Below are positions 1 to 64,000 of a DNA stretch of 64,000 nucleotides, piece by piece. This DNA comes from an uncultured Nitrososphaerota archaeon (lineage in GTDB: Archaea > Thermoproteota > Nitrososphaeria > Conexivisphaerales > DTJL01). Numbering within the stretch: position 1 is the first letter of the stretch; each line of letters begins with the position of its first letter. The notes beneath the pieces were generated by a model. The model saw only the letters and a list, made by a program, of their open reading frames with translations, was not told the origin of the DNA and did no database searches. The position numbers were made by a program, and so were the translations under genes. Where the stretch lies: positions 448,001 to 512,000 of the forward strand of contig CAWJIE010000005.1 of assembly GCA_963842885.1 (NCBI GenBank). Reading direction: 5' to 3'.

Positions 1-1
1 C

Positions 2-851
2 ATGGTCACGCCCTACGCCGACGAATCGGCCTTGGCGTCGACGTCCTGGGTAGAAGAGCACCTCCGCGACGTCGATGTTAGGGTCGTGGAGGTCGACTAC
101 GACCCTGTGTCCAACTACTTCCTTGGCCACGTGCCTGGCGCCGTGCTGTTGGACTGGCGCAGGAATTTCAACGATCCTCTGTTGAGAGATGTGGTAGGGA
201 GGGCCGGTTTCGAGAAGGTTATGGGTGACGCGGGCGTGAACAACGAGAGGACTCTAGTCCTCTACGGCGACTTCAACAACTGGTTCGCCGCCTTCGCGTT
301 CTGGGTCTGCAGCTACTACGGCCTCAAAAACGTTAAGCTGCATGAACGGGGGCAGGAAGAAGTGGCTCATGGAGGACAGGCCCTTGACGAAGGAAGTCCC
401 CAGCTTCATTCCCGAGCCCTTCCATGCGGCTTCCCCAGACGAATCCTGCAGGGTCTACATGCCACAGGTCCGGGAATCGCTCCATGTCGTGGGGAAGGTG
501 CTGGTCGACGTAAGAAGTACAAGGGAGTTCTCGGGCGAAGTGCTGGCCCCGCCCGAATACCCGACCGAACTCGCTCAGAGGGGAGGTCACATCCCAGGCG
601 CTGTCAACGTCCCCTGGAACTCCGTAATCAAGGACGATGGGACGTTCAAGTCCGTGGAGGAGCTGAAGGCGCTCCTTGAACCGAACGGTGTGACTCCGGA
701 TAAGGACGTCATCACGTATTGCAGGATCGGTGAAAGGTCATCGCATCTGTGGTTTGTCCTCAAGCACCTCCTCGGGTTCTCCAACGTCAGGAATTACGAC
801 GGCTCCTGGGCGGAATGGGGAAACGTAGTCAAGAATCCGATCGAAAGATGA
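2..851 (+). CDS. Thiosulfate sulfurtransferase (two-domain rhodanese), split by a frameshift near 340
   Basis: ORF 2..679 gives the N-domain (GHVPGAV, LVLYGD). ORF 342..851 gives the C-domain with GHIPGA, active-site YCRIGERS and NYDGSWAEW. Confidence 0.9.
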
Positions 852-950
852 CCGTCCCGAGGATGATGGTGCGGAGGCACGGCTGCGGAGCCTCGACGGG
901 GCCTCTGCTGGCAGCTGAAGACCAGCTCATGCGGACGGTCCGATTCCGAG

Positions 951-1151
951 TCAGAACCACTTTATGTAGCTCACGTCACGGGCCGCAATGATGGCGGATA
1001 TCGCGGTCATAACGAATAGCACGAGCAGGGAGACGATTATGCCGGGGTTCAGAGAAATGACTACGATCGCCGTCACGAAGTTCAGGGAAAAGAACATCAT
1101 CAGGAAGTACTTGACGAACCGGAGGGCTCTTCTCTTGTTCAATGGTTCCAC
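951..1151 (-). CDS. Small membrane protein (2 TM), unknown function
   Basis: 66 aa, two hydrophobic stretches after a basic N-terminus. Confidence 0.55.
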   Translation of the reverse strand: MEPLNKRRALRFVKYFLMMFFSLNFVTAIVVISLNPGIIVSLLVLFVMTAISAIIAARDVSYIKWF

Positions 1152-1365
1152 ACGCAGCCTGTCGATGGCATCGCATGCCCTTCAAAGCTTTTAGACCTTT
1201 TCGCTCCGGTCCTCACGACGGCCGTGGGTTTGGCGAGGCGGTGCCCTCCAAGACGCGCCTCGACAGCCAGCTCTCCTCCATTTGTGCCATATCTCCCGGA
1301 GGGTCGTTATAACGACCCATGGATAGACCCCTGAGGTCCGATCCGCCCTCGAGCATCTTTCACGC

Positions 1366-1566
1366 ATGATGAGGGGGCTCTCTCCCTACCTCGGCGAATG
1401 GATGGCCATAGTGGACTTCAAGATCGTTTGACATGGCGAGAACCAGGAGGTGGTAATGAACGAAGCGAGGGCGGCCCATCCCGGGGTCGTGTCGCTCCTG
1501 ATGAGGTTTCCCACCGTGACGATCATCCTCTCCAGGGATCCGATGAGCCCATTCAGGAGGACATAA
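1366..1566 (+). pseudogene. DUF5678-like small protein interrupted by an in-frame TGA
   Basis: Manual translation MMRGLSPYLGEWMAIVDFKIV*HGENQEVVMNEARAAHPGVVSLLMRFP resembles the Y-x-G-E-W-V-A-I-V-x-G-K-I-V-A-H-G family pattern. TGA at 1429-1431. Confidence 0.5.
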
Positions 1567-1602
1567 GGACACCACCGGCGGGCATCGGCCTCTTCTGAGG
1601 AG

Positions 1603-1854
1603 CTATATGGGCTGGCGTTTATCGGTTGGCAGACCCTTAACGGCCCTCCAGTAGCAGTGCTTGTTTTTTCCCGTGCGGCCGTCCTTCCTGTGCCTGAACT
1701 CCCAGTAGAAATACGGGCCGCCTTCAGGGTTCTTCCCGGTACGTACAGTCAGATAGGGCCTCCACGACGCTCGCCCGCACTTCGGACACTTCACTAGGTC
1801 CCCCTTCTCCTCGAGTTCCATTCTGAAACCGTCCTTCTCCAACACCTGCAACAA
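1603..1854 (-). CDS. Small zinc-finger protein (CPKC...RH...CY), paralog of 16357..16587
   Basis: CPKCGR-x-W-x-P, RTGKNPE, RH-x2-D-x-RTGKNKHCY shared with the 16.4-kb ORF. Start may be the ATG at 1821. Confidence 0.75.
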   Translation of the reverse strand: MLQVLEKDGFRMELEEKGDLVKCPKCGRASWRPYLTVRTGKNPEGGPYFYWEFRHRKDGRTGKNKHCYWRAVKGLPTDKRQPI

Positions 1855-2126
1855 CCGGCTCCACGCTCAACACCTTGCTTCTGTGCCCTAGCCCTTAGTG
1901 TTGCTGCACTAATCGGGTTGACAAGCGAGCCTAACAGGATTAACTGGAAACGGCTTGCATGCCAACGAGCGCGCTCAACACCCAAGGAGGGGGCGGGGGG
2001 ATGCCCAAGCAGGGCATCCACCACGTCGCGGTTGCAGCATCGCGCGCAACACTAGTGCAGCTTCCTTCCACCGAGGAAAGGGATTTTAACCGAAGGAGGG
2101 GACTCCATGACGATTTGCCAGCCAAC

Positions 2127-3374
2127 GTGGTCAGGATCCCTTTCGATGAGGCTGTCACAAGGCTGACTTCTGTTCTGAGGGTGCGGAAGCCCAAGGACAT
2201 CCCCGTGATTGATGCCCTCGGATGTTCCCTCTCCAGCAACATTGTCGCCGACTGGCACCTCCCCAGGTTCGATGTCAGTCACATGGACGGTTACGCGGTC
2301 AGGTCCGCGGATCTTGCAGGCGCTTCTAAGGAGTCTCCTGTCGTGCTCAGAGTCGAGGGGATGTCGCGCCCCGACGGCATGGGGCCATCTGCGCTTGAAG
2401 CCAAAACATGCGTGCGTGTGTTAACCGGAGGCCGCATTCCCTTTGGGTCCGACGCTGTGGTCGCCCAGGAGGCCGTCCAGAGAAACGGGGACAGGGTGTG
2501 TTTCAGTGAAAGGGTCGAGCCGAGGTCGTACATCCACGGCGCTGGCTCGGACGTCCGGGAAGGCACGCTGCTCTTTCGCCGAGGCCATGTTCTCAATGCC
2601 CGTGACGTCAGCTTCCTTCTGGCCTTCGGGCTGGCCTCCATTTCAGTTGGGCCCAGGTTCAGGGTCGGCGTGTTCGCCTCTGGCAGCGAGCTCATAGAAG
2701 GTGTCACCGGGCCCGTCGAGGGGAAGGTCGTCGAGACCAACAGGATGGTCCTGACCGAGGTTATCCATGCGTGCGGGTTCCTCGTCGAAGACCTAGGCTT
2801 ATCGAAGGACGACACCGAGGAGATAGCTTCGCATCTAAGGAAGGGACTTGGTCGCTGCGATGTCATCCTGACCACTGGCGGATCCTCAGTAAGCGAAGCT
2901 GATCTTGTTCCGGATGCGCTGAGGCTGCTGGGTGGGGTTGAAGTCTTCCATGGTCTTCTTCTAAGACCTTCTCGGACCCTCGGGGCATTCCTCCTTGGAG
3001 ACGTGCCGGTGTTCTTGCTTTCTGGCCTGATTCAGGGAGCTGTGAGCGCGTTTTTCAACATGGTTTACCCCGCCCTCAGGTATATGGATGGCCAGGGTTG
3101 GGAGCTCCTTCCTGGTGTCAAGGCTGTCCTCTCCAAGGGCCTGGACAAGCGCGAGGGAGACAAGTTCAGGCTTGTGACGTGGGTGCGCCTAACCGCAGAA
3201 CAGGGAAGGCTGATGGCCGAGCCCGTCATGTCGGCGAGCACGTCACGCTTTGTGCTCACCAAGATGAACGGCTTCCTGGTCGGGGACCCGGGGCAGTCGT
3301 TCAAGGAGGGAGACTTGGTCGATGTAAAGCTGCCCCGTGGGTTCGGGTTGGAGGACGCGCTGGGCGGCCGCTAA
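2127..3374 (+). CDS. moeA: Molybdopterin molybdotransferase MoeA
   Basis: P-R-F-D-x-S-x-MDGYAV, TGGRIP-x-G-x-DAVV, SGSEL, TTGGSS. ORF opens at 1959; GTG 2127, downstream of a TTTTAA box, is the more likely start. Confidence 0.9.
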   Translation: MVRIPFDEAVTRLTSVLRVRKPKDIPVIDALGCSLSSNIVADWHLPRFDVSHMDGYAVRSADLAGASKESPVVLRVEGMSRPDGMGPSALEAKTCVRVLTGGRIPFGSDAVVAQEAVQRNGDRVCFSERVEPRSYIHGAGSDVREGTLLFRRGHVLNARDVSFLLAFGLASISVGPRFRVGVFASGSELIEGVTGPVEGKVVETNRMVLTEVIHACGFLVEDLGLSKDDTEEIASHLRKGLGRCDVILTTGGSSVSEADLVPDALRLLGGVEVFHGLLLRPSRTLGAFLLGDVPVFLLSGLIQGAVSAFFNMVYPALRYMDGQGWELLPGVKAVLSKGLDKREGDKFRLVTWVRLTAEQGRLMAEPVMSASTSRFVLTKMNGFLVGDPGQSFKEGDLVDVKLPRGFGLEDALGGR

Positions 3375-3565
3375 CGTCGCAGTCATCTTCAGAACCATAT
3401 CCAAGGACCCATTCGGGCCGCATAAGAGCATGATGTCTCGGGCAAATGACCTCTTCACAGGGTCGTCATCTGGGCATCAGCCAGCTGGAGGCCAGCCCGC
3501 ATGCATGATGGGCGTTCAGAAACGCTTTTATCGGGTGTCTAGGGCATAGACGCAAGAAACTATCA

Positions 3566-4168
3566 ATGCCATATTGTGTGAAGTGTGGAAGACAGATTGG
3601 TGACGAGGTGGTTTACTGTCCAAGCTGCGGGACGCCTGTGGCCGGGAAGGCCGCTCCTTTCGGCGCAGCTGCAGGGCAGCCGTTCGGGTCGAAGCCTGTC
3701 AGCGGCATCGACGCCCTTACCAAAGACCAAGCGGTCCAGGGCTATTGGGTGAGGAGGCTAATCGCATTCCTAATCGACGCGGTGGTGGTCAGCATCGCGT
3801 TCGGGATTCTCGCCGCCATCCTAGTGGTCCCTTCGGTCATAACTGGCCTAATGTCTGGCAATGTCTTCAACATTGGCGCTGTCTTCGGAGCGAGCGCATA
3901 CTCCTTCCTCAACAGCGTCATCCTCGTTCTCTACTTCAGCTTGGCCGAGAGTATCTACGGGACCACCCTGGGCAAGAGCGTCATGAGCCTGAAGGTGACG
4001 ACACTTGAAGGCAGGATGCCAACTCTGGAGCAGGCCCTCATCCGGAACGCCAGCAAGATCAACTGGATTCTCCTCCTCCTCGACGTCATCTTCGGGCTGG
4101 CCACACAGACTGAATACAGGCAGAAGTTAGGCGACAAATACGCAAGGACGATCGTCGTGAGCCGCTAG
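3566..4168 (+). CDS. Zinc-ribbon plus RDD-family membrane protein
   Basis: N-terminal CVKCG...CPSCG; RRLIAFLID, GTTLGK and RQKLGD RDD motifs. Confidence 0.85.
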   Translation: MPYCVKCGRQIGDEVVYCPSCGTPVAGKAAPFGAAAGQPFGSKPVSGIDALTKDQAVQGYWVRRLIAFLIDAVVVSIAFGILAAILVVPSVITGLMSGNVFNIGAVFGASAYSFLNSVILVLYFSLAESIYGTTLGKSVMSLKVTTLEGRMPTLEQALIRNASKINWILLLLDVIFGLATQTEYRQKLGDKYARTIVVSR

Positions 4169-4212
4169 GTCAGCTCAGTGAAACTGGGCAGCGCCGGGGG
4201 CGTCTCGTGCCC

Positions 4213-4659
4213 TCACCTTGGGTCATAGCATTCATATGGCTTCCCACCGTTGATGTGCTCGACCGCCTTCTCAACGATGGCGTCGGACACCTCGATCCAC
4301 TTGTGGTTCCAGTCCAGATCTGATACGGACATCACGGGTCTGCCCATTTCGTTGAGGGCGATGAACCAGAGTGGCCTGCCGAAGAAGGGCTTCACTATCC
4401 TGACCTCCCACTTATGGCACTTTAGGCGCGCGCCGTTCTCTTCAAAGAAACGGCAGGAGCGGCAGTACCTGGACAGCCATATGATGTCCCTCTGAGGTCT
4501 GTGGACCTTCGTCACCTCTTCGAGGATCCTTTCGTTCTCCTTCTTCGCGAGGTCCAACAGGCGTTGCTTGCCTTCATCGGTCTTCAGGTAGTAGTCGAGG
4601 TTCTTGGTTACCTCTTCGACCCATTCTGGCTTCTCTGGGGGCTCTTCAGAGGTTTCCAA
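4213..4659 (-). CDS. Hypothetical protein with possible metal-binding CxxC...C
   Basis: 148 aa ORF with genome-typical codon usage; CRSC...KCHKW. Confidence 0.65.
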   Translation of the reverse strand: METSEEPPEKPEWVEEVTKNLDYYLKTDEGKQRLLDLAKKENERILEEVTKVHRPQRDIIWLSRYCRSCRFFEENGARLKCHKWEVRIVKPFFGRPLWFIALNEMGRPVMSVSDLDWNHKWIEVSDAIVEKAVEHINGGKPYECYDPR

Positions 4660-4808
4660 GTCCGATCGACTTCAACGGTCGCCACATAATTAAACGTATC
4701 ACGCTCTCATTTTCTTCTTTGGCCGACGCGGAACGAGGCGGAACCTCGCCCGCCTTGCAGGGTCTTCATTTAAACAGTTATTAAGGAAAACACGAAAGAT
4801 TACGCAAC

Positions 4809-5879
4809 GTGGAGAAGGGAGACCCTAAGCTCCCCACGAGGGTTCTCAGAGTCGACCCCTTGAACCCCGAGGTTGGGCCCATCCGCATAGCGGCTGAGTA
4901 TATACGCCGAGGCGAAATCGTCGCCTTCCCCACCGAGACGGTCTACGGTCTTGGCGCTGACGCCACCAGCGACTCCGCCGTGCGTAAGGTCTTTGAGGCG
5001 AAGGGGCGCCCGGGAGACAATCCGGTCATCGTGCACATAGCTTCGATGGAGCAGCTGAGGACGGTAGCCAGGGTGGTCGACAAGAGGGCTTATGCCCTGG
5101 CCGACGTTTACTGGCCGGGTCCGCTCACTATGATATTCTCGAAGTCCGATCAGGTGTCATGCGAGGCCACCGGGCATCGGGACACCGTGGCCGTTAGGAT
5201 GCCCGCCCATCCAGTCGCGCTCTCTCTCATCATGATGTCCAGGCGGCCGATCGCGGCACCGAGCGCCAACCTCTCGGGACGACCGAGTCCCACCTTGGCC
5301 GAGCACGTGCTTGGCGATCTCGGGGGGAAGATACCTCTAATCTTGGACGGCGGTGAAACGGCCTTCGGCGTCGAGTCCACCGTACTGAACCTGGCCTCCG
5401 ACCCACCTACGGTCCTCAGGCCGGGTCCTATCACATTGGACGAGCTGGCCGGTGTCATCGGAGAGGTGAAGGTCGTCACGGTGAAGCCAGAGGACGGCGA
5501 AGTCATCCCCGAGGCGCCGGGGATGAAGTATCCGCATTATGCACCCAAGGCGCCCTTGGTGCTCGTGCTGGGGACGCCTAACGGAATGGTGGACAGGATA
5601 TCCGCCCTGGGGCGCGAAGAGCAGGCGAAGGGGCTGAAGGTGGGAGTGCTGGCGACCGAGGAGACGAAGAGGATGTATCCCAAGGATTGGACGGTGATCT
5701 CGGTGGGGACGAGGTTTAACCCCTACTCCATCGCCCACAACCTGTACGTGACGCTCCGTGAGTTCGATCACTCCAAGGTGGACAAGATATACGCTGAAGG
5801 CTTTGAGGAGAAGGGAATCCTGCTTACGGTGATGAACCGGCTTCGCAAGGCTGCCGTGCAGGTCATCGACAGCAAGTGA
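4809..5879 (+). CDS. sua5: L-threonylcarbamoyladenylate synthase (Sua5/TsaC)
   Basis: AFPTETVYGLGA, KGRP-x-DNP, APSANLSGRPSPT and PGMKY-x-HYAP motifs. Confidence 0.95.
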   Translation: MEKGDPKLPTRVLRVDPLNPEVGPIRIAAEYIRRGEIVAFPTETVYGLGADATSDSAVRKVFEAKGRPGDNPVIVHIASMEQLRTVARVVDKRAYALADVYWPGPLTMIFSKSDQVSCEATGHRDTVAVRMPAHPVALSLIMMSRRPIAAPSANLSGRPSPTLAEHVLGDLGGKIPLILDGGETAFGVESTVLNLASDPPTVLRPGPITLDELAGVIGEVKVVTVKPEDGEVIPEAPGMKYPHYAPKAPLVLVLGTPNGMVDRISALGREEQAKGLKVGVLATEETKRMYPKDWTVISVGTRFNPYSIAHNLYVTLREFDHSKVDKIYAEGFEEKGILLTVMNRLRKAAVQVIDSK

Positions 5880-6095
5880 GTTACTCATTTCCTGAGTTCC
5901 GCCTTCGTCGCCGAAAAGTCAGAAAACAGTTTAGCGGATCGACGCGTCGAGCACGTTGATTGCCTTGCCGCCGGCTGCCCTGATTGTTTTCGGGCAGTTT
6001 TTGGAGGCGGGTCTGGTCAATGCGGTGATTTTGGCCTACCTCCGTTTATCTAGCAGGGGAGGCTACGTGGGGGTCCTCTACTGGAGGGTTCGGGC

Positions 6096-6368
6096 CTGAA
6101 CGAACTGGACAACGCTCTCCTACTGCTCCTGGCCAAGTCCGACAATCCCGAGGGCTTCGAAACTTGCGGGTACAACGCTCTTCTGTACCTGGCCGGTAGG
6201 GCCGTCAAGGTGGGCGTCAGGATCATTCGCGGCACTCTCGAGGGGCTGGTGAACCTTGAACTGACGCCTCTTGCGAGAAAGGAGAACCTCTTCGCCATCG
6301 TCTGCAGGTATCGTGATGCTAGGTCCGAGATAAAGCCCACCAGGGAGTCCTATAGCACGCAGCCTTGA
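6096..6368 (+). CDS. Possible winged-helix protein without ATG start (CTG start or remnant)
   Basis: Stop-free frame 6054-6368 reading LNELDNALLLLLAKSD...VRIIRGTLEGLVNLEL with genome-like codons. Not in the ORF track. Confidence 0.35.
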   Translation: MNELDNALLLLLAKSDNPEGFETCGYNALLYLAGRAVKVGVRIIRGTLEGLVNLELTPLARKENLFAIVCRYRDARSEIKPTRESYSTQP

Positions 6369-6464
6369 CTGGGCATCATCAATGCGGGCACGGACGAAGG
6401 AAACGAAGACCAGAGACCGGCCTCTCGGCATCGTTGCAACCTTGTAAACGTAAATAAGACCGAC

Positions 6465-6968
6465 TTGCCGCAGTTTTATAGCTTGGCGCGGACGAAGCTG
6501 CGTTTCACTTTGAACGGGAACAAGGTCGCCATCTCCGCCCCCCCAGCGAAGACGCTTCTGAGACTCTTGCGTGAGGACTTCGGCCTCACTGGCGCCAAGC
6601 CTGGCTGTGAGGCGGGCGAATGCGGCGCATGCACGGTCCTCTTGGACGGCCTCCCTGTGACGTCGTGCATGGTGCTCGCTTCCCAGGTGGAGGGACGGGT
6701 TGTGACCACGGTCGAAGGGCTGGAGAGGTCGGGCGAGCTCGACGCGATCAGGCGGTCGTTCGCGTCCGAAGGGGCGGTTCAGTGCGGCTATTGCATACCC
6801 GGCTTCGTCGTGACTTCATATGCCGTTATCAAGTCGAACGAGCTCGGTGGCTTTGCTTCGCTCAGAAAGGAGCTGGAAGGGAACATCTGCCGCTGCGGAG
6901 GGTATCCGAAGATCATGTCGGCCGTCCGGAAGGCGGCCAACGCCTCTGAAGAGAGGAGGAAATCTTGA
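6465..6968 (+). CDS. Xanthine dehydrogenase family 2Fe-2S subunit
   Basis: GC-x2-GECGAC-x11-C and QCGYC...CRC motifs. Confidence 0.92.
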   Translation: MPQFYSLARTKLRFTLNGNKVAISAPPAKTLLRLLREDFGLTGAKPGCEAGECGACTVLLDGLPVTSCMVLASQVEGRVVTTVEGLERSGELDAIRRSFASEGAVQCGYCIPGFVVTSYAVIKSNELGGFASLRKELEGNICRCGGYPKIMSAVRKAANASEERRKS

Positions 6969-7836
6969 GATACTCGCAAATAGGGGTCAGCTCCCCACGG
7001 AGCCTCGGCCAAGCGCTCGAGCTCCTTGCCTAGACGTGGCGAAGAATTGCGGGTCATATCGGGGGGCACGGACGTCACCGTCTACCTGAAGGATGGCATC
7101 CTCAAGGAATCTTGCCTTCTGAATTTGAGCAGGCTGAAGGAGTTGGATTACATTCGCGACGAGGGCGGATTCTGTCGCGATAGGCGCGCGTGTCACGTTC
7201 TCCGGGTTGGTGCGGAGCCGAATCGTCCGGCGCTGGGCGCCTCTTCTGTCAGAGGCCGCCGTCGAAGTGGGCTCCCTCCAGATACGAAACCTCGCGACGC
7301 TGGCGGGGAATATTTGCAACGCCTCTCCTGCGGCGGATTCTCTGCCGCCTCTGTACGTCCAAGGCGCGACCGTCGTCCTGACTAGCGCCGAAGGGAAGCG
7401 GGAGCTAACGATGGAGGAGTTCGTGTTGGGTCCCAGGAGGACGGCGCGGAGGCCTGGGGAGCTACTTACAGAGGTCAGGGTCCCCAAGATGGCGTCTGAC
7501 TCTCGCTACTTCTTCAAGAAGCTGGGATTGAGGAGTTCTCAGGCTATTTCGGTGGTTAGCGTTGCGGCCTCTTGGAAAAGGAGGAATGCGAAGATTGCGC
7601 TCGGTGCTGTCGCTCCAACTGTCGTGCGTGCGAGGCAAGCTGAAGCGTTTGTATCTAGATATGGTTTGAGTTTGAAGAGCATTGACGAAGTGTGCTTCCT
7701 AGTGTCGAAGGCCGCCTCCCCCATAGACGACCTCAGAGGGTCAAAGGGTTACAGGCTGGAGGCAATCAGGGCGCTTTCGTTTGAGGGCTTCTATGAACAG
7801 CTCGCAGGAGCGGGGATTGATGCGTGTAAAGCTTGA
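6965..7836 (+). CDS. Xanthine dehydrogenase family FAD-binding subunit, two frameshifts (about 7031 and 7178)
   Basis: Pieces P-x-SL-x2-ALELL / ISGGTD / QIRNLATLAGNICNASPAAD / PIDDLRGS lie in three frames. Confidence 0.88.
7692..7703 (+). repeat. GTGCTTCCTAGT polar motif, copy 1 (inside CDS)
   Basis: Exact 12-mer. 7690-7707 is identical over 18 bp to the reverse complement of 31128-31145. Confidence 0.9.
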
Positions 7837-8044
7837 ACTGGGGGGTCCCCTCCGCGAGGAGAAGGGCCAGTGGCATTCGCTCAGGCTGTCAGTCGGTTCG
7901 ACTGTCAGCGATGCCCTTCGCAAGGTCGGAGTGACCGAGGAGCTCTACATCGTCGTGATGAGGAACGCGAAGAGGGTGGAGCTTTCCGAAGTCCTCGCCG
8001 AGGGGGACGTCTTAGTGGCTTTTCCACCGGTCGGAGGGGGTTGA
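7820..8044 (+). CDS. MoaD/ThiS-family ubiquitin-like sulfur carrier
   Basis: 74 aa beta-grasp pattern ending EGDVLVAFPPVGGG. Confidence 0.88.
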   Translation: MRVKLELGGPLREEKGQWHSLRLSVGSTVSDALRKVGVTEELYIVVMRNAKRVELSEVLAEGDVLVAFPPVGGG

Positions 8045-10335
8045 GTCTGAAGACGGACAAGAAGTGGATATCACGTTCCCTTCCCCGCATAGACGGCGAG
8101 GGGAAGGTGGACGGGTCCGTCAATTTCTTCTCGGATCTCTATCCGCCCGGTTGCCTTTACGCCAAGACCGTGCGTTCTCCTTTGGCCAGGGCAAGATTGA
8201 CCGGTATCGACACCTCCAAGGCCGAGGCATCGCCGGGAGTGCGTTGCGTTGTGACGCATAGAGACATCCAGGGACTGAACGGCTACGGCGTCTTCTTTAC
8301 TGACGCGCCGGTCCTCTGCTTTTCCGGCGTCAACTACGTGGGAGATCCCGTAGCGCTCGTCGCGGCAGACTCCGAAGATGCGGCGGCCAGAGCCGCGGAG
8401 CTGGTCGAAGTGGGCTACGAGGAGCTCCCAGCAGTCCGTAGTATAGAAGAGGCCTTAGAGCCGGGGGCCCCGGCCTTGCATCCAGAAGGCAACGTCGCAC
8501 GTAGCAACGTAATCAGGAGGGGGAGGTTCGAAAAGGCCGTCAAGGAGGCTCGCCATGTGCTGCGGGGCTTTTATGAGACGCAGAAGCAGAAGCATATGTT
8601 CATAGAGCCTGAGGCGGGGCTCGGCTACGTGGACGGCGGTGGAGTCGTGAACCTCTTCGTCGGGGGCCAGAGCCCGTTCAGGGACGTTCTCCAGGTGGCG
8701 AGGAGCTTGGGGTTACCGAAGGAGAAGGTGAGGGTGGTGAGTTTTCCCATCGGAGGCGCTTTCGGTGGCAAGGACGAGGTCACGGTGCAGATACACCTCG
8801 CTCTCCTCGCCCTGAAGTCTCGGAGACCTGTGAAGCTCATGTGGAGCAGGGAGGAGTCGGGAGCAGCAGGCTTCATGCGGCATGCCTTCAAGCTGGAAAT
8901 GGAGACGGGCTTTGACAGGGATGGCAAGATAGTCGCGAACCGTGCGAAGATTCTTGCGGACACCGGACCCTACCGTTCCTTCGGGCCGGCCGTCCTCGAC
9001 GTGGCCATGGAGACCGTCAACGGACCCTATTTGGTGCCCAACTTCATCATCGATGCGAAGCTGGTCAGGACCAACAACGGCCTCTCAGGGGCTTTCAGGG
9101 GTTTCGGCGCCCCCCAGTCGAACTTCGCCATCGAAGGGCAGATGAGCGCGGCTGCCGAACAGTTCGGTTTCGACAAGGCCGAAGTGAGGAAGAGGAACCT
9201 GTGGAAGGAAGGAAAGGAGGGCAACTTCGGGAAAAAGCTCGTGGACTGCGACGGTCTCGCGGAGTGTCTGAGGCGTGCATCCTCTTCTCAGTTGTGGAAG
9301 TCCAGGGGGAGCCTGAGGTCTAGTAGGCCATGGCTCAAGAGAGGTGTAGGTCTATCCCTAGCCGTGAAGGGTATGGGGTTCGGAACCCTTCCAGACTACC
9401 CGTCAGCGGCCGTCGAAGTCGACCCCCGGGGTCAGGTCACAGTTGGGTTCTCCAACCCAGACTATGGGCAGGGGCTGGTGACGACGAACATGCAGATAGT
9501 TGCGGAAAGGTTGGCTGTCCCTTTGACCTCGGTGCACGTCATCGACGCCGACTCTGGGATGGTGCCCGATACCGGGAGCAGCAGCGCTTCACGAAGCACC
9601 TACACTTCGGGAAACGCCCTTCTGAAGGCCTGCGAGGTGGCCATCTCCGTGCTGAGGGTTGAGGCGGCATCAGAGCTCGGGCTCGGCGTGGATGAGCTTA
9701 CTTATAGCAACGGAAAGTTCATGGGCAAGGGCAGGGAGAAAGACATCTTCAGGCTCGCCAAGTCGATGAGGTTAAGAGGTCTCTCCACCAGATTCGTTGG
9801 GACCTTCGAAGTTCCGCGCCACATGTCCACAGTGAAAGGATCTTTGGAGATACCACACTTGATCTACAACTTCGCGGCACTCGTGGGCGAAGTTGAGGTA
9901 AACACTCTCACTGGCAAGGTGGCGGCTAAGAGATTCATGTTCTTCCCTGACATAGGGAGGGTCCTCAATCCCGTCCTGGCTTCCGCTCAGTGCGACGGAG
10001 GCATTACGCAGGGGCTAGGCTATGCATTAACCGAAGAGCATGTCTACGTCGAAGGAGTCCCAAAGACGACGAACTTCACCACCTACCTCGTGCCCTGTTC
10101 TACGGATTCCCCCGAAGAGATATACACCGAATTCATTACGTCCTGCCTGGACTCGGGTCCGTTCGGAGCCAAGGGCGTGGGTGAGATACCTATCATCCCT
10201 GTGGCGAGCTGCGTGGCTGATGCCGTTTCAGATGCTACCGGGACAAGAATATCTTCCATACCGCTCAAACCCGAAAAAGTCTTGGCCGCGCTGTCCAGGC
10301 AAGCCTCTGAACGCAAGTCGGAACGATGGCCTTGA
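8041..10335 (+). CDS. Xanthine dehydrogenase family molybdopterin-binding subunit
   Basis: IGGAFGGK, AFRGFGAPQ, YGQG, SSASRS and GAKGVGE (catalytic Glu). TTG start overlaps the upstream stop. Confidence 0.93.
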   Translation: MSLKTDKKWISRSLPRIDGEGKVDGSVNFFSDLYPPGCLYAKTVRSPLARARLTGIDTSKAEASPGVRCVVTHRDIQGLNGYGVFFTDAPVLCFSGVNYVGDPVALVAADSEDAAARAAELVEVGYEELPAVRSIEEALEPGAPALHPEGNVARSNVIRRGRFEKAVKEARHVLRGFYETQKQKHMFIEPEAGLGYVDGGGVVNLFVGGQSPFRDVLQVARSLGLPKEKVRVVSFPIGGAFGGKDEVTVQIHLALLALKSRRPVKLMWSREESGAAGFMRHAFKLEMETGFDRDGKIVANRAKILADTGPYRSFGPAVLDVAMETVNGPYLVPNFIIDAKLVRTNNGLSGAFRGFGAPQSNFAIEGQMSAAAEQFGFDKAEVRKRNLWKEGKEGNFGKKLVDCDGLAECLRRASSSQLWKSRGSLRSSRPWLKRGVGLSLAVKGMGFGTLPDYPSAAVEVDPRGQVTVGFSNPDYGQGLVTTNMQIVAERLAVPLTSVHVIDADSGMVPDTGSSSASRSTYTSGNALLKACEVAISVLRVEAASELGLGVDELTYSNGKFMGKGREKDIFRLAKSMRLRGLSTRFVGTFEVPRHMSTVKGSLEIPHLIYNFAALVGEVEVNTLTGKVAAKRFMFFPDIGRVLNPVLASAQCDGGITQGLGYALTEEHVYVEGVPKTTNFTTYLVPCSTDSPEEIYTEFITSCLDSGPFGAKGVGEIPIIPVASCVADAVSDATGTRISSIPLKPEKVLAALSRQASERKSERWP

Positions 10336-10453
10336 CGGGTCTTGCATGCCAAGCGTGGGTTCGAATAGCGTAGCGATTTTGGTCGACTTGAGCCCGTCAG
10401 AGCAGTTCTAGGTCCGAAACCGTTGCTCGGTCTTCTACGGGCGACGGCCCCGT

Positions 10454-11068
10454 CTATTTGTAATCTTTTTCGAGTTCGAGTTCTTTGGCGGCTCTTGCGA
10501 AGTCTTCTTGATAGTCTATGTCCAAGAGCGCTCGCTGCGAGGCCGTCTCGACGTAGGTCGTGGTCTCCCTGTATTTCTGGACGACCTCTTTCATCCCGCG
10601 CCTCTCTTCGGATATCTCCATCAGATCGTCAAAGGTAGAGTCGTTGAAGAGGATGGGGTGGCCGCTCCTCCCCTTATATGCAGCCACTACGATATCATTT
10701 TTTGATCTCGCGAACTCGGCTAGGACGATGTCATAGAGACGCGGCTCAGTGAAAGCCATGTCACCGGGGGAGATCACGATCGCCCTCGCCCTGTCCTTCA
10801 GGTATCCCACTCCCGCGCGAATAGATGTGCTCATCCCCTGGAAGTACTCAAGATTGTGCACTTCTTCGAATCGCAAAGCGGAAAGCGCTTCAAGGACTCT
10901 CTCTCTTTCGTGGCCCGTCACGACGACGGTGTACTTGAGGCCCGCTTTCTGCCCGGCGAGGACAACGCGTGCGACGATTGGCACTCCGTCGATTAGTTCG
11001 ATGAGCTTGTTGCGCCCGAAACGGGTGCTAAGACCAGCCGCGAGGACCATCAAATAGATGGGCTTCAA
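10454..11068 (-). CDS. Molybdenum cofactor cytidylyltransferase (MocA-like nucleotidyltransferase)
   Basis: LAAGLSTRFGRNKL, GMSTSI, GDM, GHPILF, DID; adjacent to an XDH operon. Confidence 0.88.
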   Translation of the reverse strand: MKPIYLMVLAAGLSTRFGRNKLIELIDGVPIVARVVLAGQKAGLKYTVVVTGHERERVLEALSALRFEEVHNLEYFQGMSTSIRAGVGYLKDRARAIVISPGDMAFTEPRLYDIVLAEFARSKNDIVVAAYKGRSGHPILFNDSTFDDLMEISEERRGMKEVVQKYRETTTYVETASQRALLDIDYQEDFARAAKELELEKDYK

Positions 11069-11103
11069 GCGTAGCCTCTGTTCAAGACTAGACGTATATT
11101 AAT

Positions 11104-11661
11104 ATGCGTGGCCTGCTCGGATCTCTGTGGTTCATCTCCCTCATTGACTTTCTCTCCTCCACCTACAGGAAAGGTTATGCATTGGTGGTGGGGAGGCCTT
11201 CGAACTTCTCATGGCTGGTACCGGAATCCGTGGCGGGAAGTGGATTCCCTAGCGGACATAGAGCCTTTCGCTGGCTTAATGGGAAGGGAATCAGCGTGGT
11301 CTTGAGCCTGACAGACGAGACGATCGACGACCGGTACGCTGGAAAGATAGGCATTAAGGTCTACAGGCTGCCGATGGTTAACATGGAAGCTGCCGACCCC
11401 GAAGCTCTCGATCACGCGGTTGACCTTATGGTGGAGTCGGGCGACAGGAAGGTTCTCGTTCACTGTCTTGCAGGCATGGGCAGGACTGGCATGGTCCTTG
11501 CTGCCTATCTGATCAAGGAAAAGGGGATGAGCACCGATGAAGCGATTAGTGAAGTCAAGAGACTGAGACCTGGGTCTCTCAGAAGGCGCGTCCAGCAGAA
11601 GGCGATGCGTGACTACGAAACCTACCTACTCAAAGTCCGAGGCAACAAGGCGTCCTCCTAG
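11104..11661 (+). CDS. Dual-specificity/PTP-family protein phosphatase
   Basis: VHCLAGMGRTG (HCx5R) motif; N-terminal NFSWL. Confidence 0.88.
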   Translation: MRGLLGSLWFISLIDFLSSTYRKGYALVVGRPSNFSWLVPESVAGSGFPSGHRAFRWLNGKGISVVLSLTDETIDDRYAGKIGIKVYRLPMVNMEAADPEALDHAVDLMVESGDRKVLVHCLAGMGRTGMVLAAYLIKEKGMSTDEAISEVKRLRPGSLRRRVQQKAMRDYETYLLKVRGNKASS

Positions 11662-12417
11662 TTGCACCAGGCCCTGCCTTCGCATTTCCTCAAGAAGGAA
11701 AAGCGCGTCCCTGTGATGTATCGCGGTCTTGGCGGCGACCGCTTTAACCGCTTCATGGAGGTCCTTCCCTTTTACGGCGAGGCCAGCCTCTTCGATTGCC
11801 CGGTGGTCTCTATTCCGTCTGGCGACGGCCTCGTTGCGGGGCCACCTTGTCTCCTCCACCTCCCCATCCGTCGAGACGAATATCCTTCTGGCGGTTTCGC
11901 CGTCTCCGATGGAGCCGACGTAGCTGGCGTAGCTGTGCCTCCTGACGTCCCATATAGCGTCGAACTCATGGGAGGCGTAGGCTGCGGTCACTTGGCCAAC
12001 GATGATGTCGTGGTCGCCCGCCTCCAAAGATGAAACCAGCTTGCATTCCACCACCGCGTCGGCTTCCCGTATGATTCTCACGCCCGACGTCCTTCCTGCG
12101 CCGATGTGGAGGCCGCTCAGGTCCAGCTTGTTGCGCAGGTACCTCTTGGACACGTCCCCGATGAACGCCATCTGCTGGACATAGCGGAAAGGAAGCTTGT
12201 TGACGGCGAAGGACTTGCTCTTCCGGATTAAGGAGTATGAGTACCGCTCCGGCGAAATGGCGACGCCCACCCTGGGGGGGTTGAGAGAGACCGGCGTGAC
12301 CCACACGACCGAGAGGGCGTCTTCGTCCTTCCCCAAGGCCGCGGATATGACATAGACGGGAGCCGGGTAGAAGAGCCGGTAGACTTGGTCCTCGGGCACG
12401 TCCCTGTAGCGAGACAT
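11626..12417 (-). CDS. Flavin reductase-like (flavoredoxin) protein with C-terminal extension
   Basis: YP-x-PV, W-x-TPVS-x2-PP, F-x-VN, EC, GDH-x3-G-x-V. Confidence 0.85.
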   Translation of the reverse strand: MSRYRDVPEDQVYRLFYPAPVYVISAALGKDEDALSVVWVTPVSLNPPRVGVAISPERYSYSLIRKSKSFAVNKLPFRYVQQMAFIGDVSKRYLRNKLDLSGLHIGAGRTSGVRIIREADAVVECKLVSSLEAGDHDIIVGQVTAAYASHEFDAIWDVRRHSYASYVGSIGDGETARRIFVSTDGEVEETRWPRNEAVARRNRDHRAIEEAGLAVKGKDLHEAVKAVAAKTAIHHRDALFLLEEMRRQGLVQLGGRLVASDFE

Positions 12418-12515
12418 AATATGTCAAAGGTGGCTCCACCCTCCAGCCGAGATAAGGGTTTCTTAACGCGGTACAATAGACAAGGTTAATTTGGCTATGC
12501 CGCTATTAGGATAAC

Positions 12516-12953
12516 GTGTTGAGGAACAGGCTTATCGAAGCCTCTAGAACTCGAGGCCGGGTGTCCGTGAACCTCATCGCTGTCGTTATGGGTGGAGGCA
12601 TCGTTATGACGTTGATCGGCGGCGATTTCCCTCATGTCGGCGCAGTGGCCCTTGCAGAACCTCGCCCCAGCGGGGTCGACAGGGGGAAGACGAGCAGCTC
12701 CGTGTCGGTACTGGTTCGACTGGGGCACAAGGAGGACGAGCTGGCAAAGAGGCTGGCCGGAGATGTTGCTGCTTCGTTGAACCTACCGGTCGTCCTCTCA
12801 GCGGGCATTCATATCGACCACGCCAGCGCCCAGGAAATCCATGATGCCGAGCTCCTGGCTGGCGCTCTGGTTGAGGATTCAGTTCCGAGGATCAGGAAGC
12901 TGCTGGAAGGCGTTCTTCTTAGAAGGAGGCGTCCGCCTCGGTCGCCTTCTTGA
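12516..12953 (+). CDS. LpdD/PAC-like small chaperone-family protein
   Basis: GG-x2-PHVGAVA, GHKEDELA, AGIHID-x-A motifs. Confidence 0.7.
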   Translation: MLRNRLIEASRTRGRVSVNLIAVVMGGGIVMTLIGGDFPHVGAVALAEPRPSGVDRGKTSSSVSVLVRLGHKEDELAKRLAGDVAASLNLPVVLSAGIHIDHASAQEIHDAELLAGALVEDSVPRIRKLLEGVLLRRRRPPRSPS

Positions 12954-13269
12954 AATCGAATGTGCCGTTCTTCATAGTGAGCTCGTACATGTCGTTCACT
13001 TCGAACCTGATGCCAAGGAGGTCGTATTCGTCTTCGGACAGGATTACCGTGAGCTTCGGAAGGATAAGGTCTCTCGCCTGTGGCATCATCACGCCGAGGC
13101 TCTGCATCTGGCTGAGGATTCCCTGAACCATCTGAGCTTCTTCACCGTATTGGGCACCGGACCTCTGTCCTTGCCGGCGTCGGACTTCGACGAGCTCTAC
13201 TTGTTTGCCTGGCTTGCCCGTCTCCATGTCGGTGTGGCTGCTTACTCTATTGACCTTGACTAGAACCAT
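12919..13269 (-). CDS. Arcadin-1 homolog
   Basis: PKLTVILSEDEYDLLG...VNDMYELTMKNG resembles the crenarchaeal arcadin-1 C-terminal pattern (recalled, not searched); similar length. Confidence 0.7.
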   Translation of the reverse strand: MVLVKVNRVSSHTDMETGKPGKQVELVEVRRRQGQRSGAQYGEEAQMVQGILSQMQSLGVMMPQARDLILPKLTVILSEDEYDLLGIRFEVNDMYELTMKNGTFDFKKATEADASF

Positions 13270-13308
13270 CGCGGGCGATTTCTCACCGGACGATGCCTTA
13301 AGTCTTTC

Positions 13309-14286
13309 TCACATACGCCTTGAAATAGTGCGGCGGAAGCTCTCGAGATCCTCGCGCTTGACAATCCTCGCATACGGGTCAAGACCGGCCCCTGAAATGC
13401 CAATCGCTATCGCTTCAGTGTTAGTGAAGACCCCCGGGGTGCCATTCCTATCGATCACTATAATACCCCCAGTGTTGTCCCCGAAGAGCCTCCCCATCTC
13501 CTGTACGGCCTTCTTTGCGGCCAAAGGCGCCGGGTTCTTCGACGCAATTAAGCCAACGGCCCTAAGACAGAGGCCACACTTAATGATCATTTCTCCGACG
13601 CCCGTGGCCGACGCCGCACCAACATTCCCCATGGCATAGTAACCCGCCCCGGCGATTGGAGAATCGCCCATCCGGCCCGGCAGCTTGAATTGCATACCGC
13701 CGGTGCTTGTGGCGGCAGCTAGGCCCCCGTCCTGGTCCAAGGCGACGGCTCCCACGGTGTCGGATGGTGCGGCGGCCCTCAGGTAGTTGCGATCCAGTCT
13801 CCCAATCCACCCCTGCTGCGACGAAGAGAGGTAGGACCTCCAACCCTGTTGGAAGGCCTCCGCCTTCTCTTTGGTGGGTAAGAACTTCTCCCTCAGGCCA
13901 TAGGCTTCGGCTAGCTTCTCGGCACCAGTAGAGACCAAGATGACGTGAGCGGTCTTCTCCATTACTATCCTAGCTAGTTCGACGGGGTGGGGGACGTCTC
14001 GGACGCACCCGACTCCGCCAGCGAGCAGCCTCTCACCGTCCATGATCCCCGCATCTAGCTCGATGTAACCTTCATAGTTAAGCGCGGCTCCCCTTCCAGC
14101 GTTAAGGACGCCCGAATCCTCCATCACCCTGACGGCGGCGACGACAGCATCGACAGCACTGCCCTTCCTGAGGGTCGAAGCCCCGGTCTCCGCCGCGTCT
14201 TCAAGAACCTTCCTGGCTTCTAGTGCAGCTCCTTCGTTCAAAGTCCAACGGCCGGCACCCCCTTGAACCACCATTTTGCCGTTCAA
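13309..14286 (-). CDS. Isoaspartyl peptidase/L-asparaginase (Ntn hydrolase)
   Basis: NAGRGA, ELDAGIMDG, DTVGAVA (Thr nucleophile), TSTGG, GRMGDSP. Confidence 0.93.
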   Translation of the reverse strand: MNGKMVVQGGAGRWTLNEGAALEARKVLEDAAETGASTLRKGSAVDAVVAAVRVMEDSGVLNAGRGAALNYEGYIELDAGIMDGERLLAGGVGCVRDVPHPVELARIVMEKTAHVILVSTGAEKLAEAYGLREKFLPTKEKAEAFQQGWRSYLSSSQQGWIGRLDRNYLRAAAPSDTVGAVALDQDGGLAAATSTGGMQFKLPGRMGDSPIAGAGYYAMGNVGAASATGVGEMIIKCGLCLRAVGLIASKNPAPLAAKKAVQEMGRLFGDNTGGIIVIDRNGTPGVFTNTEAIAIGISGAGLDPYARIVKREDLESFRRTISRRM

Positions 14287-14368
14287 GTTTCTGCAGAACT
14301 CCAGGCGGAGGCTCCAAGCTACCTCTTCTTAAAAGCATGGGGGAAGATGGAGGAGGACTCCGACCGGT

Positions 14369-14536
14369 CTACTTCCGCCTGAGTCCCTGCCGGATGATCT
14401 CCTCGATAAGTCGGCTTCTGTTAGCGGTGACCAGCTGGCCAGCCCTGACCTGGTCCGCCTGATGGCGACGAACGAGCTTGTCAAGATCCTGCAGAAGGTC
14501 TTCAGACAGGGTGATAGTCACCTTGGATTTCTTCAT
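14369..14536 (-). CDS. Ribbon-helix-helix (CopG-like) DNA-binding protein
   Basis: MKKSKVTITLSEDLLQDLDKLV...NRSRLIEEIIRQGL, 55 aa. Confidence 0.8.
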   Translation of the reverse strand: MKKSKVTITLSEDLLQDLDKLVRRHQADQVRAGQLVTANRSRLIEEIIRQGLRRK

Positions 14537-14741
14537 AACATAAGATGGTATGATAGTATGATATAGCCTTTGTGCAAATAGACCATGATGTCCCGATACA
14601 ACAAGATGACGGTCATGGCCGCTCAGGCAGGCCGTCGTCGGCGAGTTGCCTAGCATGTCGATTGGGTCCGAGTTGCACGTCCAAGCTAATGCGCTGCAGA
14701 TATCGAACAAGATATCGTGTAAGATAGAGCCTAGGACCAAG

Positions 14742-15029
14742 CTATGCGTTTTCCTGTTCGATGCCGGCCGAGTCGCCATAGCCGCATCCGCAGGCCATCG
14801 TGTTCGTGAGCACGAAGTGCTTGTCTTCGCCCTCTATAACAAGGTCGATCTCCGCTTGTTCAAGGACCTCCGCGGTCCGCTTGTCTGTCGGGACAAAGAC
14901 ATCTCTTCCGTTGAAGATCAAGTCACCTCCGGGGACTTTGTCGACTAGGAACATGCAAAGTGCTAGGTTTACTTGGTCCGCCTGTTGCATGGAGAAACAG
15001 ATTGCCTCGTACTTGCTTTCAGATAGCAT
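14742..15029 (-). CDS. Hypothetical acidic protein
   Basis: 95 aa ORF with ATG just downstream of a TTTAA box; no recognised family. Confidence 0.55.
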   Translation of the reverse strand: MLSESKYEAICFSMQQADQVNLALCMFLVDKVPGGDLIFNGRDVFVPTDKRTAEVLEQAEIDLVIEGEDKHFVLTNTMACGCGYGDSAGIEQENA

Positions 15030-15145
15030 TCCCTTAAATTTGTCTGTTTTTGCTTTATTAAGTGTAATAAGTGTAATACTTACGAAGTTTGAGTTCGATT
15101 TGGTTTGATGTTAACTTTGTTTATTTTTTTGTTCTGTGATATTGT

Positions 15146-15157
15146 GTGCTTCCTAGT
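15146..15157 (+). repeat. GTGCTTCCTAGT polar motif, copy 2
   Basis: Exact 12-mer preceded by a T/G-rich tract of about 110 bp. Confidence 0.9.
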
Positions 15158-15214
15158 GCCCGAACCGAACGTCTCAAATAGCGCCAAAGCTCGCAATTCA
15201 CCGGCCGAGATGGC

Positions 15215-16045
15215 TTGAGGAGGAAAATCCGCGACTACGAAAGAGACCTTTGGGCACTGTTCTGGAGTTATTCCAATAGCGGCGAATTCAGCGAGATCCG
15301 GACTTACCTCCTCCAGCGCAGTGGACTCCCCGGGCCCAGGGGAAACCTCGAGCTAGCAACTGCCTTCGGGAACGTCATTCAAAGAGGTGTCGTCTCTGGT
15401 GCCCTCGATTCCAAGGAACTCCTCTCGCTCTGTCAGAGCCTGTGCCAGATACCTCCCGCACTGGCACCCACAAACGATCCCAAGGAGTTCTTGGTGCTCT
15501 GCGGAACATGCGGGCTGGGAGCCCTCGGGACCGTGGCAGCAGATTTCCAAGCCGTCGCTTCCAGTCTGAGCTCCTTAGCCGGCGACCTAAGATGGAGAAC
15601 TAGGGAGGGGGTTGCCATGGCCCTTCAGCGGATGATCGACGCAAAGCCAAAACAGACCCTAATGCTACTCGCCCAGTGGGTTGAAGTAAATGACCCCCTT
15701 CTCCTTCGAGCCGTCGTCGCGGGGGTGGCGGAGCCGAGGCTCCTCCGCAACGACGATGTAGCCCGGTCCGCCCTCGGGCTTCACCGGAGGATTTTCGAGA
15801 GGCTTTCGGAACTTGACCGCGAAGGCGACGACTTCAAGGCTCTAAGGAAGAGCCTCGGCTACTCTCTGAGCGTAGTCGTGGCTTCTTCGCCTAGGGAGGG
15901 CTTTGCTTTGATGAATGAGTTGGCTAGGAATGAGGATCATGATGTTATCTGGATAGTGAGAGAGAATTTGACGAAAAAGAGACTGGCGAAGTGCTTGGAT
16001 AATTTGGATACTGTGAAGAAGATACTTTCAAGTAAGCAGGTTTAG
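15215..16045 (+). CDS. HEAT/ARM-repeat-like protein
   Basis: SGLPGPRGNLELA and D-x-RWR-x-REGVAMALQ motifs; all-alpha repeat pattern. Confidence 0.75.
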   Translation: MRRKIRDYERDLWALFWSYSNSGEFSEIRTYLLQRSGLPGPRGNLELATAFGNVIQRGVVSGALDSKELLSLCQSLCQIPPALAPTNDPKEFLVLCGTCGLGALGTVAADFQAVASSLSSLAGDLRWRTREGVAMALQRMIDAKPKQTLMLLAQWVEVNDPLLLRAVVAGVAEPRLLRNDDVARSALGLHRRIFERLSELDREGDDFKALRKSLGYSLSVVVASSPREGFALMNELARNEDHDVIWIVRENLTKKRLAKCLDNLDTVKKILSSKQV

Positions 16046-16151
16046 CCGTTGCATTGTGAAGTGTCTTCTACGTGTCTGGTCTCTTGTATATTGATTCTTT
16101 TGTGTTAATTTATTGAATTGGGTTTTGTTTATAGAGAAGGGTTGGTTGTGT

Positions 16152-16163
16152 GTGCTTCCTAGT
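16152..16163 (+). repeat. GTGCTTCCTAGT polar motif, copy 3
   Basis: Exact 12-mer preceded by a C-poor tract that reaches back into the upstream CDS. Confidence 0.9.
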
Positions 16164-16356
16164 AGGAGGCTGGGCAGGGTGGCTCTGAGCTGCCTTGGTG
16201 TTGTCCATTAGAAGCGTTCTCGACCCAGCAGTCTGGGCAATCAAGCTCGGGTATTTGTCAAGCATGCAATGGGGATGCTTTAGGTGTTGAGCGCGATTTA
16301 GCCTGTCATCAGGGGGACCCGGTAATCGGCGGCGTGCCTACGGGTCATCAGTCGGC

Positions 16357-16587
16357 GTGGACAACTTTATGTATCCAAGAAACGTGGTGTTGTCCGTGCC
16401 GCGACAGAATCTGATCAGGTGCCCTAAGTGCGATAGGCTGGCTTGGAACCCTGATATCGCTATCAGGACCGGTAAGAACCCCGAGAAGAAGTACAGCTAC
16501 TACAGATACAGGCACCCTCTCGACAGGCGGACCGGCCGCAACAAAACGTGCTACGTCCCGGTCGTCAAGCCCGACCCCAACCACTAG
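16357..16587 (+). CDS. Small zinc-finger protein, paralog of 1603..1854
   Basis: CPKCDR-x-W-x-P, RTGKNPE, YRYRH-x2-D-x-RTGRNKTCY. Its TAG stop lies within motif copy 4. Confidence 0.75.
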   Translation: MDNFMYPRNVVLSVPRQNLIRCPKCDRLAWNPDIAIRTGKNPEKKYSYYRYRHPLDRRTGRNKTCYVPVVKPDPNH

Positions 16588-16594
16588 GAAGCAC
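16583..16594 (-). repeat. GTGCTTCCTAGT polar motif, copy 4
   Basis: ACTAGGAAGCAC on the + strand followed by a G-poor, C/A-rich tract. Confidence 0.9.
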
Positions 16595-16681
16595 CCCATC
16601 AAACCAACAACTGCTCTCAACACTCTTAACAATAAGAATTCGAATTTACATAAAAAGATTCTCCCTTATCAATATAACGTA

Positions 16682-17098
16682 TCATTTCCCTCGAAACGCA
16701 TCAGCCTTACGCAACAAAATCTTTATGTTTTCATAAATAGTTGCTCTCATAGCCTCTTCCAAGGTCATCCAAACGAAATCCCGGTGTTCATTCGAAATCT
16801 TCACGTTGACGCTGTCAGTATAACCCAGGTAATATCGTACAGATTTATGAACCTTAGCTCCCCCTGGCCGCAAGTAGAAGTAAGTAATTTTCTCCGCGAA
16901 CCCGTCGACGAGCTTTATGTCAGGGAGGCCCGTTTCCTCCCTTGCTTCTCGGACCGCCGCGTTCAGCTCCGACTCACCAATTTCGATGTTGCCCTTGGGA
17001 AAGTCATACTTCGACTTGTCGTTTCTCAGCAATAGGTACTTGGTGACTCCATCCTGGGTATGGAAGACTACTACCCCAGCCGAACGCTCTTCGAGCAA
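16682..17098 (-). CDS. NUDIX hydrolase (Ap4A hydrolase-like)
   Basis: Nudix box FPKGNIEIGESELNAAVREAREETG; SNEH. Confidence 0.92.
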   Translation of the reverse strand: MLEERSAGVVVFHTQDGVTKYLLLRNDKSKYDFPKGNIEIGESELNAAVREAREETGLPDIKLVDGFAEKITYFYLRPGGAKVHKSVRYYLGYTDSVNVKISNEHRDFVWMTLEEAMRATIYENIKILLRKADAFRGK

Positions 17099-17214
17099 TG
17101 GTCGAACAGCCAGATAGTACCGGAATAGAACCTGACGCCGCTTTAAGCATAGTGTACAGGAAACGAAGCGTGGACTCCCCTACCGCCCGTCGTCAAACTC
17201 GCTGGATGCCATGC

Positions 17215-18845
17215 TCAGCGCCTCCGCTTCTTGTCCTTTTTCACCAGTGTTCGATCTTCGCCATCCAGGGGCTTGACGTCGATCCTCATGCCCAGAGACT
17301 CCTCGAGGCTCATTATGTTCTCCCCCTTCCTCCCGATGAGCCTAGGGATGGTCTCCCGGCCCACCCTGACGACGACCTTGTTGCCAGATAGCAGGTCGAC
17401 TTCTGCGTTGGGGTCGTACTCCTTCATCCTCGAAGCTATCTTGTCGAGGGCGAGCTTCTCCACGCCGGACGCCCTTTTCTTGGCGCCCTCGTCTTGGGTG
17501 ATGGGGACTATCACGTTCTCTTCGCCGAAGGTGTATATTTCATGCGTGAGCCTCCCCGTTTCAAAGTCCCTGACCTCGACCAGGGGCCTGGCCAGGTCCT
17601 CCTCCACCATGCCCGTCGGGGTCCTGACGACAAGGTTCAGATCCAGTACGGCTTGGATCTTCCCGGCCTTGACGAAGATGATCGTGTCGATGATGTGAGG
17701 TATCATCCCGAGCTCCACGCGTCCAATGAAGCGCTGGACTGCGTCGACGGGCCCGCTGGCGTGGACCACCCCCACCATGCCCACCCCCGCCAGCCTCATG
17801 TCGGCGAAAACGGTGAAGTCGGAGGTCTTCCTCACTTCGTCATATATCGTGAAGTCGGGCCGGACGAGCAAGAGGATCTCCGCGGACTTCTCAAACTCGC
17901 CCTCCAGGGCGCCATACTGGGTGATAGCCGGTGGCACCTGAAGGTCCCTCGGGGACTCGAACGTCTTGACGATCTTCCCCTGCCTCATGTAGTACTCCGC
18001 GATACTCGAAGCCAATGTGCTCTTGCCGGACCCAGGGGGCCCTGCGATGATGACGCCTTCGGCCTTGTGGGCGAGCCTCTCCATGAGCTTCTCGGAGAGA
18101 TTGTAGTCCTCCAGCGTAAGCTTCACTATGGGTCGGACGATCGTTATCTCCACACCGTCGCTGAAGGGGGGCCTCGCCACCGCAATCCTGAAGTTCCCCA
18201 GCTGAGTAGACGCTGGCCCCGCTCATCTTGAGTTCCTGGAAGGCGTCCCTGCTGACCCTGGAGGCCTCATGTATCTCGGTCTCAATCTCCTCCAGCTCCT
18301 CCCTGGTGAGGGGCTTCTCCCCTATCTTCACCAGCTCAAAGGCCCCTGGCCCGCCTCTCTTTGCCATGGGCACGACGTCCTCCTTCAGATGGACGCTGAG
18401 GGTCTTGGAGTCGAAATAGCTCTCGAACTTCAGGTCCTTGGTCTTTATTGCCGGGCCGGAGATGCTTCACCTTCACTCCCTCGGCCTCGGCCGTCAGATA
18501 GAGGACGTAGTCGGCGGTGTAAAGGGTCCCGTTCACTTCACGGGCGACGTCCCGGATCATCCCGTCAATCCTTCCCTTCTTCGCCAACCTGATGTCGTCG
18601 AAGGAGGGCTTGGGACCGTAGAAGTAGAGCCTGTAGCCCTTTGACTCGCAGAAAAGGCGGATCTTCTTGAGCTCTGCCAGACCTATGAAACCCACGTTCA
18701 CGTTTCTTGAAGCCTGTGCTTGAAGTTCGTCGAGGGCGGCGTAAGGGACGCAGACTTCGACGTCCTTTATCTCTCCGCTCTCAAGCGAGCGCCAGAAAAT
18801 ACCATCTATGATGGCGCTCGTATCCAGTACGGCAGTATCTGTCAT
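17215..18845 (-). CDS. PINA-type PIN-domain ATPase with C-terminal KH domain, split by two frameshifts
   Basis: Pieces: PIN (VLDTSAIIDG, YTAD), middle (PMAKRGGPG), ATPase (GPPGSGKST, ESPRDL, DEVR) and KH (LIGRKGENI). Confidence 0.9.
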
Positions 18846-19069
18846 ATGTTTTCTTCAAGTCTGACGTGAAAGTTCTGTGTATAATACCTTTCTGTCCGCT
18901 TTAGGACTCTGGTCCTCTTTCAGCCCCGTTCACTCTTAGGTGTGGCCTGCGGAAGGAGGCAGGCCAGTAAGGTCGTCAGGAGGTACGCCTTGGAATCCGA
19001 GAAAGTCATCGAAATGGAGGAATCTGAAATCAGATTGGCGCTCGAAGCGACATGCATCCTTGCTTGGAA

Positions 19070-19969
19070 CTAGAGGCCGATGATTACGTCCAAGGCTAGC
19101 ACGCTGAACAGGAGGGCGAGGTAGGGGCCGGTGAACTTGAACAGGTCCCAGGCCATCTTCTCGGTGGGCTCCTTGATGAGCCAAAGGCTCATAGCCAGAA
19201 GAACGATGCTGAGCACCGAACCCACGACGGCAGCGGATACACCGAACGGAGAACCCGGGAGGAATGGAAGGATGGCCGTGAACGCGGCAAGGAGGATTGA
19301 CGTGTACGCTATGCAGCGTATTCCGGTCTTGACACCGAGGGACACGGGGAGCATGGGTATGTCGGCCCTGCCGTAGTCGTCCTTGAACCTGACGGCGAGG
19401 CTCCAGATGTGCACTGGAGTCCACAGGACCACCAGGGCCGCCAGGACAATCGACGTCCAGTCGACGAACCCTTTGATGGCGACGTACCCCACGAAGGCTG
19501 GAATCCCGCCGCTTGGAGCCCCAAGGATGATGTTCCAGGCGGTCTTCCTCTTCGTTAGGAGGTTGTAGACAACGATGTTGTCGATGAGTCCCAATCCGAG
19601 GTAGACCGGGAGGAGCGCGCCCATGGGAAATGAGAGGACCAGTCCGGCGACGATGAGCCCACCGCCGTATACCAGAGCGTTTCTGGCCGGCATGGTGTTC
19701 CTCGGAAGCGGGCGCTGCTGGGTCCTGTGCATCAAGGCGTCGATATCCCTGTCAATGAAGTTCGTGACCGAACGGGCGCCGGCTGAGCAGAGTGCCGTCG
19801 CAAGGGTGATGGCCACGACCTGCAGGGGCTTGTTCATTCCACCCGCTACCAGGGCAGACGTCGCCGCAGTGAAGGCGAGCAGGTAGACGATGTTCGGATT
19901 TGTGAGCTGTACGTAGTCGCGAATCAAGCCTTGGCCTCCAGAAGGGTCGTCCCAAGAACTATGTGCCAT
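19070..19969 (-). CDS. cyoE: Protoheme IX farnesyltransferase (heme O synthase)
   Basis: N-x2-DRDID-x2-M-x-RT-x2-RPLP, LWTP-x-H-x-W-x-L, DY-x2-A-x2-PMLP. Confidence 0.93.
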   Translation of the reverse strand: MAHSSWDDPSGGQGLIRDYVQLTNPNIVYLLAFTAATSALVAGGMNKPLQVVAITLATALCSAGARSVTNFIDRDIDALMHRTQQRPLPRNTMPARNALVYGGGLIVAGLVLSFPMGALLPVYLGLGLIDNIVVYNLLTKRKTAWNIILGAPSGGIPAFVGYVAIKGFVDWTSIVLAALVVLWTPVHIWSLAVRFKDDYGRADIPMLPVSLGVKTGIRCIAYTSILLAAFTAILPFLPGSPFGVSAAVVGSVLSIVLLAMSLWLIKEPTEKMAWDLFKFTGPYLALLFSVLALDVIIGL

Positions 19970-20157
19970 TCTATATAACAATTGTGAACGACTATGCTCC
20001 TGTTCGTCGAGCTTCCGAATCCGAATGACTTCCGAGAGGGTATTCCGCGGTCTGGGGAACCATGGTGCATTGCACTTCAAATACGCCGACGCAGCGGGAG
20101 ATTCCTCCGACTTGGGAAGGGAAAAACTATATGGCGACCCCCACTTTCTGTCACTAC

Positions 20158-20213
20158 GGCGATGAAGCGAGCTGGTATTTCTGACCCATGATGAATGACA
20201 TCAGTGCTGAGCC
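20158..20213 (+). ncRNA. Box C/D guide sRNA (2'-O-methylation)
   Basis: GGC stem, C-like GATGAAG, guide, D' CTGA (20181), C' ATGATGA (20188), 12-nt guide, D CTGA (20207), GCC stem. BRE/TATA-like GAAAAACTATAT at 20121-20132. Confidence 0.7.
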
Positions 20214-20410
20214 AATCAACGCCCTCGTTCCAAAGCATAAATGACACATAGGGAGGATATTTTCGTTTGCGGCTGTTTCAATCAGTGGCATTGGGCCTGA
20301 TGCTCGCCACATCATTCGGCCTCTTGTAGGTCCTTACTGCGATGATGGCAATCTCGACGGCTCTCCTCATCACCTATGGGGCACGGATCATCAACCTGTT
20401 CTTGGCCTGA

Positions 20411-21487
20411 TTGTGGGATTCACAGGGTTTTTCTAGGGCGCTGGTTCCCGGACAGGGCAGGAGCGGTGAGGCGAAGCTGAAGGTCGTTCGTCTTTGGTCG
20501 AGCCCCGAGCCCGAAAGGCTCATCGGACTGGCCATGCGTAGATGCTATACGACGAAGGTCTGGGAGGAGCTGCTGCAGGATGTCCAGACCGCCGGCTATC
20601 CAGAGTACCTCACCGAAAGTGCATTCAGACGGCTTGAGTTCGACGTATACGAGCATGTGAGAATGCTGTTCACCGTCCTCGCTGTCCCATCCGAGATGCT
20701 CTCCCTGCTCCAGACGCACCCTCAAGTCGTCTCCAGCAAGCTCTCCGAAGGTAGCTTCCTCGTCAGCATGAACCTCCGGACTCTTACCGAGATGAGCCGA
20801 AAGCTGAACTGCGTCGGTTGGGAGTGTGGGGAATTCTCGCGGCTCCTCGCCGAAGTCTCCCCCACGGTTTCCGCCTGCTTGAAGTTCGACGGTAAGGAGA
20901 GGCGATCCGAAGGCGAGAAGCCAGGCAGCACTGGCACTTCAGAGGCGGACTTCAGGGTAATCCTTGTTCAGCAGCTGACCCAGGCAGATGTGGGGGAGCT
21001 TGCAAGAGCGGACTTGCCACCCAAGGAGCTGGTCAAACACGCCTTTGCCACGGTCGAGGTGGAAGGGATCTCCAGGGCATGCTCCCATCAGCTGGTTCGC
21101 CACAGGCTCTTCAGCTACTCCCAGGAAAGCCAGCGCTTCTCCGACGCCGTGAACGAGACAGGGGTCCTCCCTCCCAGCCTTTCGGCAGACGACCGGGCTT
21201 TGGCCATCTTCAGCCAGCACATGGAGGCCAGTCGCAGGGCTTACTCAAAGTTGAGAGAACTGGGGATAAAGAAGGAGGACGCCAGGTTCGTCCTTCCGAC
21301 CGCGCTCAAGACGAAGATATTGATGACGGCCTCCCTTTACGAGATACTCCACGCGTCCTTCTACCGCAGCAGCTTCAGCGAGGTAGGTAACAAGGCCCAG
21401 TGGGAGATCAACCGGCTATTTACGAGCCTCTACGCCGAGCTGAGGAGACGGGACCCGGGGCTCCCTGAAAGGATTTCTGAGACGTAA
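20411..21487 (+). CDS. thyX: FAD-dependent thymidylate synthase ThyX (duplicated-domain form)
   Basis: ISRACSHQLVRHR-x2-SYSQESQR, EDARFVLP, KAQWEI; degenerate ThyX-like N-terminal half (YEH, MNLRT). Confidence 0.88.
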   Translation: MWDSQGFSRALVPGQGRSGEAKLKVVRLWSSPEPERLIGLAMRRCYTTKVWEELLQDVQTAGYPEYLTESAFRRLEFDVYEHVRMLFTVLAVPSEMLSLLQTHPQVVSSKLSEGSFLVSMNLRTLTEMSRKLNCVGWECGEFSRLLAEVSPTVSACLKFDGKERRSEGEKPGSTGTSEADFRVILVQQLTQADVGELARADLPPKELVKHAFATVEVEGISRACSHQLVRHRLFSYSQESQRFSDAVNETGVLPPSLSADDRALAIFSQHMEASRRAYSKLRELGIKKEDARFVLPTALKTKILMTASLYEILHASFYRSSFSEVGNKAQWEINRLFTSLYAELRRRDPGLPERISET

Positions 21488-21529
21488 CCACGGAGCTAGT
21501 ATAGATCAATAGGTGCAAAGGTCAAGGAT

Positions 21530-21555
21530 TATCTTACTCGATATCGAGTAAGATA
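21530..21555. repeat. Perfect 26-bp palindrome TATCTTACTCGATATCGAGTAAGATA
   Basis: Read directly; lies between convergent thyX and THUMP genes. Confidence 0.85.
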
Positions 21556-21693
21556 CGGGTAGAAATTTGGACCGAGAGTGATTTCTCCCAGCTGGTGGAC
21601 GCAAGCGGGCTCATGATTGTCTTCGGCAAGGCGTGCCACATCCACAGGTTTTAGTCGCCAGTCAAGAGCCCTCCCGAAGAATGAGCACCAGGC

Positions 21694-22848
21694 TCAGCGA
21701 CCGCCCAAAGTAAAGGCCACGCCCTCCACCCACAGGTGGCTGTGAAGGGTCCGGGCCACGCCTTCCTGTCTTATCGCCTTTCGCCCAAGGAGACGCTTCA
21801 GCTCGTCGAAGTCCGAAGTCACCACGACCGCCCTTCCCCCCTCCTTGAGCACGTTCGGGAGGTTGTCGACGAACCTGGCATAGAGGAGCGCCATCCGGTT
21901 CAGCTTGGCACCCCTCACGCCGAAGGGAGGGTTGGTCACGATGACATCGGCCTTGTGCGGCAGGACGGTCTTCGTGCAGTCGCCGAGGACCACGCTCACA
22001 TCCCGGAGGCCGGCGGCCTCCAGGTTCCTCCTGCATCCCTTAAGGTGGACGGAGTTGATCTCAGAGCCCAGTATGGAGCTGAACCCCGGCATCACCGGCT
22101 TCGCAGGGGCGGCGGCCTCCTCGGCCATCGGGTCGAAGTCAACAAAACCTCTGTACCTATAGTCTCTCTTCCCATGGGTCGGCTGCGACTTGGACATCTG
22201 CGCCGCTTCGATGAGGATGGTTCCTCCTCCACAGAACGGGTCGTAGAGGATCCCTCCCCTGGGTTTGGCCATGAGAAGGAGCGAAGCGGCCAGCGTTGGT
22301 CGGATGCCTGAAGGGTGGTTGTACACCCTGTATTCCCTGAAGTTCAGAGACTCCCCCGTCGTGTCAGCATAGAGCGAAGCCGTCTCACCCTCGACGCACA
22401 GGTACAGGTGGGCGTCGGACCTCCCCCTTGCCAGCCTCGCGCCGCCCCGCGAACCGAACGCTCTGGGAAGGAAGGATGAAAGCTGGGTGATCCAGCGGGA
22501 ACGGACCCTGGTGACGAATTCGTCGGCATCCAACGTGACCCCGGAGACGTGCCCAAGCAGGCCGAAGTCGCATCCGGAAAGGAGCTCGCCGACGACGTCA
22601 GCCTCTCGCTGAGGCTGGAGCTGGCGATCTGGACCATGACGCGGTCGAAGGTCCTCCCAAATCGGTTCAGAGTGTAGATGAGCTCGAACGGGCCGTTGAG
22701 CGTGATGGAGCCGCTGCCCTTCCCCTCGACACGTTCCACCAAGGGAGACGAGCTCGTCGGCGCAGAACGCTTCGAATCCTTCGTGACAGGAGACTCTGAA
22801 CCGCAACCTCGGATTGAGCGTCGAATCCCTCGTCTTAAAAACTTGCAA
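21694..22848 (-). CDS. THUMP-domain tRNA/RNA methyltransferase (Trm14-like), local frameshifts
   Basis: DTTGESL-x2-R-x-YR, DPFCGGGTILIEAA, VTNPPFG. The N-terminal THUMP segment alternates between frames. Confidence 0.85.
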   Translation of the reverse strand: MQVFKTRDSTLNPRLRFRVSCHEGFEAFCADELVSLGGTCRGEGQRLHHAQRPVRAHLHSEPIWEDLRPRHGPDRQLQPQREADVVGELLSGCDFGLLGHVSGVTLDADEFVTRVRSRWITQLSSFLPRAFGSRGGARLARGRSDAHLYLCVEGETASLYADTTGESLNFREYRVYNHPSGIRPTLAASLLLMAKPRGGILYDPFCGGGTILIEAAQMSKSQPTHGKRDYRYRGFVDFDPMAEEAAAPAKPVMPGFSSILGSEINSVHLKGCRRNLEAAGLRDVSVVLGDCTKTVLPHKADVIVTNPPFGVRGAKLNRMALLYARFVDNLPNVLKEGGRAVVVTSDFDELKRLLGRKAIRQEGVARTLHSHLWVEGVAFTLGGR

Positions 22849-22952
22849 AGGCCGACCACCGCTTCACAGTACTGCTCCAGCGGCCAAGCTCCTCGTTAAG
22901 GAGCATCAGCCTTAAATATGGAAATTACCACTTCCTGCGCAGGTATTTGCAA

Positions 22953-23384
22953 ATGGCTCGCGCAGTCGACTATAAGCCGAAGCCCATCGACCAAGACTTC
23001 CTCAAGAAACCGGAGGAATTCCCTGTGACCGGCGAGCATGCCGGCCACAAGATCAGGGCCGAAGGCAAGGAAAGGCTGGACAACGAAGGCAAGCCCAATC
23101 CGACGCGCCTGGGAATCCACGGCACCGCCGTTGGCGTAGATTGGGAGGCCTGCGTAGCCGATGGAGCCTGCATGGACGTTTGCCCAGTGAACGTGTTCGA
23201 GTGGCTTCTCGCCCCCGGCAAATCGGGAACGGGCAACGACAAGCTTGTGGAGCAGGGGAGCGACGAGTACAACAAGTACAGAACGGACAAGTGCGACCCC
23301 ATAAGAGAGGCCGACTGCATCTTCTGTCACGCGTGCGAGACTGCATGCCCCACTGCAGCCATCAAGATCACCGAAGCGTCGTAA
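22953..23384 (+). CDS. zfx: Zinc-containing ferredoxin (Thermoplasma/Sulfolobus type)
   Basis: GEHAGH and LGIHGT zinc ligands, C-x2-D-x2-C-x3-CP and C-x2-C-x2-C-x3-CP. Confidence 0.9.
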   Translation: MARAVDYKPKPIDQDFLKKPEEFPVTGEHAGHKIRAEGKERLDNEGKPNPTRLGIHGTAVGVDWEACVADGACMDVCPVNVFEWLLAPGKSGTGNDKLVEQGSDEYNKYRTDKCDPIREADCIFCHACETACPTAAIKITEAS

Positions 23385-23492
23385 GCTCGCCGAAATGTCC
23401 TCTTCCGTCGGTCGTAGCGTGAGCTTTTCCCTCTCCGACGTCGCGCCAAAGCTTATAGAACAGGATGCTCGCGCACGGTTCGAGTATAGAAT

Positions 23493-24003
23493 TTGGACGC
23501 CCTTGAAGCCGTTCTAAGCCGAATAGAGGTCAGGGACTTCGCACCCACTCCCGTGCCGCGCGATGTACAAATCAAGGTCCTCGAGGCGGCAAGGATGGCC
23601 CCCAGTGCCTACAACAAACAACTGTGGCACTTCATCCTCATCGACGACAGGAAACTCCTGACCGACTTGGGGAAGATTTCGACCACAGGGCCCTACATCA
23701 AGGACGCCGCGTTCGCCGTTGCTGTGCTCGTCGACAAGACGTATCCGCAGTCTAGCATGGACTCCGATAAGATGCATCCAGGGCATGATGATCGCCGCAT
23801 GGGGGTTAGGTCTGGGGTAATGCTATGTTGGGGGCATCGACAGAGAGAAAGCCAAGGAGATATTGAAGGCGCCAGCGAAGCTTTACGTCGCCTCCATCAT
23901 CCCGTTCGGATACCCGGCGAAGGCTCTAGAAGGGAAGAAGAGCAGAAAACCTCTGTCGGAGGTAGCGTCCCTCAACACCTACGGTAACAAGATCCTTCAC
24001 TAG
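23493..24003 (+). CDS. Nitroreductase family protein, frameshifted
   Basis: R-x3-R-x-F, APSAYNKQ-x-W-x-F. C-terminal GLGS / IPFGYP / RKPLSEV continue in other frames. Confidence 0.85.
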
Positions 24004-24364
24004 TCGTTTCAGAACATCCGATAAGCGTCGCCATGCGGCCAAACCGAGCCCATCTGAGCACTTTTCGGTACGGAATGCGTCCACCGAGGGACCGTTGGGA
24101 CTGGCGGTGAAGAACTATCCACTCTGGACGAGCCGGCAGGAATTATCCATTCTAGGAAACCAAGAAGAACCCCGTTCAATAATTTGACTGAGTCAATATC
24201 GCACGGATTGTGCTCAACACCCAAAGAGTCTCCATTACCTGCCAGGGGCTACTGCACGCATGGTTCCCCGCTAAGCCTGAACTCAGGGAAGTTGTCCACT
24301 GTGCAACAACACCGCCGGCATCGCCAACTGATGTTTTAATACTAGGCGAATCGTCTTTCGACTC

Positions 24365-24895
24365 ATGCCCATCGTCGAATTCCAGCATCGTAAGCCCATC
24401 CTGAGCAGAGACTGCTGGGTCGCTCATTCCGCGCTGCTGATTGGCGACGTGTCTCTCGCTTCAGGGAGCAGCGTCTGGTTCAACGCGGTCCTTCGCGGGG
24501 ACAACGCCTCGATAAAGGTCGGCAACGACAGCAACATCCAAGAAGGGGTGGTCGTCCATCCTGACCGGAGTGCGGCCTTCATAGGCCAGAGGGTCACTGT
24601 CGGCCATCACGCCTCCCTGGAGGGGGTCTACATCGACGACGAAGTCCTCATAGGGATTGGTGCCCTGGTCCTGGAGGACACAAGGGTGGGGAAAGGCAGC
24701 CTTGTCGCCGCCGGAAGCGTGGTTCCGTCAGGCCTCTCCATTCCGCCAGGTAGCCTCGTGATGGGCAACCCGGCGAGGATTGTCGGTGAGGTGGAGCCGA
24801 AACACCTCAAGCTCATCCAGGAAGGCTGGCATCATTACACCGAGCTTAAGGAGGAATACAGACAGATCCCCTCCTTCGACATCAAGAAGACATAG
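24365..24895 (+). CDS. Gamma-carbonic anhydrase family protein
   Basis: IGDV, SVWFNAVLRGD, SNIQE-x4-H, TVGH hexapeptide repeats. Confidence 0.92.
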   Translation: MPIVEFQHRKPILSRDCWVAHSALLIGDVSLASGSSVWFNAVLRGDNASIKVGNDSNIQEGVVVHPDRSAAFIGQRVTVGHHASLEGVYIDDEVLIGIGALVLEDTRVGKGSLVAAGSVVPSGLSIPPGSLVMGNPARIVGEVEPKHLKLIQEGWHHYTELKEEYRQIPSFDIKKT

Positions 24896-24966
24896 GCGGT
24901 GACGCAATGAGAGCGTCATGCCCCAATCGACTTATACCCGCTGACGGTTGCCCCCAGTAGGCTGAA

Positions 24967-27843
24967 TTGAGCACTAAGCGCGGCGTCGAAGGGGTATTCA
25001 GGAGCTTCACTCCGGCGATAGTGGAGCTGCTCATAGAGGGGAACATCCTGAAGCCCACGCCGCCTCAGGTGGAGGCCATCCCCCTGATCTCCTCTGGCAG
25101 GAACACTTTGGTCGTCTCCCCAACGGGATCCGGCAAGACGGAGGCCGCCATCCTCCCCATCCTGGATATAATGGTGAGGGGCTCGGTGCAGTCGAAACGG
25201 GGGGTCCTCCTCCTCTTCATCACCCCGCTGAGGGCTCTCAACCGTGACCTCCTCGACAGGATGACGCGCTGGTGCAAGACCCTCGACATTCGGCTGGCCG
25301 TAAGGCACGGAGACACGGAAACCGCGGAAAGGAGGACGCAGACCATGGCGCCCCCGCACGTCCTCATCACCACGCCGGAGACCCTGGAGGTCCTCCTCGT
25401 CGCTAAGGTATTCAGGGAGCACCTTAGGAGCCTGCGTTGGGTCGTGGTGGACGAAATACACGAGCTCGCCACCGACAAGCGGGGCACGCAGCTGGCCGTC
25501 GCCCTGGAGCGCCTAAGAAGGCTCACGGATGCGGACTTCCAGCGCATCGGATTGTCCGCCACCGTCGGCGATCCCGAGAAGGTCGCCAACTTCCTTGTGG
25601 GCCCAGGTAGGGAATGCTCCGTCGTCAAGACGCCGGTGGCCAAGCTTTTCAAGTTCGAGGTCCTCTACCCGGAGGCGAGCAAACAGGACTCGGCCATGGC
25701 TGACAAGATGATGAGCCACCCGGACGTGACCGCCAGGCTGAGGACCATGCTGCGCCTCATCGAAGAAGGGCCCCTCCTCATCTTCACCAACACCAGGACC
25801 GAAGCTGAAATCCTGACAAGCCGGCTCAGGCAGTGGAGTCCCCGCATAGCGATAGCCGTCCACCACGGGAGCCTCTCTCGGGCCTCCAGGTCAAAGGCTG
25901 AAGAGGACCTGAAGTCGGGCCGATTAAAGGCCGTTGTATGCACCAGCAGCCTCGAGCTGGGCATTGACGTGGGCCTGTTGAACCTCGTCATCCAATATAA
26001 CTCTCCGAGACAGGTCGTTCGGCTCATACAGCGTGCTGGGCGGAGCGGCCACACTCTGGAGAGGACCAGCAGGTGCGTAGTCATCTGCCAGGACGCCGAC
26101 GACGCCCTAGAGGCTGCGGTGGTAGGGAGGAGGGCGAAGGAGGAGCTTCTCGAAGAACCCGTCATCCCCATGCTGTGCAGCGACGTGCTGGTGCAGCAGC
26201 TCTCTGGCCTGCTCATCGAATCCGGCAGGCTGGAGACGAGCGATGCACTTTCCCTATTCAGGAGGAGCTTTCCATTCACCCAGCTGAACGAGCGCGACAT
26301 CAGGGAGGCCGTCGACTACATGGCGATGCTCAAGCCTCGTCTGGCAAGGGCTGCGGGGGATGACATCGCCCGACCTTCGGACAACCGCGGCCTTTTCACG
26401 TATTATTTCGACAACCTCACCATGATCCCTGAGCACCGGCAGTACCCCGTCATCACCGAAAAGAAGGAGGCGGTGGGGCTCCTCGACGAGGAGTTCGTGT
26501 CGGAGCACGGCGAGATAGGGAAGAAGTTCATCCTCAGGGGGAGCGTCTGGAGGATAAACCAGGTTTACAACTCCAAGGTCTTTGTCGAGGAAGACGACGA
26601 CCCGATGGGAGCCATCCCGAGCTGGGTGGGCGAAGAGATACCCGTGCCCACCGAGGTCGCAATGGAGGTCGGGAGCCTCAGGGGCCTGGCCCCGAGAGCC
26701 GAGTCGGAGGGGAAGCACCTCTCTGCGCTCTGCGAGGAGCTGGCCGCCCGGTACCCCATGAGGGAGGAGGGGTTCAAGAGATCCCTCTCCTCCGCCGTCC
26801 AGCAGCTGAAGATGGGTCTGGCTCTTCCGTCAGACTTCACGATCACGGTCGAACAGTGGAAGGAGCTCGTCATCATAGTGACCCACAGGGGGCTCAAGGC
26901 GAACAGGACGCTGGGTCGACTGCTTTCATACAGATGCTCTTCGGTCCTGGGGAAGCCCGTCAGCGTCAACCAGGACGCATACAGGATATTCCTGGAGGGC
27001 AAGACGCTCACCTGCGAATCCGTCAAGGACGCCCTCGGCTATCTGGCAGAGAGCGACCTCGTGTCCTATGTGACCGCCGCCTGCGAAGACACGGGCCTCT
27101 TCCGGAGGAGGTTTGTCCACGTCGCTCGTAAGATGGGCGTCCTCTCGAGAGACGCAGAGCTAACGAGCTCCCTGGTCAAGCAGCTCGTCGAGACCTACAA
27201 GGGCTCCCTCCCGTACAGAGAGGCCTGGAGGACCTTCCTCCAAGAGGACTTGGATTCGAGAGAGACCAGCGCCCTCCTCGCAGGGCTCGCCTCAGGCAGG
27301 ATCGCCGTCGAGCTGCTGGGCCGGCTGGCTGAGCCCAGCCCCATCGCCATGATAGGGCTCGAAGAGATGTCCCGCAAGGGCGAGGTGATGGATCCGGCAA
27401 AGATGAAGCGGCTCCTCCTCGAGTCGGCCAGGTCCAGGGTGCTCAACGGAAGGACCATCCTCGTCTGTCCCAACTGTTGGAACTACGTCGAAGAGAAGTA
27501 CGTCGTCGACCTTCCCGAAAGGATCTCCTGCCCCCTGTGCAAATCCGACAGGGTGGCATCGTCCTACCGCGAACTTGAAGAGATGCAGGACCTGGCCAGA
27601 AAGGTGCGGAGCCGCACGAGCCTCTCCAGAGGGACGCTGAGACACAAGAAGGAACTGGAGGGAAGCTCGCGCCTAAATTCGACCTTCGGATCCATGGGAG
27701 TAAAGGCCCAGGTCTTCAACGTCGCCCTCGCACGGCTGGCCGAGATGCTCGCCAGGGCCCCAGGGAACGAAGACGACCTCCTCCTCGCTCTGATGGAGGA
27801 GGAGAGGAAGACGTACTTGAAGCGCTTCGTGGGCTCTAGGTAG
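24967..27843 (+). CDS. lhr: Lhr-family SF2 helicase with C-terminal zinc finger
   Basis: PTGSGKTEAA, TTPETL, DEIHEL, HHGSLS, SSLELGIDVG, QRAGRSGH, IPSW-x-GE; CPNC...CPLC. Confidence 0.93.
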   Translation: MSTKRGVEGVFRSFTPAIVELLIEGNILKPTPPQVEAIPLISSGRNTLVVSPTGSGKTEAAILPILDIMVRGSVQSKRGVLLLFITPLRALNRDLLDRMTRWCKTLDIRLAVRHGDTETAERRTQTMAPPHVLITTPETLEVLLVAKVFREHLRSLRWVVVDEIHELATDKRGTQLAVALERLRRLTDADFQRIGLSATVGDPEKVANFLVGPGRECSVVKTPVAKLFKFEVLYPEASKQDSAMADKMMSHPDVTARLRTMLRLIEEGPLLIFTNTRTEAEILTSRLRQWSPRIAIAVHHGSLSRASRSKAEEDLKSGRLKAVVCTSSLELGIDVGLLNLVIQYNSPRQVVRLIQRAGRSGHTLERTSRCVVICQDADDALEAAVVGRRAKEELLEEPVIPMLCSDVLVQQLSGLLIESGRLETSDALSLFRRSFPFTQLNERDIREAVDYMAMLKPRLARAAGDDIARPSDNRGLFTYYFDNLTMIPEHRQYPVITEKKEAVGLLDEEFVSEHGEIGKKFILRGSVWRINQVYNSKVFVEEDDDPMGAIPSWVGEEIPVPTEVAMEVGSLRGLAPRAESEGKHLSALCEELAARYPMREEGFKRSLSSAVQQLKMGLALPSDFTITVEQWKELVIIVTHRGLKANRTLGRLLSYRCSSVLGKPVSVNQDAYRIFLEGKTLTCESVKDALGYLAESDLVSYVTAACEDTGLFRRRFVHVARKMGVLSRDAELTSSLVKQLVETYKGSLPYREAWRTFLQEDLDSRETSALLAGLASGRIAVELLGRLAEPSPIAMIGLEEMSRKGEVMDPAKMKRLLLESARSRVLNGRTILVCPNCWNYVEEKYVVDLPERISCPLCKSDRVASSYRELEEMQDLARKVRSRTSLSRGTLRHKKELEGSSRLNSTFGSMGVKAQVFNVALARLAEMLARAPGNEDDLLLALMEEERKTYLKRFVGSR

Positions 27844-28405
27844 AAGGTTGTGAGGCGTCTATGCGCTTCGAAAGTATGGAGGTGAGGAGCTCGTCCCTGT
27901 CTATCTCCACGCGGCTCCTCCACCCGACCCGGATGAAGTCGCCATCTTCCTCCAGGTAGCCCAGGCGCACGAGCTTGTTCATGATCTGCTGAACGCGCCA
28001 CGCTGGAAGCTTCTCCTTGATGGTGTCCTCAAGGAGGCGCTTGGGGGCCGAGCCCGCACGCACGAAGAGCTGGCTCAAGAGGATGGCCAGGCTCGCCGCC
28101 TCCTCCATCCTGAGCCATCCGCCAAGCTCCCTGTCCTTCAGGGGCGCCTTGGTCACCAGCACGTAGCGGGCCTTGTCCGGATCCTTCTCGTCTTCCTCGT
28201 CGGGCACCGCGACGAGCTTCAGGCCGAATTCCGAGGCCAAAGAGTCCGTCAGCTTGAGGACGTCAAGGTAGCTCCTCCCGAGGAGGCGCTTGAGCTCCCA
28301 ACCTTTGAGACCAGGCTGGAAGTGGCGCTGGTAGAGCAGTGTCGTAAGGCCCTTCAGGGCCTTCTCTTTGAGCTCTTGCGTGTCCTTGTTCTGTTCTTGT
28401 GTCAC
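27836..28405 (-). CDS. Tandem winged-helix kite subunit (ScpB/Nse1/Nse3-MAGE-like)
   Basis: GTG start after a GGGGTGA RBS; C-terminal LAILLSQLF...KLVRLGYLE...GWRSRVEI resembles the MAGE/Nse WH-B domain; third gene of the SMC operon. Confidence 0.7.
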   Translation of the reverse strand: MTQEQNKDTQELKEKALKGLTTLLYQRHFQPGLKGWELKRLLGRSYLDVLKLTDSLASEFGLKLVAVPDEEDEKDPDKARYVLVTKAPLKDRELGGWLRMEEAASLAILLSQLFVRAGSAPKRLLEDTIKEKLPAWRVQQIMNKLVRLGYLEEDGDFIRVGWRSRVEIDRDELLTSILSKRIDASQPST

Positions 28406-28410
28406 CCATC

Positions 28411-29139
28411 TCACCCCAATGAAATCGCAACGGACCTGTCTACTTTGCCCTCCGCAGGCGTTATGAGATAGTCCGAAGTGGACGGGTCGTAGCGGAGGGC
28501 GAACGCTCCCCTCATGCACAGGTGGGCAAGAGAGTAGGTCTCCTTGAGCTTCTCCGCCCCCTGGAAGCCGCCCGCGAACTCCTTGAAGAGAAGAGGACCT
28601 TCGGCAAGCCTCCGGCTGACCCTGAGGAATGTGGACCGGAGGCACTTTTCAAGCTCCTCGGGGTCCATCCTTATGGATTCATAGGCGGTCCCTTCGTCCG
28701 CTGGTCCCAGCGGCCCCAGCCGGCCTAAAGAACCCCACCCGTAGAGCTGCACCCAGTAATCGGCGGCCTCGAGCAGCCTCGAGGTGGGCATCAGCTTCGC
28801 AGCGGCCGGGGGATGGTGCGCCTCCCCCAATGCCCCCGCTATGTCCGAGACGCTGAGAGACATCAGCTTGGAGATGAGAAGGCCCGGGTCCACCTGGAAG
28901 GTCGTCAATTGGAAGGTGAGCCATTCGTCCTGCAGGCCGACGACCTTGCTGACCGCGTTGATGGCCTGGGCGTCGGCGAGGAGGTCTTGCCTCTCCAGCT
29001 CCTTGAGGCCCTTCTTTAGCCTCCTCAGTATGGGCTTGACCTCCACCATGAAGGGATCTCCTCCCTGGTCCTTGAGGTCCTCAGGGAGCGAAGCCACCCT
29101 GAGCCTGTACTCCTTCGCGTCACTCGACTTTGCTGACAC
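28411..29139 (-). CDS. Kleisin (ScpA/Nse4-like)
   Basis: N-terminal DPF-x-V...DL-x3-AQAI-x2-VS helices and C-terminal WH (LLFKEF...YSLAHL-x3-G). Overlaps the SMC gene. Confidence 0.7.
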   Translation of the reverse strand: MSAKSSDAKEYRLRVASLPEDLKDQGGDPFMVEVKPILRRLKKGLKELERQDLLADAQAINAVSKVVGLQDEWLTFQLTTFQVDPGLLISKLMSLSVSDIAGALGEAHHPPAAAKLMPTSRLLEAADYWVQLYGWGSLGRLGPLGPADEGTAYESIRMDPEELEKCLRSTFLRVSRRLAEGPLLFKEFAGGFQGAEKLKETYSLAHLCMRGAFALRYDPSTSDYLITPAEGKVDRSVAISLG

Positions 29140-31048
29140 CCTTGGCCACCTTGATCTGCGAAGCCGTAGCCACCTTCTGGACCATTATGTAGTGAGCAGA
29201 CTCGTCATAGAAAGCCGGCGAGCCGGGCGTTATGACCAGATACTGCACCGACCTGTCCGCCTTGAAATAGTCGTGGATGGCCCTGATGAAAGTCTCGCGG
29301 CTGGACGGGTCCATGTGGACGTCGAACTCGTCCACGGCCCTGAACGGCGAGATGATGTGCTCTTGGAGGGCGAACAGGAAAGCGGTAACGGCCGAGCTCC
29401 GCTCGCCTCCGCTCTGTGTGTACGCGTCCAGCGGGACCAAGTCCTGTCCCCTGAAGGCCACTTGGAGCTCGAGGCCCGCCCTGAGGGGGTCATCCTCCCC
29501 AACTACCCTCACCCTTCCGCTACCGCCGATCAGGGACAGCATCTTGCCGTAGCTTTCGTTGACCCCGGAGATGAGTTCGTCCAGCTGCTTGCGCCAGACC
29601 TTGAACCTCTCGTTGACCTCCTCCAGGGTGGCCTCCTTGTTCTCCTTCAACTCGTCCAGCTTCCCGGAGAGATCCTGTATCCTGATCTGGAAATCGCGAT
29701 AAATCTGCTCGGCCTCCTGGGGGATGTCGCCCAGCTGGACTAGCTGCGCTTCGTCCACCTTGATGGCAAGCTGGATGTCGCCCAGGCTCCTCGTAGAGGT
29801 CACTCTGAGGCCAAGGGCTTCCGCGGCCGACTTCGCCGCCACCAGCTCTTCTTGCGACGAAACCTGCAAACCTTCAAGGGTCTTCAGCTCCCTCTTCTTC
29901 TCCTTGAGGCGATAGTCCAAGACAGCGACCTTCTCTCTTGACACGGCGTATGCCTCTACCTTGGCGGGGAATCCCGAGCTCTCCGCACCCAGCCCTCTTT
30001 CGACGGAGGAGATCTCGTCCTCCAGCGTCTTGACTCTTCCCTGTCCAGAGCTCAACACCTTCTCTACCTCTTCGGCAAGGTCCTTCGAAGCGTCCTGCAG
30101 CGCTGCCTTCAAAGAGCCGTAGGACGAAGAATCATGCTGAATCGTTAGCAGGTCACCTCGCAGCCTGGACAGGCTCCTCTCTCCCTTGAGCAGCGATTCT
30201 AGGGCTTCGGTGATGGCCTTGGCTCGTTCCTGAACGTCTCCCTGCCCTTCCCCCAGCTTCGTCGTCATCTCAGCGATCGTCGATTCGGCCTCCCTGATGC
30301 GCTGGGCGATGGAGGTAAGCTTCTCCTCCTCTCTAGAGACCCTGCACCACACCTCTTCAAGCCTGAACCTGGTGAGCTCTTCGCGTAGACCCTGGATTTT
30401 CACACTCTTTTCATAGTTCTCCTGCCAGCGAGCCAACGTGGTCTTCGCAGTCTCCAGCTCCTTCTTCTTCTCCTCTTCCTCGGTCAGAATGGAATCGAGC
30501 CTGCCTTTGGCCTCCAGCAGGCTCGCCCTGTACGAGGCCAATCCGGCGGCATCCTCGACAAGGGCCAGCTTCTCTTCAGGCCTGACGACACTGAATGTGT
30601 CTCCAAGGCCTTGATGCATCATTATGAGCATGTTGTCCGGGTTGAGGCCGAGCTTGCCCAGCGTTTCGACGACCGCCTGCTTGTCAGCCTCCTTGAAATC
30701 GATCTCGAACCAGTATGTGCCATCCTTCCGGATGTACCTCGAGAGGTGAATCGTGTCGGCCCTGTAAGGGAGGGGCCTTTTGCCATTGACGGGAGAGTTA
30801 TCAAGGAGAAGCGTAACCCTGGAAATGTCCCTGCCTCTCTTGACCAGGTCGCTGAGCTTCCTCGACCTCTCGGTCGAGGCTTGGCCCAAAGCGACAGATA
30901 TGCCAATCAGAATGCTTGACTTCCCCGCGCCATTTGGGCCCATGACTACGTTGAGGCCAGGCTTGAGCATGACTCGGCCATAGTCGTAGCTAAGGAAGTT
31001 CTCGAGGATGACCTCCTTGATGAATGCCCGGCCCTCCCCTTTCTCCAA
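29120..31048 (-). CDS. Short SMC-family ATPase, SMC5/6-like
   Basis: Walker A GPNGAGKSS, Q-loop MHQG, coiled coil, signature QSGGERS and Walker B/D-loop SPFRAVDEFDVHMDP. Confidence 0.9.
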   Translation of the reverse strand: MEKGEGRAFIKEVILENFLSYDYGRVMLKPGLNVVMGPNGAGKSSILIGISVALGQASTERSRKLSDLVKRGRDISRVTLLLDNSPVNGKRPLPYRADTIHLSRYIRKDGTYWFEIDFKEADKQAVVETLGKLGLNPDNMLIMMHQGLGDTFSVVRPEEKLALVEDAAGLASYRASLLEAKGRLDSILTEEEEKKKELETAKTTLARWQENYEKSVKIQGLREELTRFRLEEVWCRVSREEEKLTSIAQRIREAESTIAEMTTKLGEGQGDVQERAKAITEALESLLKGERSLSRLRGDLLTIQHDSSSYGSLKAALQDASKDLAEEVEKVLSSGQGRVKTLEDEISSVERGLGAESSGFPAKVEAYAVSREKVAVLDYRLKEKKRELKTLEGLQVSSQEELVAAKSAAEALGLRVTSTRSLGDIQLAIKVDEAQLVQLGDIPQEAEQIYRDFQIRIQDLSGKLDELKENKEATLEEVNERFKVWRKQLDELISGVNESYGKMLSLIGGSGRVRVVGEDDPLRAGLELQVAFRGQDLVPLDAYTQSGGERSSAVTAFLFALQEHIISPFRAVDEFDVHMDPSSRETFIRAIHDYFKADRSVQYLVITPGSPAFYDESAHYIMVQKVATASQIKVAKGVSKVE

Positions 31049-31131
31049 CGCCGCCTATCCGCTAAGAAGACAGGTAATAAACCGTTTGCCATCCTACTTA
31101 GTTGACAACCGCCTAGATGTGGCTGACCGAC

Positions 31132-31143
31132 ACTAGGAAGCAC
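31132..31143 (-). repeat. GTGCTTCCTAGT polar motif, copy 5
   Basis: ACTAGGAAGCAC on the + strand followed by a C/A-rich tract; about 85 bp upstream of the SMC start. Confidence 0.9.
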
Positions 31144-31307
31144 ACACCAAAACAACTCCAAAATTCAACAACAACTATGCGAATGGAACCCAGAGCAAGA
31201 GAAGCTAACAGAACTCATGAAGCGGTAGAAAGAAGCACAAATGCCGACCCTAACCATAAGGCCCCAGTGCCCAAGAAACAAGACGGCCGCCGCACCTGTC
31301 GGCTCTC

Positions 31308-32273
31308 TCAACTTGGAGAGTTTTCAATCTTTTTCGCGAACGACTCCAACTCATCTGCTGTGGGGCTTCCTCTCGTGTCTCTGTGTGTCGCCTTGAAGCT
31401 CCCCGCATAGTTGGCGAGCATCAGGGAGTCCTCCGGCGAGCGACCCAAGACGATCTGGACGGCGAAGCAGCCAATAAAGGCGTCGCCGCAGCCCACGGTG
31501 TTCACCGCTTTCATGCCCAGGGCGGAGAGGTCCACCCCAGCCACCTCCTCCTCGATGCCGGGTCCCAGCATGATTGCTCCGTTCCTCCCTCTCGTCACCA
31601 CTAGCTTCAACTCCTCCTGGAAATTGCTGAGCTCCCGGTATGCGGCCGCTAGCGTCGAAGCCCCGGCCAAGTTCATGACCTCGGCCTCGTTGAGTACAAG
31701 GTAGTCTACGTACTTCAGCAGCTTGGTCACGGCCGCAGCCCCCTTGAGGGTGCGCACGCCGGGCGCCCACAGCCGCGGGATAGGACGCCTCGACGCGGTC
31801 CAAAGGAGGGCATGAGTGAAGTCCAACGGCGTGTCCATCACTACCAAGAAGCGTATCGTGTTGAGGACCTGTTTGACGCCCGGACTCTCAAGGAGGGTTG
31901 GCTTCAGGGAGGCGTTCGCTCCGAAGTAGGTGTTGATGGCGTTCTGGCCCCCGTCATCTATGAGGATGTATGCTTGGCCGGACTCCACGTTCTTGAGCCT
32001 GACCAAGCCTCGCACGTCCACCCGCTCCTTCTTGAAGATGTCAAGCTGCCAGTCGCCCACGGCGTCCGCACCGAGGGCTCCGATAACGCCGCTGGTGGCT
32101 GGCTTCAGTAGCCGCGCCATCGCCACCGCGACGTTCGCGGCCTTCCCACCGGGGACGCGGGTTATGCTCTTCACAGGCATCTCCTCCCCGCCCGCGGGGA
32201 TCCTTTCTAGGAAAAGGTTGACGTCCGCGTTGATCGCCCCGGCAGCTGCGGCAAGAGGGCCGTAGTCCTTCAA
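31308..32273 (-). CDS. PfkB-family carbohydrate kinase (ribokinase-like)
   Basis: PGGKAANVAVAMARL, LNEAE, TRG-x2-G, NTVGCGDAF. Confidence 0.9.
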   Translation of the reverse strand: MKDYGPLAAAAGAINADVNLFLERIPAGGEEMPVKSITRVPGGKAANVAVAMARLLKPATSGVIGALGADAVGDWQLDIFKKERVDVRGLVRLKNVESGQAYILIDDGGQNAINTYFGANASLKPTLLESPGVKQVLNTIRFLVVMDTPLDFTHALLWTASRRPIPRLWAPGVRTLKGAAAVTKLLKYVDYLVLNEAEVMNLAGASTLAAAYRELSNFQEELKLVVTRGRNGAIMLGPGIEEEVAGVDLSALGMKAVNTVGCGDAFIGCFAVQIVLGRSPEDSLMLANYAGSFKATHRDTRGSPTADELESFAKKIENSPS

Positions 32274-32399
32274 ACCGTTGTCCTTAGCCTATCGAAACGA
32301 TTTAAACCATTCTGGCGTGCCGAATCATGGGTTCGATGCCCAAATCACAATTCCCCGTCCTTAGGCTGTCTTAGGTCGCAGCTTTGGTGTCCCCCGAGC

Positions 32400-33599
32400 C
32401 TACTTCTTCAGCAGCGCTTCTGTGGACTCCTTCTTGATCCATCTGATGCTTCCACTGATGTTGATCTGGACTGGGCAAATCTCGTTGCACGCGTCGCATT
32501 CAAGGCAGTAGTAGGTCAGAGGCTCAGCGGCGTCCCTCCCCTCAGTTATCGCCGTCCAAAGCAGACCCACGGCGGCTGTGTATGTGGGGCCTCCCCAGGT
32601 AGGGCCGTCGACTGAAAAAGTCGGGCACACCAGCTGGCACGCTCCGCACCTTATGCAGCGGAGGGCGTCCCACAACGGCGTCTTCAGAGCTTCGAGCCTG
32701 CCGTTGTTCACAAGCACGACATGCATCTCCTTCGAGCCCTGGGCGGGCCTCACGAGCGTCTTCTCGATGTCTCGAGTGCCGCTAGGGCCCGCGGAGAGGT
32801 TGACGTAAGTGGGGACGGGCGAGCCTCCGTAGTACCCCTGCAGGAGGGCCGTTTTCACCGCGTCCAGAGTCGTGGGGACAACCTTTTCGATTCCACCGAC
32901 CACGATGTTCACCGGAGGAATCGCCCCAGTCAGGCGAACGTTCGCCTCGTTCTCCACGGTCACCACGGTCCCGTCGGCCGCCGAGATAGCGTTAATCCCC
33001 GTCATGCCCACCTGCGCTGTGAGGAGCTTAGTGCGGAGGAACTCTCTTGCTGCCGCCACCATGGCGGGGAGATCGTTGGGGTCGAACGTCTTACCGAACT
33101 TCTCCTTGAAGATCTCGGCGACGGCTTCTCTAGGAACGTGCAGGGCCGGCGAAATCATATGGGCCGGCTTCTCGCCCCTGAATTGGATGATGAGCTCTCC
33201 CAAGTCCGTCTCCCAGACCTCGTTACCCTTCTCCTGGAGAAAGTGTCGGATGCCGATCTCTTCTGTGACCATGCTCTTGGACTTGACGACGATCTTGCCC
33301 GTGCCCACGAGCTTGGAGATGATGTCCAAAGCGTCCTGCTTAGTGTTCGCGTAGTAGGCGGCGACGCCGTTGGCCTGGAGGGCCTCCATCGCCTGCCTGT
33401 AAAGCTCCTCCATGTGCTTGACGTCGTAGTCCTTGATTGACTTGACCTCAGTGCGGAGCTGAACGACGTCGGCTCTATCCTTGACCTTGTCGTAGTTGCT
33501 GACGTAGCTATCCATGCCCCTCTTGATGCCCGTTCGCATCGCCTTGTCTCCGAGGGCCTCGTACATCTCCCTCTTGACTTCGAGGAAAGTCTTTGCCAA
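32400..33599 (-). CDS. LutB/LldF-like LUD-domain Fe-S protein
   Basis: KSKSMVTEEI, ETDLGELIIQ, P-x-H-x3-PALH, ENEAN, CIRCGAC-x3-CP. Confidence 0.88.
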   Translation of the reverse strand: MAKTFLEVKREMYEALGDKAMRTGIKRGMDSYVSNYDKVKDRADVVQLRTEVKSIKDYDVKHMEELYRQAMEALQANGVAAYYANTKQDALDIISKLVGTGKIVVKSKSMVTEEIGIRHFLQEKGNEVWETDLGELIIQFRGEKPAHMISPALHVPREAVAEIFKEKFGKTFDPNDLPAMVAAAREFLRTKLLTAQVGMTGINAISAADGTVVTVENEANVRLTGAIPPVNIVVGGIEKVVPTTLDAVKTALLQGYYGGSPVPTYVNLSAGPSGTRDIEKTLVRPAQGSKEMHVVLVNNGRLEALKTPLWDALRCIRCGACQLVCPTFSVDGPTWGGPTYTAAVGLLWTAITEGRDAAEPLTYYCLECDACNEICPVQINISGSIRWIKKESTEALLKK

Positions 33600-33606
33600 C
33601 CTATGA

Positions 33607-34569
33607 TCACCTTAGAACCTCCAGCAGGTCGAGCGTCTGAAGCCCGGTCTTTGCCTCCACCCTTGTGAAGTTCGCCAGACAGATGGGGCAGGCCAAGATG
33701 GCCTTGTCGGCCATCTGTTTCAGCTCGGCTGCCCTCTTGATGGTGATTTCGTTCGAAACCTTTGGCGCGATGTTCTCGATGGGCCCGCCGCAGCAGAAGG
33801 TGAAGTTGCGCGTCCTGACAGGCTCGGCGACTTCAGCGCCGGCCTGCTCCAGCATGGCCCTGGAGTTCTTCCAAAGGCCCAGCTTCCTGGCCAGAAGGCA
33901 GGGGTCGTGAATCGTGAACTTCTGCCCCTCAAGGGAGTCCTTCGAGACGGCGACGGCTGGGTCGACCACCTCAAGATAGTGCTTGACTTCGATGTCGTAG
34001 CCTTTGATGATCTCCGGGTAGAGCAGTTTGAGGGCCACCGTGGAATGAGGGTCCATGGTTATGACCTTCTTGACGCCATGCTTCTTGAACCTCGCATACA
34101 CCTCGCGGGCTTGCTCTTCGAAAACCCAGTCGATGCCCATGTCGTGGAAGAGCACGCCGGAGTAGAGCTCGTCAGAGCCCAGGTAGCTCACTTCCACGCC
34201 GCTCCTCTTCAGTAAGAAGACGACGTTCGTGATTATCTGGCTGAAGCGCTTCTTGTCGCCGGCGGTCAAGGCAGCATACGCCGAAGTGACATCGAGCCCG
34301 ATGCTGCTCAAGGCTCTGAAGACCCTAAAGCCGGCGCCTCCGACGCTGGACGACTCCAACCGGTCGAGGCCCGCAACAAACGCATTGATGAACGGGACCA
34401 TCTGATAGAGACCTCCCGTGTAGATGATCGTCCCCGTGTCGGTCGGAAGATTGAGGCCCTCCGACCAGGCCGTGAATTCGGACGTCTTGAGGCCTACGGG
34501 GTTGGTCGTCTTCTTCCAGTTGTCTATGAGCGTGTTGAAAACGTCTTTCCTGTCCAGCAAGATGGGCAC
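33607..34569 (-). CDS. CCG-domain Fe-S oxidoreductase subunit (LutA/HdrD/GlpC-like)
   Basis: HDPCLLAR, CCGGP, ACPIC motifs. Confidence 0.85.
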   Translation of the reverse strand: MPILLDRKDVFNTLIDNWKKTTNPVGLKTSEFTAWSEGLNLPTDTGTIIYTGGLYQMVPFINAFVAGLDRLESSSVGGAGFRVFRALSSIGLDVTSAYAALTAGDKKRFSQIITNVVFLLKRSGVEVSYLGSDELYSGVLFHDMGIDWVFEEQAREVYARFKKHGVKKVITMDPHSTVALKLLYPEIIKGYDIEVKHYLEVVDPAVAVSKDSLEGQKFTIHDPCLLARKLGLWKNSRAMLEQAGAEVAEPVRTRNFTFCCGGPIENIAPKVSNEITIKRAAELKQMADKAILACPICLANFTRVEAKTGLQTLDLLEVLR

Positions 34570-34624
34570 TGATGCCCTGAGCCAGATTTAAAAGTATTGG
34601 GAAGCTGTGTGCGCAAGCGTAGCG

Positions 34625-35417
34625 CTACTTGACCCTCCTCTGGTGCCTCGCTTCGTAGAGGAAGAGGTCCCTGAAGCTTTCATCCAGCTTCTTGTGGTCC
34701 AGCTTCTCGTATGTCTCGATGCTGCCGACGTCCAGCCAGTAGTCCTTGGTCAGGAAGACGTTCACCTTCTTCTTGGCCTCAATCATGCTGGGGATGAGCT
34801 GCCCCATGATGTCCAGCTCACTCGTGCCCTTGGAGATCTCCTCGAGCGCAACGAGGGAGTCGCCCTTGAGAGCAGAGTATCCCTATCCCGACGTCGATGT
34901 CGATGACGGGCTTCTCCTCCATCTTGACAAGACGGCCACCCTTCACCTTGGCGACGCCCACCGGAAGCTTGTAGCCCTGCGCCACCGCCAGCGTGGCGTC
35001 AGAGCCGGAGGAGGCGTGCTGGCTCAGCATCCGTTTCAGGTCCATCCGCGTCAGTATGTCCCCGTAGTAGACGAGAAGCTGGTCGTCCTCGTTCAAGACT
35101 CCCTGCCGGTAGGCGTTGAGGACGGCGCCGCCGTTGCCCTTCAGCGATGGGTCATCGGCGACGTAGGAAAGCTCCATGGAGACAGGAGCTCCAGATTTGA
35201 AGTAGTTCTGGATCTGCTCCGCTTTGTAGCTGGCAAGGAGGACTGCCCTGTCGATGCCGTTGTACTTCAGCGAGCGCAGGATGTACTCCAGGATGGGCTT
35301 CTGCCTCTCGCCCACCGGGAGCATGGTCTTCTGGAAGTAGTACGTGAGCGGCCTGAGACGACTTCCCAGGCCTCCGCAAAGGACCACCGCCTTCACGCTG
35401 CCCATGGCTGGGCTCAT
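34625..35417 (-). CDS. NDP-sugar pyrophosphorylase family nucleotidyltransferase, frameshifted near the C-terminus
   Basis: LCGGLGSRLRPLT, YGDILT, EKP; C-terminal YWLDVGS is in ORF 34625..34807. Confidence 0.88.
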
Positions 35418-35519
35418 AAGGACGGAGGCGTTAAAAGAGTTGTGCCTGCCTAGCCGCAACGGAGCAGGGAACACGCTGGGGAGACACGGTGCAAAGAAAC
35501 GACGCGCCGGTTGGCGGCC

Positions 35520-36257
35520 CTAGACTATGGGCGGGCCCACCTTGAAGTGCTCTGCCTTCTGCAAGAGCTCGGCCGGAACCTTCTGGCTCCCTACGTAGGC
35601 TGCGAACTTCTTCTTGATGAAGTTCTCCCACAGGTCCCTGTCCAGGTAGAAGACCCTCGCTCCGCCCAGCTCCGTCTGGAACTCGGGGTACGGCCTGGCC
35701 TTGTGCGCCCACTGCAGGCCGATGACGCGGTACCCGTTGTAGCTCTCGAAGCAGGCCTCCCAGGACTCCGCGCCCAGATAGTCGAAGGCATACTCGGCCT
35801 TCGCGAAGTAGAGGGCTGGACCCGAGTCGGTCCCTCGCATGAAACTCATCGTATGGAGGCTGTAGGCGACCTTCTCGTTGAACATCCTGGCGTTGGCCAG
35901 GCCGGCGAGCTGGCCGTCTATGATGCCGACAAGGCTGTACGCGTCCTTGATCCGATGCACCTTCTGGGAGAGCACCTCGCCGTAGGTCCTCACGCCGACG
36001 ATGTCGTAGAAGTCCTTCGGGATGAACATGTAGGGCTTGATGGCTTCGAGCACCTGGTCGTACTCGTCTTCCCTGAGCGACCTCACGACCATCTGCTGGC
36101 CACCCCTGAGCGTAACGACCTTGGGCTTCCAAGGTCTCTCTGTCATGGCCTTCATTTCCGGAACGCCACATCGAAGCACCGGCTCCATGTCCTCCACCTT
36201 CAGCTTGTGCTCCAGATAGGAGACGGCCTCCGGGGGCTGGTAATAGGACGAACTCAT
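35520..36257 (-). CDS. Uncharacterised GNAT-like protein, paralog of 61967..62695
   Basis: DFYDIV, SLHT, AK-x-EYAFD, ESY-x-G and ELGG shared with the paralog; GNAT-like alpha/beta order. Confidence 0.75.
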   Translation of the reverse strand: MSSSYYQPPEAVSYLEHKLKVEDMEPVLRCGVPEMKAMTERPWKPKVVTLRGGQQMVVRSLREDEYDQVLEAIKPYMFIPKDFYDIVGVRTYGEVLSQKVHRIKDAYSLVGIIDGQLAGLANARMFNEKVAYSLHTMSFMRGTDSGPALYFAKAEYAFDYLGAESWEACFESYNGYRVIGLQWAHKARPYPEFQTELGGARVFYLDRDLWENFIKKKFAAYVGSQKVPAELLQKAEHFKVGPPIV

Positions 36258-36307
36258 TTCGGTTACCCTGTTTGTGCGCTTAATGCGAGTTGATATAAAT
36301 ATTTCCG

Positions 36308-36320
36308 TGCAGAAAATGCA
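36308..36320. promoter_or_regulatory. TGCA-N5-TGCA putative Lrp-type operator
   Basis: TGCAGAAAATGCA just upstream of the TATA box of the 36257 gene. Confidence 0.5.
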
Positions 36321-36391
36321 GGATTGGCCGCGGTGGATGCGTCGCGCCCTAGACTTATTAAAGAGAAAGGCGGTGCAGTTGTGTAAGTCAT

Positions 36392-36820
36392 TTGACGGCT
36401 CATCCTCTCAAGACGACTAGGAAGGAGAAGAGAGTGAAGGTCCTCGTAACCAAGGTGGGGCTGGACGGCCACGACAGGGGACTCAAGGTCGTGGCTAAGG
36501 GGCTCGCCGACGCTGGTCTGGAGGTCGTCTACCTGGGCGTCCACCAGACGGTGGCCAACGTCGTCGCGACGGCAATCCAGGAGGACGTGGACGTCATCGC
36601 AGTGAGCATACTCTCCGGCTCCCATCTGGAGCTAGGCGCCGACCTCGTCAGGGCGATGAAGGCAAAGGGCCTCGACCGGCCATTGGTGTTCGGAGGGGTC
36701 ATACCCAAGGCGGACGTCGAGCCCCTGACGAAGCTCGGCGTATTCGCCGTCTACGGGCCCGGGACTTCGCTAGCCTCCATAGCCCAGGCCGTGAAAGACG
36801 CTTCGGAGGCGAAGAGCTGA
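36392..36820 (+). CDS. Methylmalonyl-CoA mutase cobalamin-binding subunit
   Basis: GLDGHDRG (DxHxxG), S-x-LSG-x-H, GGVIP. True start may be GTG 36434. Confidence 0.92.
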   Translation: MTAHPLKTTRKEKRVKVLVTKVGLDGHDRGLKVVAKGLADAGLEVVYLGVHQTVANVVATAIQEDVDVIAVSILSGSHLELGADLVRAMKAKGLDRPLVFGGVIPKADVEPLTKLGVFAVYGPGTSLASIAQAVKDASEAKS

Positions 36821-37237
36821 ATGGCCGTCTCACCAACGAAGTTGGACCACATAGGGATAGCGGTAAGGAGCGTCGACGAAGCCTGCAAGTTCTACCAGGA
36901 GACGATGGGGCTTCAGCTCGTGAAGAAGGAGACCGTTGAAGAGGAGAAGGTCCGCATCGCCATGTTCAAGGTGGGCGAGAGCTATGTGGAGCTGCTGGAG
37001 CCGACATCTCCCGACAGCAGCATCGCGAAGTTCATCGAGAAGAGGGGTGAAGGGGTTCATCACGTCGCCCTCGGATACGACGACGTCAAGGAGGCCCAGG
37101 AGTTCTGCAAGCTCAAGGGCGCAGTTATGATTCACCCCGAGCCAGAAGACTTGAAGGGAGACAGGATCATCAACTTCATCCATCCCAGGTCGACCCATGG
37201 CGTCCTCCTGGAGATCGTCAAGAGGTATGGTGACTGA
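36821..37237 (+). CDS. mce: Methylmalonyl-CoA epimerase
   Basis: [24 protein letters not shown]-x3-GVLLE. Confidence 0.92.
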
Positions 37238-38937
37238 AGCGATGAAAGGGACAGAACGTTCCGGGCGTAGGAGGAAGGCCGACGGGCGCCACCTCATCGG
37301 TTTGGCCAAGTGGGAGTCGGAGGTCCTGTCGCCCTACCTGGCAGCCTCTCCGGAAAGGGCGACCCAGTTCCTTTCGGAGGACGGCGTCCCCGTACAGCGG
37401 CTGGGCACCCCCTCTCAACTGGAGGAGGAGGGGTGGAGCTACGAGTCCTCGTTGGGATTCCCTGGCAGCTACCCGTTCACTCGGGGAGTGTACCCTACAA
37501 TGTATAGGGGCCGCCAGTGGACGATAAGGCAGTACGCTGGCTTCGGGTCGGCCGAGGACACCAACAGACGGTACAGATACCTCCTGAAGACCGGCCAGAC
37601 GGGGCTCAGCGTGGCCTTCGACCTCCCCACGCAGCTGGGACTGGACCCAGACCACGAACTCGCCTTCTATGAAGTCGGCAAGGTGGGGGTCTCCCTCTCC
37701 AACCTCCGCGAAATGGAGATGGTCTTCCAACTCAATCCCCCTGAGCAAGGTGTCGACTTCGATGACCATCAACGCCACCGCCATGGAGCTTCTGGCGCTC
37801 TACGCCGCTGCCGCCGAAGCCCAGTCCGTGGACCCCTCTACCCTTCGCGGCACCGTGCAGAACGATATCCTGAAGGAGTACGTAGCCAGGAACAACTTCA
37901 TCTATCCGCCCGGCCCTTCGATGCGCTACTCCACCGACATCATAATGCACTGCACGAAGGCCATGCCACAGTGGAACTCGATAAGCATTAGCGGATATCA
38001 CTTCGAGGAGGCCGGCGCCACACCGTCCCAGGAGGTGGGATTCACGTTGGCCGACGGCATCGAATACACGCGAGCCGTCGTGGAGAGGGGGATACGCATC
38101 GACGAGTTCGCGCCACGCCTCTCCTTCTTCTTCGCCTCTAGGACGAACCTCCTGGAGCAGGTGGCCAAGTTCAGAGCTGCCAGGAGGATGTGGGCGAAGA
38201 TCATGAAGGAGAGGTTCGGGGCCAAGGACCAGAAGTCGCAGATGCTGAGGTTCCATGCCCAGACGGCAGGAGTCACGATGACGGCCCAGCAGCCGGAGGT
38301 GAACATAATACGGACGACGCTTCAGGCCCTGGCTGCTACGCTCGGCGGGGCTCAGTCGCTTCACGTCAACTCGTACGACGAGGCCATCTCCCTGCCCACC
38401 GAATCGGCCGTGAAACTTTCGGTTAGGGTGCAGCAGGCCCTGATGCTGGAATCCGGTATCTCGGACTCGGTAGACCCGCTCGGCGGCTCCTACCTTCTAG
38501 AGGAGTTGACCGACTCCATCGAAGAAAGGGCTTGGAAGATAGTCGACGACGTAGAGAAGATGGGAGGGATGGTCAAGGCTATCGAAAGGGCCTACCCCCA
38601 GCGCGAAATCGCAAGCAGCGCGTACGAATACCAGCTGGGTGTAGAGAAGGGTCGGATCCCCATCATCGGGGTCAACACCATCAAGGAGGATAGCGACGCC
38701 AAGCTCGAACCGCTAAGGGTGGACCCGACCTCGCGAAACAGGGTGATAGAGAGGGTCAAGGAGTACAGGGAGACGAGAGACCGGCCATCCTCTAAGGCCT
38801 CCCTCGGAAAGCTGGAGAGGGCGGCGTCATCTGACGCTAACCTCTTCCCCTACGTGCAGGACTGCATAAAGTCCAGATGCACGGTGGGCGAGATCAGCGG
38901 TACCCTCAGGGAAGTCTGGGGGGAGTGGACCCAGTAG
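37227..38937 (+). CDS. Methylmalonyl-CoA mutase large subunit, frameshift near 37730
   Basis: PG-x-[15 protein letters not shown] (Tyr), QNDILKEY-x2-R (Arg), [15 protein letters not shown]. Confidence 0.92.
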
Positions 38938-38940
38938 GGC

Positions 38941-39843
38941 TCAGAACCCCATCGACTTGGACATCTTTGCGGCGAGGGAACCATGGTCTATCAGGTCCAA
39001 GATGGTGGAGGACGCCAAGACCATGCCCACCGACATGTCCAAGCCGGAGGAGTGGCCTCTGGCGACGACGTCCTGTAGGGAAAGTATGTAGGCATCGCCT
39101 TCACCCCTCAGGAACGAAGAGACCACCGACTCGACGTCTTCGTCCATTAGCCCATGCTGCATGTAGTCAAGGAGCTTGGCGCTGGCCCAGCTGGTCCTCT
39201 TCTGAGCCTCTGCGGCGTCTACTAGGAGCTGGCTCCGCCCCAGGAGCCTGTTCCCCGCGTTGTACATGCAGAGGAAGCCGGCCACGAAGTCGTCGAACGA
39301 GGGCGTGAAGCCCGAACCGAGACCCAAGAGACCATAGGCTCTTCCCAGGAAGGAGGCTTCGTCGAATGGTGAAGAGGGGAGGAAAACGGTGTTGATGAAC
39401 GACCGATAGGTCTCGAACGCCCTGCCGTTAGCATCCAGGATGCTCTCCGGGAGGTTGAAGACCCTGAGAAGTGCGGCCGCGGCCGGCAGCTTCTCCCTCA
39501 GACTCGCTATGGAATCCTTGCTACTCCTCTCCGGCCTCACAGAATTGGCAAAGATCCGGTCCGAAAGGAGGAGCTCCACCTGGCCCAGGGAGAGCATGCC
39601 GGAATCGAAGGTCGCAGGCTCCCCCAGCCTGAATGTCTTCTGGAAGTCTGGTCCCCCAGGTTCCACGTTGATGTTAACTGGGCTCCTCACCTCCTTGCGC
39701 GTGACGTTGATCAGGTCTGAGGATGACGTTTTCAAGTAGACGGAGTTGGGGAAGACGTTGGCCACGACCGGAGAGGCAGCGTCCGCTCTGATCCATTCGA
39801 ATGCCTTCTCACCTGTGCTCCAGCCGGTAAGAGTAACGGACAA
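38941..39843 (-). CDS. DUF2877/YlbF (AllH-like) protein
   Basis: GLG-x-G-x-TPS-x-DDF and GHSSG-x-D motifs; follows the DUF1116 gene. Confidence 0.82.
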   Translation of the reverse strand: MSVTLTGWSTGEKAFEWIRADAASPVVANVFPNSVYLKTSSSDLINVTRKEVRSPVNINVEPGGPDFQKTFRLGEPATFDSGMLSLGQVELLLSDRIFANSVRPERSSKDSIASLREKLPAAAALLRVFNLPESILDANGRAFETYRSFINTVFLPSSPFDEASFLGRAYGLLGLGSGFTPSFDDFVAGFLCMYNAGNRLLGRSQLLVDAAEAQKRTSWASAKLLDYMQHGLMDEDVESVVSSFLRGEGDAYILSLQDVVARGHSSGLDMSVGMVLASSTILDLIDHGSLAAKMSKSMGF

Positions 39844-39851
39844 CCTTGCCC

Positions 39852-41111
39852 TTAGAGGGCGTACTTCTCTGCGTATCCTTTAAGGGCTTTCTTGAACATC
39901 TCCATAGGGAAGACCACGAGCCCAGCTCCCACCTGACCCACGCCCGCCTCCCTGCTGGCGACGCCGGTGTTGATGTTGGGGGTGATTCCGGTCTTAACGA
40001 CCTTCCTGATGTCGACGCCTGTAGGCGTCCCCGCGAAGTCGAGGTTGGGGATCAGGAAGTACTTGTGTCGGGCGTAGGTTATCTCGTACATCTTTCTGGT
40101 GATCTCGAATGCTGCTGCGACGCTGCCGCCAACCCATGAGACGATGGCGGGCGCTGTGGCCATGGCAAAGCCTCCGAACCCCGCCGTCTCGGTGATCGAG
40201 CTGTCTCCCAAGTCAGGGTTGGAGTCCTTCGCCGTGAAGCCGGGGAACCAGAGGCCGTTGACCATTGAGGCCGGTGCAGTGAACCAATCTCCGCCGAGGC
40301 CGCTCACCCTAATGCCGATGTCGGTCCCGTTGCGTGCCATGGTGGTTACGATAGTGCTATACTTGACGCCGTGGGCGGCCATCGTCATGGCCTTGGCAGC
40401 AGCCATGCCCAGGTTGAGCACCGTGAAGTTGTTGGCGTTCATGAAGGAGAACGCCTCCTTCAGCTCCCTTCTCTCCCTCCCCGAAGCGACTAGGAAGGGC
40501 GAAAGCTCCTTGACGAAGAGACTTGTGGTGGCGACATACCTGTTGTGGCAGTCGTCTCCCATCGTGAGCCCTTGGGTGATTAGTGGCTTGAAGGCAAATC
40601 CGGGCTTCTCCTTCTTCAGCTCCTTCAGCCCGTCGAGGAGGGTCGGAGCGAAGCTGGTCTCGATGTACGAGAGCCTCTTCATGACCTCTTCGTTGTAAGC
40701 GCCGTAGCGAAGGACCTTCCCGATCCCTTCGTTGAAGTTGCTGTAGGACTTCAGGCCGAACTTCCTGTCAGTCACTTCGAAGACCGGCATCCTGGGCGAA
40801 ATTATCCCCGCCATGGGGCCGACGGCATCGTGGTGGTGGCAGGGCTCGAACTGGACACCCCCGCCCTTGACGAGCCTTTCGGCTTCAGCCGCATCCTTCG
40901 CCCAACCCTCGTAGATGCAGGCCCCCAGGACCGCCCCCTTGACGGGTCCCGACATCCTCTCCCAGGAGATTGGCGGCCCCGCGTGCAGGAGGAGATGGTC
41001 CTTCATCCCGGGGATAACCTTGAGGGCCGGGGCGACGTCGGTCCAGTAGGGCTCGGACTCCATCATCCGATCCACCGCGGTCTGATTCGCCTTCTCGACC
41101 TCGTCTTTCAT
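39852..41111 (-). CDS. DUF1116/YlbE (AllG-like) protein
   Basis: LHAGPP, PCHHH-x-AVGPMAG, MGDDCHNR, RNG, DLGDSSITE, INTG. Confidence 0.9.
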   Translation of the reverse strand: MKDEVEKANQTAVDRMMESEPYWTDVAPALKVIPGMKDHLLLHAGPPISWERMSGPVKGAVLGACIYEGWAKDAAEAERLVKGGGVQFEPCHHHDAVGPMAGIISPRMPVFEVTDRKFGLKSYSNFNEGIGKVLRYGAYNEEVMKRLSYIETSFAPTLLDGLKELKKEKPGFAFKPLITQGLTMGDDCHNRYVATTSLFVKELSPFLVASGRERRELKEAFSFMNANNFTVLNLGMAAAKAMTMAAHGVKYSTIVTTMARNGTDIGIRVSGLGGDWFTAPASMVNGLWFPGFTAKDSNPDLGDSSITETAGFGGFAMATAPAIVSWVGGSVAAAFEITRKMYEITYARHKYFLIPNLDFAGTPTGVDIRKVVKTGITPNINTGVASREAGVGQVGAGLVVFPMEMFKKALKGYAEKYAL

Positions 41112-41227
41112 GTTGATAGAAGAGCTCAAACGGCGCACCGAAAATGGCTTTTCGCCCTCTCGATATAAAAGCGTTGCTCAGTCGTGGGCATTGTCGGACC
41201 AAATGACCGATTGCATATATAGCGTGC

Positions 41228-41249
41228 TGCATTAGTTGCACAGAATGCG
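41228..41249. promoter_or_regulatory. Overlapping TGCA-N5-TGCA boxes in the divergent promoter
   Basis: TGCATTAGTTGCA (41228-41240) and TGCACAGAATGCG (41237-41249). Confidence 0.5.
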
Positions 41250-41337
41250 AAAGGCGCAAAGCAATGAAACACAGGCAAACCGTACGCAAACAGTTTAAAT
41301 GGAACCATCAGACTTAGAGATTCTGCAGGTTCGTAGA

Positions 41338-42954
41338 ATGACTTCTGTCAAGAACGTGGTAAGGGCCAACTTCTACAAGGATTCTCTTCAGCTCATGCAG
41401 CTTTCAGAGGACGCGAAGAAGCTCCCGGGGGTGAAGGACGCCGCCGTCGTCATGGGGACCACCACCAACAAGGAGCTCCTGGAGCGCCTTGGCCTCCTAG
41501 CGAAGGAGGGAAGAGAGGCCTCCGAAAGCGATATGCTCATCGCGGTCCTGACCGAGGACGCAGCTCGACTCGACGGGGCCATCAAGGAAGTGGAAGAACT
41601 CCTCACCAGGCCAGCTGCAGTGAAGACCGAGGCCTTCAGCAGCGTCGAGGACGCCATGAAGGCGATGCCCGACGCCAACTTCGCTGTCGTCTCAGTACCT
41701 GGCGAATATGCCCGGGAAGTGGTCAAGAAGCTCCTTGACAGGGGAATCCATGTCCACCTCTTCAGTGACCATGTTCCGCATGAGGACGAGACCTACCTGA
41801 AGGAGTACGCGAGTGAAAGGGGCCTCTTCGTCCTCGGCCCGGGCGCGGGCACCTCCATCATCGGTGGGAAGGCCATCGCCTTCGCCAACGTCGTGAACAG
41901 GGGGGCCGTCGGAATCGCCGCAGCGGCCGGCACCGGGTTGCAGGAGGTCAGCGTGCTGGTCAGCAGGGCTGGAAGCGGCATCTCTGAGGGCCTGGGTATC
42001 GGAGGAGGAGACGTCAAGGCTTACGTCGGAGGCATCATGGCCATGGATGCCATCAAGGCCCTTGAGGCCGACCCGGACACCAGGGTCATATGCCTGGTGA
42101 GCAAGCCGCCCAGCCCGGAGACCCTGGACAAGATAATGGCCTTCATAGAAACCCAGACCAAGAAGAAGTACGTCATCTGCTTCCTGGGGAAGAAGAAGTA
42201 CGAGGTCAAGGACTCCCTTAAAGGGAGGATCTTCTCGACGAAGTCCCTACACGTCGCCTCCGCACAGGCCATCAGATTCGCCGAAGGAGGCAGGGCCGAG
42301 GAGATGATATCGAAGATCTCCATGTCCCCCGCCGAGGTCGAGAAGCTGGCGAAGGACATGTCAGCTCCTCTCAAGGTCGATCAGAGATTCGTCCGCGGCC
42401 TCTACACCGGAGGGACCCTTACCTTCGAAACGATGCTCCTTCTCACTGAGCTCTTCGGCGGCGTCCATTCGAACGCTCCTCTAGACGACAAGTTCAAGCT
42501 TCAGGACAGCTACAAGAGCGAAGGCCACACTCTGGTCGACCTGGGCGAAGAGGAGTTCACCGCTGGCAGGGCGCACCCCATGATCGACCCGACCGTTAGG
42601 AAGCTGCGGCTCGTCGACGAGGCGAAGGACAGGTCCGTGGCGGTCATTATCATGGACGTCGTGCTGGGATACGGATCCAACCGGGACCCGGCCGGGGCCA
42701 TGATACCTTCGATAAGGGAGGCGAAGGCTATCGCCAAGGCTGACGGGAGGGAGCTTCCCATTCTGGCGCACGTGTGCGGAACCGACCAAGACCCGCAGCC
42801 GTTGAAAGAGCAGGAGGGGAAGCTGAAGAAGGAAGGGGTGATCGTGCTACCCACGAACGCCCTTATGGCCGTCGTCGCAGCGTTGGTGGCGACCAGGGGC
42901 CAGGTGAGGGAGGACCTGAAGGTGCAGATGATGAGGGAGTACTTGGGAGAATAG
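41338..42954 (+). CDS. fdrA: FdrA (AllF-like) acyl-CoA synthetase-fold protein
   Basis: Y-x-DS-x2-LM, MGT-x2-NK, SVPGEYA, GTGLQE, SKPP, GLYTGGTL, GRAHPMIDP, GTDQDPQ. Confidence 0.9.
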   Translation: MTSVKNVVRANFYKDSLQLMQLSEDAKKLPGVKDAAVVMGTTTNKELLERLGLLAKEGREASESDMLIAVLTEDAARLDGAIKEVEELLTRPAAVKTEAFSSVEDAMKAMPDANFAVVSVPGEYAREVVKKLLDRGIHVHLFSDHVPHEDETYLKEYASERGLFVLGPGAGTSIIGGKAIAFANVVNRGAVGIAAAAGTGLQEVSVLVSRAGSGISEGLGIGGGDVKAYVGGIMAMDAIKALEADPDTRVICLVSKPPSPETLDKIMAFIETQTKKKYVICFLGKKKYEVKDSLKGRIFSTKSLHVASAQAIRFAEGGRAEEMISKISMSPAEVEKLAKDMSAPLKVDQRFVRGLYTGGTLTFETMLLLTELFGGVHSNAPLDDKFKLQDSYKSEGHTLVDLGEEEFTAGRAHPMIDPTVRKLRLVDEAKDRSVAVIIMDVVLGYGSNRDPAGAMIPSIREAKAIAKADGRELPILAHVCGTDQDPQPLKEQEGKLKKEGVIVLPTNALMAVVAALVATRGQVREDLKVQMMREYLGE

Positions 42955-43137
42955 GTGACAGAGATGTCTCAGAGCGCAAAGAAGCTGTTCGAGTCGGAGC
43001 TCAAGGTGATCAACGTCGGCCTGGAGATCTTCCACGATGACCTCGCCGCACAGTCGGTCAAGGTGGTGCAGGTGAACTTCACGCCCCCTGCTAAGATCGA
43101 GAAGGAATACGAGGACATCCTTTCCAAGCTGATGTAG
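42955..43137 (+). CDS. Small FdrA-associated protein
   Basis: LKVINVGL-x2-F-x2-DL-x2-Q-x-V-x-VVQV-x2-PPA, the segment fused or adjacent in fdrA/ylbE clusters. Confidence 0.82.
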   Translation: MTEMSQSAKKLFESELKVINVGLEIFHDDLAAQSVKVVQVNFTPPAKIEKEYEDILSKLM

Positions 43138-43220
43138 GCCTGCCTCGGACGATTCTATCTGCCGACATGGGGCGTCCAGACTCGGCCCTGAAGCCTCAAG
43201 AATGCGAAAAAACTTCGGGA

Positions 43221-43242
43221 CGCGCGAGATCGCTCTCGCGCG
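43221..43242 (-). terminator. GC hairpin with downstream T-run, likely terminator of the XDH operon
   Basis: CGCGCGAGA-tcgc-TCTCGCGCG; A6 on the + strand at 43207-43212. Confidence 0.5.
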
Positions 43243-43254
43243 CCTTGGTGGGAC

Positions 43255-43734
43255 CTACTTCTTGTAGTACTTCCGCGCGTCCTTCACGGCCTCGACGATC
43301 TGGTAGTACGTCCCGCAGCGGCAGATGCATCCGCTCAGGTACTCTTTGATCTCTTCTTCGGTGGCATCGGGGTTCGTCTCCAGGAGGTGGTGGGCTGTCA
43401 GGACAAAGGCGGGTGTGCAGAAGCCGCACTGCAGGGCACCATGGTCGACGAATGACTTCTGCAGGGGCGACAGCAGCTCCTCACCCGCGAGGCCCTCGGC
43501 CGTCACTATGTCGCTGCCGTCAGCGTCCACTCCCAACACCAGGCACGTCTTGACAGGCTTGTTGTTGACGAGGGCGGTGCACAGGCCGCATTCCCCCCTC
43601 CAGCAGGCCGCCTTGACGCTCTTGACTCCCATCCTGTCTCGTAGGACGTCCAGGAGGAGCTCATTGTCCTCGATGGTCGCCCTCCTCTTCGTGCCGTTGA
43701 CCGTGTACGAAATCTTGTGTGTCAAGGCTATCAC
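43255..43734 (-). CDS. Xanthine dehydrogenase family 2Fe-2S subunit
   Basis: CWRGECGLC, QCGFC, CRC. Confidence 0.92.
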   Translation of the reverse strand: MIALTHKISYTVNGTKRRATIEDNELLLDVLRDRMGVKSVKAACWRGECGLCTALVNNKPVKTCLVLGVDADGSDIVTAEGLAGEELLSPLQKSFVDHGALQCGFCTPAFVLTAHHLLETNPDATEEEIKEYLSGCICRCGTYYQIVEAVKDARKYYKK

Positions 43735-44612
43735 GCCTCCAGTATCTCCTTCAGGACTGCCGCCGTCTGCACTTTCACAAGGTGCTTCCGGTACTCCGCG
43801 GTCCCAAGCACGTCGGTGACGGTCTCAACGGTCGCGTCAACGACCTTCAACGCCTCGCTGATGAGCTCTCCCACAGGCCTGTCCTGCTTGAAGACCTTCT
43901 CAGCTTCGAAGGCCTCAATGGGCATCAGATTGATGGCCCCATAGGCCAGCTTGACCATCCTCCTGGCTGGGTCGTTCCTGTTGACGACGAGGGCGCCAAC
44001 GCTAGCGATGCTGAACTCCGTCCCCTTTGAGAACTTCAGGTAGCGGCTCACCGTGCCAGGCGCGGGCTCCGGGACGTGAACTGACCGGGCCAGCTCGTTA
44101 GGCTGCAGCGCGGTCTCCGCCGTGCCGATGATGAAGTCCTTGACCTTCACCCTCCTTTCGCCCTTCAGGGAGGAGATCACGACCTCCGCGTCGAAGAGGA
44201 TCAGAGGAGGAGGGCTGTCAATCCATGGAATCGCTTCGCAGAGGTCACCCAATAGCGTGGAGCGGTTCCTGAGGTTGGGGTCGCTGAGGTTCTTCACTGC
44301 GTCGTGGAGCGCAGTATACTTCTCCTTCAGGACCGGAAGATCGAGGAGCTCGGAGAGGGTCACAGCCGCACCTATGCTCAGGCCCTTCCCCCTTTCGGCC
44401 GACAACTCGCGAAGCTCGGGTATCCCCTTTATGTCGAGGACGTATTTGCAGTCGATAAGGCGCTCCTTCATGAATGCCAGGAGGCCCACGCCTCCCGCCA
44501 TGACCTTGGTGTCCTCTCCCTTTTCGTCGAGAAACTCCAGGGCCTCCGTGAGCGTCTTAGGCTTCACATACTCGAACTCCGGAATGGTAAAGTAGGGAGA
44601 CCCGAAGCTCAA
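43731..44612 (-). CDS. Xanthine dehydrogenase family FAD-binding subunit
   Basis: FEYVKP-x-TL-x-EAL, MAGG, IGAAVT, LRNRSTL-x-G, AEYRKHL. Confidence 0.92.
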   Translation of the reverse strand: MSFGSPYFTIPEFEYVKPKTLTEALEFLDEKGEDTKVMAGGVGLLAFMKERLIDCKYVLDIKGIPELRELSAERGKGLSIGAAVTLSELLDLPVLKEKYTALHDAVKNLSDPNLRNRSTLLGDLCEAIPWIDSPPPLILFDAEVVISSLKGERRVKVKDFIIGTAETALQPNELARSVHVPEPAPGTVSRYLKFSKGTEFSIASVGALVVNRNDPARRMVKLAYGAINLMPIEAFEAEKVFKQDRPVGELISEALKVVDATVETVTDVLGTAEYRKHLVKVQTAAVLKEILEA

Positions 44613-47002
44613 GAAGACACCCCCTTGGCCTTGTACGAAAGGAACTTCTCCGTGGCTTCCTCGATGAGTTCAGGCCTCTGAGCCTTTATCGCCTGCCAGA
44701 CGTTCTCTGAATTCATCGGAAGGGTCTCCATCCTGACGCCTATCGAATCGAAGATGGCGTTGGCGATGGCCGGCGCGGTGGCGATCATCACCATCTCACC
44801 TATCCCGCGGGCTCCCAGAGGTCCGTCGGACTGCGGCGTCTCTACGCAGTACTTGTCGATAGCGTCGGGGATATCCTTGCATCGTGGGACGTAATAGTTC
44901 GTGAAGTTGGGATTCATCACCCATCCCTGCTCGTCGAACTTCAGGCCTTCATAGAGGGCCACTCCCTGCCCCATTATGAAGCCCCCGTCCATCTGCCCGT
45001 CCAACATGAGCTTGTTGATGATCTTTCCCACGTCGTAGACCTGCACACCCTTCAGGATGCGGATTTCACCCGTCAGCAGGTCCAGCTCGATCTCCACCCC
45101 TGTTCCTCCGAACGTGTGGAAGATCGTGGGGACGCCTTGCCCCGTGTCGGGGTCAAGGTAGGAATTCAGGATTGACATGAAGGTGCCCTTCCCGACGATG
45201 GGCCCTCCGATGGCGTTGCCGTTGGGGTAGGTGTAGCCCAGCACGAAGTCACTAAGAGGAGCGCTGATCCATGGCCTGGCGCGGACGAACACCTTGCCGT
45301 CTCCGAACATGACGTCATCGGCGGGGACCCGGAACACCTGGAGAGCGACGTCGGTGATCTGCCTCTTGGCGTCCTTTATCGCGTTCAGAAGGGAGTTGGC
45401 GTCAGTGAAAAGCCCCCTGCTCCCCACCGTCTGCCAAGTATACGGCACGCTGTCCGTGCTGCGCAGGTTGGAGACCCTCACCTTCTCCAACGGGAGGCCG
45501 AACTCCTCGGCCGCTATCATGCACAGAGAGGTGGTGGTTCCCTGCCCGAAGCTGCCCGTCCCTATCATTATGTCGATGCTCGTGTCCTCGTTGAACTTGA
45601 GTAGGGCCGAAGCGGCCGCGTTGGGAGGCTGCGAAGGCCCCTTCAGGCTCAATGCGAAGCCCTTTGCCCTGACCTTCCAGGGCTCCTTGGGCTGCTCCTC
45701 CTTGTCGAAGTACTTTAGGCCGTCCACCACGGTCCTCAGAACCTTCTCGGGGTCGCCCGCGTCCAGCCTGATCTTCTCGCCGGTGGCAGTCGTCGACTCT
45801 CCTGGCTTCGCGATGTTGAGAAGTCTCATCTTGAACGGGTCGAGGCCCAGTTTCTTGGCGGCGTGGTCGATTATCTGCTCCAGCGCCCAGTGGCTCTCGG
45901 GATAGCCGAAGCCCCTCATCGCCGTGGTGCAGACCTTGTTCGTGTACACTGCCAGCGAGAGGATGTGGACGTTGTGGATCTCGTAAGACCCCTCGCCAGA
46001 GTACCCGGCCGTCCTCGAAACGTTCACCGTGTAGTCCGCGTAACCACCGGCGTCCATGACGAACTTGGCGTCGTAAGCCGTGATGGTGCCGTCCTTCTTG
46101 AAACCCGCCTTCACATGAGCATAGAAGGCCTCCCTGACAGCCGCGGAGGCGAACTGATCGCGCCTCGAGAGGATGAGCTTGACTGGCCTGTTCCCCGCTT
46201 TCTTCGACAACATGGCGACAAGAGCCTCCCAACCCAGGCCCGCCTTCCCACCGAAACCGCCGCCAACGAACGGCACGCGGATTATGATGTTGTTGACGGG
46301 GATGCCGAGAGAGAGGGCCATGAGGTACCTGGTGGCGAAGGCCGACTGGGCGCTCGTCCAGACCTCTATGGTGCCGTCCTTGTGGTAGTCAGCGATGACC
46401 ACCTGGGTCTCCATGAATCCATGGCTGACGTAGGGCATCTTGAAGTCCTCCTCAAGGACGAGGTCGGCCTCCTTGAAGCCCACGCCGACGTCCCCGTGCT
46501 TCAGTTCGAAGCTATTGGCGATGTTCGTCCCGGGGAGAGGCTTGAAGGCGGGCATGATCCGGTATTCGCCCAGCTTCTCATGGAGCAGGGTTGCGTTGGG
46601 CTTCATGGCTTCCTCCACCGTGAAGACGGTGGGGAGGAGTTCGTATTCCACGTCGACCTTCTCCGCCGCCTCCTCGGCCGACCGCATGGATTCGGCTATC
46701 ACGGCGGCCACCGGATGCCCGACCCACCTGACCTTGTCGATGGCAAGGATGTCCCTGTCCCCTACGTAGATGCCAAGCCTGAAGGGGAAGTCCTGGCCGG
46801 TGGCTATGGCCACCACCCCAGGCACCTTCGACGCTTCTGAGGTGTCTATCTTCACGATCTTGGCATGCGCGACATTGCTAACGACGAGTTTCGCGTAAAG
46901 CATCCCCGGCAGCTCCATGTCGAAGGTGTAGACGGCCGTGCCGGTCACCTTCAGATGGGAGTCAAGCTGGGGAATGGATTTACCTATGTATCTTGCTGTC
47001 AA
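44609..47002 (-). CDS. Xanthine dehydrogenase family molybdopterin-binding subunit
   Basis: VGGGFGGK, AMRGFG, GQG, TVGSR, GARGIGE. Confidence 0.93.
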   Translation of the reverse strand: MTARYIGKSIPQLDSHLKVTGTAVYTFDMELPGMLYAKLVVSNVAHAKIVKIDTSEASKVPGVVAIATGQDFPFRLGIYVGDRDILAIDKVRWVGHPVAAVIAESMRSAEEAAEKVDVEYELLPTVFTVEEAMKPNATLLHEKLGEYRIMPAFKPLPGTNIANSFELKHGDVGVGFKEADLVLEEDFKMPYVSHGFMETQVVIADYHKDGTIEVWTSAQSAFATRYLMALSLGIPVNNIIIRVPFVGGGFGGKAGLGWEALVAMLSKKAGNRPVKLILSRRDQFASAAVREAFYAHVKAGFKKDGTITAYDAKFVMDAGGYADYTVNVSRTAGYSGEGSYEIHNVHILSLAVYTNKVCTTAMRGFGYPESHWALEQIIDHAAKKLGLDPFKMRLLNIAKPGESTTATGEKIRLDAGDPEKVLRTVVDGLKYFDKEEQPKEPWKVRAKGFALSLKGPSQPPNAAASALLKFNEDTSIDIMIGTGSFGQGTTTSLCMIAAEEFGLPLEKVRVSNLRSTDSVPYTWQTVGSRGLFTDANSLLNAIKDAKRQITDVALQVFRVPADDVMFGDGKVFVRARPWISAPLSDFVLGYTYPNGNAIGGPIVGKGTFMSILNSYLDPDTGQGVPTIFHTFGGTGVEIELDLLTGEIRILKGVQVYDVGKIINKLMLDGQMDGGFIMGQGVALYEGLKFDEQGWVMNPNFTNYYVPRCKDIPDAIDKYCVETPQSDGPLGARGIGEMVMIATAPAIANAIFDSIGVRMETLPMNSENVWQAIKAQRPELIEEATEKFLSYKAKGVSS

Positions 47003-47149
47003 AAACTTCGCCTAGACGAAGGGTAGGACAATATTAAACAGAATAAAAACGTATCGTCTCGTCGTGGGCTGCCGGGTAGGCCGATGCCAAGACGAGACAG
47101 AGTTGTGCACCGACGCGAGGGCTCATGATGACAGATGCGGAGGAGTTGC

Positions 47150-47587
47150 CTATGAGAGCTTGGTCTGGACGCAGGAGAAGATCTGGTCCACCATCTTCTT
47201 AGCGGCACCCTCCACCATCGGAGCAGCGAGGCTTCCCAGAGGGCCGCTGACCTTGGCCTCGGAAGTGTACTCGATTTGAGACCCGCCGGCAGCGGCGTCC
47301 TTGAGGTCGATCAGGACATCCGCGTTGAAGGAGCTGGCGGCCCCCGAGCCCGATATCAAGAGCTTCGCGTGGTAGTTGACCTTATCGTTCTCAGCAATCA
47401 CGCAAGTCACGGCGAACGTGCCTCTGATGAAGCCGACGCCGGCCTTAATCCGAGCCTTTATGGTGTTGCCATCGATGCGGCTCTCCTGCAGGCCAGGGAG
47501 GCACGTCACGATCTTCTCAGGGGTGGAGACGAAGTCCCACGTCTTGATCTTGTCCGACGGCACGATGAAACTGCCCTTGATAAGCAT
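47150..47587 (-). CDS. CoxG/SRPBCC-family protein
   Basis: W-x5-PE-x3-CLPG and G-x-L-x-SL pattern; upstream of the molybdoenzyme genes. Confidence 0.85.
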   Translation of the reverse strand: MLIKGSFIVPSDKIKTWDFVSTPEKIVTCLPGLQESRIDGNTIKARIKAGVGFIRGTFAVTCVIAENDKVNYHAKLLISGSGAASSFNADVLIDLKDAAAGGSQIEYTSEAKVSGPLGSLAAPMVEGAAKKMVDQIFSCVQTKLS

Positions 47588-47729
47588 GAGATATCGGCTT
47601 CTCGAAAGAAGTATTTCCGTATTTAAGCCTTCCCGCTACCTTAAGGTGGGAGAGCGCCTCACATCGACGAAGGCGGCCGGGAAGACGCTCTAGCCAACAA
47701 ATGAAAAAACCAGAAAAAACTGATGCGAT

Positions 47730-48539
47730 CTACTTGTTGTAGTCGAAGGCAACGACTCTTGCGAAGGCAGCCTCTCCGCCCTTGAATAGGAATGGGAAGC
47801 AGCCGATTGTAGTGCGGACCGCCTTCTTTCCACCCAAGACTTCCTCGATCTGGCCGCCCAGGTTCTCCATGTGTATGCAATCGCGCGGGAAGAGGATGTT
47901 GTGCGTGACCTGGTAGTCCTCCGGAGGGAAGAGCTTGGCCAGGTTCTGCTCGCCGAACTTCGCAGCGGCAGCCGCCCTGACCTTGTCGCTCACTCTTGGC
48001 AGGAACCTTCCGATTGGTAGGTTCATCGGGTGGTCCGTCGAAACGGCGTCCAGTCCCCAGATGTGTATCTTCTTCCTGAGGAGGTATTCGCAGAAGGACC
48101 TCGTCGGGCCTGGGTGCATGTGGATGTAGCGCTCTTCGTCAGCTGTGCCTTCGGGCTTCGGCTTCTGATACCAGGCGTACTTGCTCCAGCCGGTATAGAG
48201 CACAAGGATGTCTCCGTCCTTGACTCCGCCGGCTGCCTTGGCGTTCCTCTCGACGATCTCCTCGGTGTAGATCCCGAGGTCACCCACTTCGCTGACATCG
48301 ACGATAATGCCCGGGCCGTAGAGCCACTCGAGTGGTATCTGGTCGATGGTCTTTCCGTTCGTCACGAAGTGCAGCGGGGCGTCAAGGTGCGTTCCTATGT
48401 GCATCGCAGTCTGGATGTACTGCGCGTTTACGCCGTGCTCCGGCTTCCTCTTGATGAACTTTACTTCGAAGGGAGGGTAGAGGGGCCAGAAGGGCGTTTC
48501 CTGGTTCAGAGGTTGTGACAGATCATAAAGCTTCGTCAT
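47730..48539 (-). CDS. Cyclase-family metal-dependent amidohydrolase (kynurenine formamidase-like)
   Basis: DLSQP, HIGTHLDAP-x-H, TGW, ENL. Confidence 0.9.
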   Translation of the reverse strand: MTKLYDLSQPLNQETPFWPLYPPFEVKFIKRKPEHGVNAQYIQTAMHIGTHLDAPLHFVTNGKTIDQIPLEWLYGPGIIVDVSEVGDLGIYTEEIVERNAKAAGGVKDGDILVLYTGWSKYAWYQKPKPEGTADEERYIHMHPGPTRSFCEYLLRKKIHIWGLDAVSTDHPMNLPIGRFLPRVSDKVRAAAAAKFGEQNLAKLFPPEDYQVTHNILFPRDCIHMENLGGQIEEVLGGKKAVRTTIGCFPFLFKGGEAAFARVVAFDYNK

Positions 48540-48602
48540 GCCCGTATCTCCATGAGATGGCACAGGATCGTAAACATATAAGCATTGCTTCGATATGCTG
48601 CC

Positions 48603-48615
48603 TGCACAAAATGCA
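48603..48615. promoter_or_regulatory. TGCA-N5-TGCA putative Lrp-type operator
   Basis: TGCACAAAATGCA about 20 bp upstream of the cyclase TATA box. Confidence 0.5.
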
Positions 48616-48869
48616 ATTCTAGTGCCTATTCATGCATATCTTGCGCCGAACCTCTTACCGCTTGCGCGAGGTCCTCAGGCGGGCCGTATGCCTCTGGAAC
48701 GTGATGGGCCATGTCCGTCAGGACAGTTCCTTCACGGCCACTCTGAGTTTCCGCTTGGACAGTCTCGAGAGCAACTGGCGAGTCCGCCTTCCTTTCCGTC
48801 TTAGTCCTTCTCCTTTTCCGTCCTTCGCATCTGGCACAACTTACCCAAACTTTCCCACCCCACTGCCTT

Positions 48870-49321
48870 TTACGGCTTTTTTCGCGCGATTTGAGAACCT
48901 CCTGGCGACGAGCTGTTGATTTCTTCTGCTGGTCTGCAGGCTGTTTTACGTCCTTTGGGTGCCTATCTTGAGCTACTACATGCGGTTTCTAAAGCCGTAA
49001 AATGCCGTAAAGATGCCGTAATGGAAAAAGGCCGCAATGCCGTAATGCCGTAAAGGTCCAAAGGCTTTGTATCACCACTTCAAGTGGTAATACACAGTGG
49101 CCATTGTCCAACACAACGCCATCGCCGACGGGCGACAAGGAAAGCGAAACCCGAACAGAAGGGAGCACGACATCTCCTAAAGCCGTAATGCCAGCGTCTA
49201 AACGCCGTAATTCCCCCGCCGAACAAGGCAGCAAAGCCGTAATTACGGCCTCTGGACCCCCTGAACCCAAGATTACGGCCTCTGAAAATGCCGTAATGTC
49301 AGGGTCTAAACGCCGTACGGC
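48870..49321. repeat. Iteron-like GCCGTAA array with central inverted repeat
   Basis: Nine direct copies (48994, 49004, 49015, 49039, 49047, 49182, 49204, 49236, 49290), three inverted copies (48870, 49243, 49273), plus variants. Confidence 0.85.
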
Positions 49322-49545
49322 CCCGCCCAAGCAAGGTTCTACACCCAAGGCTACGCCCTCTACACCCTCCTCCACACCCTCATCACCTCACCCTGCACAA
49401 GCCGCCAGCACCCTAGACCAGGGGCCGACGCATCCCCAGAAAGCAGCCCGACGCTTGGTGACGCCTCCCCGACGACTCCTCAGGTGCCGACGCCTCCAAT
49501 TACGCAGACATGGATGAGGATGACCCAGGGACGAAAGAGAAATCC

Positions 49546-49976
49546 TTAGGAACGTTCAGAGGCCTGTGTCCTGGGGTTGTTCCAGAACCACTGCATCCTG
49601 GGCGGTTCGATGTCCTCCTGCCAGAGCAGGGCGATCAGTTCGCCCATGTGGTATAACTGTTCCGTGGATGACTGCAACAAACACTCCTCGACCGAAAGGT
49701 CAAAGGACCCGGAATGAACCGTGAAGTTCACCCGCCTTCCTAGCTCGTTCTCGTCTGTCCTCTCGATGTAGGCATTGGTCTTCTTCTCGACCTCATCGAG
49801 GTGCTCTCTGATCATCAAAATGTCCTTGTACTCCTCCCAGTCGCGCTCCCTCTTGTATCCAGGGACCTTGAGGTGATCTGGCCGCTGACGACCTCCCAGG
49901 GCAAGCTTGCCAGCTTCTCCAGAAATGCCCGTCTCACCGTTGAGGAGTACTGGTGGAGTTCACTGATTGTGAACAT
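49546..49976 (-). CDS. DinB-family protein, frameshifted with apparent internal deletion
   Basis: EL-x2-Y-x3-VR-x2-F...L-x-WE and E-x2-YH-x-GEL-x-ALLWQ lie in two frames. Confidence 0.7.
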
Positions 49977-50316
49977 ATATAACGAGTCTCCAGTCAAGAG
50001 ATAAAACCGTTTGCCTTGATTCAACTCGTCGCCTCTGGTTCTGGCGGAACCTGGTTCTCGAACTCACCCATTGCATGAAGAAAGAGCCCTTGAGAACGTG
50101 CGATTTTGGTCAAACATCTTACACAGATGACATGGAAACTGCATAATGCCTTAATCCCCGTGTTAACTCAGGATTCTCTCTGTAACCTGCGAATCCGACA
50201 ATACTGAGGTCTCGTTGAGCAACATATACAGGCCCATTATGCGTATTGTTGCAGTAATTTCTGGACGACAAAAGCTTATATAAGCCGCGCCTGCAAATGA
50301 GAAAAGGCGAATTCTA

Positions 50317-51780
50317 TTGGCTACGGAAACAGAAATCAAACCTGAAGGTTACGTAGAAAATCAAGCGCTACTCCCCGTGAAGATGAGCGACAGGACCTAC
50401 GGCCTTAGGACCTTCTCCTTCATGATGTTCGGCCTGAACACTTGCATCCCCATGTTCTTCCTAGGATCGATTTCATATGGACTCGGGCTGAGCCCGTTCG
50501 AGATGGTCATGGCCGCGTTCCTGGGCAACTTCTTCGCCGTGTTAGCCATGCTCCTTAACTCCCACGCGGGCGTTAAGTATGGCATCCCCTACCCAGTACA
50601 GGCCCGTGAAGCGTTCGGCTTCCTGGGACAATATATCCCGACTCTGTTCAGGGGAATCGTAGGAGCTGGCTGGTTCGGAATCGAGATCTTCGCCGGCTCG
50701 TTGGCCCTCACCGACATCATCCTCTATGCTATCGGCGTCAGCAACCCCTCTGCAACGGCGTATACATATGTGACCATATTCATCGTCCTCTATCTCATCG
50801 CAGCCTACTTTACCCTAGGCGCAGGCCTGAAGGGCATCGGAATCGTCGCCGACTACGGCGGCCCCCTGATGCTCCTCTACTTCGTCTGGCTGGTCTACTT
50901 CATCAGCACCCAACCCTCTTCCACTGTATTCAAAATCCCCGTCGGCGTTGGGTTCGCCAGCGCCAGTTTCGCTACGATGCTGGGCATCCAGACGAACTGG
51001 TGGGCGACCATGGCAATCAACATCTCCGACCTCTCCAGAGGTGCGAAGAAGTACAGCTCCGTGATAGTCGGATCGATGCTGGGCATCGTGATCGGGCAGA
51101 TCGTCGGAACATCGTGCGGGTACTACCTATCGGCTTTCACCGGCTATATCCTGCCGCAGGACATCATCCTGCACTTTGCACCTGGAGCAATCGCAATCAT
51201 CCTCGGTCTGTTCTTCGCGTTCCTGGCGCCGTTTTCAACGGACGTCACAGCTAACATGCCCGCTCTGACCAACATCTTCACCTCCATCTTCAAGCTGAAG
51301 TGGAAGTTGGGTGTGCTGGCCGCATGCATAGTCGGCTTCTTCGTAACGCCGTGGTGGATGGTCGTGACCGCAGCGAACGCCACCCAAGCTGCTACGAACG
51401 CCGGCAACTACCTGGGTTATGTGCAGAACTTCGCAGGTGCTTACGGACTCATCCTCGGACCTATCGCGGGCATTCTGATCGCCAGCTACTGGATCATGCG
51501 GAAGTCGAACCTCGACATGAAGCGGTTGTACACCAAGGGCCAAGGAGGCTACTGGTACCACGGAGGCGTCAGGTACTCGGGAATCATCGCACTGTTCGCT
51601 GCTATCATTCTCAACTACGTCCTCGCTTACGCCCTACCCAACGTGGTAGGGATAGGCGTAACGTCGACCAAGTTCTACTCAGTCTCGTTTGCTACACCTG
51701 GACAGCTCGCATGGTATACCGGTGTGATCATGGGCTTCGTACTGATGCTGGTCCTGAACGCTGTGACCAAGGAAAACTAG
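50317..51780 (+). CDS. NCS1-family nucleobase/allantoin permease
   Basis: G-x-KYGIPYPV-x2-R-x2-FG, GWFGI, W-x-T-x3-NISD-x-SR, GPIAGI; about 12 TM. Confidence 0.92.
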   Translation: MATETEIKPEGYVENQALLPVKMSDRTYGLRTFSFMMFGLNTCIPMFFLGSISYGLGLSPFEMVMAAFLGNFFAVLAMLLNSHAGVKYGIPYPVQAREAFGFLGQYIPTLFRGIVGAGWFGIEIFAGSLALTDIILYAIGVSNPSATAYTYVTIFIVLYLIAAYFTLGAGLKGIGIVADYGGPLMLLYFVWLVYFISTQPSSTVFKIPVGVGFASASFATMLGIQTNWWATMAINISDLSRGAKKYSSVIVGSMLGIVIGQIVGTSCGYYLSAFTGYILPQDIILHFAPGAIAIILGLFFAFLAPFSTDVTANMPALTNIFTSIFKLKWKLGVLAACIVGFFVTPWWMVVTAANATQAATNAGNYLGYVQNFAGAYGLILGPIAGILIASYWIMRKSNLDMKRLYTKGQGGYWYHGGVRYSGIIALFAAIILNYVLAYALPNVVGIGVTSTKFYSVSFATPGQLAWYTGVIMGFVLMLVLNAVTKEN

Positions 51781-51918
51781 ACCGTCCCCTTTCAATACTC
51801 AGAACTTTTTTGTTTATTCGTCCTGCTTAGCGTCAGCAAGGACCCTCCGAGGCGCTGGCCGAAGCGCCAGGTCGGGCAAGGGTTAAAAGCGACTTTCCCC
51901 CACGAGAGCGAGACCTTC

Positions 51919-52485
51919 ATGGAGGAGCTGATGAAGTGCACCTTCAAGTGTTGGAAGAACGGCGAATTCAAGACCTTCCGGGTGATCCACGCCACGGTCT
52001 TCTACGACGCTGACAGGGACTGGATCGTAACCAAGGTCGGCAAGTCGGTGAAGAGCTCTTACAAGCTCTCCAACGTCACCGATGTCCAGCAAGCTTACTG
52101 GGGGACCTACCTTCCCCACCACATGGTTACCGTCTGGATGACCGACGACGACGGTAACCACTTCCAGTTCGACTACGACGGATGGAACGCCCCGAAGGTA
52201 TATCTGAGGATGAAGGCATTGGCAGAGGCCTCCAGCCCGCACCTGCGGGCTCGCCCCAAAGTGCTCGCCCTCCTGGAATCCAATGAGAGCGTCCCCCTCA
52301 AGGAAGTGCTCGAACGCCTCCCCGAAAGGGAAGCGAGAAAGGGGATCGACGCCGCTCGCGAGGTCGTGCAGCATCTAATCGAAACCAACGCGGTGATAGG
52401 CCACATCCAAGGGGACCTGTTCGTCCGCGAAGGCGTCGCGGAGGGCGGCTTTCAAGACGCTGCCGCTGGGCCCGGTCGGGAATGA
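51919..52485 (+). CDS. Hypothetical protein (beta-rich N-domain plus PCI/winged-helix-like C-domain)
   Basis: 188 aa ORF with TATA upstream; C-terminal VVQHLIETNAVIGHIQGDLFV. Confidence 0.65.
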   Translation: MEELMKCTFKCWKNGEFKTFRVIHATVFYDADRDWIVTKVGKSVKSSYKLSNVTDVQQAYWGTYLPHHMVTVWMTDDDGNHFQFDYDGWNAPKVYLRMKALAEASSPHLRARPKVLALLESNESVPLKEVLERLPEREARKGIDAAREVVQHLIETNAVIGHIQGDLFVREGVAEGGFQDAAAGPGRE

Positions 52486-52570
52486 TCTCGCGGCCGCGAG
52501 GCCTCCAATCTCCGGCCTCGACGTGACGGCAAACTTAAGAGGGCGTCCGACTGAAACACGCCCGTTCACA

Positions 52571-54149
52571 TTGCCAGAGCCATCAGATCATGGGGACCCA
52601 TTCTCGGACCTGCGGGAGCTCCGTGCCGGCGTGGAAAAGCTCACGACAGGTGAAAAGGCCTCATCGCAGCATGCCAAGGGGAAGCTGACGGCGAGGGAGA
52701 GGATCAACCTCCTGGCCGACGAAGGTTCGTTCGTGGAGCTCGATGCCTTCAAGATGCCCTTCGGGGAGGAGTTCGCGAAGGGGAAGACTAACATGCTGGG
52801 CGACGGCCTGGTGATGGGCTACTGCTCGATAGACGGGAGGACTGTAGTGGCCTTCGCCGAGGACTTCACGTACATGGGAGGCTCCATGGGACGGACTCAC
52901 CTTGAGAAGATCGCCAAGGCCATCGCCCTCGCGATGGAGATGAACGTGCCCGTCGTGGGGCTCTACGATTCTGGAGGCGCCAGGATCCAGGAAGGGGTGC
53001 AGTCTCTCGCCGAGATGGGTGCGATGTTCTACAACAACGTCATGGCTTCGGGGGTAATCCCCCAGATAGCCGTCGTCATGGGGCCCTCTGCGGGAGGGGC
53101 CTGCTACAGCCCCGCCCTCAACGACTTCGTCATAATGGTGGAGAAGACGTCATACATGTTCATCACCGGCCCCAAAGTGGTCAAGAGCGTAACTGGCGAA
53201 GACATCGACTCAGACGGCCTGGGAGGGCCCAAGGTCCATGCCTCGGGCAGCGGCGTAGCTACCTTCTCTGCCGCAAGCGACGCGGACGCCTTGAAGCTCG
53301 TTAAGAACCATCCTGTCCTACCTTCCCTCCAGTCACCTGGTGTCACCGCCCGTCTCTTCATCACAGCTAGAGGCGGGTGCCACGGACGCGTCGGTGAACG
53401 GCCTCATACCGCTGAACCCGAAGAAGTCCTACGACGTGAGACGTTTGGTCAGGGCCATCTTCGACAGGGACAGCTTCTTCGAAGTTGCGCCCGGCTACGC
53501 GAGGAATGGAGTGGTAGGGTTCGCCCGCCTGCTGGGGAGAGCCGTGGGTATCGTGGCGACTCAGCCCATGGTCCTGGGAGGCGTATTGGACATAGACGTC
53601 TCGGACAAGATATCTCGCTTCGTCAGACTCTGCGACTCTTTCAACCTCCCACTGATCACGTTCGTCGACACTCCTGGTTACATGCCCGGAAGGGCACAGG
53701 AGCACGGAGGCATCATCCGCCATGGCGCCAAGGTAATCTATGCTTACAGCGAGGCTACCGTTCCCAAGATCACCATCGTCGTGAGGAAAGCGTACGGAGG
53801 CGCCTACATCGCCCTCTGCAGCAAGAAGCTTGGTGCGGACCTGGTCCTGGCCTATCCAACCGCGGAGATCGCCGTGATGGGAGCCGAAGGAGGCATCGAA
53901 ATCATAAGGAAGAGAGAGCTGGAGGCCGTCCCCCCGGAGGGGAAGGAGGAGGCGTTCGCCAGGATGGTGGAGGAGTACCGCGGCGAATACATGAACCCGT
54001 ACATCTCAGCGGCCAAAGGCTATGTGGACACCGTCATCGAGCCGGCTGCCACGAGGGAATCGCTGGCTTCGGCCCTCGGAAGGCTGACCGCCAACAAGAG
54101 GAGGAAGAACGCCAAGCCTCGGGGTGTCCACGGAAACATCCCGCTTTAG
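52571..54149 (+). CDS. Acyl-CoA carboxyltransferase subunit (MmdA/PccB-like), frameshifted near 53300-53340
   Basis: GKLTARERI, DSGGARIQEG, GP-x-AGG-x2-YSPAL, FVDTPG, RKAYGGAY, HGNIPL. Confidence 0.92.
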
Positions 54150-54181
54150 CCTCGAAGCTCATAAACCTCTGGCAAGCGAAT

Positions 54182-55207
54182 CTAGGGAGAGGAAGTGACC
54201 GTAAGATTTAGGACGACCTCTGCTATGTCGGCGGCGTATTCTGCCCACCTCCTCAAGTCTTCGGCGACCAGCCTACACGTCGTTTCGTCGCTGCTCTTCT
54301 TCTCAGAGATGCGGGCCAGGACCTTGGCGTCCAGCTTCCTGCACCTGCTGACAACGGCGAAGACCCCCTCGGCCATGGAATAATCGCGCTTGAACAGGGC
54401 CGCCAGGCTGTCATCCAACGCCTGGGCGTCTAACGCCTTGAATTCGGCGAGGTCTGCAAGGGTCAGGCTGTCCAGCTTTCTGTCCATCGAGACAATCGTG
54501 CTGGCTATCTTAGTCGCGTGGTCCGCCATCCTTTCGACGGACTTGACGACGACCCTATAGCCCAGGCAATCTACAGGGCTTGAGAGGCCGATCTCCTTCA
54601 TCACAAGCTGACTCCTGACGGCGCCTACAAGCTGCCGAATCACGTAGAGGCTGAACCTATCCACCTCGTCGTCAGCCCTCAACACGGAATCGGCGAGGCT
54701 CTTGTCTAGCGTTTCAACAGCCCTGAACGCATCCCTGAGCATGAATCCGGTAATGACGGACATCCTCCTAAGGGCGTCCTCGACTGGAAGCTCGGGCAGG
54801 CTCATTAGGACTTGGAGGGTCATGCTGTCAGAGGATTCGGAGATTATCTCGGTGCCCACGAAACGAGTCCTGATGAGCTCCTTGACGGCTTCCCTCTGAA
54901 CCATCGTTACGCCGCCGCTGGCCACCAGCCTGACGGTGTTGTAGCCGCTCAGGTAAAGGGAGACAAGCCTCCTCGTCAGAGCGTCGTTGTCTAGGTCTCC
55001 CGGCACTTTCATGACGGCTTCCAAAGGTTCATCCCCGCGGGCCAAGGACTTCGGGCTGATGCGAAGCGAGCCGTCAACCTGAGGGATGAGGACCAGGGAG
55101 TCGCCCTGATGGATGTTTTGTTTGATGACCCACTTCTTGGGCAAGTTGACAATATAGGACGCGCGACCTGTAAACTGCACCTTACGTATCTCTTCCTCGG
55201 AATCCAC
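54182..55207 (-). CDS. AbrB-PhoU phosphate uptake regulator
   Basis: RKVQ-x-TG-x2-SY-x-V-x-LPK-x-W (AbrB) plus PhoU repeats (DDEVDR, ERMADH); divergent from pst. Confidence 0.9.
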   Translation of the reverse strand: MDSEEEIRKVQFTGRASYIVNLPKKWVIKQNIHQGDSLVLIPQVDGSLRISPKSLARGDEPLEAVMKVPGDLDNDALTRRLVSLYLSGYNTVRLVASGGVTMVQREAVKELIRTRFVGTEIISESSDSMTLQVLMSLPELPVEDALRRMSVITGFMLRDAFRAVETLDKSLADSVLRADDEVDRFSLYVIRQLVGAVRSQLVMKEIGLSSPVDCLGYRVVVKSVERMADHATKIASTIVSMDRKLDSLTLADLAEFKALDAQALDDSLAALFKRDYSMAEGVFAVVSRCRKLDAKVLARISEKKSSDETTCRLVAEDLRRWAEYAADIAEVVLNLTVTSSP

Positions 55208-55335
55208 GGTCGTGCGTACTCGACGCCCGTATTAAAGGGCCATGGCAAGATATCTATATTCATCACGTTTGCAATATAGTCAATATGCGCCTTGTCTATA
55301 TATTGCATGAAAGCCTGTAGGCGTCAGAGAAGGAC

Positions 55336-56481
55336 TTGAATCATATTAGAAAGAGGAGTGCCATCAGCCGAATCGTGGTTGTTGGCATTGTAATATTGCT
55401 CGCAGTGGCGGCACTAGGGATCTATGAAGTATACGACAGCGGGAAGAAGGCCACCACAGTAGTACCAGCGACGCTCAACGGAGCCGGCGGGACCCTCATC
55501 AACCCCTTAATGCAGCTCTGGACGTACGCCTACGGACAAGCCTATCCCGGCATCAATGTCAACTACGCAAGCGTGGGTAGCGGCGCAGGAGTCAAGGCGA
55601 TCACGGCCGGAACGGTGGACTTCGGCGGGTCCGATGCCCCGTTGACGGCGGCCCAGTACGCGGCTCTGCCGGCTGCCTTGGTGACGATTCCGGAGTCGGC
55701 CAGCGCGGTGGTGCCCGCATACAACTTACCTGGAATCGGGAACGGCCTCAACTTCACTGGGCCCATCCTGGCTGAGATATTCCTGGGTAACATTACCATG
55801 TGGAACGACCCGGCCCTTCAAGCAATCAACTCGAACGTGACGCTCCCCAACCATGCCATCGTGGTCGTGCACAGGTCCGACGGCAGCGGAACGATGTACG
55901 CATTCACGGACTACCTCTCTCAAGTGAGCTCGCAGTGGAAGAGCATTGTGGGGAAGGGTAGCGCTGTGCAATGGCCGGTCGGTTTAGGAGGGAAGGGGAA
56001 CGAAGGAGTGGCTGGCATCATCGAGAGCAATCAGTATTCGATCGGCCCCCTGGAGATAGCCTATGAGATCATCAACGCAGGGCTCATCTCCTATGGAGCC
56101 GTACAGAACGCAGCCGGCACATATGTCCTAGCGAACCTGACGAACATCGCCAACGCCTTGACGGCAGGAGGGTCAGCTGCGCTGCCGGCGGGGAACCAAC
56201 AATGGACTAACGTTTCGATCATCGATGCCATCGTCAGCAACTCGACGGCCACCAACGCGTACCCCATAACCACACTCACCTACCTCTTGGCATACCAGAA
56301 TCAGACGAACCAGGCCCAGGGCACGGCTCTTGTGAACTTCCTATGGTGGGTGGTTCACACCGGGCAGGGGGCGGGAGCAAAATACGGCTACGCAGCGCTT
56401 TCAGCCAACATAGTTGCCCTCGACGAAGCTACCATAAAGTCGATAACCTACAACGGGCAGGAACTATATCAGGGAGGGTAG
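55336..56481 (+). CDS. pstS: Phosphate ABC transporter substrate-binding protein
   Basis: N-terminal anchor; GSGAG, DFGGSD, RSDGSGT, GKGNEG, YPI. Confidence 0.93.
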   Translation: MNHIRKRSAISRIVVVGIVILLAVAALGIYEVYDSGKKATTVVPATLNGAGGTLINPLMQLWTYAYGQAYPGINVNYASVGSGAGVKAITAGTVDFGGSDAPLTAAQYAALPAALVTIPESASAVVPAYNLPGIGNGLNFTGPILAEIFLGNITMWNDPALQAINSNVTLPNHAIVVVHRSDGSGTMYAFTDYLSQVSSQWKSIVGKGSAVQWPVGLGGKGNEGVAGIIESNQYSIGPLEIAYEIINAGLISYGAVQNAAGTYVLANLTNIANALTAGGSAALPAGNQQWTNVSIIDAIVSNSTATNAYPITTLTYLLAYQNQTNQAQGTALVNFLWWVVHTGQGAGAKYGYAALSANIVALDEATIKSITYNGQELYQGG

Positions 56482-56515
56482 ATGTCTGCCCTTCATCCGC
56501 TGGGTAGTGAAGTAG

Positions 56516-57466
56516 TTGGATGAGCCGCCAAAGGTACGGCGTGCGTCGCTCACCGGCGACGTCATACTGAAGGGAGTCGTGGCGGCCGCCGCGGCCTTCG
56601 TTCTATTTCTTCTCATCCTCATAGCCTACGAACTAATCTCTGGCTCTCGCCTCTCACTGGAGGCGTTCGGCTTTAGTTTCATACTGACCAAGACCTGGGA
56701 CCCGGTCCATTCTATCTTTGGTGCGCTCCCTTTCATCTACGGAACTCTCTTGACTTCGGCCATCGCCCTCCTAATCGGGCTCCCCATCAGCCTCGGCGTC
56801 GCCATCTGCCTTGTCGAGAAGCTGAGGGGCAGAAGAGGGCTTGCATACCTACTCGGGACGATCGTCGAACTGTTGGCGGCCGTTCCTAGTGTGATCTTCG
56901 GACTCTGGGGTCTCTTCGTCCTCAGCCCATTGATCCGCGACTACGTGGAGAAGCCCCTCGGCCATTACTTGGGTTCCGTCCCTCTGTTCACGGGGACTCC
57001 CTTCGGTCTCGATTTCCTCACCGCGGGCGTCATCCTAGCGATCATGATAATCCCTACGGTCTCCGCAATCTCAAGGAATGTTCTGAACGCCGTTCCCAAC
57101 AGTCAGCGGGAGGCCATGTATTCTCTCGGGGGCACCGACTGGGAGGTCATCCACAACAGCGTCCTCCCTTACGCGAAATCGGGCCTGTTCGGAGCCACTA
57201 TCCTGGGCTTGGGGAGGGCCGTGGGCGAAACGATGGCCGTGACCATGGTGATAGGGAACGCTCCCAGGATCTCCGCCTCCTTGTTCTCCCCGGGCTATAC
57301 CCTCGCTAGCGTGATAGCCAACGAGTTCACCGAAGCGGCCTCTCCGCTCTATGCCTCATCCCTCGTCGAGCTGGGCCTGATGCTCTTCGTCCTTGCGCTT
57401 ACGATAAACGTCTTCGCGAGGCTTCTCCTCTGGCGTATGACGCGACTCTCGCGCTTCAGGGCATAG
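56516..57466 (+). CDS. pstC: Phosphate ABC transporter permease
   Basis: ELLAAVPSVIFGLWG, GRAVGETMAV, IANEF. Confidence 0.93.
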   Translation: MDEPPKVRRASLTGDVILKGVVAAAAAFVLFLLILIAYELISGSRLSLEAFGFSFILTKTWDPVHSIFGALPFIYGTLLTSAIALLIGLPISLGVAICLVEKLRGRRGLAYLLGTIVELLAAVPSVIFGLWGLFVLSPLIRDYVEKPLGHYLGSVPLFTGTPFGLDFLTAGVILAIMIIPTVSAISRNVLNAVPNSQREAMYSLGGTDWEVIHNSVLPYAKSGLFGATILGLGRAVGETMAVTMVIGNAPRISASLFSPGYTLASVIANEFTEAASPLYASSLVELGLMLFVLALTINVFARLLLWRMTRLSRFRA

Positions 57467-57477
57467 GTGGAATTGGA

Positions 57478-58401
57478 TTGGAGAAGCTGAGACTGCCGAC
57501 GGTCGTGGCGCGCAGGCGCAAGGTTGTCAACCTAATCTTCTCGGCTCTGGTGATTCTGGCAGTGCTCGTCGCGATGATCCCCCTGATCTTCATATTGGGC
57601 GAAGTGGTCGCGAGGGGTGCGCCGGTCATCTCTTGGAAGTTCCTGACGAGCCTTCCCACGCCCCCGGAAATCCCCGGTGGCGGGATAGCTAATGCCTTGC
57701 TGGGGACCTTCACCATGGTGGGGACAGCGACACTCATCTCTGTCCCTCTAGGCGTCGGCGCGGGCATCTTCTTCTCTGAGTGGCCCGAGTCCAGGCTCTC
57801 CTTCCTCTCGAGCTTCCTGAACGATGTGCTGGCCGAATTCCCCTCCATAGTGATCGGGATATTCGTCTACGTCGTCGTTGTCCTCACGACCAAGACCTTC
57901 TCCGCGCTGGCCGGCGCCTTAGCCCTTGCAATCATCATGACCCCCATAATCGCGCGGACCACGGAGGAATCCTTGAAACTGGTCCCCAGGACCCTCAGGG
58001 AGGGCTCCATGGCGTTAGGCGTGTCAAGGGCCAGGACCATCATCGGCGTGGTCATCAGCACGGGCAGGGCCGGCCTTGCCACGGGCATCCTGCTAGCCAT
58101 CGCCCGCGCTACGGGAGAGACAGCCCCACTGATACTCACCACCCTTGGGAGCACTTACTACGCCACCAGCCTCATGCAGCCCACTGCCGCACTCCCCCTC
58201 CTGATCTACACGTATGCCATCTCGCCGTTTCGGGACTGGCAGGCCGACGCTTGGGGGGCTGCCCTGATTCTGGTACTGCTGATGCTCGCCCTCAATCTAC
58301 TGACCAAGCTCACCATAGGGAGGAAGTTTGCAGGGGTGAGGGCGGAGATATCAGGTGACGATCATGGAAATGCAGAAAGAGGAGGAGGCTCGACCGGTTG
58401 A
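57478..58401 (+). CDS. pstA: Phosphate ABC transporter permease (stop probably near 58355, lost to an indel)
   Basis: PSIVIG, LREGS-x-[13 protein letters not shown]. Confidence 0.92.
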
Positions 58402-59200
58402 AGAGAAGGTCGAAATGGGCATCTCGCCTGAGCTTGAAGAGGGAGTTGCGAAGCTCGAAACGAGGAACCTGAGGGCCGGATTTGGAAACTCAGAGGTGTT
58501 GAAGGGCATCAGCCTGAGGTTCAGGGAGAAGAGCATAACCGCCATCATGGGCCCATCCGGCTGCGGAAAGACCACGTTCATCAGATGCCTGAACAGGATA
58601 CATGAACTCACCCCAGGCGCCACTACGTCTGGTCAGGTGCTCCTCGACGGGGAGGACATCTACGCGCCGAACGTGGATTCGGTGGCGATCCGGCGTAAGA
58701 TAGGGATGATCTTCCAGAAGCCCAACCCGTTCCCTATGATGTCCATCTACGACAACGCCGCGGCCGGCCTCAAGTTGAACGGCATCAGGGACAGGAAAGT
58801 GCTCGACGAGGTGGTCGAGCGCAGCTTGAAGATGGCCTTCCTTTGGGACGAGGTCAAGGGGGACCTGAAGAAGTCCGGGGCGGCGCTTTCAGGGGGGCAG
58901 CAGCAGAGGCTCTGCATCGCCAGGGCGCTGGCGGTCCAGCCCGAAGTCCTCCTCATGGACGAGCCGGCATCCGCGTTGGATCCCACGGCCACCGCGAAGA
59001 TCGAGGAGGCGATGGCGGAGCTGAAGAAGGACTACACCATCGTCATAGTGACCCACAACCTCCAGCAGGCGGCCAGGGTCTCCGACTACACCGCCTTCTT
59101 CTACCTCGGCGAGCTCATCGAGTACGGTGTTACGACTAGGCTCTTTGAGAACCCCGTGGAGCAGCTCACCGAGAGGTACATCACGGGCAAGTTCGGGTAA
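58355..59200 (+). CDS. pstB: Phosphate ABC transporter ATP-binding protein
   Basis: [39 protein letters not shown]. Confidence 0.95.
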
Positions 59201-59203
59201 TCA

Positions 59204-59843
59204 ATGTTGACAAGGCTAATAGATCCAGGACTGGAAAGGCTCAGAAACATGCTGAGGGAGATGGCCTCTCTTTCCGAGCGGTCAGTCGAGACTGCCATCA
59301 AGGCCTACACCGAAAGCAAAGCCGTGACGGAGGAGATCTTCGGCTGGTCGGAGCAGCTGAACATACTCCACGGTCAGGCCAGCGACCTCGCAGTCGAGCT
59401 GATCGCGCGGTACCAGCCGCTCGCGGGAGATCTCCGTTATGTCGAATCCTGTTTCGAAATCTCCTACGGCTTCTCCAGGCTGGGAAGGTACGCCTACGAC
59501 GTCGCGCAGATCATCGACGCCTTCGGAGACCTCTCGGATTGTGATAGCGGCGAAGTGGCTCAGATGGGGGAGAAGGTGAAGAAGATGATCTACACCGGCG
59601 TGGAGGCGTTCTTCAGCGGGGACACCACAGCCGCCCTTGGATTAAAGCAAATGGATGACGAGGTCGATGAAGCGTACAGGCAACATATCCGCAGGATCGC
59701 CGCCAACAAGAAGGGGAACCCCCGATGCATCGTCGCTGTAACGCCTAGCCATAAGGTACCTTGAAAGAATGGCCGACCACGCCTGCTACATCGGCGACAC
59801 TGTCGTCTATGTGGCCAGCGGCACTAGGACCTCCCTTCGCTAA
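59204..59843 (+). CDS. phoU: PhoU, frameshift near 59745
   Basis: ELIARYQP-x-A-x-DLR, DDEVD; C-terminal YLERMADHACYIG continues in the alternate frame to TAA 59843. Confidence 0.88.
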
Positions 59844-59870
59844 GGAGCCCCGGTTACGCAGTGGCGCCAG

Positions 59871-61127
59871 TTAATGGAAGAGCACCGGCACCAAGGTAAG
59901 GTAGGCCGCGCTGACTATGGCCGTCGTGATGACCCCAGCGACGTTGGGGCCCATGGCGAAGAGCACTATGTAGTTCTTCTTGTTGAGCTTACTGGCATTA
60001 AGCTGGGCTATCTTTGCGCTCGTGGGGACGCAGGACACGGCAGCCGAACCCAGGAGAGGGTTGACCTTCCCCTTAGTGTAGTAGTAGGCGATGATCCCGC
60101 CGATGTTGCCACCTATGGCCGACAGCATGAGGGCGGTGATGCCGAGTATCAGAATTAGGTAGATCCTGGAGTCCAGCACGGTCGTCGGAGTCAGGAGCAT
60201 CCCTAAGACGAATCCTAGGAAGAGGGTGGAGACGCTGAGGATGGTCTCGTCGGCGAGCTTCTTGAAACGTTCGACGCCGCTCTCCTTGATCGCGTTGCCC
60301 AGGAAGAAGGCAGCGAACAGAGGTGACGCGACGGGGAAGAGAAGGCTCAGCACTGTGCCCACTATGACCGCGAACAGGAACTTCTCCTGCTGCGAGATCT
60401 TGGGCAGCTGCCTGGAATCCATGAAAGTGGCCCTCAGCTTCTCCGGTATCGTCAGCTCGTTGAGCTTTCCCTGGAAGAGGTAGAGGATTGAAAGGTAGAT
60501 GTAGGCCACGACCGTAATCGGGACGAAGATATCCCTGGCCAGCGAGAGGGAGGTGAAAAGGACCATGGGCCCGTCAGCGCCTCCCACCATTGCTACCGAA
60601 GCAGCCTGACCAGGGTTGAGCCCTGCAGCTATGGCGATGGGGAAGGTCAGGACCGTGCCCAGCTCGGCGAAGGCGGCGAGGATCATCGAAGTGAACGGCC
60701 TGGCGATGAGGAAGTCGAGGTCAGTGATGGCACCGATGCCGAGGAATACAAGACATGCTATGAGGCCGTTCGTGAACGTCAGAGAGTAGATGGGCTGCAG
60801 CCATAACATCGAGTTGGCCTGGCTCGTCTCAAACGTCGCGTTGACGTAGTCCGTAGCGTTCGCCCCTGCAAGAGGGTTGACATGGGGGTTAGATATGCCA
60901 GCGAGGAGCGGCGGAAGAGGGTTGATGAAGAAGATGGCCGTGTTAACGAAAAGGAGGCCGATCCCCATGGGTATCATGATGAGGGGCTCGGTTATCCGCT
61001 TGTAGCCGGTCCAGACCATGAAGGCCCCCACGGCGATGAGCACGATCCTCACCAGAGAGAACTCAAGCGTGGTCTGGAAGAAGGATAGAAGGCCCGGGAA
61101 GAAATTGGCCGGGTTGATGGCTACCAA
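59871..61127 (-). CDS. Na+-translocating decarboxylase beta subunit (OadB/MmdB)
   Basis: EPL-x2-P, FLGIGA-x-TD, GGADGP, NPL-x-G-x-A-x-VS-x-VP, AMGPNVAGVI. Confidence 0.92.
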   Translation of the reverse strand: MVAINPANFFPGLLSFFQTTLEFSLVRIVLIAVGAFMVWTGYKRITEPLIMIPMGIGLLFVNTAIFFINPLPPLLAGISNPHVNPLAGANATDYVNATFETSQANSMLWLQPIYSLTFTNGLIACLVFLGIGAITDLDFLIARPFTSMILAAFAELGTVLTFPIAIAAGLNPGQAASVAMVGGADGPMVLFTSLSLARDIFVPITVVAYIYLSILYLFQGKLNELTIPEKLRATFMDSRQLPKISQQEKFLFAVIVGTVLSLLFPVASPLFAAFFLGNAIKESGVERFKKLADETILSVSTLFLGFVLGMLLTPTTVLDSRIYLILILGITALMLSAIGGNIGGIIAYYYTKGKVNPLLGSAAVSCVPTSAKIAQLNASKLNKKNYIVLFAMGPNVAGVITTAIVSAAYLTLVPVLFH

Positions 61128-61133
61128 GGCCTG

Positions 61134-61268
61134 TCACTTCTTCTCCGGCTGCTTTCCGCCCACGACTCTGTGGATGATCCTGATGACCACGGCCACAACG
61201 GCAGACATCGCAAAGAGGATGATGAAGATCAGGCCCGAGGTGTAAAGGGCCATCCCCAGATTGTCCAA
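61134..61268 (-). CDS. OadG/MmdD-like single-TM decarboxylase subunit
   Basis: 44 aa, one TM (G-x4-F...V-x2-I-x2-I), located between the biotin carrier and the beta subunit. Confidence 0.7.
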   Translation of the reverse strand: MDNLGMALYTSGLIFIILFAMSAVVAVVIRIIHRVVGGKQPEKK

Positions 61269-61278
61269 GTCCCATCGC

Positions 61279-61494
61279 CTACTCGATTTTCGCGAGGACC
61301 CTGTCCTGCTCCGCGAAGTCGCCGGCCTTGACAAGGATCTCCTTGACGACGCCTGCGGAGTCGGGGAAGACGTCTATCTCCATCTTCATGGATTCGAGGG
61401 TAACGACGGATGTGTCCGCCGTCACCTGGTCTCCGACTTTGCAGTTTATGCGAATAACCTTGCCAGGAATGGGCGCAACGACATCGACAATCAT
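61279..61494 (-). CDS. Biotin carboxyl carrier protein (MmdC-like)
   Basis: AP-x-PG...LESMKME biotinylation motif. Confidence 0.92.
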   Translation of the reverse strand: MIVDVVAPIPGKVIRINCKVGDQVTADTSVVTLESMKMEIDVFPDSAGVVKEILVKAGDFAEQDRVLAKIE

Positions 61495-61540
61495 TACGTT
61501 CGTGGTTGAAATTGCAGACGTATTTAAGCATAACTTGGGC

Positions 61541-61840
61541 CTACCTGCGTTTCATCTGCCAGGTCGCGACGAACACTGCGACGACTAACAGGCCGAAGGA
61601 TGCGAAGAACAGGTAGTCCCTGTCGAGACCCGTTAAGACCAGCACAAGATAGTATACAACCACGGGTGTAAAGAAGGCCAGCGACCTAGCGGCACCCAGC
61701 CTGGCGAGGTAGAAGCCCAGGAGGACGCCCGCCACGCCGATAAAAAGCTGCGCTGCCAGCCTGACATTATATTCCATCGGGATGTACTGAATGGCGAAGA
61801 TGTATAGAAAGAGGAGGGCCGCAAGGATGCTGTTGTTCAA
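61541..61840 (-). CDS. Small membrane protein (about 4 TM), unknown function
   Basis: 99 aa hydrophobic ORF with upstream TTAT box. Confidence 0.6.
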   Translation of the reverse strand: MNNSILAALLFLYIFAIQYIPMEYNVRLAAQLFIGVAGVLLGFYLARLGAARSLAFFTPVVVYYLVLVLTGLDRDYLFFASFGLLVVAVFVATWQMKRR

Positions 61841-61934
61841 CGAATCCTGCCATCAATGCGCTCGGCTCATAAGGTTTGCCGGCGGACGCGGAACTCCAGG
61901 CCCGACCGTGGCCGGTGAAGGCGGAAAGAGGACT

Positions 61935-61958
61935 GAGAGGCGGAAGCCTCCGCCTCTC
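61935..61958 (-). terminator. 10-bp GC hairpin just downstream of the GNAT-like gene
   Basis: GAGAGGCGGA-agcc-TCCGCCTCTC. Confidence 0.45.
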
Positions 61959-61966
61959 CGGCAGAC

Positions 61967-62695
61967 CTATATCTCGACCTTTTCAGGGACCTTGAATGTC
62001 TCGGCGGACGCGAGCACGTCAGTGGGCACGGGGCGCAATCCCAGCCTTTCGGAGAAGAGAGGCTTTACGAAACGCTCCCAGTCGTCCTTTGTGTTGAAGT
62101 ATATCCTAGAGCCTCCCAGCTCGTGCTGCATCTGGGGGAACGGCTTCTCGTGCTGCGCCAGCTTCAACCCCCAGTAGCGGAAGCCTGTATAGCTTTCGTA
62201 GCAGGCGTACCATTCGTTGACCCCCATGAAGTCGAACGCGTACTCCATCTTGGCCACGTACATGAGCGCGCCGATGCCAGCCCCCCTCTTGAATGCCAGG
62301 GTGTGGAGGCTGATCGCGGTCTTGTCGTCCCAAAGCCTGAAGTTGGCTATCGCCGCCAGCTGGCCGTTCAGGATGCCGAGGAGGGCGACATGGTCTTTCA
62401 CGCGGCTCCTGTACCACCCCACGAATTCTGCGTAGACCCTCGGCGCAACGACGTCATAGAAATCGATGGACTTGTCGAAGAGCTTGAGGCAGGTTTGCAT
62501 GACGAGTGGTGCCTCCTCCTTCTTTGCCCTTCTGACGACCAGCTTGTCGCCCGTCGGAAGCGTCAGATACCTGGCGGGGTACTCCTTCTGCAGGAGCGGC
62601 GATTCGAGGCCGCGCAGGATGGGCTCTAGGTCCTCGACGTTGATCTCTACCTTGTTTAGCGTGACGTTCTCCGGAGGTGTCCATTTTGAAGACAT
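61967..62695 (-). CDS. Uncharacterised GNAT-like protein, paralog of 35520..36257
   Basis: VEDLEPILR, DFYDVV, SLHTL-x3-RG-x-GIG (acyl-CoA motif A-like), ESYTGFR, QHELGG. Confidence 0.78.
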   Translation of the reverse strand: MSSKWTPPENVTLNKVEINVEDLEPILRGLESPLLQKEYPARYLTLPTGDKLVVRRAKKEEAPLVMQTCLKLFDKSIDFYDVVAPRVYAEFVGWYRSRVKDHVALLGILNGQLAAIANFRLWDDKTAISLHTLAFKRGAGIGALMYVAKMEYAFDFMGVNEWYACYESYTGFRYWGLKLAQHEKPFPQMQHELGGSRIYFNTKDDWERFVKPLFSERLGLRPVPTDVLASAETFKVPEKVEI

Positions 62696-62797
62696 AACGC
62701 TACATTAGCCGCGAGTTGGCTATAAAACCTTCTCGTCCAAGCTGACCAGGAAGGAATCATCGTCAGACGGACAGGCATCGGGTCACGTCGAGGCCCT

Positions 62798-63097
62798 TCA
62801 GCCGCCGCCCTCGGTCTGCAAGATGTCAATGTTGTCTATCACTATGTCGTTATTACCGTAGAGCATGGTCTTGAGGCCATGGAGGAGGCGTATGCTGTGG
62901 CCATTGACCAGCATGACGAAGGAGGGTCGGATCTCCCTTGTGCCGGGGTCGAAGAAAAACTCGGAGAGCTTGTTGCCGCTCTTCGCGTTCAAGATGTCCA
63001 CCAACTCCTCCACCGTCCCGACGTCTTCCTCAACGGTTATCTCGGGAGTGTCGAGGTAGTCCCTGATGCGGCCGTAAAGCTTGACCGTGATGCCCAA
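62798..63097 (-). CDS. MoaD/SAMP ubiquitin-like protein
   Basis: ITVKLYG-x2-RD, TVEEL, LVNG, C-terminal GGG. Confidence 0.82.
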   Translation of the reverse strand: MGITVKLYGRIRDYLDTPEITVEEDVGTVEELVDILNAKSGNKLSEFFFDPGTREIRPSFVMLVNGHSIRLLHGLKTMLYGNNDIVIDNIDILQTEGGG

Positions 63098-63155
63098 CGC
63101 GATTCCTGCTCTCGCGCCATGACAAGAGACACTAATAAACGCAGCATGAAACCCC

Positions 63156-64000
63156 TCACCAGCCCAGGCCGACCGGGGTCCGAAGATGGATCACGTCCCC
63201 ACTGTGCACCTTCACCGTCCTTCCCTCAGACTCGACTTCGAGTGCACCTCTATCATCAATGCCCGTCGCCCTCCCTTCCAGCACTTTGTCGGAATACAAA
63301 ACGCGGACTCTCTCTCCGATTGTCGCGCAGCCTGCGCGATACTCTTCGATGATGCCGCTGTATCCATCCCTCTTCGACTTCGCGTATCTCGAGTCGATCC
63401 CTCTCAGTATGGTGACAAGAAGGTCGCTCCTGTTCACCATCGCCCCCGAGGCCTCCTTCAACGAAGCGGCCCCATAGCCCCGTCCGTCGACGGAACTCAC
63501 GTCGTTATTCACGTTGACACCTATCCCAAGCAAAACATAGCGGATTTCGTCGACGGTGGCGGCTATCTCGGCAAGCACCCCGCACACCTTCTTCGCTTGC
63601 ACGAACACGTCGTTGGGCCATTTGAGCCATGCGTTCGCACCTACCAGAGGCCCGATGGATTCCCTCACGCTCAACGAAGCCATGTAGCTGAAGACCTGGA
63701 TGAAGTCGGGCGACGCCGTCGGCTTCAGCGCTACGGTGAACCATAGGCCTCCCCTGTCCGACACCCACGGTCGCCCCAGCCTTCCCCTTCCCGCCGACTG
63801 GCTCTCCGCTACGACGACAAGACCGTCTTGGAGACCGTCGTCGGCGAAAGTGCGAGCAAGCGCCTGCGTGGATCCTATGCTATCCCTGTAGACTATGGCA
63901 TGCCCGACGACACACCCTTCGAGCGAAGGAATCAGTTCCCCGGGGTTGAGGAGATCGGCCGGCTCCACGAGGAAGTATCCCTTCCTCGTGGCGGTGATGC
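63156..64000 (-). CDS. birA: Biotin-protein ligase (5'-truncated by the window edge; probably has an N-terminal HTH)
   Basis: ST, QSAGRGRLGRPW-x-S, KWPND, KKVCGVL, GIGVNVN. Frame stays open to the window end (RKGYFL). Confidence 0.92.
   Translation of the reverse strand, partial: ITATRKGYFLVEPADLLNPGELIPSLEGCVVGHAIVYRDSIGSTQALARTFADDGLQDGLVVVAESQSAGRGRLGRPWVSDRGGLWFTVALKPTASPDFIQVFSYMASLSVRESIGPLVGANAWLKWPNDVFVQAKKVCGVLAEIAATVDEIRYVLLGIGVNVNNDVSSVDGRGYGAASLKEASGAMVNRSDLLVTILRGIDSRYAKSKRDGYSGIIEEYRAGCATIGERVRVLYSDKVLEGRATGIDDRGALEVESEGRTVKVHSGDVIHLRTPVGLGW

What the first reader, a model, noticed from the sequence alone, without database searches (positions are those of the whole stretch)
7692..31143. 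Polar 12-mer GTGCTTCCTAGT, each copy trailing a one-sided C-depleted mutational footprint
Seen: five exact copies at 7692(+), 15146(+), 16152(+), 16583(-) and 31132(-), consensus (T)GTGTGCTTCCTAGT(G). A given 12-mer is expected about 0.01 times in 128 kb of both strands. On the motif strand the 50-250 nt immediately 5' are G/T-rich and nearly C-free. Hand counts: 4 C in 7641-7690, 3 C in 15091-15145, 1 C in 16091-16151; for the minus copies, 5 G in 16595-16680 and 1 G in 31144-31180. The rest of the window is roughly 30% C, and composition returns to normal right after the motif. Known: C>T and A>G excess on one strand is the signature of persistently single-stranded DNA. Inference: the motif is a directional protein-binding site (fork barrier, Chi/KOPS-like stop, nicking or unwinding site, or deaminase recruitment site) beside which one strand is repeatedly exposed. 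I do not recognise this element.
Basis: partly seen in the sequence, partly recalled or inferred. Interest (0 to 1): 0.92.

Follow-up and report, generated by a model that had tools for sequence, protein, structure and literature searches.

The report
Polar 12-mer with one-sided C-to-T scar
A 12-base DNA word found only five times in this archaeal genome has, on one side of every copy, a stretch where one strand has lost its cytosines, and the cluster sits at a strand-bias switch like the one at the genome's known replication origin, so it probably marks a second, unusual replication start zone.

Summary
GTGCTTCCTAGT occurs five times in the window, and these are the only copies in the 2.03 Mb genome. 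On the motif strand, C/(C+T) falls from the genome mean of 0.58 to 0.11 in the 50 nt 5' of the motif. It decays back over about 300 nt and returns to 0.58 immediately 3' of the motif. G/(G+A) does not change.

The shift holds at third codon positions of five unrelated flanking genes, one of them on the opposite strand. In coxM it appears only in the genome where the 12-mer is exact. The flanks are not copies of one element.

Three other species of the genus carry 3-5 exact copies at syntenic sites with the same converging orientation. None of the 36 genomes searched in other genera has it.

The cluster lies at the second-strongest strand-bias switch in the genome. That switch has the same polarity as the canonical orc1/ORB origin on another contig.

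Best reading (about 0.4): these are boxes of a second, orc1-distal origin or unwinding zone, from which replication moves outward. Rival readings are a transcription roadblock, a Ter-like fork barrier, and a nick followed by resection. No experiment exists.

The parts
7692..7703 (+). Motif copy inside the coxM coding sequence (codons E-V-C-F-L-V). It is exact only in this species.
   Evidence: The orthologous sites in G002, G003 and G004 differ by 1, 1 and 2 bases. Strain contigs from other runs show no listed difference inside it.
7400..7691 (+). C-depleted tract 5' of copy 7692. It lies wholly within coxM coding sequence and is strongest at 7641-7691.
   Evidence: The last 50 nt have C4:T17. 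Third positions in 7560-7691 are C7:T16, against C38:T21 in the three orthologs pooled (Fisher p=0.007).
15146..15157 (+). Motif copy 'a', in the divergent intergenic region between the IscA-like gene (- strand) and the HEAT-repeat gene X (+ strand). It lies 57 nt before the first start codon of the gene X ORF.
   Evidence: Syntenic exact copies exist in G002 and G003.
14850..15145 (+). C-depleted tract 5' of copy a. It comprises a 116-nt spacer (A24 C10 G21 T61) plus the 5' part of the IscA-like gene, which is read on the other strand.
   Evidence: Third positions of the antisense gene give C15:T16 on the motif strand, against 0.725 expected (p=0.004).
16061..16072 (+). Decayed older copy (GTGTCTTCTACG), 16 nt after the gene X stop codon. 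It aligns with GTGCTTCCCAGT of G002, which lies just after the stop codon there.
   Evidence: Alignment and sequence. Several of the differences are C in G002 against T here (my reading).
16152..16163 (+). Motif copy 'b', 106 nt after the gene X stop codon. It is the left member of the central inverted pair.
   Evidence: The inverted pair has 419 nt between its arms. Syntenic copies in G003 and G004 lie 0-5 nt after the stop codon.
15900..16151 (+). C-depleted tract 5' of copy b. It comprises the last ~145 nt of gene X coding sequence plus a 106-nt spacer (A17 C10 G28 T51).
   Evidence: Gene X third positions within 0-300 nt are C9:T21. Other strains carry 31-32 additional nt at position 16078/16079.
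16164..16582 (.). Central segment between the converging copies, of normal composition. It holds a conserved 76-aa zinc-ribbon ORF (16357-16587, + strand), whose TAG stop codon lies inside copy c.
   Evidence: The ORF is 68-76% identical in G002 and G003.
16583..16594 (-). Motif copy 'c', 87 nt after the NUDIX stop codon. It is the right member of the central inverted pair.
   Evidence: Syntenic copies exist in G002, G003 and G004.
16595..16890 (-). C-depleted tract 5' of copy c (G-depleted on the + strand). It comprises an 87-nt spacer (A23 C5 G23 T36 on the motif strand) plus the NUDIX 3' coding end.
   Evidence: This is the only one of 1036 gene 3' flanks in the genome with 6 or fewer C in 80 nt.
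31132..31143 (-). Motif copy 'e', between the PfkB 3' end and an SMC-like gene, 83 nt before that gene's start codon.
   Evidence: Syntenic copies exist in G002, G003 and G004, with a conserved GTTGTCAAC-like palindrome downstream.
31144..31400 (-). C-depleted tract 5' of copy e. It is strongest in the nearest ~40 nt.
   Evidence: The last 50 nt have C5:T24. There is 1 G in 31144-31180 on the + strand.
14369..14779 (-). Candidate binding protein (an inference only): a small ribbon-helix-helix-like gene about 370 nt from copy a. Its conserved part is residues ~50-136.
   Evidence: Pfam RHH_1 gives E=0.0055, below the family cut-off. Strong orthologs (E<=1e-28) occur only in G000, G002, G003 and G004. 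Of the other 37 genomes searched, 4 give weak hits (E 1e-6 to 1e-8).

Best explanation
The 12-mers are polar protein-recognition boxes of a second replication start or unwinding zone that is not next to an orc1/cdc6 gene. The three + copies lie on the left and the two - copies on the right. All point at a 420-bp centre. Replication machinery moves outward from this zone. As a result, the strand that runs 5'->3' into each box is single-stranded for longer over the few hundred bases 5' of the box. That strand is the leading-strand template of an outward fork. Its cytosines deaminate there and become thymines, which leaves a graded scar that ends sharply at the box.

Shown: the scar, its strand, its gradient, its presence at synonymous sites, its dependence on an exact box, the conservation of the boxes, and an origin-polarity strand-bias switch at the cluster.

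Inferred: that a protein binds the boxes, that DNA is single-stranded there, that forks start here, and which factor does it. Candidates, both untested, are the second Orc1/Cdc6 paralogue encoded elsewhere and the genus-specific RHH protein next to copy a.
For: (1) There are only 5 copies in 2.03 Mb, all within 23.5 kb, oriented + + + - -.
(2) The 12-mer is exact in 17 of 17 copies of four species of one genus, at syntenic sites and with the same converging order. It was found in 0 of the 36 genomes searched from other genera. The fifth genome of the genus, G001 (59% complete), also has none.
(3) Pooled motif-strand C/(C+T) in 50-nt bins is 0.53, 0.47, 0.41, 0.35, 0.29 and 0.11 towards the box, then 0.58 just after it. 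G/(G+A) is flat. G002 shows the same gradient. G003 and G004 show it only in the nearest 50 nt, at 0.39 and 0.35.
(4) At third codon positions 0-300 nt upstream, C:T is 67:92 (0.42, against a genome value of 0.737; p=5e-17) and G:A is 132:49 (0.73). At 300-600 nt C:T is 132:47 (0.74).
(5) The shift follows the motif strand even in a gene on the other strand (p=0.004).
(6) In coxM the shift occurs only where the box is exact.
(7) The same genome has a canonical origin on contig C4 at about 345.9-346.2 kb. It has orc1, four ORB-like boxes (three with the exact TCCACTGG core, one variant) and an AT-rich stretch. Its flanks show the same polarity of one-strand C loss over about 2 kb on each side.
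(8) I scanned 300 positions for a switch in strand-specific third-position T-versus-C bias, with genes within 600 nt of a box left out. The two strongest independent peaks of origin polarity are C4:345,000 (0.103, p=4.5e-9) and C5:470,000, inside the cluster (0.060, p=1e-5). The third peak is 0.038.
(9) Each box abuts a 64-73% A+T spacer in a 58% G+C genome whose gene flanks are otherwise not AT-rich.
Against: No orc1/cdc6, MCM or other replication-initiation gene is at the locus. The two Cdc6_C matches are on contigs C4 and C3, and the MCM match is on C4.

The boxes lack the TCCA-N-TGGA ORB core. Their AT-rich tracts face outward, rather than lying between inverted boxes as at known archaeal origins.

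Two copies lie 8.5 and 14.5 kb from the centre, and one is inside a gene.

The genes next to the centre converge on it: gene X and the Zn-ribbon ORF are on the + strand, and NUDIX, PINA, PIN and UbiA are on the - strand. This would be head-on to outward forks and would suit a terminator or terminus reading.

The skew switch was not significant on the one long relative contig available. G003:C17 has the same direction, with p=0.13-0.6. In a closed genome of the order, the orc1 origin shows the same sign only weakly, p=0.04-0.1.

The polarity implies C loss on the leading-strand template. This is the reverse of the usual bacterial picture (recalled), and the mechanism offered for it is my inference.

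Between two strains the tract at copy c differs at 14 sites in 89 nt. By my rough estimate of about 12% divergence at NUDIX third positions from the same call, this is near the local neutral level. A raised mutation rate is therefore not shown, only a biased composition.
Confidence: 0.4

Rival explanations
1. Roadblock terminator or insulator for RNA polymerase. A protein bound to the 12-mer stops polymerases arriving from the 5' side. The T-rich tract helps release the transcript, as with the Reb1/TTF-I terminators of eukaryotes (recalled). Stalled bubbles or R-loops expose the non-template strand, which is the motif strand, to deamination.
For: Five of the six site classes lie just downstream of a gene on the same strand: gene X, NUDIX, PINA in G003, PfkB and coxM. 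In G003, three copies are followed directly by TTTT or a longer T run, and they lie 5-9 nt after a stop codon (my reading). The central pair separates convergent genes. The T-rich tract lies on the side from which polymerases would arrive.
Against: Copy a has no gene on its own strand for over 2 kb upstream. Even so it has one of the strongest scars (C3:T30 and C3:T23), which runs into a gene read on the opposite strand, in both G000 and G002. Coding strands in this genome show no general T-over-C excess at third positions: the mean of T3/(T3+C3) minus A3/(A3+G3) is -0.017. Gene 3' flanks in general are not T-rich. At the canonical origin the depleted strand is the template strand of orc1. This model leaves the skew switch at the cluster as a coincidence. 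A roadblock inside the cox operon would be costly.
Confidence: 0.2
2. Ter-like polar replication fork barrier. Forks that approach the centre from outside pause at the 5' face of each box. The lagging-strand template just behind the paused fork is the motif strand, and it stays single-stranded and deaminates.
For: The sites are non-palindromic, few per genome, and arranged in two opposed groups. The sharp edge at the box and the decay over about 100-300 nt suit a gap of roughly Okazaki-fragment size (size recalled). Convergent genes lie at the centre.
Against: The regional third-position bias has the same sign as at the orc1/ORB origin. A terminus should show the opposite sign. No Tus or RTP family match was found in the genome, which is 87% complete. 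No tyrosine recombinase gene is near: the nearest on this contig are at C5:10-12 kb. In Sulfolobus, the only archaeon for which I saw a statement, termination is reported as stochastic fork collision (PMC3020120, abstract in the search listing).
Confidence: 0.15
3. Site-specific nick or break with one-way resection, or a Chi-like stop. A machine that starts in the centre or at the box removes or displaces the complementary strand outward. This leaves the motif strand as a 3'-ended single strand 5' of the box.
For: The geometry fits: motif strand, 5' side, sharp edge at the box, one-sided. DNA-repair genes are nearby: Lhr helicase, PINA, an SMC/Rad50-like gene and NUDIX.
Against: No nuclease, relaxase or recombinase is associated with the locus. 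The laid contigs show no joints or pile-ups of ends, but contigs cannot show these. Five copies cannot serve a genome-wide Chi role. The model does not explain the 60-kb skew switch.
Confidence: 0.1
4. An ordinary operator of a local transcription factor, for example the neighbouring RHH protein. On this view the T-rich flank is selected as a promoter, terminator or bendable DNA, and no special mutational process is involved.
For: An RHH-like gene that co-occurs with the motif sits next to copy a. Copies lie 57 nt upstream of gene X and 83 nt upstream of the SMC-like gene.
Against: The bias extends 300 nt into five different coding sequences at synonymous positions. It is strand-specific, with G/(G+A) untouched, which selection for AT-richness would not produce. 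The distance to the downstream start codon varies from 83 to about 640 nt among orthologous e copies. The tract sequences are not conserved even between strains.
Confidence: 0.1

Closest known systems
Archaeal origin recognition boxes (ORB/mini-ORB) with an AT-rich unwinding element, bound by Orc1/Cdc6
   Same: Both are short boxes that bind with a defined polarity, occur in a handful of copies in one cluster in opposed orientations, and abut AT-rich DNA. Both sit at a strand-bias switch. There is precedent for several origins per archaeal chromosome, each with its own initiator (PMC12141716 Introduction, read; PMC4010727 passages). The reverse complement of the box (CACTAGGAAG) loosely resembles this genome's ORB core (CCACTGGAA) with one extra base. 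That comparison is my own reading and is a lead only.
   Different: The boxes lack the TCCA-N-TGGA dyad. No orc1/cdc6 gene is adjacent. The AT-rich tracts lie outside the converging boxes rather than between inverted boxes. Outlying copies lie 8.5 and 14.5 kb away, one of them in a coding sequence. I found no description of a nucleotide-sharp one-sided C-to-T scar at ORBs.
Tus-Ter (E. coli) and RTP-Ter (B. subtilis) replication fork traps
   Same: Both are polar, non-palindromic sites with a strictly conserved core, about ten or fewer per genome, in two opposed groups (recalled; review listings).
   Different: No Tus or RTP homologue was found. The organism is an archaeon. The regional strand bias has origin polarity. 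The scar lies on the outer face of each site, so forks would be stopped before entering the centre rather than trapped inside it.
Reb1 / TTF-I (Sal box) roadblock terminators of eukaryotic RNA polymerases
   Same: A polar protein site is preceded on the upstream side by a T-rich element and is placed just after genes. Such sites also occur in promoters as insulators (recalled, not read here).
   Different: This is an archaeal genome. Copy a lacks an incoming gene. The bias is a 300-nt gradient that reaches synonymous sites rather than a short release element. No Myb-type factor was sought.
Chi and KOPS polar motifs
   Same: Function depends on orientation. For Chi, single-stranded DNA is produced on the motif strand 5' of the site (recalled).
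   Different: Those motifs are over-represented and skewed genome-wide. This one has five copies in one 23.5-kb stretch. No RecBCD- or FtsK-type partner was examined.

Membership tests
Archaeal oriC (Orc1/Cdc6-ORB origin) | Boxes carry the ORB core (TCCA-N-TGGA dyad) | tested here: not met
   The 12-mer and its flanks lack the core. The core does occur as a cluster at C4:345,864-346,230 next to orc1.
Archaeal oriC (Orc1/Cdc6-ORB origin) | An initiator gene (orc1/cdc6 or whiP-like) is adjacent to the origin | tested here: not met
   Cdc6_C matches occur only at C4:344.7 kb and C3:234.2 kb. Pfam and NCBIfam searches of the ORFs around the cluster (10 proteins each; 6) returned no initiator family.
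Archaeal oriC (Orc1/Cdc6-ORB origin) | An AT-rich unwinding element is flanked by inverted boxes | tested here: inconclusive
   AT-rich tracts (64-73% A+T) abut three boxes, but they lie outside the inverted pair. The 419 nt between the central pair have normal composition.
Archaeal oriC (Orc1/Cdc6-ORB origin) | A strand-composition switch of origin polarity | tested here: met
   The cluster is the second-strongest of 300 scanned positions and has the same sign as the orc1/ORB origin. The replicate in G003 is not significant.
Archaeal oriC (Orc1/Cdc6-ORB origin) | Initiation is shown by marker frequency, 2D gels or ARS activity | not testable with these tools
   Only assembled contigs of public runs were available.
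Tus-Ter / RTP-Ter fork trap | Polar sites occur in two opposed groups | tested here: met
   The order is + + + - - in G000 and G003, and comparable in G002 and G004.
Tus-Ter / RTP-Ter fork trap | A Tus or RTP terminator protein is present | tested here: not met
   PF05472 and PF02334 each gave 0 matches in G000 (87% complete). The control genomes gave matches as expected.
Tus-Ter / RTP-Ter fork trap | Location at the terminus, with strand bias of opposite sign to the origin | tested here: not met
   The sign is the same as at the canonical origin.
Roadblock transcription terminator (Reb1/TTF-I type) | The site lies downstream of, and is co-oriented with, the transcription unit it ends, with a T-rich element upstream | tested here: inconclusive
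   This holds for 5 of 6 site classes. It fails for copy a in G000, G002 and G003.
Mobile element end / att site / MITE | The flanks are homologous copies of one element | tested here: not met
   None of the 10 flank pairs exceeds the best shuffled score. Parts of the flanks are coding sequences of unrelated genes. The only tRNA call lies inside a gene and is not at a copy.
Chi/KOPS-type polar motif | Genome-wide over-representation with strand skew | tested here: not met
   There are five copies, all within 23.5 kb.

The most novel reading that the evidence does not exclude
Each 12-mer is a one-way start or entry point for the replication machinery of an archaeal origin that has no adjacent Orc1 gene and no ORB core. 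It would be recognised by a new kind of factor; the candidate is the genus-specific ribbon-helix-helix protein next to copy a. Its firing direction is written into the genome as a base-resolution deamination scar. If so, start sites and their polarity could be read from sequence alone in uncultured archaea.
Probability: 0.3. Interest if true: 0.9.

Novelty: new variant of a known kind. Interest (0 to 1): 0.8.

Why it matters
Replication start and stop sites are known for only about a dozen archaea, all cultured (PMC4010727). This lineage is known only from metagenome-assembled genomes here; the label Conexivisphaerales comes from a source name.

A short polar word that leaves a sharp, one-sided, strand-specific C-to-T gradient would be a sequence-only marker of where one DNA strand is exposed and in which direction the machinery moves. 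That would make origin architecture, or fork pausing, testable in uncultured organisms.

It is also a clean natural example of a DNA site shaping the mutation spectrum of its neighbours. The effect includes synonymous and some amino-acid positions of nearby genes and the decay of older copies of the site itself.

Whatever the mechanism, the binding factor is unknown and is likely to be new.

Tried and rejected
Spliceosomal intron 3' ends. I considered this on first reading. I dropped it because the genome is a densely coding 2 Mb prokaryotic assembly, and the coxM copy is in frame and aligns with its orthologs across the site.

tRNA-derived att sites of integrated elements. The single ARAGORN call (13688-13790) lies inside the asparaginase gene and is not at a copy.

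Known RNA families. None reached the gathering score in the window.

Diversity-generating retroelement. I dropped this because the flanks are not template/variable repeat pairs. I did not search for a reverse transcriptase.

Parsimony polarisation of substitutions across the four species. The sequences are too diverged. There was only a weak C>T excess (26 against 14 G>A) in window 14750-15250, and I did not use it as evidence.

Strain comparison with L019. The flank at copy c differs at 14 sites in 89 nt. By my rough estimate this is close to third-position divergence in the adjacent NUDIX gene, so a raised rate is not shown.

Public runs. No RNA holder is listed, and all four laid runs are contigs. 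Starts, ends, nicks, rare variants and coverage slopes could therefore not be read, and the table of differences was cut off at position 13582.

Skew replicate on G003:C17: not significant. G003's ORB-type orc1 was not found, so no calibration was possible there.

Syntenic loci of two other genera (G005, G006). They hold arcadin, the Zn-ribbon gene and asparaginase, but no comparable boxes or T-rich C-free tracts.

Other extreme tracts in G000. These are AT-rich or purine-rich, without the T-rich, normal-G make-up. The exception is one near the end of contig C3, which I did not follow up.

The small proteins (Zn-ribbon, IscA-like, RHH). Pfam, NCBIfam, PHROGs, PDB sequences and the ESM Atlas gave nothing above cut-off.

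A difference in uracil-DNA glycosylase as the reason for the weaker scars in G003 and G004. All four genomes have two UDG matches.

A high-temperature argument for deamination. I did not use it. The runs holding near-identical contigs are labelled peat and freshwater metagenomes.

I made no structure or complex predictions. They would not bear on DNA binding.

Full report
**Observation.** The pattern search finds GTGCTTCCTAGT at 7692(+), 15146(+), 16152(+), 16583(-) and 31132(-). Allowing one mismatch adds no further hit in the window. The chance expectation is 0.17, and 0 of 100 shuffles reached 5. The window is C5:448001-512000 of a 2,034,618-base, 11-contig assembly, and these five are the only exact copies in it. 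Genome-wide, six further sites differ by one base. They have 14-20 C in the upstream 60 nt, which is ordinary.

**How unusual the tracts are.** Stretches with 3 or fewer C or G per 60 nt are rare: there are 39 in the genome. Three abut copies 15146, 16152 and 16583, and a fourth lies in the gene just upstream of 16152. Intergenic DNA in this genome is not generally T-rich or C-poor. Averaged 3' and 5' gene flanks have baseline composition. Only 1 of 1036 3' flanks has 6 or fewer C in 80 nt, and that one is the flank at copy 16583.

**Shape of the footprint.** I oriented every copy on its motif strand and pooled them. C/(C+T) is 0.53-0.63 from -800 to -300. It then falls to 0.47, 0.41, 0.35, 0.29 and 0.11 in successive 50-nt bins up to the motif. 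It is 0.58 in the first bin after the motif. The genome mean is 0.584, the SD is 0.104 and the 0.1% quantile is 0.217. G/(G+A) stays at 0.51-0.64 throughout. The tract composition is therefore what one gets by turning most C into T on one strand only. Each of the five copies alone is below the 0.1% quantile in the nearest bin.

**It is not a property of spacer DNA.** Much of the gradient lies in coding sequence. Third codon positions within 300 nt upstream, expressed on the motif strand and pooled over coxM, gene X, NUDIX, PfkB and the IscA-like gene, give these counts:
- 0-300 nt: C67:T92 (0.42, against a genome value of 0.737; p=5e-17), with G132:A49 (0.73, unchanged).
- 0-150 nt: C11:T36.
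- 150-300 nt: C56:T56.
- 300-600 nt: C132:T47 (0.74).

The IscA-like gene is read on the strand opposite to its neighbouring motif and still shows the shift on the motif strand: C15:T16 against 0.725 expected, p=0.004. The rule therefore follows the motif and not the direction of transcription.

**A natural experiment in coxM.** The copy in coxM lies in the conserved codons E-V-C-F/L-L-V. The orthologous sites are TTGCTTCCTAGT (G002), GTGCCTCCTAGT (G003) and GTGCCTTCTAGT (G004). At aligned third positions in the 132 nt upstream, the genome with the exact 12-mer has C7:T16. The three orthologs have C10:T5, C15:T6 and C13:T10, which pool to 38:21 (Fisher p=0.007).

**The flanks are not copies of one element.** None of the 10 flank pairs scores above the best of 200 shuffles. 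The summed score is somewhat above the shuffles (195 against 168, SD 8.3). I attribute this to shared short G/T words.

**Conservation.** The exact 12-mer occurs in 4 of 41 related genomes: G000 and three of the four other genomes of the same genus. It is absent from the 36 genomes searched in other genera. G001, the genus member without it, is 59% complete. The reversed control word gave 3 scattered hits. Copies sit at syntenic places:
- upstream of the HEAT-repeat gene X (site a);
- after its stop codon (site b);
- after the NUDIX stop codon (site c);
- between PINA and NUDIX in G003 (site d);
- between PfkB and an SMC-like gene (site e).

The order is always a group on one strand followed by a group on the other, pointing at the small Zn-ribbon gene.

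Copies turn over:
- G002 has two copies 159 nt apart after NUDIX, and a one-mismatch copy after gene X.
- G003 and G004 have one-mismatch copies beside exact ones.
- G000 has a decayed copy at 16061-16072, in the position where the relatives have copy b. It lies inside the scar of the present copy b.

G002 shows the same gradient as G000: 0.20, 0.35, 0.44, 0.46, 0.50. G003 and G004 show it only in the nearest 50 nt, at 0.39 and 0.35. Among the 80 metagenome loci kept that encode relatives of gene X, only the four with 64% or more identity carry the motif. L013 matches the G003 flanks. L014 and L015 match the G002 flanks. L019 is 98% identical to the window's gene X.

NCBI labels the G003-type protein as coming from a Conexivisphaerales archaeon. 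Contigs nearly identical to the window occur in runs labelled peat and freshwater metagenomes.

**Link to replication.** The genome's two Cdc6_C matches are on other contigs. Next to the one on C4 lies a textbook origin: the orc1 start, four ORB-like boxes at about 345,864-346,230 (three with the exact TCCACTGG core and one variant, TCCACTGA) and an AT-rich stretch. Around it, the + strand has C/(C+T) of 0.32-0.45 for 2 kb on the left, and G/(G+A) of 0.20-0.47 for 2 kb on the right. This is the same polarity as the motif cluster: + strand C-poor on the left, - strand C-poor on the right.

I then computed a value r for each gene. It is T3/(T3+C3) minus A3/(A3+G3), corrected for the genome-wide coding-strand mean and signed by gene strand. 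Its running sum peaks at C4:345,255 and at C5:468,949. Comparing 60 kb on each side gives these values:
- the C4 origin: +0.054 left and -0.060 right (p=4e-10);
- the cluster centre: +0.038 left and -0.023 right (p=1.4e-5).

After dropping genes within 600 nt of any motif copy, a scan of 300 positions gives two outstanding independent peaks of this polarity: C4:345,000 (0.103, p=4.5e-9) and C5:470,000 (0.060, p=1e-5). The next peak is 0.038. The statistic does not change when a contig is reverse-complemented.

Replicates are weak. G003:C17 has the same direction with p=0.13-0.6. In the closed genome G010, the orc1 origin has the same sign (p=0.04-0.1), and the opposite point of the circle tends the other way (p=0.22).

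**Mechanism.** Two classes of model fit the local geometry.

In the outward class, something starts in the centre or at a box and moves away from the centre. It meets or leaves each box at its 3' side and exposes the motif strand 5' of the box. For an outward fork, that strand is the leading-strand template.

In the inward class, a fork or an RNA polymerase arrives from outside and is stopped at the 5' face of the box. This exposes the lagging-strand template or the non-template strand, which is again the motif strand.

The regional bias and the behaviour of the bona fide origin in the same genome favour the outward, replication-linked class. A terminus should carry the opposite sign. A purely transcriptional cause explains neither the skew switch nor copy a.

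I therefore commit to a second, orc1-distal start or unwinding zone with polar boxes, at a confidence of about 0.4. The steps from 'box' to 'protein binds', 'strand is single-stranded' and 'forks start here' are inferences. The proposed reason for exposure of the leading-strand template is that MCM tracks 3'-5' on that strand and that leading-strand synthesis is established late near start sites. This rests on recalled eukaryotic and archaeal work, not on any call.

Points against this reading:
- There is no initiator or MCM gene at the locus.
- The boxes have no ORB core.
- The AT tracts face outward.
- The neighbouring genes converge on the centre.
- Some copies lie far from the centre.

**Candidate factor.** A ribbon-helix-helix-like gene about 370 nt from copy a has strong orthologs only in the four motif-bearing genomes. 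Its family assignment is below the Pfam cut-off. The central Zn-ribbon protein has a paralogue at 1603-1854 and homologues in two other genera that lack the motif. Neither protein was tested for binding.

**Comparison with what is known.** Archaeal ORBs bind Orc1 monomers with defined polarity, and inverted ORBs flank an AT-rich element. Sulfolobus uses three origins with three different initiators (PMC12141716, Introduction and Discussion). One origin was mapped in the only thaumarchaeon studied (PMC4010727 passages). A preprint argues that archaeal skews reflect gene orientation rather than mutation (10.1101/2023.11.15.567178, abstract and opening text). My statistic removes the mean coding-strand effect, but not expression-linked heterogeneity. 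Sulfolobus termination is described as stochastic fork collision (PMC3020120, abstract in the listing). My four literature searches turned up no description of a polar box with a one-sided C-to-T scar. They searched for origin, strand-asymmetry, deamination, fork-barrier and Conexivisphaera terms only. The library lacks most subscription journals, so this is not proof that none exists.

**Limits.** G000 is 87% complete and in 11 contigs, so the distance between the two landmarks and the positions of the termini are unknown. Genes were called with a simple longest-ORF rule. Related genomes are not independent samples.

Noticed in passing
G000 contig C4:345,860-346,230 (outside the window; locus L011:2860-3230): A canonical replication origin: the orc1/cdc6 start, four ORB-like boxes (three with the exact TCCACTGG core), and an AT-rich stretch. 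There is strong one-strand C loss for about 2 kb on each side. Its polarity implies that the leading-strand template is the C-poor strand, which is the reverse of the usual bacterial convention (recalled).
   Followed up: partly
window 6987-7836: coxM is read in two overlapping frames (6987-7385 and 7207-7836). Contigs of other strains lack one base at 7029 and one at 7170. The gene is therefore either frameshifted in this genome or carries assembly indels.
   Followed up: no
window 17215-18845: The PINA-type Holliday-junction ATPase is split into a PIN ORF (18336-18845) and an ATPase-KH ORF (17215-18180). In G002, G003 and G004 it is one ORF of 542-543 aa.
   Followed up: no
window 13688-13790: ARAGORN calls a 103-nt tRNA-Gly(CCC) inside the asparaginase gene (13309-14286, Pfam E=1.4e-76). 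It is probably a false call.
   Followed up: no
window 27836-31048: A short SMC/Rad50-like gene (642 aa) is followed by two ORFs, one with a weak MAGE/Nse3-like match. This may be a small SMC-type complex. A GTTGTCAAC-like palindrome is conserved between motif copy e and the start of the gene.
   Followed up: no
window 16199-16206, 16359-16365, 16388-16395: TGTTGTCC / GGACAAC inverted repeats lie around the start of the Zn-ribbon gene. TGTTGTC is the only 7-mer other than pieces of the motif that is present at least twice in the cluster region of all four species.
   Followed up: partly
window 16078/16079: Three other strains carry a further 31-32 nt of C-poor sequence here, flanked by a short GTCT repeat. 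The strains differ within it at A/G and C/T positions.
   Followed up: partly
window 20411-21487: The ThyX ORF is 358 aa, but the Thy1 domain matches only residues 207-349. The gene may have a long N-terminal extension or a miscalled start.
   Followed up: no
G000 contig C2:4,500-12,000 and C3:575,429-575,515: C2 holds a group of five very AT-rich tracts near a contig end. C3 holds one T-rich, C-poor 87-nt tract at a contig end whose make-up resembles the motif tracts. No shared word was seen beside them.
   Followed up: partly

Follow-up and report, generated by a model that had tools for sequence, protein, structure and literature searches.

Mutation that differs between the two DNA strands mostly shows up as a faint skew, extending over a whole genome or a whole gene. 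In transcription-associated asymmetry, cytosines are deaminated on the non-transcribed strand, including at R-loop-prone gene ends with positive GC skew. Oriented obstacles are also described: Tus-Ter and RTP-Ter are polar replication-fork barriers of bacteria (we know of no system of this type in archaea), and the roadblock terminators of eukaryotic RNA polymerase I have a T-rich release element upstream of a Reb1 or TTF-I site. At the archaeal locus analysed here, in contrast to the usual faint skews, strand asymmetry is a sharp local footprint anchored on a motif. Non-coding DNA shows it as a near absence of C, and coding DNA as a change of synonymous pyrimidines alone.

The motif, GTGTGCTTCCTAGTG, occurs five times at no more than one mismatch in the window, the whole 64-kb stretch of DNA that was analysed (three exact copies and two with one mismatch). 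The number expected was 1.46, and none of 100 shuffles gave five. A genome-wide scan placed all copies within 24 kb, and no copy at one mismatch or less was found outside the window in the 2.03 Mb genome. Copies c1 (7690–7704), c2 (15144–15158) and c3 (16150–16164) are on the + strand, c4 (16582–16596) and c5 (31131–31145) on the − strand; c1, c2 and c5 match at 15 of 15 positions, c3 and c4 at 14 of 15. Copy c2 stands between a divergent 95-aa ORF and a HEAT-like gene (15215–16045, + strand), which is itself flanked by the direct copies c2 and c3, and c5 lies about 85 nt before an SMC-like ATPase ORF (29120–31048).

The motif sites are syntenic across four species, namely the genome of the window (G000) and three relatives (G002, G003 and G004). 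They are non-palindromic and oriented, and in all four genomes two opposed groups converge on a centre: + + + | − − in G000, + + + + | − − − in G003, + + | − − − on contig C119 of G002 and + + | − on contig C109 of G004, one-mismatch copies included. Because the sites are orthologous among the four genomes, the convergent pattern counts as one observation and not as four. The 12-nt core of the motif was found in three of four congeners, at syntenic positions, and in none of 26 genomes of other genera. Mobile element ends (terminal inverted repeats, MITE) were considered and rejected, the copies being not dispersed and syntenic in four species; Pfam and profile searches revealed no transposase between c2 and c4. 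A full-text literature search with the motif string and its reverse complement gave, among the matches listed, titles that were all unrelated (biomedical or methods), and the titles and abstract openings of the literature on 'Conexivisphaera' held nothing on origins or motifs.

Ahead of all five copies lies a graded C-poor stretch of about 50–250 nt, confined to the motif's own strand and to its 5' side. On the motif strand, the C content averaged over the five copies declines from 0.28 to 0.03 along the ~250 nt ahead of the motif: it is 0.26–0.32 at −400 to −300, 0.16–0.18 at −200 to −100, 0.10 at −50 and 0.03 over the final 25 nt. From the motif onward it is back to 0.23–0.30, and the edge of the tract is sharp at the motif. 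G stays roughly level (0.22–0.39), and T rises up to 0.48. The observed mean C or skew was matched by none of 20,000 random five-window sets. Genome-wide, 116 tracts contain a 60-nt window with four C or fewer on one strand, and four of the five longest are at the motif cluster.

The tract before c4 (16597–16900, − strand) consists of an 85-nt spacer and the 3' part of a NUDIX hydrolase gene (16682–17098, − strand; Pfam NUDIX), and the longest C-poor tract of the genome, 16574–16703, is at this copy. The last 100 nt of the NUDIX gene hold 4–7 C per 45 nt, and a codon alignment indicates that its 3' end is 10 codons shorter than in three relatives. The tract before c2 (15030–15143, + strand) is the second-longest of the genome. 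Its last 60 nt have C at 0.05, T at 0.58 and G at 0.22, it includes a T7 run, and in its distal part G and C are both low, as in an ordinary promoter region. This tract overlaps the former N-terminus of the 95-aa ORF, which is on the other strand; there, a GTA at 15083–15081 (− strand) occupies the position of the GTG start of G003 and G004, which amounts to a C-to-T change on the motif strand. The tract before c5 (31146–31270, − strand; C 0.07 and T 0.50 in the last 40 nt) has replaced the beginning of a small divergent ORF, its 5' part together with the promoter region; three relatives retain this ORF. By annotation, a same-strand gene runs toward the motif at c1, c3, c4 and probably c5; the gene upstream of c2 is divergent, and no annotated gene is transcribed toward this copy. 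No Rfam family matched the window at gathering scores. ARAGORN called one tRNA in the window, unrelated to the motif.

The tract before c3 (15875–16149, + strand) covers the last 57 codons of the HEAT-like gene and the 104-nt spacer 16046–16149. From 15890 to the stop codon, the gene holds 3–5 C per 45 nt (p 0.0007–0.007). The original prediction, made for a gene at c1, held that the same drift appears at the 3' ends of the HEAT-like and NUDIX genes, and sliding C counts bear this out, the drift being stronger in both than in the gene at c1. It also held that the tract is not an inserted repeat, and this is only partly true. The c3 spacer is about 105 nt long in G000 versus 0–30 nt in three relatives, and among close strains it shows a 31-nt insertion, or length polymorphism, at 16079. 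Since the spacer is some 100 nt longer and polymorphic in length, part of this tract is added DNA and not altered resident DNA.

Copy c1 lies within the gene for the FAD-binding subunit of a xanthine dehydrogenase (XDH; 6975–7836, + strand; Pfam FAD_binding_5 and CO_deh_flav_C). This gene is in three frames in the assembly, owing to single extra bases near 7029 and 7170. Contigs from public runs lack exactly these two bases, so the frame breaks are probably assembly errors and not gene decay. The copy reads GTG TGC TTC CTA GTG, in frame with the ORF 7207–7836, and encodes V-C-F-L-V. Upstream of it are the codons TTT GTA TCT AGA TAT GGT TTG AGT TTG AAG AGC ATT, and downstream GCC GCC TCC CCC; the sequence is exactly as the original prediction described it, with T-ending codons before the motif and C-ending codons after. 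The coding tract extends over 7522–7689 (+ strand), and the C3-to-T3 shift is strongest at 7642–7689. Its 56 codons have C3 at 0.12 and T3 at 0.38, versus 0.31 and 0.15 in the remaining gene, and T3 is 0.11–0.21 in the same region of the relatives. In windows of 15 codons, T3 is 5–7 from 7522 to 7657, versus a genome mean of about 2; past the motif, T3 is 0–1 and C3 6–8.

Comparison with the rest of the genome and with orthologs was also favourable to that account. Equally C-poor coding windows are not common: the 15-codon window at 7642 has 4 C in 45 nt, a value reached by 0.26% of 495,894 in-frame windows from 1,599 long ORFs of this genome, and the C3/(C3+T3) ratio of codons 7522–7689 (0.25) is as low in 102 of 62,144 windows of the same size. 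Nor are orthologs that lack the motif equally T-rich. At the c1 site, the outgroup G008 reads GCG AGC GAA CTG GTG (A-S-E-L-V), with T3 in two of the 31 upstream codons, and four of four outgroup NUDIX genes without the motif show no loss of C3 at their 3' ends.

Pooling the XDH, HEAT-like and NUDIX genes (184 tract codons versus 437 other codons of the same three genes), C3 goes from 0.36 to 0.13 and T3 from 0.15 to 0.35 in the tracts. Among pyrimidine-ending codons, the tracts have 24 C and 64 T versus 159 C and 64 T elsewhere (Fisher p = 1.5e-12). Purine-ending codons are unchanged (68 G and 28 A versus 144 G and 70 A, p = 0.60). This argues against a pressure for AT-richness of the duplex, which should shift purines as well. 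At 90 columns on whose amino acid the four species agree, C3 is 0.18 and T3 0.34 in G000, versus 0.27–0.39 and 0.17–0.24 in the relatives. For the three coding tracts, composition and comparison with orthologs both give a C-to-T excess on the non-template strand, the purines being unaffected. The T-ending codons before c1 are the coding face of a feature that concerns the whole locus.

An alternative considered is that codon usage in the XDH tract fluctuates by chance beside a fortuitous motif match, the intergenic tracts alone being real, as ordinary AT-rich promoter or terminator DNA. When 2012 ortholog-compared windows were ranked for T3 gain specific to G000, the coding tracts beside the motif came 4th, 5th and 8th, with XDH at rank 4, and ranks 1–3 and 6 were motif-free windows; motif-free windows at 2889, 13431 and 18455 have an equal or larger gain. 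The XDH tract, proposed as the best internal control, is thus a good one, but not unique. The 102 genome windows that are as T3-rich also speak for chance, as does the motif match itself: much of it is accounted for by the V-C-(F/L)-L-V peptide alone (the relatives read GTT TGC TTC CTA GTG, GTG TGC CTC CTA GTG and GTG TGC CTT CTA GTG), and the 12 invariant nucleotides of 15 in the embedded copy are equalled by 9% of 15-nt coding windows. However, given the peptide, the exact 15-mer has a probability of 0.0044, and 2 Mb hold no other copy at one mismatch or less. CTA, which makes up 5.8% of Leu codons, is kept in four of four genomes, as in only 3 of 364 conserved Leu columns. Furthermore, c1 is 7.5 kb from the cluster and its orientation fits the convergent pattern, the XDH tract stops exactly at the motif, and three motif-side coding tracts stand among the first eight ranks. 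Chance is, in our opinion, an improbable explanation.

The strength of the tracts differs among species: G000 has strong ones, G002 intermediate ones, and those of G003 and G004 are faint. Mean C in the 100 nt upstream of motif copies is 0.11 in G000, versus 0.21–0.22 at the perfect copies of G003 and G004, where random windows have 0.29–0.31, a baseline to be read knowing that intergenic DNA is less GC-rich anyway. The motif alone is therefore not sufficient for a tract, as perfect copies in G003 and G004 have weak ones. The XDH tract is present solely in the genome with a perfect c1 copy.

For the geometry, strand specificity, codon effect and lineage gradient observed here, the best reading would be a strand-specific C-to-T substitution bias beside the motif, filtered by selection on the protein; judged from sequence, it falls just short of being probable. 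It agrees with the mutational effect originally predicted insofar as the third-position shift affects one strand, one side and only pyrimidines, most amino acids being kept. That prediction has to be qualified, since the motif is not sufficient and the mutational cause is inferred from composition. We infer that the motif is a protein-binding site acting as a polar obstacle. RNA polymerases (four of the five copies are downstream of a same-strand gene) or replication forks would stall on its 5' side, and stalling would keep the motif strand single-stranded, as the non-template strand or as the lagging-strand template. Being single-stranded, it is proposed, this strand would have its cytosines deaminated more often. 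Both versions meet a difficulty: the RNA-polymerase one fails at c2, where the upstream gene is divergent, and if forks came from both sides they should leave a strand switch, and none was found. Top-strand GC3 skew goes from +0.015 to −0.012 across the cluster, versus +0.085 to −0.072 at the orc1-linked origin. A repair defect was rejected as the cause, as UDG-family genes are present in all five congeners searched, with two each in G000, G002, G003 and G004.

The main rival is that the T-rich, C-poor tracts are selected and form, with the motif, a composite signal, either a roadblock plus release element by which transcription heading into the central region is stopped, or a protein- or RNA-binding surface; C-to-T change would then be the easiest mutational route to it. 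The claim that the tracts are not a terminator may not hold: they contain T4–T7 runs, and three of the five (after the HEAT-like, NUDIX and PfkB genes) come directly past the stop codon of a same-strand gene. A T5 comes after the NUDIX gene, T4 runs are found past the HEAT-like and PfkB genes, and the T7 run precedes c2, where there is no same-strand gene upstream. In the relatives, the motif lies 0–30 nt past stop codons, and T5–T7 follows three copies in G003, which points to a regular link with gene 3' ends, and selection would also suit the convergence of the copies on a centre in all four genomes. Other observations are at odds with it. The shift in XDH is diffuse, over ~170 nt and with no T-run longer than 3, and would make a poor terminator; it is within an operon, whose large-subunit gene would be cut off if transcription ended there. 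A 250-nt gradient with unchanged purines is not expected of a discrete element. One start codon and portions of two ORFs have been lost to the tracts. G003 and G004 have the motif but not the tract, and in G003 the T-runs come after the motif instead of before it. The lost start codon, the shortened NUDIX gene and the truncated divergent ORF fit a pressure better than a design. We regard a selected signal as possible, on the doubtful side.

Oriented repeats beside AT-rich DNA at a single locus could also mark a replication origin or a chromosome-organising site, the motif being an initiator or partition box and the tracts selected unwinding elements. In four genomes, cumulative GC skew peaks locally near the cluster, the orc1-linked origin is likewise at a maximum, and one copy is upstream of the SMC-like ATPase gene. 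Yet canonical ORB repeats (TTTCCACTGGAAA with a C-run) are found beside orc1 on contig C4, where there is no copy of the motif, which shares with them just a TTCC core. The genome has two Cdc6_C matches, neither on this contig. Third-position skew does not switch at the cluster; the local peaks of skew are syntenic and track the orientation of the genes. G003 and G004 do not share the AT-rich tracts, whose unchanged purines are contrary to selection for easy melting. This explanation appears very unlikely. Calling an origin or terminus from cumulative skew curves was tried and abandoned, as the signal was gone once genes were separated by strand.

Contigs of public runs were used for a comparison with close strains, in which 40 of 665 differences were listed. 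Divergence is 1.9–3.7% in the 14.1–17.3 kb segment versus 0.15–1.2% in its flanks. One record, covering 6939–8627, has 13 differences, six of them located in the 190 nt ahead of c1 (Poisson p = 0.004); all six are transitions, and the five that can be polarised by two other runs are GC-to-AT. Differences specific to the window have a GC-to-AT bias outside the tracts as well. A divergence 4–8 times that of the flanks, together with indels in the tracts, is what a hot spot of recombination or gene conversion would give if it imported divergent alleles of lower GC with T-rich flanks. The HEAT-like protein and the 95-aa ORF have the lowest identity to congeners (59–65% and 54–58%, versus 70–91% for most neighbours), and c1 and c5 have 18 identical nucleotides in common. 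Against such imports, the tracts are alike in composition without alignable sequence in common. A scan in which C equalled T found no decayed motif copies in them, and their tandem structure was limited to one 9-nt repeat of 2.2 copies. Low-GC import would lower G too, and would neither stop at the motif nor spare its 3' side. A hot spot of this kind has little probability.

Two genes near the centre are candidates for encoding the motif-binding protein, from their position and co-occurrence. The HEAT-like gene is present solely in the four genomes that hold the motif. Its product matches no Pfam family, DNA_alkylation included, and a profile search against PDB chains gave no significant match. 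In the predicted structure (pLDDT 89), the fold is closest to HEAT-like-repeat DNA glycosylases and has their HLR solenoid: it scores Z 18.0 against AlkD2 (rmsd 2.8 Å over 204 of 207 residues), 14.5 against AlkC, 11.3 against AlkD and 13.2 against 2b6c, a predicted alkylation-repair enzyme; the best generic repeat protein scores 13.4. Foldseek gave generic armadillo repeats alone (TM about 0.3), and a language-model atlas placed the protein among HEAT-repeat clusters, with alkylation-repair clusters at 0.88. The second candidate is a 72-aa zinc-ribbon protein encoded between the inverted copies c3 and c4 (16369–16587, + strand), the TAG stop codon being inside c4. It belongs to no family, its best match is a recombinase zinc ribbon with an E-value of 0.21, and its atlas neighbours are unnamed archaeal clusters. 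In G002, the gene has an in-frame stop.

Taking the preferred reading of a substitution bias a step further, the locus might be a motif-anchored mutator. An oriented motif of 12–15 nt, bound by a cassette protein (zinc-ribbon or HEAT-like), would make ~250 nt of the strand on its 5' side hypermutable from C to T, its copies acting as polar obstacles. Synonymous codons would be rewritten, a start codon erased and ORFs truncated, with a strength that differs among sister species. This fuller scheme is rather unlikely. In any case, the locus flags a genus-specific cassette, made of an oriented motif, a protein like DNA glycosylases in predicted fold and a small zinc-ribbon protein. Should the cause be mutational, the locus offers a natural experiment on local mutation pressure versus selection at the protein level, and shows how protein-DNA obstacles shape sequence, in archaea that are so far without genetics. 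If the tracts are selected instead, a motif with a one-strand T-tract would be a new composite signal in archaeal gene expression.

The locus has points in common with several known systems. With the HEAT-like-repeat DNA glycosylases (AlkD, AlkD2, AlkC, AlkF), the product of the gene between c2 and c3 shares the predicted fold without a match at the sequence level, and its link with the motif is co-occurrence in four of four genomes. Archaeal ORB repeats with an unwinding element similarly place repeated, oriented boxes beside AT-rich DNA at a single locus; here, however, there is no orc1 and no skew switch, and the change of composition concerns one strand. Tus-Ter and RTP-Ter also have oriented, non-palindromic sites in two opposed groups, which can sit in genes, and the cluster has a small gene of DNA-binding type at its centre. 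In contrast, no skew switch of terminus type is found here, the weak sign present being of origin type, and the tracts are on the outer face of the sites, so that arrest would take place before fork entry, unlike in a fork trap.

In the roadblock terminators of RNA polymerase I, as at this locus, an oriented protein site at gene 3' ends has T-rich DNA immediately ahead of it on the non-template strand, but the tracts described here are far longer than a release element, reach into coding DNA as third-position changes and are absent from two sister species in which the motif is retained. With transcription-associated asymmetry, the tracts share C-to-T change on the non-template strand of the genes that run into four of the five copies, untouched purines and G in large excess over C. 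They differ from it in being anchored on a motif, with a sharp end and a length of 50–250 nt instead of a whole gene, in being found also before c2, toward which no annotated gene runs, and in varying greatly between sister species.

Five copies of GTGTGCTTCCTAGTG lie in the window (G000:C5:448001–512000, part of an 11-contig assembly of 2.03 Mb): exact matches at 7690 (+), 15144 (+) and 31131 (−), and matches with one mismatch at 16150 (+) and 16582 (−). Shuffled sequence gave 1.46 matches, and five were reached in none of 100 shuffles. A scan of the genome, allowing at most one mismatch, revealed no copy beyond these five. The 12-nt core of the motif was found in three of four congeneric genomes, the one lacking it being 59% complete, and in none of 26 genomes that represent other genera of Conexivisphaerales, the archaeal order indicated for the window by the public name of one protein-cluster member. 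The relatives carry their copies at places syntenic with those of this genome (G000): one within the XDH FAD-subunit gene, where the relatives' version is imperfect, one on each side of the HEAT-like gene (15215–16045, +), one or two in the interval that separates the zinc-ribbon gene (16369–16587, +) from the NUDIX gene (16682–17098, −), and one before the gene of an SMC-like ATPase. The copies on either side of the zinc-ribbon gene are oppositely oriented, hence convergent, in every genome; as these sites are orthologous, they count as a single observation. A dispersed mobile repeat was rejected, since the copies are confined to one locus and syntenic in relatives, and so was a known RNA family, which had no Rfam support. 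The congener G003 has an extra copy (G003:C17:101458, position 6458 of locus L010) between a KH-domain ATPase gene and a NUDIX gene, and runs of T5–T7 directly after three of its copies; in that genome T-runs stand after the motif, not before it.

On average over the five copies, C on the motif strand is 0.26–0.32 from 400 to 300 nt upstream, falls to 0.16–0.18 from 200 to 100 nt, to 0.10 at 50 nt and to 0.03 in the final 25 nt, and recovers to 0.23–0.30 from the motif onward. T rises up to 0.48 in these tracts, and G stays within 0.22–0.39. The change in composition is therefore one-sided, one-stranded and graded. Tracts with a 60-nt window of at most four C on a single strand number 116 in the genome, and the motif cluster accounts for four of the five longest; the other long ones inspected are ordinary AT-rich intergenic DNA without the motif. 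Mean C over the 100 nt before the copies is 0.11 in G000, and 0.17, 0.21 and 0.22 in the congeners G002, G003 and G004, to be compared with 0.29–0.31 in random windows and 0.24–0.28 downstream of copies. Perfect copies in G003 and G004 have little tract beside them, so that the motif by itself is insufficient for a tract.

As anticipated in the original prediction, the 7690 copy is in frame and encodes V-C-F-L-V, and the codons preceding it are T-rich: 5 to 7 of 15 end in T from 7522 to 7657, and 0 to 1 right after the motif. The 15 codons from 7642 contain 4 C per 45 nt, and equally poor windows were, as expected, uncommon (0.26% of 495,894 coding windows). Both the HEAT-like and the NUDIX gene show the same drift more strongly toward their 3′ ends, with 3–5 and 4–7 C per 45 nt. 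Pooling 184 tract codons (7522–7689, 15875–16042 and 16685–16900) and comparing them with the 437 other codons of the same three genes, third-position C was 0.13 versus 0.36 and T 0.35 versus 0.15 (Fisher's test on pyrimidines, p=1.5e-12), whereas G was 0.37 versus 0.33 and A 0.15 versus 0.16 (purines, p=0.60). A demand for a weak duplex is thus disfavoured, as it would also shift third-position G to A.

Among 90 tract columns whose amino acid is identical in all four species, third-position C and T were 0.18 and 0.34 in G000, 0.27 and 0.24 in G002, 0.34 and 0.20 in G003, and 0.39 and 0.17 in G004, whereas in the rest of the genes they were alike in all four. The relatives therefore have the same shift in weaker form (pooled p=3e-6). 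C is replaced by T beside the motif in a polar, one-strand and graded manner, and in genes selection on the protein filters the replacement. A serious rival to a mutational cause is selection for a T-rich signal; the tracts contain T-runs, and the relatives place the motif regularly at gene 3′ ends.

Given the peptide and the codon usage of the genome, the exact 15-mer embedded in the XDH gene has a probability of 0.0044. All four species retain the rare codon CTA (5.8% of Leu codons) at its Leu position, as happens at just 3 of 364 conserved Leu columns. Twelve of its 15 nucleotides are invariant, a level equalled by 9% of coding windows, so that constraint on the nucleotides throughout the genus is weakly indicated. 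A V-C-F-L-V-type peptide at this site is restricted to the genus, and among the four species both the perfect copy and the XDH tract are found in G000 only.

Orthologs without the motif behaved as predicted. The XDH ortholog of a genome from another genus (G008, 55% identity) has A-S-E-L-V at the site and 2 T-ending codons among 31 upstream, and in four outgroup NUDIX genes with no motif nearby third-position C is not lowered over the last 50 codons. When third-position T was compared between G000 and its relatives over 2012 windows of 25 codons in 32 genes, motif-adjacent windows ranked 4th (XDH), 5th (HEAT-like) and 8th (NUDIX), and motif-free windows at 2889–2904, 13431 and 18455 held ranks 1–3 and 6. 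Windows of 56 codons as rich in third-position T as the XDH tract number 102 of 62,144 in the genome. The XDH tract, proposed as the best internal control, is rare but not unique, and the case is carried by all copies jointly. The largest gain of T-ending codons specific to G000 in the 32 genes is at 2889–3000, in an ORF at 1959–3374 (+), with third-position T of 0.44 versus 0.15 in relatives; no motif copy is nearby.

DNA nearly identical to the window is present in peat and freshwater metagenome runs, and contigs from four runs of two studies, two of which (X1 and X2) come from the same study and possibly from a single population, were compared across 6400–18400. Records of X2 showed 23 differences in 4849 nt at 9288–14136 (0.47%), 37 in 1973 nt at 14107–16079 (1.9%) and 29 in 960 nt at 16380–17339 (3.0%). 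Those of a further run, X3, showed 15 in 579 nt at 15061–15639 (2.6%), 35 in 947 nt at 16380–17326 (3.7%), and 0.15–1.2% in five flanking pieces between 7852 and 13789. Close strains thus diverge by 1.9–3.7% over 14100–17340, versus 0.15–1.2% in the flanking 8–14 kb, and the genes of this segment are also the least identical to those of congeners (54–65%). In a record over 6939–8627, six of 13 differences fall in the 190 nt upstream of the XDH copy (p=0.004). All six are transitions, and the five that two other runs could polarise are GC-to-AT, with C-to-T on the motif strand in three cases and G-to-A in two. GC-to-AT changes specific to the window also occur outside tracts, among the 40 differences listed of 665; on this basis the comparison hints at a raised rate but does not amount to a spectrum.

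The proposal that the tracts are altered resident DNA without an insert is only partly borne out, as substitution does not account for the whole tract before the 16150 copy. There the spacer from the HEAT-like stop codon is 104 nt long, versus 0–30 nt in relatives, and contigs of three runs have 31 extra C-poor nt at 16079, within this spacer. This tract is length-polymorphic within the species; single-base length differences are also present in tracts of close strains.

Neighbouring genes are altered as well. Relatives start the 95-aa ORF at 14742–15029 (−) 18 codons earlier; its GTG start in G003 and G004 is GTA in G000, that is, C-to-T on the motif strand, and the lost N-terminus remains in frame. 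Compared with relatives, the NUDIX gene is shorter by 10 codons, and a small divergent ORF that three relatives conserve is missing its promoter region and 5′ part. The XDH FAD-subunit gene (6975–7836) is broken into three frames by one extra base near 7029 and another near 7170, exactly those that contigs of public runs lack. Single-base indels relative to these contigs occur at five further sites in 12 kb (11125, 14649, 15124, 16138 and 18206), and the assembly probably carries indel errors here, about 1 per 1.7 kb.

As to mechanism, the motif strand may be exposed as single-stranded DNA 5′ of a protein-bound motif. Polymerases queuing at such an obstacle would expose the correct strand at each of the four copies downstream of a same-strand gene, over the right length scale, but this version misfits the copy at 15144. 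Fork arrest would suit the geometry of all five copies, yet has no skew support. Canonical ORB-type repeats (TTTCCACTGGAAA plus a C-run) are located next to an orc1/cdc6 gene on contig C4 (about 345.8–346.2 kb; locus L015, 2671–3046), at the cumulative GC-skew maximum of that contig. Third-position skew goes from +0.085 to −0.072 at this site and from +0.015 to −0.012 at the motif cluster. The motif was accordingly rejected as an origin box, and the slight change at the cluster also speaks against a fixed terminus. If the C4 site is an origin, the strand running 5′ to 3′ toward it is G-rich, the reverse of the usual bacterial polarity. Each of the four species has two UDG-family genes, which argues against a simple repair defect.

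An SMC_N-type ATPase of 642 aa (29120–31048, −) is followed by an ORF at 27836–28645 (−) that matches the MAGE homology domain weakly (E 0.006); the pair is suggestive of an SMC-like protein accompanied by a kite-type partner. ARAGORN calls a 103-nt tRNA-Gly(CCC) at 13688–13790 (+), inside an asparaginase ORF (13309–14286) on the opposite strand; Rfam returned nothing there, and the call is either an intron-bearing tRNA or false.

The zinc-ribbon protein encoded at the centre of the cluster (72 aa) has homologs in two other genera, and a paralog at 1627–1806 (−; 51% identity) that relatives also possess. A conserved element, GGGGAT..TTAGGTGTTG..., precedes both the paralogs found in this genus and the homolog of G005, from another genus. 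Short repeated words, GTGTTGAGCG, GTGTTGCCACC and TGACACAA, precede all paralogs and homologs, including that of G006 (loci L058, L059, L060, L055 and L057 besides the window), and differ by genus; they look like putative lineage-specific binding sites. The zinc-ribbon and HEAT-like proteins are only candidates for binding the motif. Within the family the HEAT-like gene is confined to the four motif-bearing genomes, and its product matches no sequence family, none in Pfam included. Its predicted fold (model pLDDT 89) most resembles those of the HEAT-like-repeat DNA glycosylases: AlkD2 scores Z 18.0 (rmsd 2.8 Å over 204 residues) and AlkC scores Z 14.5, versus Z 13.4 for the top generic repeat protein.
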